Below, piece by piece: positions 1-20,000 of a DNA stretch of 20,000 nucleotides. The notes beneath the pieces are model-generated. The model had not been told where the DNA came from, did not search any database, and worked only from the letters and a program-made list of their open reading frames with translations. The DNA is taken from the sequence record DRR723986_2455, one strand, 5' to 3'. The translations under genes and the position numbers were made by a program. How positions within the stretch are numbered: the stretch's first letter is position 1; each line of letters opens with the position of its first letter.

Positions 1-1034
1 ATCACTTTCTCGAGACGTTGACGCTGTCTATTGGCGGTGAAGCCGCTGAGCTGTTGGTGATTCGCCGCAACCCCCTGCGGGTGGAGAATGTTTGGTACTA
101 CGGCCTTTCTGAGGAGTTGTTGCAGTGGTACATCGGCAGCGACATGATTGCCGTGGATATCGTCATCAATACGGCAATTCGTCAGGCGCCAGGCGCTTTT
201 CAGACCGCGCTTACCTATGTCGAAGAGACTAACCCCGATGAGGGCTCTGTGCGCTGGGAAGCAGAGCAGGGCATGCTCGATGCCGCTTGGCTTGTTGTTG
301 AAAGCTCAGCGGATGAATGTGTGCTGCTGACAATTCAAAGAACCGTGGAACAGGGTGCATTTCAGCCGCATGAAATTGGCGCTCTGAACCGTCTTGCTCC
401 CTATATTCGTCAGGCTGTGGGCCTCAATCGGCAGTTAGCATCGCGTAGCGACGTGTCGTCATCCCTGGCTGCGGTCATCGATGTATTGCCCGATGCGACG
501 TTAGTGCTGGACAGCTATTCCACGGTGTTGCACTCCAATAAGGCCGCGCGAGCGTTGCTTGATCGCGAGCGCAGCCTGGCGATACGCGATGAGCGCCTGA
601 GCTTTTCAGAGACGGCGCTGCAATCCGCGTTTTTTCTCGCCTCGACACAGGTTGTGCGCGCCAGTATTGGTCGCGAGGGGCATTACACCGAGACCTTATT
701 CTTAAAACGTGCCGGTCGTCAGCCGCTGATATTTGTATTGCGGCCGATAGAGAGCAGCGAGTTATTGGCGGGCGGAGCGCTGCTTACCATTTATGAGCCC
801 GGTCACCGGCAGTTGCCAAATGCCGAGCAAATTGCCGGCTATTTTGAACTTACGGTGGCGGAGTCACAGGTGTGCGAGCACTTGGTAGCGGGCATGGATT
901 TGCAAGCTATTGCCGACCACTTGGGGCGCAAGATAAGCACTGTGCGTTACCAGTTAAAGCAGGTTTTTCAGAAGACGGCATGCACCCGGCAGGGAGAGTT
1001 GGTGAGCAGTATTTTAGCGGCGCTATTGCGATAG
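1..1034 (+). CDS. LuxR-type HTH transcriptional regulator with PAS-like sensor region (5' end probably outside the window)
   Basis: The frame is open back to the window edge. It has a PAS-like segment (LAAVIDVLPDATLVLDSYSTVLHSNKAA) and a C-terminal LuxR HTH (FELTVAESQVCEHLVAGMDLQAIADHLGRKISTVRYQLKQVFQKT..RQGELV). Confidence 0.88.
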   Translation, partial: HFLETLTLSIGGEAAELLVIRRNPLRVENVWYYGLSEELLQWYIGSDMIAVDIVINTAIRQAPGAFQTALTYVEETNPDEGSVRWEAEQGMLDAAWLVVESSADECVLLTIQRTVEQGAFQPHEIGALNRLAPYIRQAVGLNRQLASRSDVSSSLAAVIDVLPDATLVLDSYSTVLHSNKAARALLDRERSLAIRDERLSFSETALQSAFFLASTQVVRASIGREGHYTETLFLKRAGRQPLIFVLRPIESSELLAGGALLTIYEPGHRQLPNAEQIAGYFELTVAESQVCEHLVAGMDLQAIADHLGRKISTVRYQLKQVFQKTACTRQGELVSSILAALLR

Positions 1035-1053
1035 TGCCTGTTGCAATGGGTGT

Positions 1054-1076
1054 CTGCGGGCAGTTTATGCCCGCAG
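1054..1076. terminator. Hairpin between convergent genes, probable terminator
   Basis: CTGCGGGCA-gttta-TGCCCGCAG is a perfect 9-bp stem between the stops at 1034 (+) and 1087 (-). There is no strong U-tract. Confidence 0.6.
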
Positions 1077-1086
1077 GAGATTGAGC

Positions 1087-2736
1087 TTATTTTGCGACGA
1101 CCTCTCCGACCAGCTCGCTGATAAAAAAGGCACTTTCATGGGACGTGGTGCCGTCCTTATGCGAAAAGCTAATCAGCGCCATTTCACGTCCGCGGCTGTC
1201 TTTGATGGGTGCAAAGAGCCAATAGCCTGTTGAGTCGTCGTCCATGGTTTCATAGTAATCGAGACTGCCCGCCGCATTGACCTTCCAGCTGTGTTCGATC
1301 GTGCTTGATTCATCGGGGCCAAAATCCACCCTGCCTGAGCCGTTTTCGTAGAGCCTAACCGAAATTTTATCGGCCTCATCTGGGAAGGCGTATGTAAAGG
1401 CTTTGCTCTGGTTCTCGACAAACAGGCGCTCTGCGCTGCGCTCAACGGTAGCGGTTTTTCTATAGATGGCGCTGCCGTTGTCATCTTCTACTCGCAATTT
1501 TACCGTGAAGCGGCCCACGCGCATGAAGCTGAATGCATCCTCGGCGTCGCTTTCGCAGTTGAAATCACCCCATTTAGTGGTGGTGCATACATCGTCACCG
1601 TCGGATAAGCCGCCGTCTCCGTCGGTTTCTGAAACGATGTCGGTCACGCTGAACTGTTTGCCATCAATGCTGTAATTTCCCCATTCTGAGGTAGGTGCGT
1701 CAGCGGGGAGGGAGGCGTCACCCTCGTCGCGATAGCTGTGGGCAACGTTGTAGCTGCCATCCTCAAGTACCGTAAGAACGTGGAATTCGTCTGCCTGATC
1801 TTCAATCAGCCAGCTACCTACAAAAGCATTGCTGCTACTTTTGACGCTTTTAAACGCTGCGGCGGCATCCGCCTCGCTACCAAAATGTAGTTCATCGTTA
1901 ACTAAGTGAACCGTTTCCTGGCCGCAGCCTTCGCCTAGCGTTTCACAAAAACCGCCATCGGTGTTGGACTGTGCCTGGGCGCTGAACGTGATTACACCAT
2001 CGGCAGGGTTCCACTCGTAGTAGCCCCACTCTGCGGTGGCGGTACCCTGGTCATCGTTGCCGTATTTGTGACTGACAATGTAGCGATTCCCGCTCAGGAA
2101 AGTCAGTACGCTGACTTCTTCGCCATTTGGCCCTTTACCGTTACTGCTCTCGCCCGCCGGCTCGACAAATAACCAGCTGCCGCGCAGGTCGGCCTGTTGT
2201 GAACGGCCAAAATGGGCTTCGGCCTTGTCCGCGCTGACTAAGCTTTTGCCGGTGGGGGTCGCAACTTCGGTGTCGAATTGCGTTTCAAACTCTGACTGCG
2301 GTAAGCCGAGATTGAGCTGTGCATCGGCAAGAAGTCCGTGAATCTCGCCGTCAATGGTAATGCCATTGTCAGCATTGCCGTCATCGTCCAGTGACTGCAG
2401 CAAGCGCAGAATATTGTTGACCTGGTTGGGCGTGCTGCCGTCCATGTCGGCTGGGGTGACTCGGCCGCTGGCGGGAACCTCGGGCAGTGTGATTCCACCA
2501 ATACTGAAGGTGACGCTATCGCCCTCAACAAATTCGTACTCACCCAGCTCAGTCGTGCTGCCTGATTGGCCGCTGGGCGCGGTTTAATAGCGGATGCCGG
2601 CAACGGCGCTGTCGGTGAAAATGCCTCGCTGAACCTCCGGCTCGGAACTATTGCTTCCGCCAGACGAGGAACCACCGCCACCACAGGCGGTGAGTGTAAA
2701 GGCCAGGGCGAGCGGCCCCCAATAAGCTGATTTCAT
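1087..2736 (-). pseudogene. Acidic surface lipoprotein with two repeated beta-rich domains, interrupted by an in-frame TAA at codon 51
   Basis: ATG at 2736 follows a GGAGA RBS and reads MKSAYWGPLALAFTLTAC-GGGGSSS (lipobox LTAC). It continues ...FTDSAVAGIRY*TAPSGQSGSTTELGEYEFVEGDSVTFSIGG..., in frame with the 1087..2445 ORF. The stop is at 2584-2586. An internal repeat GSWL...VLT.L....Y.V.H.Y....EWG.Y occurs twice. Confidence 0.8.
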
Positions 2737-2924
2737 GGTATCTCCGATTTTTGTACCGAATGTCTAAAGTCGCTAGAGGACCATAGAGCCAGGTACAGCT
2801 CATCTCCCAAATTGGGTATGCGTTACTGGGTGGCGGCGGGAATCGGTAATATTTCTATAATTACCGGGAGCGCGCCTTACTGTTTGCCTGTTTGGGGGTG
2901 GACGTAAGTGAAATGGTGGGGCAT

Positions 2925-2946
2925 AAAAAAAGGCCTTCGCTGTGTC
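2925..2946 (-). terminator. Distal half of the tRNA-Leu intrinsic terminator, split off by the transposon insertion
   Basis: AAAAAAAGGCCTTCG here is the reverse complement of CGAAGGCCTTTT at 19952-19963. Removing the element restores the minus-strand hairpin AAAAGGCCTTCGTTG-ACA-CAGCGAAGGCC followed by a T run. Confidence 0.8.
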
Positions 2947-3090
2947 TGTAGGTAACTTCATTAATTGTCGCCTGCTTTTCATCAAAAGTTGCCACTTTCG
3001 CCGTAATTTCCGGTTCTTTGCGATGGTTATCTTCACTATTGACGACCATATTTCAGAATAAGTTGTCAGTGTTTTTATCATAAGGTGGAA
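2947..3090 (+). repeat. Transposon end distal from the tRNA, with putative TnsB-binding sites
   Basis: Terminal TGT followed by related motifs: CATTAATTGTCGC (2959-2971), CAAAAGTTGCCAC (2983-2995), AATAAGTTGTCAG (3057-3069) and a weaker CATAAGGTGGAA (3079-3090). Confidence 0.75.
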
Positions 3091-3214
3091 AATTAAAACC
3101 TTTTAAAAACAATTGGTTGGGGTTTTTGTTGCAGTTATTAGGGTTGGTTTTGCTCTAACAATCCTGTGTGCACAGCGGTATATTGAGCTAGCTCGGCGCC
3201 AAATGGAGGAGAAT

Positions 3215-3412
3215 ATGAGCACCCCGTCCCGTGAAGGAGCATCTCCTGGAGAGCTCTTTGTCGACGCGCGGCCAGTCCCGGCTAGTTCGAACACAGAATA
3301 TGACCTACGTGAGCTTATTGGCCCACAAGAGACGATTTCCAAGTGCTATGACCGCAACGCTGAGGATAAGCAATGGCTCAATGACCTGCCTGTAGGTTTG
3401 GAAGCACTGTAA
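3215..3412 (+). CDS. Small acidic protein resembling the C-terminal toxin-binding half of MazE/PemI/ChpS antitoxins, with no AbrB domain and no toxin
   Basis: A GGAGGAG RBS precedes ATG 3215 (65 aa). The motif YDLRELI...EDKQWLNDLPVGLEAL* matches the PemI/MazE tail pattern Y.L.EL....E...WL..P.G.E. Confidence 0.6.
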   Translation: MSTPSREGASPGELFVDARPVPASSNTEYDLRELIGPQETISKCYDRNAEDKQWLNDLPVGLEAL

Positions 3413-3651
3413 TTATCATGGCTATTTGCATTCTGAGGTTGGAAATGACGCATTGGCGATGCGTTTGAGTTCCGCCTCTTTTGCGCAGAAGATCGTTGAA
3501 ATAAAATTCATAGGCGTCTCAAATGACACTTAGCGGACGCCCATAACACCGAAGTCGACGGCGGTATATAAATGAGCGGGCAAGTCGGTTACCTTCGTGC
3601 ATAAGGCGCGTTTTGGCGCAATTTCTATTTAGTTGATCATTAAACCCCGTC

Positions 3652-3678
3652 TTTTAAGGCTCACGCTTTGCCTTAAAA
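3652..3678. terminator. Inverted repeat, possible terminator or protein-binding site
   Basis: TTTTAAGGC-tcacgcttt-GCCTTAAAA, 9-bp arms, between convergent genes. Confidence 0.4.
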
Positions 3679-3695
3679 TGCGCAGTTTACCTGAG

Positions 3696-3720
3696 GAAAA
3701 GAGGGCGGCACTCCGCCCCC
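3696..3720 (-). terminator. Intrinsic terminator of the 5616-3724 operon
   Basis: The minus strand reads GGGCGG-agtg-CCGCCC-TCTTTTC immediately after the stop at 3724. Confidence 0.65.
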
Positions 3721-3723
3721 TAC

Positions 3724-5025
3724 CTACCACTTGAAGCCGGGCAGAATCGATTCGGCTGCTTTGCGAAGATCGTTATTCTTGCCCGGGCCATGGGTCAGAT
3801 CATTGGCCGCGTTGCGGAAGGTCTTCACTACGTCATTGTTTTTGCCCGGGCCCTGAGTTAAGTCATTGGCCGCATTGCGGAAGGTTTTCACGACGTCGTT
3901 GTTAGGGCCAAAGTGGCGGGCAAATTCATTGCTCAGATTGTCCAGTGCCTTAACAATATCGTTGTTCGGCCCAAAGCAACCATTTTTGCCGCCCACACCG
4001 TGAGTGAAGCACTTGCTCAGTTCTCGGCTGGTAAGGCGACCACCGGTACAGGTAACAAAGGCCGTCGGCTCCCCCCCCGAACCCATCGCACACTCCATTG
4101 CAATTTGCTGCTCTGGCGTCAGGTCCAGCGACCCCATGCCATAGCAGACTGCCGTGCCGTATACTGAAATATCGCCTTGCTCGGATTCCTGCTGCATGCA
4201 ATTGACCAGGCGGGCCTGATCTTCACTGAAAGAATCCTGCGCCATGCACAAGGGATACGCCTTGTAGTTTTTTCCGTGCTGAAGATAGCAGTCACTGACC
4301 TTGGCGATGTCTCGCTGCTCCTGACTACCGCCAAGCGCGGCCAGCGTGCACAGCGCCATCTTGCCATCGTCATCCTTGGCCTCCCGGGCACATTTATAAA
4401 AGGCCCGTTCTTTTTGCCCCAGCATTTCATTAATCATACACTGTTTGAACTTGTCGTTCTGCAGCTTGCCGTTTTTCGCTCGTGAATTATTGGCACACGA
4501 CAGGGCCTCACTCTCGCGGACCAACCGCGGGGCCGTGATACTAGCGCCGGGCTGTTCAAACCGTCTGGGAATGTAGCGCGTCGTCGATGTCAAAGTTTCA
4601 GCGCCCCGGACGAAACTACCGCCTCGCGGCAAAGGCCGATACGCATGCAGCCACGGATTCGGCGGTGGGTACCCCGGGTTAAACTTGCACTGCCCAATCT
4701 GATTCGCCCCCTGATACATATTGACGGCCACCATCGCGCCCGCCCAGTCAATGAAGTAGCCGTTGTTCGGATCGATGCTCGAGAGCTGGATATACATCAT
4801 CCCTGAGGGGTCACGCCGCATGGGATTGAAGACCGGTCCAAAACCCTGTCTCTGACGAAAAAAGGTGGTTTTTTCCGATACGTAGGTCCCATTGGTCATC
4901 AAAGCTAGGCGGTCAGGCCCGCTACTATCCGCATAAGAACAGGATCCGATTTGTGGTAGCTGCGCCTGGGTAGCGGCTGATAACACTAAAAGCATTAACG
5001 ATAGCAACATCGATGGTAAGCGCAT
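3724..5025 (-). CDS. Secreted cysteine-rich protein with C-terminal 21-aa tandem repeats
   Basis: Sec signal peptide MRLPSMLLSLMLLVLSAATQA, an AGGGGAG RBS, regularly spaced Cys pairs, and NND(V/I)VK...ND..xGPG repeats. Confidence 0.8.
   Translation of the reverse strand: MRLPSMLLSLMLLVLSAATQAQLPQIGSCSYADSSGPDRLALMTNGTYVSEKTTFFRQRQGFGPVFNPMRRDPSGMMYIQLSSIDPNNGYFIDWAGAMVAVNMYQGANQIGQCKFNPGYPPPNPWLHAYRPLPRGGSFVRGAETLTSTTRYIPRRFEQPGASITAPRLVRESEALSCANNSRAKNGKLQNDKFKQCMINEMLGQKERAFYKCAREAKDDDGKMALCTLAALGGSQEQRDIAKVSDCYLQHGKNYKAYPLCMAQDSFSEDQARLVNCMQQESEQGDISVYGTAVCYGMGSLDLTPEQQIAMECAMGSGGEPTAFVTCTGGRLTSRELSKCFTHGVGGKNGCFGPNNDIVKALDNLSNEFARHFGPNNDVVKTFRNAANDLTQGPGKNNDVVKTFRNAANDLTHGPGKNNDLRKAAESILPGFKW
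3770..3972 (-). repeat. 63-nt (21-aa) intragenic tandem repeat, three full copies plus a partial
   Basis: NNDIVKALDNLSNEFARHFGP / NNDVVKTFRNAANDLTQGPGK / NNDVVKTFRNAANDLTHGPGK / NNDLRK. Copies 2 and 3 differ mostly at synonymous sites. Confidence 0.85.
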
Positions 5026-5073
5026 TTTCTTCCCCTTGTCTTTGCTTCGTTATGAGCGGCCCCTCAGCAGAGC

Positions 5074-5616
5074 CTAGCGAACCGTCACGGTAATGGCGAT
5101 GAGTTTGGATTGGTTACCGCCGAGCGCCGCGGCTTGCGATGACATTTCACCGGCAATATCAGACAACGCGGCCTTAGACTGGGTTACCATACAGACGGAA
5201 CCGTTATGGCTGACGTCCTTGCCAACGAGAATGCAGCCCTGAGTTTGGCGTGGATAGTTGCCAACATGGAGTTGCACCAACTTTCGATCGGGCACGCCCT
5301 CGAGCTGAATTCGCCAGCCCTTCTTACCATCGCGGCGAATCCACGCAGGATAGGTACCTTGCGGGATCCGGCTGATGGCAGTTTCATTGTTCTTCCATGG
5401 CAGCTCAAGCGATCGCCCGACCTCTTTGTCGTTGACCAGTATTCGCCCTATCGTGCTGTTGTCCGCGCAAGTCATATTGCGCTCAATCACTAGGTTGAAA
5501 ACCGCATCCTGCTTTGATGCCAATAGATCACTGAGTTTGTCGTCTGCTTGCGACAGATACGGTAGCGAATACAAGGCGAATAAGAGTGAGGCAAGGAAGT
5601 GGCGTGTTCTCAGCAT
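5074..5616 (-). CDS. Secreted DUF5675-like protein (L,D-transpeptidase-like His/Cys motif, putative peptidoglycan-acting enzyme)
   Basis: The likely start is ATG 5616, giving the signal peptide MLRTRHFLASLLFALYSLPYLSQA. Motifs: STIGRI...SLELPWKNN...SRIPQGTY...VPDR..VQLHVGNYPRQTQGCILVG. Confidence 0.78.
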   Translation of the reverse strand: MLRTRHFLASLLFALYSLPYLSQADDKLSDLLASKQDAVFNLVIERNMTCADNSTIGRILVNDKEVGRSLELPWKNNETAISRIPQGTYPAWIRRDGKKGWRIQLEGVPDRKLVQLHVGNYPRQTQGCILVGKDVSHNGSVCMVTQSKAALSDIAGEMSSQAAALGGNQSKLIAITVTVR

Positions 5617-6267
5617 GCTGGCCCCTGACAAGTTAGTTTCGAAGGGAGAATTGTCTATTCCCACTATCGCGAGAACGTTTGTGGAAGGTAAGTAAATATC
5701 CCTGTTTGAGGAATTCGGGGTAGCTGACAAGATTAGTCCCTTTCCCGAAAATAGTTACTACGTTTAGGTAGTAAAAACTATATATTTCAATGGGTTGTGT
5801 TTCGGTTGGCGGTGTTAGCACGACACTGTCCCTTTATTACATTGAAATTCCCTTGCTCTTGATCATATACCGGCCAATTGAGAAATCAATAATTTAACGC
5901 CAGCATAACGGTATAAGCCTAAGACTACTGAAAAAGGCTAAAACGCCGCGGTTATTGGAAAGTTTTGATTGCTCCAAGCATCTGGTAATGTGGCGCAGCG
6001 CTCGTAACGCACAACGAATCTAAACATTCTGACTGTCCGTTTATTGCCAACAGCCGACCTTCATACAAATATGACAATAGTCCAATCCTGTCGAAAATAG
6101 GGCGTTGACTGTAATCCAGCTATTTCCGGGTTTTGGTTGTGATTGGGTATGAATAGAATTTCAACCCTAGTCTGCAATTAGGCCTTATTATTGAATTAGC
6201 CCTCTTTGATTCATTTGGTTATAGTTTTTTGTCTTGGGTCCTTTTGGTGAGGGCTATTACTCATTTG

Positions 6268-6297
6268 CAGGGGCATCGACGTTAATCAATGCCCCTG
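6268..6297 (-). terminator. Hairpin just downstream of the 7282-6305 gene
   Basis: The minus strand CAGGGGCATTGAT-TAAC-GTCGATGCCCCTG forms a 13-bp stem with two G-U pairs, 7 nt after the stop codon. Confidence 0.65.
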
Positions 6298-6304
6298 ATG
6301 TCGA

Positions 6305-7282
6305 TCAAGCCTTTGGGTTTTGCATCGCCAATGTATAGCCGTACCAGCTCTCGAAGTCGCCGTCGAAGCTCCCATTGCAAGCTTGGTCTTTTACCATAGT
6401 CAAAAAGGATCGACGCTCCTTCTCTGAAGAGAGATTCAGAGCAGGCTCAACATGATTGGCAGTGACAATAAAACCAGCGCCATTAGCCTCGCAACAGTAG
6501 AGTCCCGTGTCCTCAATATCACTTACGGCCACCACTAATGCATTGTATTCCTCTGGGCCATCAGGGTCTGCCAGTTCCAAGAAAAGGGCTAAATCCTTCG
6601 TGAAAAGGGGTTCTGGGTCAGACCAATCAGTATCCCTCTGACCCGACACTGATATACCCGTACATGAAAGTCCTCGCTTTCCGGCTTGGTGGGCAAGTGT
6701 TACTGCCGCCTCGAAATTGATCTGGTGTCCGGAGTAGACTCTATCTGGATGAGGCGTGCCTGAAAGACATCCAGTGGTAGAAACTACGGTCTCAGATTTA
6801 CCTATCAATACCCTCGGGTCTGATTCGTAGTCCGGAAACATAGGAAAATCTGCATTTGTCATAGCAATCTCGCCTGACAGTTCGTCCTCAATCTCCGAAT
6901 TTCGCTCAATCAGAAGGTGCTCAATAATAAAATCACCAATGTCGTCATAGTAGTGGACTTCACCGCGAAGCAAGTCCTCGCTCTCAAGCCGTTCCACTAG
7001 GTAATTAGCAAGAGCTCGTGAATCGGGAAGGTCAGAAGGCAGATCTTTCAGGCCAGCTCTTCGAGCATCCATAAGTTGTAAATCTGGCAAGAAAAATTCA
7101 GCGCTTGAGAGGTTGTTAATAGAGGGCCGTGTATCTGCAAGATTGGCAGCATGGCTTTTGTAGCCAAACATTGCTGCGACTAGCTCTCTCGCATGGCTGG
7201 CTTTTAACTTATTTCCAGGAGCCTGTTGCGCATAAAGTTGGCGCAAGGAATCTGAACAAGATTTAGACACATCTGTAGACAT
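6305..7282 (-). CDS. Hypothetical acidic protein with a small N-terminal helical domain (LKASHARELVAAMFGY, 'glyoxalase-superfamily-associated' type)
   Basis: 325-aa ORF with a GGAG RBS. The N-terminal LK.SHA.ELVA..FGY motif is one I associate with mobile-element genes. The rest is unassigned. Confidence 0.7.
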   Translation of the reverse strand: MSTDVSKSCSDSLRQLYAQQAPGNKLKASHARELVAAMFGYKSHAANLADTRPSINNLSSAEFFLPDLQLMDARRAGLKDLPSDLPDSRALANYLVERLESEDLLRGEVHYYDDIGDFIIEHLLIERNSEIEDELSGEIAMTNADFPMFPDYESDPRVLIGKSETVVSTTGCLSGTPHPDRVYSGHQINFEAAVTLAHQAGKRGLSCTGISVSGQRDTDWSDPEPLFTKDLALFLELADPDGPEEYNALVVAVSDIEDTGLYCCEANGAGFIVTANHVEPALNLSSEKERRSFLTMVKDQACNGSFDGDFESWYGYTLAMQNPKA

Positions 7283-7512
7283 AGGATCATCTCCAAACCA
7301 ACGCTGGACTAGACGTGTAGCAGTGGGCGTTTAAACACTACACCTGCCAGCGAATTGGCAAAGGTGATGTCCTTCGTAGAGGTATTTCCGCTGTCTTTTT
7401 GGCCGCACACAACCATGGCAATCAGCTCCTGTTTTAAGCATACGGATTGCTGGGGGTTTTGCAAGCGTAGGGAAACTCCCAAGCGGGGCATCTTGCCTAC
7501 GGTATCAGTGCG
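7283..7512 (-). ncRNA. Candidate structured RNA / long 5' leader
   Basis: Several complementary segments: GTGTAG 7315-7320 with CTACAC 7338-7343; CACC-TGCCA 7341-7349 with TGGCA-aa-GGTG 7356-7366; GCAATC 7418-7423 with GATTGC 7445-7450; CGTAGG 7466-7471 with CCTACG 7496-7501; GCAAG 7461-7465 with CTTGC 7492-7496. The region runs directly into the RBS. Confidence 0.4.
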
Positions 7513-7732
7513 AAAGAGGAGAGCAGCTTAATTTGCGTGACTCCTTTTCATCGCGACAAAGTGGGTAACTGGTCGCCCTAAAAAAACGGCAGGTAGGAGA
7601 TCGTTGTCCTGGAGCTGGCTCGCCGGGTTGATCGTTTGCATGGCCTTTGGCCAAAGGGGGAGGCTTTCCATTCACTGTTTATTGGGAGTAAAGTGGGTCT
7701 AGAGTTCTTGCAGGCAGGGAAAGGATAATAGT

Positions 7733-8083
7733 GTGAAGGAATACAACCCAAACTCGTTTCTAGGGTCAGGCTACAAAAATTTAGACCTAAAATATATTTT
7801 TGACCACCTTCGGAATATAGGGATCGCAGCTGCAATTTTAATAGCAGGGGTCAACCTTGATCCGGATATGCTGAATAAAACATTTCCGAATATCAATCTT
7901 AGTCCTGGGTGGTTTTCAATGGGACTTGTCTTCTTGTCACTGGTACTGCTGAGCCTCAATTTTGCACAGCTGCTGTATATATCCGCTAAGAAAGGCACGA
8001 GGATGTCGGCTTCAATTTCCGCATTCCTGTCGCTGCCATTATATTTTCTAACTGCGCTGATCTATATGGCATACGTTTCTTGA
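7733..8083 (+). CDS. Small membrane protein, about 3 TM segments, unknown function
   Basis: 116 aa with a GTG start after AGGA. Hydrophobic stretches: IGIAAAILIAGV, WFSMGLVFLSLVLLSLNFAQLLYI, ISAFLSLPLYFLTALIYMAYV. Confidence 0.65.
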   Translation: MKEYNPNSFLGSGYKNLDLKYIFDHLRNIGIAAAILIAGVNLDPDMLNKTFPNINLSPGWFSMGLVFLSLVLLSLNFAQLLYISAKKGTRMSASISAFLSLPLYFLTALIYMAYVS

Positions 8084-8154
8084 ACTGGCATTTCCATGTG
8101 ATCTGGGATTTCAAAGCATTAATATAGCTGGTCGAGCGAAACGAGGGCTGTGTG

Positions 8155-8355
8155 ATGGAGTCGGAACGATACAAAGTAATGCTTAAGGCTGCCACGCATC
8201 TCATGGACGGCGATGAGGAGGCTGCAAAGCAATGGCTGGCTAGTCCACAGGATCTTTTTAGTGGTGCGGCCCCAGAAGTCCATGGGGAAAGTGATGTGGG
8301 CCTGCAGGAAGTGCTCCAATTAATAGGAAGATTGGAGCACGGAGTGTTCTCATGA
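8155..8355 (+). CDS. Xre/MbcA/ParS antitoxin C-terminal toxin-binding domain (DUF2384), stand-alone
   Basis: A..L.DGDEEAAKQWLASP...FSGAAP.....SDVGLQEVLQLIGRLEHGVFS* is the characteristic DUF2384 C-terminus. A GAGG RBS is present. The N-terminal HTH is absent and there is no downstream RES toxin. Confidence 0.85.
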   Translation: MESERYKVMLKAATHLMDGDEEAAKQWLASPQDLFSGAAPEVHGESDVGLQEVLQLIGRLEHGVFS

Positions 8356-8422
8356 GTTGAAGGCCGTGGCTAGTTGCTGTTAGTCCTCTTTCTCGGTCTT
8401 TGCGCTTGGTGCCAAAGAGTGT

Positions 8423-8848
8423 TCAGGTTCCTGGCTTCATATAATTTCTGGCCTCAAATATCACCCTGCTGATACTGCCTCCGCTAATAATATGTTCAGC
8501 AGGTGATTTTCCGTCTATTCCTTCGGACAGAAAAAATATTATGGCTGATTCTTGGTCATTCTTGTCTGGAAATGCGGAGATAATATCCGGTAAATGCGCT
8601 TGAATTGTCGAAATAAACTGAAATTTTGGTAAGCGGTATTCAGTGCCGTGAAGCTGGTAAACGAGAAGTCCGTTCTGCTTAATTTTCCTTATGATTTCCG
8701 CCGGAGATAGCGACAACTCACCGGCGGCCTCTTCCATCGATAATGCGCCGCCATTGTTCTGTACAAGAGTGTGAAATCTGTCAGTGCCTGTCATCAAAGC
8801 GGAGCTGATTAAATCGTCACAGTCGCCTTTTCTGTCCCTCATATCCAT
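8423..8848 (-). CDS. HTH protein resembling MbcA/ParS/Xre-like antitoxins of RES toxin-antitoxin systems
   Basis: GGALSMEEAAGELSLSPAEIIRKIKQNGLL (HTH), then YRLPKFQF...LPDII...FFLS..IDGKSP. This pattern is typical of HTH antitoxins found next to RES genes. Confidence 0.6.
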   Translation of the reverse strand: MDMRDRKGDCDDLISSALMTGTDRFHTLVQNNGGALSMEEAAGELSLSPAEIIRKIKQNGLLVYQLHGTEYRLPKFQFISTIQAHLPDIISAFPDKNDQESAIIFFLSEGIDGKSPAEHIISGGSISRVIFEARNYMKPGT

Positions 8849-9120
8849 TTTTTTCCATTGTGCAATGGCCTACTGTGTAGCAGGGCTCTCACATTCACTA
8901 AAAATGACTCGACCCGTGAAGATATAACCGCTGGACATCAAGGTTTGGCGGCGCTAATCCGCACAATTATCGCAGCGGAATTGTTGTTTTCAGAAGCTAT
9001 TTGAAAATCATGTCACAAAATAAATAACAAGAAAATGACTAAAGTAAATCGATAAATTTAAAGAACGTAGTCATGTCATAAGTCTTAAAGTTACTTTATA
9101 AAAATATCACACAGTTTGTA

Positions 9121-9189
9121 TCTATATGTTTTTAAAAGATATTTGTTGAATGTGCTGATTTTCTTCTATATGTTTTAGAAAATTATTTG
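9121..9189 (+). promoter_or_regulatory. 25-bp direct repeats in the AT-rich promoter region of the ner-like/tns operon, putative operators
   Basis: TCTATATGTTTTTAAAAGATATTTG (9121-9145) and TCTATATGTTTTAGAAAATTATTTG (9165-9189) are 21/25 identical with a 44-bp period. TTGAAT at 9146-9151 lies between them. Confidence 0.55.
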
Positions 9190-9202
9190 AAATTTTTTTC
9201 CT

Positions 9203-9448
9203 ATGGCTAATAGAGAGCGGATTAAGCAGGCATTTAGCGATAGCAACCTGTCAATTGCCGAATGGTCTCGGGAGAGGGGCTTTAGTGAAAGTTTGGTCTA
9301 TCAGGTGCTGGCGGCGAAAAAGCTCCCGAAGCGGGGGCAAAGCTACGAAATAGCCGTGGCTTTGGGGTTAGTTGACCCATCTCGGGCGAGTGTGTCCGGG
9401 AAAGTGGCCGAGTTCGAAAGAAAAATTAAGGAGGGGCTTAGCGCGTAG
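9203..9448 (+). CDS. Ner-like DNA-binding protein (BcepMu gp16-type)
   Basis: IKQAF....LSIAEWSRERGFSESLVYQVL..KK...RGQSYEIAVALGL matches the phage-associated BcepMu gp16 family pattern. It lies directly upstream of the transposase. Confidence 0.8.
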   Translation: MANRERIKQAFSDSNLSIAEWSRERGFSESLVYQVLAAKKLPKRGQSYEIAVALGLVDPSRASVSGKVAEFERKIKEGLSA

Positions 9449-9614
9449 ATAAAGAAAAACCCGAAAAACTTGCGCTTTCCGGGCTTCCCGTGAGGTAGAT
9501 ACCTCGATCTAATCAATCTCAGTATCTCTCCTCGTTCGAAACCTGTCAAGCGTCCTATTCCCTGAATCAATGATTTGGGTCGAGCCCTCTTGGCCCAAAA
9601 AAGAGGACCATGTG

Positions 9615-12212
9615 ATGAATTCTATTAGAGCGGTGATCGAACAACCAAAAATGGCCGGCAAAATAACACCAGCAGGCCGTGCTTACATTGAGCGAGTGGC
9701 TAGAAATCCGCCCTCTCGAGCTGTCGGCGGAGGTATGTACAACAATGTAGTTTACTTCCCGTCTCGTAAGATGGGGTACGCGCTACATCTAGAAAGCTCT
9801 ACCTTGGAATTAGCCTTCGCTATCTGGTGCGAGATACAACTTTCGGTACAGCGGTACTACACGCAACCGGAGCCGAGGCGGATAAGGTACCAGTCTGCGT
9901 CGGGGCGTGTAGTCGGAAGTATGGTAACGCATGACTTCCTCGTCATTGGGGATGATGGCGTACAGTTCGTTGAGTGCAAGCCAAGTAGCGTGCTTGAGAA
10001 AAAACGCAAGAAGAATCCAACTAGGTATTTTGTTGATGAAGAGGGTCAATGGCAATGTGCAGCGTCAAAGCAGGACGCATCCACGCTCGGCTTTGAGCAT
10101 CGCATCGTAACTGAAAAATCTCTTAGCCAGAAATTGGTTCGTAACGCCGATATTTTAAAATCGCATGTTTTGCATATGGACTATGCATTCGAGCCCGCAA
10201 GCCAGGCGCGAGATAATGTAGGTATACCCCCCAGCATAGAAATTATGACCCTTTTCGAATTATATGAGCAAGTGGGTCAGGATGTAGCCTTGCAAGGAAT
10301 TCTTGCTGGCCGTTGGTTTGTTGATCTCGAAAATTCGTTGCTTATTCACCCAGAGAGAGTGTGGGTATATTTCAATAAAAATAAAATGTTAATTCAAAGA
10401 AAGTTATCGGATTGCCGACGAATAATTGTAGAGAATATTTACGATCTCGAGAGCGCCAGGACGGTTTTTTGGGATGGCAATTCCTGGGACATTGTGAATT
10501 TTAATGTCACGTCTAAGGCTATCACGCTTTGCTCATCATCGTCTGTTCTTCGTTTAGAGGGTGACGAATTGGAAAAGCTAATTGCAAAGCGGGCGTTTTC
10601 AAAGTCCAGCCCTTCTTCTCAAGCCGTCATTAATGAAAAGCTAATCCATGCAAAAGACGCTGACATAGAAGAGATGTTGCGGCGTGCAGAGATGGTAAAT
10701 GGGAAAAATAGTTCTGCTTCAGTAAGAACCGTCCAACGCTACAAACGATCTTTCTTCGAGGCGGAGGAGGATTTTGGTAATGGCCTAGTTGGTTTGTTGC
10801 CGCGTCATCCTGCGAAGGGGAATCGTACGCGTCGGCTTTGCGACGATACCGAAGCATTGATGAAGAAGATTATTGAAAAAAAATATCTGAAGAAAAACGG
10901 TGGCTCTGTGCGCAATTCGTACATATTGTACCTTGCTATCGCGCGGCGGATGAATCTTCAGGAAGTCACTTACAATACTTTCCACTCGCGGGTAACGAAA
11001 ATCTGTCAGAGAAGGCGGGTATCCCTTCGTGAGGGTGTAAAGGCTGCCTACCAGATGGCGCCCGCCGGTCGTTTGGAAATTGAAGAATCGCGGCCGCCCG
11101 ACGGAGACTTCGCATTCCAGATTGCTCACATCGACTCCACGCCAATTGAGCTTTCAATGGTGTCATCGATTAACGGTAAAGCTATAGGGAGTCTATGGCT
11201 GACCGTGATGGTTGATGCGTACTCTCGACATCCGCTCGCCTTCACCCTTTCTCCCCACAAGCCGTCTTTCCGCACGATAATGGAATTAATTATGAAGTGC
11301 TCGAAGCGTTGGTCGAGATTGCCGCTTACATTGGTGGTCGATCAAGGTTCTGAGCATAAAAATACATACCTGCAACAACTTTGTGCGTCTCTTGAGATAA
11401 CTCTCTTCTACAGGGCTGCATCTGCAGCGCGAGTTGGGGCGCCGGTTGAGCGCCTGTTCGGTACTTCTCAGCAGCAGCTCATTCATCAGCTTGAGGGAAA
11501 TAGAAAAAACATAAAAATGGGACGTGGAAAATCGCCATCACACGATCCACAAAAGCAAGCGTTGTGGTCGCCTACAGAATTTTCTCGGGTATTGGAGCAT
11601 TGGGCCTTTTATGTTTACCCCGGATTGACACATTCCACAACAGCTGAATCTCCTGCAGAAAGGCTGGCCAGGTCAGATGGAAAATTTCACAGGAAGCCAG
11701 GGGTGCCAGCAACATGGAACGAGGACTTTGAATTTCTCCTGTTACCGTCACCAAAAACTGGTCCAAGGACGATCACGGTGCGTGGGGTTACGATGTATGG
11801 CATTTCCTACCAGTTTACCCGGCCTGTCAATCCAGAGCGTTTGCCCAAAGAAAAAGTATTGATGAAATATAACCCCTTCAATCTTTCTTATTGTTATGTG
11901 CAAATCAATGGATTTTGGGAGCGGCTTGTCACCAATAATCCGATTGTACGCGAGTTTATAGAGGTCGGCTTTCCGCCGACAGAAATGGAAATTATTCCCT
12001 TGTTGAGAAAGCAAAAATCAGAATACGCATCTGTTCAAGATATTCAGATTGAATTTGTTTCAGAAGTCGAGGATTTTGAGCGGGAAATTTCAAAAGGCCA
12101 AGCGGTCTTGGAACACGCCAATAAGCATCGTGACGAGGTTCCATGCCGAAGAAACCTGCACGCTCCACGTCCAATCGACACGAACAGCCTGCCGCTAGCT
12201 GACGAGCTATAG
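9615..12212 (+). CDS. tnsAB: TnsA endonuclease-TnsB DDE transposase fusion
   Basis: N-terminal TnsA-like PD-(D/E)xK domain (FPSRKMG..ES.TLE...YYTQP...THDFLV...FVECKP). C-terminal DDE domain (AHIDST, VMVDAYSR, VVDQGSE, PVERLFG) and a Mu-transposase-C-like tail (KYNPFNLS). The start is probably 9612 or 9615 after GAGGA; the ORF track starts at 9570. Confidence 0.9.
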   Translation: MNSIRAVIEQPKMAGKITPAGRAYIERVARNPPSRAVGGGMYNNVVYFPSRKMGYALHLESSTLELAFAIWCEIQLSVQRYYTQPEPRRIRYQSASGRVVGSMVTHDFLVIGDDGVQFVECKPSSVLEKKRKKNPTRYFVDEEGQWQCAASKQDASTLGFEHRIVTEKSLSQKLVRNADILKSHVLHMDYAFEPASQARDNVGIPPSIEIMTLFELYEQVGQDVALQGILAGRWFVDLENSLLIHPERVWVYFNKNKMLIQRKLSDCRRIIVENIYDLESARTVFWDGNSWDIVNFNVTSKAITLCSSSSVLRLEGDELEKLIAKRAFSKSSPSSQAVINEKLIHAKDADIEEMLRRAEMVNGKNSSASVRTVQRYKRSFFEAEEDFGNGLVGLLPRHPAKGNRTRRLCDDTEALMKKIIEKKYLKKNGGSVRNSYILYLAIARRMNLQEVTYNTFHSRVTKICQRRRVSLREGVKAAYQMAPAGRLEIEESRPPDGDFAFQIAHIDSTPIELSMVSSINGKAIGSLWLTVMVDAYSRHPLAFTLSPHKPSFRTIMELIMKCSKRWSRLPLTLVVDQGSEHKNTYLQQLCASLEITLFYRAASAARVGAPVERLFGTSQQQLIHQLEGNRKNIKMGRGKSPSHDPQKQALWSPTEFSRVLEHWAFYVYPGLTHSTTAESPAERLARSDGKFHRKPGVPATWNEDFEFLLLPSPKTGPRTITVRGVTMYGISYQFTRPVNPERLPKEKVLMKYNPFNLSYCYVQINGFWERLVTNNPIVREFIEVGFPPTEMEIIPLLRKQKSEYASVQDIQIEFVSEVEDFEREISKGQAVLEHANKHRDEVPCRRNLHAPRPIDTNSLPLADEL

Positions 12213-12230
12213 ATTCTAGAGGACATCAAT

Positions 12231-13310
12231 ATGATTTCTCAAAAAACACTTATCGATATTGATAAATACCATTTCGATCACGACCATTTGATCCGGGCTC
12301 GTTGGGAGCTGTCTTGTCAGATACAGTGTGGCTTGCAGCACCAATTTGCGCTAATTCTTGGCCCCTCTGGCGTGGGCAAAACGAGTTTGCTGAACTATTT
12401 CGCGAAGAAGCTAACTGAGTACAGGATGGCTCCGGAGTTCACGGAGAGAAAGTCACCTCCAATCCTGCTAAACGCTCCAGCCCGCGTGCGCGGCTCCTTT
12501 CAATGGAAGCCGTTCCTCACTGATCTTATATCCAAGCTTGGAGCCGATATGGGTGCCATTTACGACTTGGACAGACATGTCAGTGATCTGACGTTGTATG
12601 CGGCCAAGCAAGTGAGGGTTGGGTTTAAGAAGCCGCAGGTCGAAACTTTGCATGATTTAGCAGCCAGCTTGATAGACGCGCAAAAGCCATTGGCAATATT
12701 CATCGATGAAGGTCAGCACTTTAGTAATTCTGGGACTGACGATCAGCGACGTGAAGACGTCGACCGACTTAAGACATGCGTTAATGATTTTAACACTAAG
12801 TTGGTTCTGGCTGGGACCTACGAGGGAATGGGGTTAATTGACTATAGTGAGCAAGTCGCAAGGCGAAACTCGCTGATAGAATTTCCTCGCTATGGCAAAT
12901 CTGATGTTGAGCTTAAAGCTTATGCCCAATGGTATGTTTCAGTCTGCAAAAAGGTGGGGATAGATGTGCGCTTGCCGCCGCTCAATGACCCTGAATACGT
13001 ACAGCACTATACCCTAGGTGTGCCTGGAATATTCACAAGCTGGCTTCAAGACGCGGTAAGCAATAGTCTGATGTGCGAGAAGAGTTCTGTTACAGAAAAA
13101 GCTTTAATTAGCACAAGACCCCATCCCAGGAAGTTAAAAGTCGCGTACGATAAAATCAGCCAGTATGAGCAGTATAACAATATCAGCTTCGATCAACTCT
13201 GTGACTTTGATCTTATCCCTTCTCCCGGTGAGGCTAGCGATGGGGTGTCTCGGAAGAGGTCAAAGCCTGGTCGGCGTCTCCCAACACGAGATCCGATAGG
13301 GCGTAGTTAA
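12231..13310 (+). CDS. tnsC: TnsC/TniB-like AAA+ ATPase
   Basis: Walker A GPSGVGKT, Walker B IFIDEGQH, LVLAGTY, arginine finger QVARR, and a C-terminal KPGRRLPTRDPIG. It lies between the transposase and tniQ. Confidence 0.92.
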   Translation: MISQKTLIDIDKYHFDHDHLIRARWELSCQIQCGLQHQFALILGPSGVGKTSLLNYFAKKLTEYRMAPEFTERKSPPILLNAPARVRGSFQWKPFLTDLISKLGADMGAIYDLDRHVSDLTLYAAKQVRVGFKKPQVETLHDLAASLIDAQKPLAIFIDEGQHFSNSGTDDQRREDVDRLKTCVNDFNTKLVLAGTYEGMGLIDYSEQVARRNSLIEFPRYGKSDVELKAYAQWYVSVCKKVGIDVRLPPLNDPEYVQHYTLGVPGIFTSWLQDAVSNSLMCEKSSVTEKALISTRPHPRKLKVAYDKISQYEQYNNISFDQLCDFDLIPSPGEASDGVSRKRSKPGRRLPTRDPIGRS

Positions 13311-13313
13311 TCG

Positions 13314-14612
13314 ATGTCGCTCTATGCAAAGTATGGGTTCGTTTTTTGCGAACCCATAATTGAACCGGGTAGCGACGTTGAGCTAATGTCTAGCTACTTG
13401 TCCAGGTGTGCAAATGTCAATTTCACCAGCACTTCACATCTTATTGCATCATTGGAAAAAGCAATGGTGCATCGACGAGCGCGTGGAAAGAAATCAAAAC
13501 GTTCACAGGGTGATATGTACAATGTAAATGGAATTGGCCCGCTTGCCAACGATGCTGTAGACGCGTTAGCTGGTGTCGAAGACCTGAATATAGATTTTAG
13601 AAATTTGACTTTAATCAAGTGGAGGCCATGGGTCGATTTCCGATTGCATGGAGTACTTCGGCCTAACAGGATGTGGTGTGCTCAATGCTGGGCTGAAGAT
13701 ATTGACCGAGGGATTGACCCTTATATACGACTTCTCTGGTCACTTCATTCTGTCACTGCCTGCTACAAACACAAATGTTTTTTGGAAGATCGTTGCCCGA
13801 AGTGCGATTCCTTGCAGGACATCGTTACTTCGTTTCCGCGACAATGGTATTGCTTTAGGTGTGGAAACGACCTCCTATCAGATGGGCAGGATATGAAGGG
13901 CGCCGGCGACGAGGCTATGTGGAAATCCCGAGGTATCGCAAGTCTAATTGATGCGGCTATCTGTGATGAAAACCGCCTTAGTCTGCAAAACCTTGGGAAG
14001 AATTTGCTATTTGTTGCGGATAATGTGTTGGACGGGGATATGACTGAGCTGGGTGAGGTGTGTGGCAACGATCTTCTCGAGGAGGGATTTTACTCTAGCT
14101 ACAAAAGACTTCATTTTCAGCGAATTGTGGATGTCGCTTATCGGTTGCAGATCAGTCCCGATCAGCTATTGGGGCCAAATTTTGTAATAACTACGCCACA
14201 TGAATGGAGGCCGGCAGCGTCGCGTACCAAGTACCGAAAATCTCCAAGAAAAATCGATACCGTCTTGATAAGAGAGAATATCAACAAGTGCCTGAGCGCC
14301 CCCGAAGCTATAAGCCTGAAAAATTTTTGTAAAGACAATGACATGTATCCCGAGGTATTTCGAGGCCATTTTCCAAAGTCTGCGGAATTGATTCAACAGC
14401 GATATTCACGTAAGAAGAAATTTCAGCGGCTTTTCTCGCGTCTTCAACGGGCGGGGAAAATATACCAGGCATCATTTGACATGATTTCTCAAGGGAGCTG
14501 CCCAAGTGAGCGCAGCTTGAGAGAGAAAACCGATCTTAAAGCCAGTGATTTTCGGCGAGATGACGTAAAACGGCTTATCGCGCAGATACAGGAAAAGTTC
14601 GGGAAGGCTTGA
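13314..14612 (+). CDS. tniQ: TniQ/TnsD-like target-selector protein
   Basis: ELMSSYLSRCANVN and Zn-finger motifs WCAQCW, ACYKH..L..RCPKC and CFRCG. A long C-terminal extension carries HTH-like segments. Confidence 0.9.
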   Translation: MSLYAKYGFVFCEPIIEPGSDVELMSSYLSRCANVNFTSTSHLIASLEKAMVHRRARGKKSKRSQGDMYNVNGIGPLANDAVDALAGVEDLNIDFRNLTLIKWRPWVDFRLHGVLRPNRMWCAQCWAEDIDRGIDPYIRLLWSLHSVTACYKHKCFLEDRCPKCDSLQDIVTSFPRQWYCFRCGNDLLSDGQDMKGAGDEAMWKSRGIASLIDAAICDENRLSLQNLGKNLLFVADNVLDGDMTELGEVCGNDLLEEGFYSSYKRLHFQRIVDVAYRLQISPDQLLGPNFVITTPHEWRPAASRTKYRKSPRKIDTVLIRENINKCLSAPEAISLKNFCKDNDMYPEVFRGHFPKSAELIQQRYSRKKKFQRLFSRLQRAGKIYQASFDMISQGSCPSERSLREKTDLKASDFRRDDVKRLIAQIQEKFGKA

Positions 14613-15057
14613 CTGGGTAAAGGCTGGTGAGAAGTCAGGTGTAGTGATAAGCCATGACAGAGCCTAGGCTAAAAAATAATATAATCGAGCCTATCGAGTA
14701 GGTTTTAGTCTAGTCGTAAAGAGTCGCATGGCAGAGGTATAATCCTACGATCGAGAGTGCGTGATCTAAGCTAGGAAACCATTCGCATGGCGAGTAAAAT
14801 GCTCATTACGGTTGCCAAGCATCTGCTTGTTGAATTCTCTGCAAAGGGAGCTTTTGGCATTCATTGCGTTTCGTTAATCAAGGAATTCACGATATTGTAG
14901 AAGCTTCTGCGTTGTGGTCTTTCTATGTCGGAGATCGAAACGGGTCAGATTTGGTTGCTGAGAAACTTAGGTTGTCACCTTGGAGGTTTAGCTTGGTTTA
15001 GCTATAGTGGTCTGCTAAACATCCATAGAAATTTTAACGAAAACACTAGGCGAAAAA

Positions 15058-15942
15058 ATGAACCGTTTAAAGAAGAGTGTTACCGTTCAGTTTTTTTCGA
15101 TTGATGCTCATGGCCAGTTCTTTATCGACTTTGTGACAAATTTTTCCTCTAATGCCGCAGGCTCAAATAGCTCGAGAATACTAACACTACGTAAAAAGAA
15201 ATATCTCGTCAAGCTGGCCGGAGAACATGTGATATCTGGAGAAAACTGTTTCGCTATTACCGCCGTTAGAGAGAGAAATACTTGGCAAACTAAAGCGTTA
15301 AGTAATGGGAAGATTACAGGTATTTCGCCGAACCAGGGCATAGTTGGCGATCCGTATTTCTTTCTTATTGTTCCTGGGAAGCGTTTGTTACTAGGGTTTA
15401 CCTCTGGCCCTGGTGGGAGTCTGAAAAGTGTAGGCAATACTGTGTTGGATCAGTTCGGTGGAGATCGCCTTTTAAAAGTTAAATTAGACTTGATTCCTAA
15501 GGAGAAGGAGTTCTCAACTTTGAAGGAGATTCCTGCATACAGCAGCCTTCATTTCAAGATAAATTCATCGTCTTTTTCTGAAGTTGCGGATGACGCTCCT
15601 CAGCTTATCAAAGATTTGAGTGCGGCTCCTTATATAGAGAATAATATGCAATTATCTTTGGACTTGGATGTTAATAATTCCTCTCCCAATTATATGTCCA
15701 GAGAAAATGTATTGGAGATAGTTAATTATTTGTCAGAGCATGAGGGATGCACTGTGCTGAAGGTTAAAGGCGTGGGCAATAATGGCGATTTGATAAGCTT
15801 GGATTTTGGGAACGCTTTTTTGAACTACAAGACTGAAATCAGTACTCGTGCTTCTTATGTTGAGGAAGATATTTCAATAAAGGTGTTGGAGGCGGCATTT
15901 TTAGAATATTTCGAATCTAATTTTTCTCAGAAAAAAGCTTAA
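15058..15942 (+). CDS. Hypothetical protein, possible defence-associated cargo
   Basis: 294-aa AT-rich ORF with no motif I can recognise. Its 3' end overlaps the 3' end of hamB by 26 bp. Confidence 0.7.
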   Translation: MNRLKKSVTVQFFSIDAHGQFFIDFVTNFSSNAAGSNSSRILTLRKKKYLVKLAGEHVISGENCFAITAVRERNTWQTKALSNGKITGISPNQGIVGDPYFFLIVPGKRLLLGFTSGPGGSLKSVGNTVLDQFGGDRLLKVKLDLIPKEKEFSTLKEIPAYSSLHFKINSSSFSEVADDAPQLIKDLSAAPYIENNMQLSLDLDVNNSSPNYMSRENVLEIVNYLSEHEGCTVLKVKGVGNNGDLISLDFGNAFLNYKTEISTRASYVEEDISIKVLEAAFLEYFESNFSQKKA

Positions 15943-18430
15943 TGATCTCTTTTTTTGTTATTGCATGAATGTCGTTTAGGCTGCCATTGTCATAGAGGCT
16001 TAGTAGGTCTCTGGGGGTAGAAATTCTCTTTTCAGGAGCTGTTTTTGCGTCAATTTCTTTGGCGGCCTCTCTGGTTAAGCCTAAATTAATTAGGTTTATC
16101 ATTCTTTCGTCAGATGCACCAACTTCTATGAAGGCGTGAATTTTGATATTTTGTAACTCTATGCCGCCACCAATTAATATATTGTTAAGTAGGGAATAGT
16201 AGCAACGCAATGCATTGGAGAGTCTAAATCTTATGTCATTGTTAATGACTTTGATAATTTTTCTAACTGATGTATTTACACTATCAGGCTTGCGCCCCTC
16301 TTCCTTTGCTCGTTTTTCATCATAGTCTATTTGCTCCGCTATGATTTCCTTAAGGCTATTCCCGTATACCCATTTTTGCGTAATAAGGCATATGTATTCC
16401 AGGCTGTATCCTTCGCTAGGTATATAAATTCCGAATTCGTATAGCTTGTCGCAGACTCTGAGCAGATTTTCGTACAATTCTTGGGATTTTGGATGAGGCA
16501 TTACCCATTTTTCGAACTGTTTTTGCCGGCCAAGAAAGTTAAATAGTTTGTTCTGCTGAATGTATCCAACAGTTGGGTTGGCTTCTAGTGTAAATGTTGC
16601 CACCTTGAGGTTGTCATGCGCTAATTTAATATTTTCGGAAAGGTGCGATTTTTCGTCTTGGCTCAGTGTTAGCTCCTCAGCTTTCATAGTATGTTCAAGA
16701 GTGTTGCTTGAAAACTCTCTTATTAACTTATTTGCGATAGTATAGTAGCGATATTGATCTTTGTCGTCGTGCAGGTATTCTCCACGCAAGGCTACTATGA
16801 TTTCGTATAGGTTTTCGTTTAGAGATTTGAAATAAGTTGGTATTTTATCTTCTGTGTCGGTTTTATCAAAATAGTCTTTGAAAGTCCAAGTGTCGGGCTC
16901 AATTAGAAATATGTTGCCTGAAAAGTGTTTTAACATTCTTCCTGCTCTACCTGTAATGTTTCTGAGGGTAACATCATCAAGTCTTTCGGAAGGGTTTCGT
17001 GATACTGGGGTGGCGGGGTTTAGCAAGAATAAATTTTTTGCAGGAAGGTTTACGCCCTCTGCTAGGGTGCTTGTGCAGGTTATATATTTAATCTGTCCAT
17101 CTTTAGCTAGATTTTCGACCATGATTCGGATGGATGAGGGGAGTGGGCCATAATGAAATGCTATTCCTTTCCTAAGGTTGTTTGCTAGGGAATAATTTTT
17201 GTGTATAAATTCTTCTACGTAGTTTGCTGCTTCTTCTAATGCAGGGTGATCGGAGAATTCATTTATTCTTTCTGCTAATTTGTTTGCGGTGTTTTCACAG
17301 TAATCTGGCCTGTTTCGGAATATTATGTTGCTGTGCCTTGAGCCGAATTTTATTGCAATGTCTTCGAGGCTTTTTCCTTTAAACCCTTTTTTTATTCTAA
17401 GTTCATTGCTGGAGTTTTTTCGAGAGATTAGTAGCTGTTGCCCTTTCGGTTCTACAGATATGACTATTTTTGCAACTGGCGAATTGCTTGTGATTTCTTT
17501 TTTGAAAGAAACATCTTTAAAAATGCTAGAGAAAGAGTTTTGATAGTTGGGGGACGGCATGCTTATGATTATCTGAGGGAAGCTGTCCTCTAGCATTTTT
17601 TCTATCGTAAGGTGAAGGAGTACGCCTCTGCTTTTGTCGGATATGTTGTGAGCTTCATCTATGAATAGATAGTCAAATTTTATGTCGCCGCGTTGCAATA
17701 TCTCGTGAAGTCTTTCTTGGGTCATTACGAAAAAGGTCTTTCCTCCAAACTCACCCTCTTTGACAATGGTGCATATTTCTAATTCTTTTTCCTGTTCTTT
17801 TTTCTTTGCCAATTCATAGATGTTTCCAGCAACTTCAGAAATAAGAGCTCTGGTCGGCACTATGATTGCTGCAAAGGCGCCATCGCTGGCTATGACTTTG
17901 TCAAGAAGGTAGTTCAATATAATATAGGTTTTTCCTGCTGATGTTGGTGCGGAGGTAATAACGTCTTGGTCAGATTGGAGGTCGCTCCAAAGTGCGAGTT
18001 GGTAATCTGTTAATGGGAAGTCAAGTTCTTCCACATGGTTGATGTGCTCCCGGAAGTCCATTTGGGCTTCGGTATAGAAGTTGTAAAAAAAATTCGTCTC
18101 GGGAAATTTTTCTTCTAAAAGGGAGATGTTTGGGAAATTTCCTAAATACGAAAAGATATTTTTCGCTATTGGAATAATCTCTGAGTGTTCGCCAGGGTAT
18201 AGATCTAGAATCATGGAAAGAATAATTGAGCCTTCTTCTTGTAGATTTTCGTCGTCTGATTTCAATAAAATTTGGGACGATAAAAGAAGCTTTCTAATCT
18301 CTTGCTTTTCTAGATTATGACTTTCTGCTGTTAATTCGCGAATATATGAGGAGAATAATTTTTTGCTTGTTTCTTTGTACGATTCGCTTTTTAAAATATG
18401 CTTTGCTAGTTTTGTAGTGAATCCACTCAC
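15917..18430 (-). CDS. hamB: Hachiman HamB, SF2 (Ski2-like) DEAH helicase
   Basis: Motifs APTSAGKT, IVPTRALISE, TQER, IDEAH, GIAFHYGPLP, CTSTLAEGVNLPA and NITGRAGR. Its GTG start overlaps the hamA stop (GTGA). Confidence 0.9.
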   Translation of the reverse strand: MSGFTTKLAKHILKSESYKETSKKLFSSYIRELTAESHNLEKQEIRKLLLSSQILLKSDDENLQEEGSIILSMILDLYPGEHSEIIPIAKNIFSYLGNFPNISLLEEKFPETNFFYNFYTEAQMDFREHINHVEELDFPLTDYQLALWSDLQSDQDVITSAPTSAGKTYIILNYLLDKVIASDGAFAAIIVPTRALISEVAGNIYELAKKKEQEKELEICTIVKEGEFGGKTFFVMTQERLHEILQRGDIKFDYLFIDEAHNISDKSRGVLLHLTIEKMLEDSFPQIIISMPSPNYQNSFSSIFKDVSFKKEITSNSPVAKIVISVEPKGQQLLISRKNSSNELRIKKGFKGKSLEDIAIKFGSRHSNIIFRNRPDYCENTANKLAERINEFSDHPALEEAANYVEEFIHKNYSLANNLRKGIAFHYGPLPSSIRIMVENLAKDGQIKYITCTSTLAEGVNLPAKNLFLLNPATPVSRNPSERLDDVTLRNITGRAGRMLKHFSGNIFLIEPDTWTFKDYFDKTDTEDKIPTYFKSLNENLYEIIVALRGEYLHDDKDQYRYYTIANKLIREFSSNTLEHTMKAEELTLSQDEKSHLSENIKLAHDNLKVATFTLEANPTVGYIQQNKLFNFLGRQKQFEKWVMPHPKSQELYENLLRVCDKLYEFGIYIPSEGYSLEYICLITQKWVYGNSLKEIIAEQIDYDEKRAKEEGRKPDSVNTSVRKIIKVINNDIRFRLSNALRCYYSLLNNILIGGGIELQNIKIHAFIEVGASDERMINLINLGLTREAAKEIDAKTAPEKRISTPRDLLSLYDNGSLNDIHAITKKEIIKLFSEKN

Positions 18431-19329
18431 GCCTTTATCCCCATGGATTTAATAAATTGGTCAACTAAGTCATCAATGCATGAGAATGGAAGCAATAAAA
18501 GTGCAGTTTCATCGATATTGCTGTGTGTCTTTTCGAGTTCGTTGTAGAAGGTCTCGATATGTCCTTGGGCGAGTTTAGTGTATTCGTCGATGAAGTCGGC
18601 CTCTGAAGAGGATTTTGATATTATTTCCGGGCTGGCGAATCCTATGAAGCATGGGGAGTGAATAGTGTCGGCTACTTCGTAGTCTGAAAATGGGTTTAAA
18701 ATTTCAAGGAGTTGCGTCTCAATGTCTTCGTTAATGCCTGGAAAATCCATATGAGAGTCTAATAGGTCGAATTCTTCTTCATATTTTATCTTCGCGCTTG
18801 AAATGGATGCGGCGGCTTTCTTTGCGGCTGGGTTGAACTTTTTGTGCAGTTTCGATTCCCCTAGATACAGTCTGAATTTGTTATTATAGAACTGGCCATG
18901 AACGGCATCAGCTCCGAAGACAGGCATTTTGCGGTTAGTTTTTAATGATATTTTGCTTAGGATTTTTGGGGCGTTGAAGTATATTTCAAGAAGGGTGAAT
19001 AGAATTAGTTCGCCAAGCTCACCTTTTGCAGTGTGTTTGCTAAGCTTTCTTAGTACTTTGTTGAAAATCTCTTCAGGAATGTTGGCGTCATTGTTTAAGC
19101 CTAATTTTTTTTCTATTTCAGAGCATGATAGTACAAAGTTGGCGAGTATGCCGTTTTTGAGGGCCTGGAAGAGTTCTACGTAACAACTTTTTCCATCTGC
19201 TATTGGAAGGTAAACTAGTAGTGTATCGACGTTTCTCCCATCTTCTAGCTCAAAGGATGTTTTTACTTCCTTGAGAATATTGCGAATTTCTTCCGAATTT
19301 TCCAGCTGGGTTTTTAGCTTAAAGTCCAT
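18427..19329 (-). CDS. hamA: Hachiman HamA nuclease (DUF1837)
   Basis: GELGELILF, APKILSKISLKT, GADAVH and LYLGESKLH form the DUF1837 PD-(D/E)xK pattern. It is translationally coupled to the helicase gene. Confidence 0.9.
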   Translation of the reverse strand: MDFKLKTQLENSEEIRNILKEVKTSFELEDGRNVDTLLVYLPIADGKSCYVELFQALKNGILANFVLSCSEIEKKLGLNNDANIPEEIFNKVLRKLSKHTAKGELGELILFTLLEIYFNAPKILSKISLKTNRKMPVFGADAVHGQFYNNKFRLYLGESKLHKKFNPAAKKAAASISSAKIKYEEEFDLLDSHMDFPGINEDIETQLLEILNPFSDYEVADTIHSPCFIGFASPEIISKSSSEADFIDEYTKLAQGHIETFYNELEKTHSNIDETALLLLPFSCIDDLVDQFIKSMGIKA

Positions 19330-19865
19330 TTATAGTTTCCTGGCAGGGAGTTGTTTTCGATACGCCCTTGCGAATTCATCGCCGCCCTTAGCTGAGCATC
19401 TGAATAATTTAGATCGTTACATGCAAGTTGCGCAACATCTTTCGATAAGATGGGCTATTGTCCGTTTGCGCAGTAAATCAAGTTAAATAGCTATCTCCTG
19501 TGCTCGCCCGTCCGGAAGGCTGTGTTATTTGTATAGATTTTTCAGAAGCGCAATAGATGATTTGGGCTTGGTGGGTAGTAGCTGGGTAGAATTTTAGTAA
19601 GTTTAGCTGGTTAGCGGATGGTTTCAGCAGCAAGATCCAGGTGATTTCGCGGGGAGCGGATGGACTTCGGAAGTTTTAGAGCTGCTGGTAAAAAAAGTTC
19701 GGGCTCACTTAGGGGGTATTCGCTGGGGTTGATGGGGGGCGTCCCTTTTATGCTTGTGTTGCGCAGCTCAGATTTCTTAGTGCGTTGATATATAAGGACT
19801 TTATAAGATATTTTGGGGTTTGGTGTTACGAAAGATCGTCTCGTAATTGGGGGGGAGCTGAATGT

Positions 19866-19945
19866 TGCTGTGTTAAGCAAAACCTGTCGCATGCAGGTTT
19901 TAAGCATAACGTGTCGTTTTGCGACAACTTATGAGTTGGCCGACA
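19866..19945 (-). repeat. tRNA-proximal transposon end with putative TnsB-binding sites
   Basis: Terminal ...GCGACAACTTATGAGTTGGCCGACA. Inner direct repeats TTAAGCAAAACCTGTCG (19873-19889) and TTAAGCATAACGTGTCG (19900-19916) match at 15/17. Confidence 0.75.
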
Positions 19946-19970
19946 TGTCAACGAAGGCCTTTTCAAAATA

Positions 19971-20000
19971 TGGTGCCCAGGAGAGGACTTGAACCTCCAC
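19971..20000 (-). tRNA. 3' end of tRNA-Leu (probably CAG; the anticodon is outside the window)
   Basis: The reverse complement GTGGAGGTTCAAGTCCTCTCCTGGGCACCA contains a T-arm (GGAGG-TTCAAGT-CCTCT), acceptor strand CCTGGGC, discriminator A and CCA. It resembles gammaproteobacterial tRNA-Leu(CAG). Confidence 0.85.

Follow-up and report, generated by a model that had tools for sequence, protein, structure and literature searches.

The question raised by this locus was whether the 20,000-nucleotide stretch of DNA analysed here (hereafter the window) carries a whole transposon of the Tn7-like group in which TnsA is fused to TnsB and tRNA genes are targeted, a group described as cyanobacterial in the available excerpts of the literature, in agreement with an earlier note on this DNA. 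The locus was found to contain a predicted cut-and-paste transposon of the Tn7-like group, complete and probably functional to this day, that belongs to the subfamily with fused TnsAB and tRNA targets; its host is Spongiibacteraceae-like, and a probability of roughly 0.88 was given to this reading. The completeness proposed in the earlier note was borne out by the two tips, the site arrays, the tnsAB-tnsC-tniQ operon and an empty site in a metagenome contig (L001).

Borders, ends and insertion site

The element was read from the sequence as positions 2947-19945 (16,999 bp), with a TGT tip starting at 2947 and an ACA tip finishing at 19945. The inward 26-mers were identical at 18 of 26 positions and the tip pair was unique, no other TGT/ACA pair around the tns genes scoring at least 17/26. 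The tips were flanked by a target-site duplication, TGTC, present at 2943-2946 (distal copy) and at 19946-19949 (tRNA-side copy). The flanking direct repeat had been given as 5 bp in the earlier note and was corrected to these 4 bp; both 5-nt readings contained a mismatch (GTGTC vs ATGTC and TGTCT vs TGTCA).

The right-type end (2947-3090, + strand) was found by motif scan to contain, behind the TGT tip, predicted transposase sites in one orientation at 2954-2971, 2976-2995 and 3050-3069, and perhaps at 3073-3090. The left-type, target-proximal end (19873-19945, - strand) contained a terminal site at 19921-19940 (-) next to the ACA tip at 19945, followed inward by two reversed predicted copies at 19900-19917 (+) and 19873-19890 (+). 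The ends appear asymmetric, with three to four predicted sites of the same orientation (2954-3090) against a terminal site and two opposite copies (19873-19940). According to the published excerpts, sites facing both ways within the left end are a peculiarity of the fused-TnsAB family, and the left-type end of the window has this feature. The interior was found by motif scan to contain no additional strong match to the end motif. A common site motif, AAGCATAAC..TG.C, was seen in the window, Allocoleopsis and Caballeronia elements.

The last 30 nt of a tRNA gene, covering the T-arm, the acceptor strand and the CCA, were found at 19971-20000 (- strand), the rest of the gene running past the window edge. 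No tRNA was called within the window by ARAGORN or Rfam, because only these 30 nt lie inside. The window was 100% identical to L001 at 19948-20000, and in L001 a complete tRNA-Leu(cag) was called by ARAGORN at L001:3925-4011; from this identity and from synteny we infer that the window tRNA is tRNA-Leu(CAG), its body lying outside the window. The gap from the final base of the element to the 3′ A of the tRNA was 25 nt (19946-19970), the same distance beyond the CCA that the earlier note had counted.

The contig L001 was found to be free of the 17-kb segment, with window positions 1-2942 (97.2% identity) joined to 19948-20000 and 2 nt between the parts matching 2942 and 19948. Related DNA with an empty tRNA-Leu site, which the earlier note had named as a check, was thus obtained with a precise junction. 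The terminator hairpin of the tRNA-Leu was whole in L001 (AAAAGGCCTTCG-TTGAATCAG-CGAAGGCCTTTTTTT) and split in the window, its 3′ arm lying at 2932-2939 (- strand; GGCCTTCG on the + strand), followed on the tRNA strand by the U-run at 2925-2931, and its 5′ arm at 19952-19959 (- strand; CGAAGGCC on the + strand). The insertion point was the loop of this hairpin, and the loop rebuilt from the window contained 9 nt, equal in length to the loop of the empty site and different from it at two nucleotides. The insertion spares the tRNA gene itself and sits in the terminator hairpin loop.

The host is a gammaproteobacterium near Spongiibacter and Zhongshania, Spongiibacteraceae-like and marine, consistent with the probable gammaproteobacterial host of the earlier note; the RNase R was 75% identical to that of Spongiibacter pelagi and the neighbourhood contained rpsF-rlmB-rnr. 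A tblastn search of 80 rnr loci of other species gave no locus with a Tns homolog (0/80), so no element was present beside the rnr-upstream tRNA-Leu of another species among them. In the 60 of these loci that were scanned for tRNAs, tRNA-Leu(cag) was found in 32. A frameshift in the flank gene was ruled out, the sole indel relative to L001 being 3 nt long and intergenic. One in-frame stop was present in the flank gene.

The tns operon and the cargo

The tns genes were found as open and closely packed frames on the + strand: tnsAB (9570-12212; maximal frame 880 aa), encoding the fused TnsA nuclease and TnsB DDE transposase, followed by tnsC (12231-13310; 359 aa), encoding an AAA+ regulator with Pfam AAA_22 and TniB matches, and tniQ (13314-14612; 432 aa), the sole target selector found in the element. 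The gene set listed in the earlier note, a single tnsA-tnsB frame, tnsC and one tniQ of 432 aa, was recovered in full. The start of tnsAB is likely GTG 9612 or ATG 9615, downstream of an AAGAGGA ribosome-binding site. For all three core proteins the best structural-database match was PmcCAST.

Residues 31-789 of the window TnsAB were found to align with the PmcCAST TnsAB chain 9bw1_M (898 aa; E 3e-95), 9BW1 being the PmcCAST structure in the available literature excerpts. Residues 31-260 aligned with the TnsA part of this chain, and the TnsA nuclease residues E75, D122, E135 and K137 as well as the TnsB DDE residues D522, D591 and E627 were invariant in a 7-sequence alignment. The TnsB part contained a Pfam rve match at residues 538-612 and aligned with PDB TnsB chains. 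The Pfam TnsA models gave no direct match to the window protein; plasmid-borne TnsAB homologs were annotated as TnsA N- or C-terminal domain proteins. The N-terminal TnsA part was present in 146 of the 149 non-self TnsAB representatives, and the TnsA-TnsB fusion, read as one ORF in the earlier note, is on these alignments genuine and the family norm.

Residues 37-357 of TnsC matched PmcCAST TnsC (8fcu_Q; E 2.8e-18), and the protein contained GPSGVGKT and IFIDEGQ, which we take to be Walker A and Walker B. The TniQ protein contained a Pfam TniQ match (E 1.7e-12), and its residues 23-405 of 432 matched PmcCAST TnsD (8v32_J; E 2e-23) with the Cys/His clusters in register. It is predicted to be of the large TnsD type, with a putative C-terminal DNA-binding part and putative zinc-binding Cys/His clusters. 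The element is Tn7-like by its predicted genes, which comprise a DDE TnsB, a TnsA-type endonuclease, TnsC/TniB and TniQ, and its predicted single TnsAB polypeptide, fixed short tRNA spacing and left end toward the tRNA fit the fused-TnsAB subfamily.

The operon was found in the middle of the element with cargo on both sides (3113-9448 and 15058-19329), as the earlier note had described. The first block, annotated with Pfam, NCBIfam, PADLOC, PHROGs and atlas look-ups, contained on the - strand a 433-aa ORF with no assignment (3724-5025), which holds two copies of a 63-nt repeat, followed by a DUF5675 ORF (5074-5730), a 325-aa ORF with no assignment (6305-7282) and a weak HTH/excisionase-like ORF (8423-8848). 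Several further small ORFs were also present in this block. The second block was found to contain a 294-aa ORF (15058-15942, + strand) with no Pfam, PADLOC or PHROGs match and an atlas lead only (DUF6731/DUF4747/RexA-like; score 0.97, low recognition). The 433-, 325- and 294-aa ORFs received no explanation from Pfam, NCBIfam, PADLOC, PHROGs or two atlas look-ups.

A predicted Hachiman defence system is included in the cargo. The helicase gene hamB (15917-18430, - strand) matched PADLOC HamB1 PDLC00181 (E 0; profile positions 1-834 of 836) and Pfam DEAD and Helicase_C, and the effector gene hamA (18427-19329, - strand) matched PADLOC HamA1 PDLC00152 (E 6e-136) and Pfam HamA (E 4e-37), HamA being DUF1837. 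The two genes were adjacent with a 4-nt overlap and both near full length. The tns genes had a G+C content of 0.47, against 0.54 at 3724-5730 and 0.39 for the Hachiman genes.

No CRISPR array was found in the element by Tandem Repeats Finder and no cas genes by Pfam, NCBIfam and PADLOC, and the CRISPR-less character given in the earlier note therefore stood. The Cas effector genes and array that a CAST carries inside the element were absent, and the element is not counted as a CAST.

Relatives, targets and duplication length

In a TnsAB tree of mostly unnamed rows, obtained by a quick search with midpoint rooting only, the window together with G740, G370, G746 and G459 was split from all four named cyanobacterial references with an SH-aLRT of 96, which would place the window TnsAB outside the clade of cyanobacterial fused-TnsAB elements. 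The five members of known origin in the window's branch, the window counted, were all gammaproteobacterial; 16 unnamed representatives also fell in this branch. The nearest non-self TnsAB was 35% identical (483 bits) in an exhaustive search, which superseded a word-based protein search with 7 matches. The cluster of the window TnsAB contained 2 sequences from 1 contig, a single-protein TnsAB search of genome contigs gave no relative among 247 pattern matches, and no second copy or close relative indicating recent movement was seen in the searches.

The branch elements delineated were those of the window, G740, G370 and G459, the tips of G370 and G459 being placed partly by analogy. The G746 contig was 18 kb long, contained no tRNA and was too short to delineate; G798 and G428 were tree rows only and were left out. 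A seed-based end-finder recovered G740 and G370, returned nothing but noise for Caballeronia, Bacillus and Gloeothece, and missed the window because its ends share no 8-mer seed. A perfect 4-bp duplication was found in all four branch elements with both ends (TGTC, TGAG, GGTC and CTTG), whereas the Allocoleopsis control, with ends set by two 99.98%-identical copies, contained a 5-bp duplication in 2/2 copies. The element is called a variant on account of this 4-bp duplication, present in the window and in 3/3 delineated relatives against 5 bp in the control. The 18 kb upstream of the Caballeronia tnsAB did not reveal the right end of this element, and so no duplication length was obtained from it.

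The spacing of about 24 and about 74 nt between right-end sites was also found in G740, G370 and G459, the sites of G740 lying at inward positions 6, 30, 103 and 135. The left-end layout of a terminal site followed by two reversed copies about 26 and about 55 nt inward was shared by G740, G370 and Caballeronia, the left-type end of G459 showing a single opposite copy. The end with sites in both orientations faced the target in 5/5 elements (window, G370, G459, Caballeronia and G740), and an end downstream of tniQ that faces the target is therefore no anomaly. This layout, singled out in the earlier note, was real but not an oddity, since G459, Caballeronia and the published McCAST are the same; from G459 and Caballeronia it may represent the regular gene order of the family. 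The published McCAST insertions have the left end adjoining the target according to the literature excerpts, and these excerpts on PmcCAST and McCAST contained no statement of the position of tnsAB relative to the left end.

The G370 insertion was found at tRNA-Phe(GAA), 25 nt from the tRNA end, the G459 insertion at tRNA-Met, 24 nt from the tRNA end, and the Caballeronia insertion at tRNA-Met, 28 nt from the tRNA end; the distance from tip to tRNA end in the window's branch was 24-25 nt. The G740 insertion was not at a tRNA. Its flank contained at 25 nt the 10-mer CTGGGCACCA, common to the window flank, and matched the window flank in register at 29 of 55 positions, a score met by only 3 of 79,890 55-mers in a 40-kb region. 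The G740 element was located inside a terminator-like hairpin, and the genuine tRNA-Leu(CAG) site of this genome was empty. The tRNA-like flank gave no tRNA or tmRNA with ARAGORN and, with E values as high as 1 admitted, no Rfam family; a decayed tRNA received no supporting fold from these programs and the flank was treated as a mimic. G740, the nearest relative found in a genome, thus lies off a tRNA while its tRNA-Leu(CAG) site is empty, and this counts against a firm account of target reading by the window's clade.

G740, G370 and G459 were found to be like the window in operon order, end design, 4-bp duplication, 24-25 nt spacing, multi-kb cargo and tree branch, whereas their TnsAB proteins were just 25-35% identical to that of the window and their targets were a tRNA-Leu-like mimic, tRNA-Phe and tRNA-Met instead of tRNA-Leu. 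The cargo flanked the tns operon on both sides in G740 and G370, in which, unlike in the window, the operon points away from the target-proximal end; the right end of G459 was located about 0.9 kb from tnsAB.

Known systems, proposed mechanism and alternatives

The window element was found to share with Tn7 the TnsA/TnsB chemistry, the TnsC regulator, the TniQ/TnsD selector for a safe site directly after a conserved gene, the asymmetric multi-site ends and the TGT/ACA tips. It differs from Tn7, which has separate TnsA and TnsB, a glmS target, the right end toward the target, a TnsE pathway and a 5-bp duplication; its TnsC matched Tn7 TnsC with an E of only 0.27. PmcCAST (Tn7744), a CAST of type I-B2 from the cyanobiont of Peltigera membranacea (structures 9BW1, 8V32 and 8FCU), is like the window in its fused TnsAB, TnsC and TnsD-type TniQ, which match nearly full length. 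It is described in the excerpts seen as homing downstream of a tRNA gene with TnsABC and TnsD, and its test target as a tRNA-Val gene, against tRNA-Leu in the window. PmcCAST additionally encodes another, small TniQ and a type I-B Cascade and has a CRISPR array, all absent from the window; its host is a cyanobacterium rather than a gammaproteobacterium, and its TnsAB is distant from that of the window (323 bits, against 483 bits for the nearest relative).

The type I-D CASTs McCAST (Tn7575) and CyCAST (Tn7745) and CRISPR-less fused-TnsAB cyanobacterial relatives (Hsieh & Peters 2023; Faure et al. 2023) are like the window in TnsD-directed insertion past tRNA-Leu. In these relatives TnsABC and TnsD are, in the available text, enough for insertion 29±1 or 30-33 nt past the tRNA-Leu gene, compared with 25 nt in the window, and their duplication of 5 bp, both in that text and in the Allocoleopsis control, compares with 4 bp. 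The window contained no second TniQ and, unlike this group, cargo between the right end and tnsAB. The McCAST mutant D106A is reported to produce cointegrates. A 5-bp duplication is stated in the excerpts as a rule for Tn7-like elements; the window departs from this characteristic, which is not part of the gene-based definition.

By analogy with PmcCAST, McCAST and CyCAST, the TnsD-type TniQ would bind the T-arm and acceptor strand in the 3′ portion of the tRNA-Leu(CAG) gene and would recruit a TnsC ring, by which a fixed distance from there would be measured. The TnsAB protein, acting on the asymmetric ends, would then insert the element with its tip 25 nt past the last base of the tRNA and its left-type end tRNA-ward, and a 4-bp duplication would be left. 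Judged from the relatives, TniQ may read the tRNA and three proteins may suffice, and the element may currently be active. Even odds were given to a further proposal, that the window belongs to an undescribed, largely gammaproteobacterial sister branch with a 4- instead of a 5-bp stagger and a distance from TnsD to insertion shorter by about 4 nt, in which TnsD may read CTGGGCACCA and part of the T-arm, so that a mimic as in G740 is usable.

CRISPR-guided transposons of types I-B2 and I-D descend from a stock of transposons with fused TnsAB that home to tRNA genes. This stock is described only from cyanobacteria in the literature excerpts, and a separate gammaproteobacterial branch would widen its known range. 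It would also present natural variation in duplication length and in the selector distance measured by TnsC, both subjects of structural work, and a 4-bp duplication would break the rule stated for all Tn7-like elements. If active, the element would be a compact, CRISPR-free three-protein system for site- and orientation-specific integration, native to relatives of common laboratory proteobacteria, and this proteobacterial set may run in E. coli and be spared the mismatch with host factors that some cyanobacterial elements are suspected to suffer. The predicted Hachiman genes would be a further case of defence genes carried by Tn7-like transposons.

An immobile relic, that is a formerly active element with dead ends or proteins, fixed as an island with defence genes, was judged unlikely, though the strongest of the rivals. 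The terminal repeats of only 18/26, the single copy with no near-identical relative in any search, and the flanks, which are 2.8% diverged from the empty-site strain so that the insertion need not be recent, are consistent with it. Imperfect repeats are, however, normal for Tn7-like ends, the three tns frames were open with their catalytic and nucleotide-binding residues kept, and the internal site copies kept the family spacing at both ends, which favours an element that is still functional. It is far less probable that the target is chosen by the shape of the terminator hairpin or another feature and that the tRNA lies nearby by chance. The window and G740 elements were both found in terminator-like hairpins and G740 lay off a tRNA, but three elements, each at a different tRNA, kept a constant distance to the tRNA 3′ end (25, 25 and 24 nt), the tRNA-Leu 3′ 10-mer stood also at 25 nt in the G740 flank, any tRNA should have a terminator at such a distance, and relatives are reported in the excerpts to require TnsD and the tRNA gene.

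Slighter still is the chance of an integrase-type island at tRNA-Leu that carries a Tn7-like module, or of nested elements with other outer borders. Islands often integrate at tRNA genes, the G+C of the cargo is mosaic (0.54, 0.47 and 0.39) and the tns operon lies mid-element; yet a scan of 17 ORFs of at least 81 aa yielded neither an integrase nor a recombinase, no duplicate of the tRNA 3′ end was found at the locus, and the segment absent from the empty site is bordered precisely by the TGT/ACA tips and the site arrays beside them. Nesting is opposed by the lack of a further strong end-motif copy inside and by the two-sided cargo in G740 and G370. The least credible alternative was an assembly artefact, either a chimeric contig or a false tnsA-tnsB fusion, for which the apparently metagenomic origin of the window and the start at M118 set by one gene caller (763 aa) may be cited. 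The artefactual fusion considered in the earlier note was excluded by the TnsA part of the 146/149 representatives, independent genomes contained TnsAB open frames of 861-904 aa as counted by the search program, and the 4-bp repeats at both junctions were matched and consistent with the empty site.

The empty site and the borders of the element

The Tn7-like element was found to occupy 2947-19945 of the window (16,999 bp, G+C 0.45), with TGT at the tip starting at 2947 and ACA at the tip ending at 19945, between a left chromosomal flank at 1-2946 (G+C 0.55) and a flank of 55 nt at the right edge. The inward 26-mers of the two ends were equal at 18 of 26 positions, and no other TGT/ACA pair around the tns genes reached 17 of 26. 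The right-type end contained putative binding sites in the same orientation at 2954-2971, 2976-2995, 3050-3069 and perhaps 3073-3090. The left-type end contained a putative terminal site at 19921-19940 on the minus strand, followed by the presence of two putative sites of opposite orientation at 19900-19917 and 19873-19890.

When 30 nt of the right flank were searched as an exact pattern in metagenome contigs, one contig of 121 kb (L001) was found. In blastn, window 1-2942 was found to match L001 at 97.2% identity and window 19948-20000 at 100%. The matching blocks are 2 nt apart in L001 and the 17 kb is wholly absent; as both flanks are joined there without the insert, the empty site predicted in the earlier note is real. 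No tRNA was called in the window by ARAGORN or Rfam, because just the last 30 nt of the minus-strand tRNA (19971-20000) lie inside it. In L001 a complete tRNA-Leu(CAG) was called by ARAGORN, followed by the intact hairpin AAAAGGCCTTCG-TTGAATCAG-CGAAGGCCTTTTTTT and then by the left flank of the window. The element is located in the loop of this terminator hairpin and parts the tRNA from the hairpin 3′ arm and the U-run. The filled site on the tRNA strand reads TTGACA[element]GACACAG, in which a 4-bp duplication GACA (TGTC on the + strand) restores a 9-nt loop, the length found in L001, with two loop bases differing between the strains; neither 5-nt reading of the junctions gives a repeat.

A hairpin AAAACCTG...CAGGTTTT was found in the left-type end at 19878-19900, overlapping the site copies of opposite orientation; in the direction leading from the tRNA into the element, it could, speculatively, block read-through, since the tRNA terminator is split. 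A 98-aa ORF at 19611-19907 (-), which matched no family, begins 38 nt into the same end, where its start overlaps a site copy, and might be under the control of transposase binding.

Around the empty site the gene neighbourhood is rpsF-rlmB-rnr, and the tRNA and rnr are divergently oriented. The RNase R of L001 was found to be 75% identical to that of Spongiibacter pelagi and 73% to that of a Zhongshania MAG, with the other 78 kept loci listed at 49-59%; these identities argue for a Spongiibacteraceae-like marine gammaproteobacterium as the host, in agreement with the gammaproteobacterial host considered probable earlier. Homologs of the three Tns proteins were found by tblastn in none of 81 loci (L001 and 80 rnr loci), and tRNA-Leu(cag) was present in 32 of the 60 rnr loci scanned for tRNAs (the 80 less L062-L081). 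The lipoprotein-like gene adjoining the element (1087-2736, -) was interrupted by a single in-frame stop, at codon 51 of 550, and is a pseudogene unless the stop is a sequencing error; its counterpart ORF in L001 (4246-5895) was open.

The tns genes and the spread of the fused transposase

The TnsAB frame (9570-12212, 880 aa) was found to align over residues 31-789 with 9bw1_M (898 aa) at E 3e-95, an entry which a 2026 preprint describes as the PmcCAST TnsABC structure. The TnsA-type nuclease motif E75, D122, E135 and K137 and the DDE residues D522, D591 and E627 were invariant in a 7-sequence alignment. The Pfam TnsA model gave no match in the window TnsAB and the rve core alone was detected, which fits the divergence of the protein. 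The gene likely starts at GTG 9612 or ATG 9615, 3′ of AAGAGGA. The public gene call for this transposase (P0004) starts at M118, contains 763 aa, loses the first nuclease residue E75 and is annotated as rve alone; databases may under-annotate the fused TnsAB genes found in this branch. TnsAB was followed by TnsC (12231-13310; E 2.8e-18 against PmcCAST TnsC) and a 432-aa TniQ (13314-14612), of which residues 23-405 match PmcCAST TnsD with the Cys/His clusters in register; this TniQ is a selector of the large TnsD type. The searches of the window detected neither another TniQ nor a TnsE-like protein, and neither cas genes nor a CRISPR array, in agreement with the CRISPR-less character given in the earlier note.

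An exhaustive search with the window TnsAB gave 3,307 cluster representatives at E ≤1e-3 and 803 at ≤1e-30, with 35% identity in the best non-self match. Among the matches listed, 140 of the 149 non-self proteins contained at least 780 aa, and in 146 of the 149 window residues 31-260 were matched within the first 80 residues of the protein. With an N-terminal TnsA part so widely shared, the fusion is the family norm; the single tnsA-tnsB ORF noticed earlier is a true fusion, and its origin as an assembly artefact was ruled out by the same two counts.

In genome samples counted at E ≤1e-30, a TnsAB match was found in 0 of 401 genomes for the phylum of the Spongiibacter genome, 1 of 401 for its class and 4 of 401 for its order (full-length in one only); the family sample, at 1e-20, contained one weak match in 40. 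Among plasmids, 52 of 72,556 records matched: Nostoc 23, Tolypothrix 8, Gloeothece 4, Calothrix 3, Trichormus 3, Microchaete 3, Bacillus 2, and Allocoleopsis, Aulosira and Caballeronia 1 each, a tally that omits three further organism names and in which 12 of the 52 records stand outside the listing, so that gammaproteobacterial plasmids are possible. The Bacillus cereus plasmid pBFI_1 (L101:12617-19278) was annotated with TniQ, a fused transposase, TniB and a second TniQ in that order, giving one selector gene on either side of the operon.

The transposase tree proposed earlier was built for TnsAB only (quick IQ-TREE, LG+G4, SH-aLRT support, midpoint root for drawing only). Its 67 rows contained the window, six proteins from sampled genomes (the G798 frame as extracted being partial, 679 aa), six named plasmid proteins and 54 of the 56 representatives P0005-P0060, two below 780 aa being excluded. 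A split with support 96 separated 21 rows (the window, G740, G370, G746, G459 and 16 further representatives) from 46 rows containing all four named cyanobacterial proteins, Bacillus, Caballeronia, G798 and G428; the window was thereby placed apart from the cyanobacterial proteins. Its nearest group, with support 93, contained G740 and five further representatives. Each member of known origin in the 21-row branch came from gammaproteobacterial samples, a picture that the 16 other rows could alter.

Insertion geometry among relatives and the G740 site

Elements of the relatives were delineated by eye and by script, the tips of G370 and G459 being placed with the TG/CA rule and a 9-nt offset from the terminal site. 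In the window, tRNA-Leu(CAG) lies by the left-type end, 25 nt from the tip, with duplication TGTC and the operon toward the left end. The G740 element (19.8 kb) was found 25 nt from a non-tRNA flank ending CTGGGCACCA, with duplication TGAG and the operon away from the left end; its tips were TGT/ACA with the first 16 nt equal, and its right-type end contained sites at inward positions 6, 30, 103 and 135. The G370 element (21.7 kb, tips TGA/TCA) lies 25 nt from tRNA-Phe(GAA), with GGTC and the operon away from the left end. The G459 element (17.2 kb) lies 24 nt from tRNA-Met, with CTTG, the operon toward the left end and the right-type end about 0.9 kb upstream of tnsAB. The Caballeronia element lies 28 nt from tRNA-Met with the operon toward the left end, and its other end was not found. 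Thus, in 5/5 elements it is the left-type end that faces the target, and in 3/5 the operon reads toward that end. The orientation reported in the earlier note, with the tniQ-side end facing the target, holds; the arrangement is regular and not odd. Cargo to either side of the operon, also reported there, was confirmed and is common in the branch of the window.

The four elements delineated at both ends (window, G740, G370 and G459, the last two with tips placed by the rule given above) each contained a perfect 4-bp repeat, and a one-base tip shift in either direction gave a 5-bp repeat in none of the four. The control, an Allocoleopsis plasmid element with ends set by two copies 99.98% identical over 5,108 bp, contained perfect 5-bp repeats in both copies (CCTTC and ATAAA). 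Hsieh & Peters (2023) give 5 bp for the fused-TnsAB, tRNA-targeting family, sites of both orientations in its left end and, for McCAST, a left end adjoining the target in >99% of insertions; 5 bp is also the stated rule for Tn7-like elements. A full-text literature search with one phrasing found no report of a 4-bp target site duplication in Tn7-like elements, which is not proof of absence.

The anatomy and homology of the element, its empty site and a geometry conserved across relatives are established. By its genes it is a Tn7-like element, and it shows most hallmarks of the fused-TnsAB, tRNA-targeting subfamily; it differs in host, tree position, duplication length and spacing. By homology, TniQ would bind the 3′ part of the tRNA gene, the TnsC ring would fix the distance to the insertion point, and TnsAB would excise the element and then paste it into the target. 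In published alignments of tRNA-targeting relatives, a motif is conserved at 40-50 bp from the left end, a distance that would correspond to the T-arm of the tRNA in the window.

The G740 flank as a tRNA was ruled out by ARAGORN, which called none in the fetched stretches, and by Rfam, with no family over the flank either at gathering threshold or with E relaxed to 1. The 10-mer CTGGGCACCA was common to this flank and the tRNA-Leu 3′ end, both 25 nt from the tip, and 29 of 55 positions matched the window flank in register; of the 79,890 55-mers in the 40-kb region of G740, 3 scored at least as high (the flank itself presumably counted). The true tRNA-Leu(CAG) of G740, 99% identical to that of the host, lies 4.1 Mb away with its downstream hairpin intact. 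We infer that the G740 element probably used a mimic site; its TniQ was only 25% identical to that of the window. The terminator-like hairpin split by this element (AAAAACCCCGCTCATTTGAGCG) recurs about 280 nt past its right end (G740:C1 ~583010, L090) among repeated units of about 100 nt, which suggests that the element landed in a REP-like repeat family. G740 also contained a further TniQ-family gene (G740:C1:266775-267233, -; 508-aa frame, Pfam TniQ E 3.5e-29), probably belonging to another Tn7-like element, and a long run of GATTCCC heptamers after the intact tRNA-Leu(CAG) terminator (L093 ~1610-1720).

Cargo

The cargo was found to contain HamA (18427-19329) and HamB (15917-18430), both matching PADLOC profiles over near full length, and DUF5675 (5074-5730). 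Searches assigned no function to the 433-, 325- and 294-aa ORFs, the one lead for the last being a soft one, to DUF6731/DUF4747/RexA-like clusters in the atlas. The 433-aa ORF (3724-5025, -) contained two copies of a 63-nt unit (3770-3931, 83-85% identity), and the G+C of its region was host-like at 0.54, differing from the rest of the element. In the cargo of the G370 element, the Rfam abiF RNA was found at L092:9947-9983 (-) with 39.1 bits against a gathering score of 37, hinting at an abortive-infection system.

Follow-up and report, generated by a model that had tools for sequence, protein, structure and literature searches.

The DNA stretch examined here, a window of 20,000 nucleotides from sequence record DRR723986_2455, contains a gene for a 325-aa protein without a Pfam match (positions 7282-6305, minus strand) and raises the question of what kind of element lies in front of that gene. 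The sequence-only reading had described the entire interval 7512-7283 as a hairpin-dense leader, either a cis-regulatory RNA or an RNA partner bound by the protein. Its core idea, a structured RNA tied to a protein family, is borne out by comparison of homologous loci: directly 5' of the gene lies a conserved, covarying RNA structure that is strictly linked to this gene family. The borders and the helices of this RNA are other than those proposed, as described below.

The other recognizable genes of the window include a DUF5675 gene (5074-5730), a tniA (rve)/tniB/tniQ transposition set (9570-14612), and the Hachiman pair HamB/HamA (15917-19329); no tRNA or tmRNA was found in the window. A cmscan search of the whole window on both strands at E ≤ 1 gave no matches to any of the 4227 models of Rfam 15, in agreement with the earlier remark that no Rfam family could be named for the leader. 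The hairpin that was said to close the gene is real. This G+C-rich 13-bp structure at 6297-6268 (minus strand), 8 nt past the stop codon, has a minimum free energy of -25.5 kcal/mol (z = -3.91), with no equally stable sequence among 200 shuffles. It is the likely end of the transcript; it lacks a U tract and is absent from the output of the terminator scan of the window.

The extent of the conserved element was determined from homologous loci. In all 33 genome loci, an nhmmer search with the leader DNA of the window hit the stretch immediately ahead of the gene; E was below 0.01 for 32 of these loci and 0.024 for the other one. A search by blastn of the leader DNA against plasmids gave no match. 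In alignments of the homologous loci, conservation runs from the -35/-10 promoter to ∼20 nt before the start codon, and the 5' third of the interval 7512-7283 is not conserved. The element that is shared by the relatives is therefore not the whole interval but its 133 nt at positions 7431-7299 (minus strand), plus the promoter; the 5' 80 nt of the original leader are either promoter or non-conserved DNA.

The complementary words that served as the main evidence in the sequence-only reading, CGTAGG (7501-7496) with CCTACG (7471-7466) and GCAAG (7496-7492) with CTTGC (7465-7461), are indeed present in the sequence, but the helices that they could form are not conserved in the 33 genome loci (alignment A2). 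Upstream of the -10 box, which is conserved, these helices (7501-7461) extend over the -35 box TTGCAA (7464-7459); they were rejected as parts of the RNA because their region is not conserved and overlaps that box. The sequence blocks listed in the same reading fared unevenly as well. Those downstream of GGAGCTGAT fall inside the conserved core, but the upstream ones (GATACCG..CAAGATGC..CTACG) are found in this window only, except for the TTGC of the -35 box. Nor is the leader denser in hairpins than expected by chance. A 258-nt stretch folds with a z-score of -1.02, and 29 of 200 shuffled sequences are equally stable; for the 133-nt core folded as a single sequence, the respective values are +0.43 and 139 of 200. 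Thus, of the original observation, the named words and the closing hairpin stand, and the hairpin density and the conservation of the named helices do not. Since the folding energies are no better than chance, thermodynamic stability was rejected as evidence of structure, and all such evidence comes from comparison with relatives.

A conserved promoter of the sigma-70 type is predicted immediately ahead of the RNA core, with both boxes 5' of all helices. In this window, it consists of the -35 box TTGCAA (7464-7459, minus strand; TTGC in the consensus of alignment A2) and the -10 box TATGCT (7442-7437, minus strand), whose T and A are invariant in alignment A3. Among 70 distinct upstream regions, 68 have a TAnnnT -10 box that ends 4 to 9 nt before an almost invariant GGAG (exactly 7 nt in 46 of them); 56 of these 68 carry the TG extension, which is CG in the window. 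A TTG is found 16 to 18 nt ahead of the -10 box in 38 of the 70. The window promoter matches the consensus at 8 of 12 positions, which falls below the threshold of the promoter scan and explains why that scan did not list it. From the spacing between the -10 box and the GGAG, transcription can be predicted to start at the GGAG or 1 nt before it, at ∼7430, which would be ∼150 nt upstream of the ATG. A start far from the ATG, rather than close to it, is accordingly favored by inference.

Four helices and a kissing interaction between two loops are supported by comparison of the homologous sequences. The covariance model of the core, R1, was built from 34 homologous loci and matches the window at 7431-7299 with 99.2 bits (E = 6.8e-22). 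All coordinates in this paragraph refer to the minus strand. In the predicted fold, helix P1 is formed by GCUG (7426-7423) and CAGC (7393-7390); it is paired in 100% of the alignment cells and shows compensatory changes in 3 of its 4 pairs (CG:41/UA:30 in one, CG:37/UA:28 in another). Helix P2 is formed by UGG (7415-7413) and CCA (7402-7400), and its closing pair occurs in four variants (UA:44, AU:21, GC:4, and CG:2). On the other side of the RNA, P4 combines GCUGGC (7351-7346) with GUCCAGC (7309-7303), leaving one bulged base; 99.1% of its cells are paired, and its third pair is UA in 57 cases, UG in 6, CG in 5, and GC in 4. Helix P5, formed by GUAGUG (7341-7336) and UGCUAC (7322-7317), is paired in 92.8% of the cells, with compensatory changes in 5 of its 6 pairs. 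Between the two arms is P3, a putative hairpin (CGAAGG/CCUUUG, 7376-7359) suggested by the single-sequence fold. Its length and sequence differ among loci; of 69 distinct P3 regions, 56 reach a folding energy of -3 kcal/mol or lower.

The loops of P2 and P5 were pointed out by a scan for covarying column pairs. The P2 loop strand GUGUGC (7410-7405) is predicted to pair with the P5 loop strand GCCCAC (7328-7323); in this window, 5 of the 6 positions pair and one is a U-C mismatch. In the model-fitted alignment, 91.4% of the cells of this kissing loop are paired, and compensatory changes are seen in 5 of the 6 pairs; in a structure-blind MAFFT alignment, 88.7% are paired, compared to 26 to 51% when the partner strand is slid (24 to 51% over both alignments). 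Junction and loop nucleotides are near-invariant in the segments GAUUGCC, AAAAGAC, UUAAAC, and AAG, and the least conserved part of the RNA is the linker that follows P1. A Shine-Dalgarno sequence, GGAG, can be read at 7294-7291 (minus strand). The start codon lies 12 to 21 nt (mostly 17 to 19 nt) past the end of the model in the 67 of 69 distinct sequences in which it could be placed, and this distance, with the Shine-Dalgarno sequence in between, would place the fold at the ribosome landing site.

The significance of the pairing was evaluated on two alignments. In the one of 72 distinct sequences, which is fitted to the covariance model, the 25 pairs are 95.9% paired, compared to 85.1% in shuffles and 21 to 50% with slid partners. 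The covariation in it, one of the tests named in the sequence-only reading, is strong: 17 of the 25 pairs contain compensatory changes, and none of 500 shuffles, which ignore the relatedness of the sequences, scores as high. Given the model fitting and the kinship-blind shuffles, the counts on the plain MAFFT alignment and the slid controls are the fairer tests. In the MAFFT alignment of 34 cores, from which RNAalifold recovered P1, P2, P4, and P5, the 19 pairs are 96.1% paired (89.1% in shuffles and 24 to 53% when slid), and compensatory changes occur in 9 pairs, again with none of the 500 shuffles scoring as high.

The homologous loci comprised 33 from species genomes, 41 from metagenomes, and 3 from viral contigs. 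Model R1 has exactly one match in 77 of 78 sources, or, with four added loci, in 81 of 82, always directly 5' of the gene and on its strand. Conservation of the leader among homologues, named in the sequence-only reading as a test of the idea, is thus nearly complete. The sole miss (L072) is a contig that starts inside the gene, at residue 24. The sources comprise Gammaproteobacteria, Alphaproteobacteria, members of the Melainabacteria/Cyanobacteria, and IncF plasmids of Escherichia coli. Most of the loci were found through two N-terminal peptide motifs, so the sample is biased towards members with a conserved N terminus, which is partly corrected by the plasmid loci found with tblastn.

These latter loci, from alphaproteobacterial plasmids (Rhizobium, Agrobacterium, and Labrenzia), were obtained after the model had been built and represent an independent check on it. 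R1 scores 53 to 55 bits just upstream of their genes, and P1, P2, P4, and the kissing loop are all retained but built from other base pairs: P1 is GCCG/CGGC, the closing pair of P2 is G-C, P4 is GCCGGCG/CGCCGG, and the kissing loop pairs GCAAGC with GCUUGC or GCUUGU. Some of the loop bases are altered as well, UUAAAC to AUAAAG or AUGAAG and AAAAGA to AAAAGG.

Because the loci had been found through the protein, searches were also performed from the RNA side. Each of five whole genomes contained a single match, located at the gene. Among 151 sampled Gammaproteobacteria (G001 included), there were two strong matches, one of them new, both before the gene; a scan of 2.9 million viral contigs with a 20-base motif retrieved exactly three, those already identified by means of the protein. 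No copy of the RNA without the gene was seen in these five genomes, 151 sampled Gammaproteobacteria, and 2.9 million viral contigs. A weak match in the gammaproteobacterial sample (L084, 29.2 bits) lies inside an opposite-strand 460-aa ORF, with no gene of the family nearby, and was treated as false.

The conserved stretch could, in principle, act as DNA (an operator or a single-stranded promoter of the Frpo type) or encode a small protein instead of folding as RNA. Single-stranded promoters occur in the leading regions of conjugative elements (PMC11541004), and the ArdA, SSB, and RadC genes that adjoin some members of the family recall such regions; in the window, there is also a 60-aa ORF (7491-7309), as well as an SD-like GGAG followed by an ATG. 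Nevertheless, both versions of this explanation appear extremely unlikely. In P1, P2, P4, and P5, G-U occurs in 44 cases and A-C in 4, so it is the sense strand that folds (the respective numbers for the kissing loop, 13 and 10, are not decisive), and the promoter boxes lie outside the helices, not inside a template-strand hairpin as a Frpo-type promoter would require. The IncF copy is found near the replicon and the resistance region, not beside oriT, which argues against a promoter of the Frpo type. As for coding, stops interrupt all three frames in 57 of the 69 distinct cores, and the frame that is open in the remaining 12 is not always the same one; the lengths of the variable P3 region fall into all three classes modulo 3 (39, 18, and 12 sequences). 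The ATG after GGAG is replaced by AAG, UAG, UCG, CCG, or AGG in other members, its position being half of the covarying P2 closing pair. A small ORF or leader peptide was therefore rejected, there being no conserved frame and the indels not being multiples of three.

The protein family itself is large. A word-indexed search found 112 relatives; an exhaustive profile search yielded no fewer than 372 clusters at 50% identity, of which 77 have E ≤ 1e-30. Conservation spans ∼225 N-terminal residues and is strongest in residues 1 to 50; the C termini are variable. The window protein has no family match in Pfam, NCBIfam, PADLOC, or PHROGs; the only PHROGs hit, a weak one (E ∼ 0.002, unknown function), is to the C-terminal region in two of four members that were scanned. 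In a further scan of 21 members, composed of 19 unusually long or off-register proteins and 2 typical ones (377 to 380 aa), 4 were found to end in a Phage_ABA_S, YozE_SAM_like, or GMT-wHTH domain. These proteins are strongly acidic: the window protein has a pI of 4.50 and a net charge of -27, and the medians for 90 members are 4.32 and -32. The charge is distributed unevenly, with approximately +2 in residues 1 to 50 and -18.5 in residues 111 to 225 of the same 90 members.

In the AlphaFold model, residues 1 to 220 are predicted confidently (pLDDT ∼95) and form a helical domain (residues 1 to 105) and an α+β domain (residues 110 to 223). The latter resembles NTF2, SnoaL, and cystatin chains only weakly, with Z-scores of 4.7 to 6.3, all below the caution level of Z = 8; the best NTF2/cystatin-like entry, 4ccv_A, has a Z-score of 6.3 and an rmsd of 5.3 over 103 aligned residues. 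Folded alone, the N-terminal domain has a pLDDT of 88.6, and its structural matches do not exceed Z = 5.2, which is below the noise level for helical models. They include the HRDC domains of RecQ, WRN, and Rrp6 (Z = 3.9 to 4.9, rmsd of 3.0 to 3.9 over 68 to 75 residues), which appear among many unrelated helical entries. Foldseek returned nothing at E ≤ 0.001.

Apart from the family itself, the loci share no conserved neighbor gene. The next-largest cluster of neighbors, from 15 loci, is an antisense ORF inside the gene, and SSB is encoded downstream in just 10 related loci. The neighborhoods contain genes for ArdA, SSB, RadC, DUF4942, NinX, AbiH, AbiEii, and BREX components, and further those for zeta toxin, HipA, UmuC, integrases, and transposases. 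None of the 18 ORFs of the window contains an RVT domain, and the only RVT_1 gene near any member of the family, at locus L017, is on the opposite strand. Part of the protein is matched by 84 plasmid records; in an evenly spaced sample of 30 of these, 20 match at least 200 N-terminal residues and 10 match residues 230 to 322 only. A protein search of a phage collection gave no match.

Of 5426 complete E. coli genomes, 36 contain the module, located on plasmids, with the protein annotated as nothing more than a hypothetical protein; in the IncF plasmid pEC_B24, it is located between the CTX-M-15 region and yacAB/IS100/repA. One UniRef entry uses the name "Atc1 protein"; in the literature, "Atc1" leads only to unrelated genes. 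No paper was found that mentions the accession WP_000102288, and the protein atlas contains the family as unnamed clusters only.

Public sequencing runs offer a hint that the leader and the gene are read together. Metagenome contig L038, in which the RNA occupies positions 2844-2981 and the gene 3001-3930, has exactly the sequence of the E. coli plasmid copy and is present in 20 public runs from 10 studies, 13 of the runs being recorded as RNA. In three studies, contigs from RNA libraries begin ∼100 nt ahead of the RNA and continue through the gene (L038 positions 2745-4200 in X2 and X4 and 2752-3594 in X7). This evidence of expression is weak because DNA carry-over is possible. In one RNA run (X6), the depth of unitigs at positions 2896-3056, which take in the leader's 3' half and the initial ∼55 nt of the gene, is ∼10 times that of the contig covering the remainder of the gene; reads run into the adapter at one fixed end, position 3095. 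Perhaps a discrete, abundant fragment accumulates in that sample; contigs of this kind cannot prove transcription, ends, or levels, and gaps in cover or steps in depth are not evidence of transcript ends.

The leader RNA probably controls the gene or works together with its protein. In the proposed module, a sigma-70 promoter would be followed by an RNA of ∼135 nt, the Shine-Dalgarno sequence, the gene, and the closing hairpin. The RNA domain would start at the 5' end of the transcript or 1 nt before it, and the Shine-Dalgarno sequence would be found 6 to 10 nt past the last helix. The two arms, P1-P2 and P4-P5, would be locked by the 5- to 6-bp kissing of their loops, with the variable P3 as an insert between them. 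Such an RNA could be expected to act in cis on its own mRNA, a bound factor gating the initiation of translation, and its rigid, specific shape, with a constant spacing to the Shine-Dalgarno sequence, fits gating by a binder. The likeliest factor would be the product of the gene itself, bound in a feedback loop by way of its N-terminal domain, which is helical, conserved, and mildly basic. This combination of a cis leader that gates translation with feedback by the gene's own product is the preferred reading, to which slightly less than an even chance can be assigned. Circumstantial support for feedback comes from the one-to-one linkage of RNA and gene, from the fixed spacing to the start codon, and from residues 1 to 50 being both the most conserved part of the protein and weakly positive. 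On the other hand, such a strongly acidic protein does not favor RNA binding, and the structural matches of its N-terminal domain are weak.

If the partner were a small molecule or a signaling nucleotide, the leader would be a riboswitch, an aptamer that switches translation of the gene. The compact pseudoknotted fold at the 5' end of the mRNA, near the Shine-Dalgarno sequence, would suit this idea, and so would the better conservation of the RNA than of the protein (mean column identity of 66% and 36%, respectively). In particular, the junctions are near-invariant between Gammaproteobacteria and Melainabacteria, whose proteins are ∼40% identical, a pattern that would be easier to reconcile with a universal ligand than with a protein partner evolving along with the RNA. 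However, the majority of riboswitch classes act on more than one gene family within a pathway, and this RNA is associated with a single gene family; besides, the alphaproteobacterial versions alter some of the "invariant" loop bases, and no ligand can be named.

An expression platform was not detected either. The duplex energies of the conserved unpaired segments with the Shine-Dalgarno region were equal for cognate and non-cognate pairs, which gives no support to sequestration by the P5 loop, the P2 loop, or the junctions (only simple pairings were considered, and the 6-nt 5' end gave no meaningful energies); the terminator scan listed no terminator-like site after the RNA element. A competing helix between the linker sequence (A/G)CUAC and the 5' strand of P5 showed a mean length of the longest complementarity of 4.81, compared to 4.20 in shuffled linkers and 4.64 in non-cognate pairs. 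Despite some apparent compensatory changes, it fails in the Melainabacteria-type sequences, L019, and L073, and was rejected. On balance, a riboswitch is an unlikely explanation.

The strict coupling of one RNA to one gene in all lineages would fit an RNA, possibly processed, that is itself a working component when mobile elements and hosts are in conflict, either in a particle with the encoded protein or acting in trans (e.g., as a decoy). The neighbors are conflict and accessory genes of mobile elements, the window itself contains Hachiman, and the ∼10-fold deeper unitigs of X6 might be a weak hint of a discrete fragment. Still, neither a terminator nor a conserved processing site separates the RNA from the gene, contig depth cannot establish the levels or ends of an RNA, and the acidic protein has no recognizable RNA-binding or catalytic domain, so this role seems quite unlikely. 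A farther-reaching possibility, of similarly low probability, is a two-part conflict module of RNA and acidic protein, in which the RNA would sense a host-defense signal and free a DNA-mimic-like counter-defense protein, or in which RNA and protein would form a new kind of particle. The signal could be, for example, an immune nucleotide messenger or a defense protein; a particle of this kind would need neither a reverse transcriptase nor a nuclease.

Alternatively, the fold might have no partner at all and simply stabilize the 5' end of the mRNA or set a constitutive rate of translation. This would agree with the start of the structure at the predicted 5' end and with the failure to detect a switch or a platform. 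A simple 5' hairpin would suffice for such a purpose, however, and the covarying kissing loop and the invariant unpaired bases, found in three bacterial groups, suggest selection for a specific three-dimensional shape, making a passive element a very doubtful choice. Invariant junction bases in a small pseudoknotted RNA next to mobile-element genes are a typical mark of the self-cleaving ribozyme classes, and the step in unitig depth near position 2896 of L038 falls in the linker after P1. Yet that linker is the most variable portion of the molecule, the step comes from the contigs of a single run, and there is no match to a ribozyme family of Rfam; cleavage or another form of processing at the head of the mRNA is thus given hardly any probability. 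The preferred reading remains the cis leader with feedback by the protein.

Whatever its role, these data describe a class of structured RNA that is missing from Rfam 15, includes a covarying loop-loop tertiary contact, and is found in three bacterial groups. It provides the first handle on an unnamed protein family that is carried, in the company of defense and anti-defense genes, by plasmids, integrative elements, and islands rich in transposons. Because IncF plasmids of E. coli include a copy, routine genetics can be applied to the RNA and its start as well as to its partner and effect. Should the partner be the protein itself, a new RNA-binding domain would be at hand; should it be a small molecule or a host-defense signal, the RNA would be a new sensor. 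The conflict module, if true, would amount to an RNA-dependent anti-defense or defense system on widespread plasmids, including the IncF plasmids of E. coli.

Several known systems share some of these features. ArdA and Ocr are acidic DNA-mimic anti-restriction proteins, and the proteins of this family are likewise highly acidic, are encoded on plasmids and integrative elements, and sometimes adjoin ArdA; they show neither sequence nor fold similarity to these two. A retron was rejected, as the window contains no reverse transcriptase gene and the loci share no conserved neighbor. In type III toxin-antitoxin systems of the ToxIN type, tandem RNA repeats are located upstream of the toxin gene. 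The module described here is similarly a self-contained unit of a mobile element that includes a promoter, a noncoding RNA, and a protein gene, but its RNA is present in a single copy with no terminator before the gene, and its protein has no PADLOC or Pfam match. The Frpo/ssi promoters (PMC11541004) also constitute a conserved, structured noncoding stretch before accessory genes of conjugative elements, and their neighbors are partly similar (ArdA and SSB). In contrast to them, this module has an ordinary double-stranded promoter outside the helices, its sense strand folds, and the IncF copy is away from oriT.

The closest parallels are to be found among mRNA leaders. Autoregulatory leaders bound by their own product are exemplified by the leader pseudoknot of phage T4 gene 32 and by the leaders of ribosomal-protein genes. 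As in these cases, a pseudoknotted leader is placed directly before the ribosome-binding site of one gene; here, the protein is strongly acidic and does not belong to a recognized nucleic-acid-binding family, and binding is only proposed. The orphan 5' leader motifs and riboswitch candidates of Rfam that have no known ligand are, like this RNA, conserved, covarying, pseudoknotted, and located at the 5' end of mRNAs, but the leader described here is outside Rfam 15, is tied to a single mobile-element protein family, and has no detected platform. Searches of the literature on structured-RNA surveys, including term searches within PMC11109978, showed no matching motif; motif lists that are unpublished, given solely in supplements, or outside Rfam may include this RNA. 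The RNA family therefore appears to be new, and its arrangement, a structured leader tied to a gene family, is of a familiar kind.

Several positions in the core of the leader RNA are invariant or nearly so, although they remain unpaired in the model. These are the GGAG at its extreme 5′ end (window positions 7429-7426), the GAUUGCC and AAAAGAC segments in the internal loop between helices P1 and P2, the UUAAAC of the P5 loop, and the AAG that precedes the 3′ strand of P4. Some of these bases are altered in the alphaproteobacterial versions of the RNA core.

In the protein encoded downstream of the leader (7282-6305, minus strand), the C-terminal ∼90 residues (residues 230-322, window 6305-6595) match stand-alone small open reading frames (ORFs) carried by 3- to 4.6-kb E. 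coli, Klebsiella, and Citrobacter plasmids, with 38% identity and E values from 6e-7 to 3e-6, and a further match is provided by an ORF from a Vibrio plasmid. Because these residues are matched by stand-alone plasmid ORFs, the tail is predicted to be a separate mobile module.

In the metagenomic locus L038, segment 2896-3095, covering part of the RNA and the start of the family gene, is identical to the E. coli plasmid pEC_B24. Upstream of L038:2745, ∼100 nt 5′ of the RNA, contigs from public RNA runs of three studies (X2, X4, and X6) carry one common sequence that differs from that of L038, so in IncF plasmids the module probably has a boundary here that arose by recombination or insertion. 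In X6, one of these runs, unitigs of 60 to 76 nt covering the leader's 3′ half together with the initial ∼55 nt of the gene reach ∼10 times the depth of the contig on the remainder of the gene; adapter sequence starts at L038:3095. The extra depth may stem from an abundant discrete fragment, or it may be an artefact of PCR.

In the window, domain matches identify a tniA (rve, 880 aa), tniB (AAA/TniB), and tniQ set at 9570-14612 on the plus strand, followed by a complete Hachiman pair at 15917-19329 on the minus strand (PADLOC scores of 1343 bits for HamB and 450 bits for HamA). Together, these genes look like a putative Tn5053/Tn7-like transposon with a defence system as its cargo. Between the module and tniA, a 141-aa ORF (8423-8848, minus strand) weakly matches TIGR01764, an excisionase DNA-binding domain, at a level below the cut-off (E value of 0.002). 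Downstream of the module lies a gene for a DUF5675 protein (5074-5730, minus strand; Pfam E value of 8.6e-26), which also matches phrog_1501, of unknown function. The large ORFs 3724-5025 and 1087-2445 had no above-cut-off family in any of the protein family libraries searched. The ORF at 3-1034 (plus strand), open at the window edge, has a weak C-terminal match to the LuxR/GerE-type HTH (E value of 0.003) and a weak CARF-like PADLOC match (E value of 1e-5) to the same residues.

In 10 Melainabacteria-type loci (L017 and nine related ones), an SSB-family gene, located at 6813-7388 in L017, immediately follows the family gene, with RadC, GP88, and DUF2786/DUF7168 genes nearby. This set of neighbors is reminiscent of establishment regions in conjugative elements.
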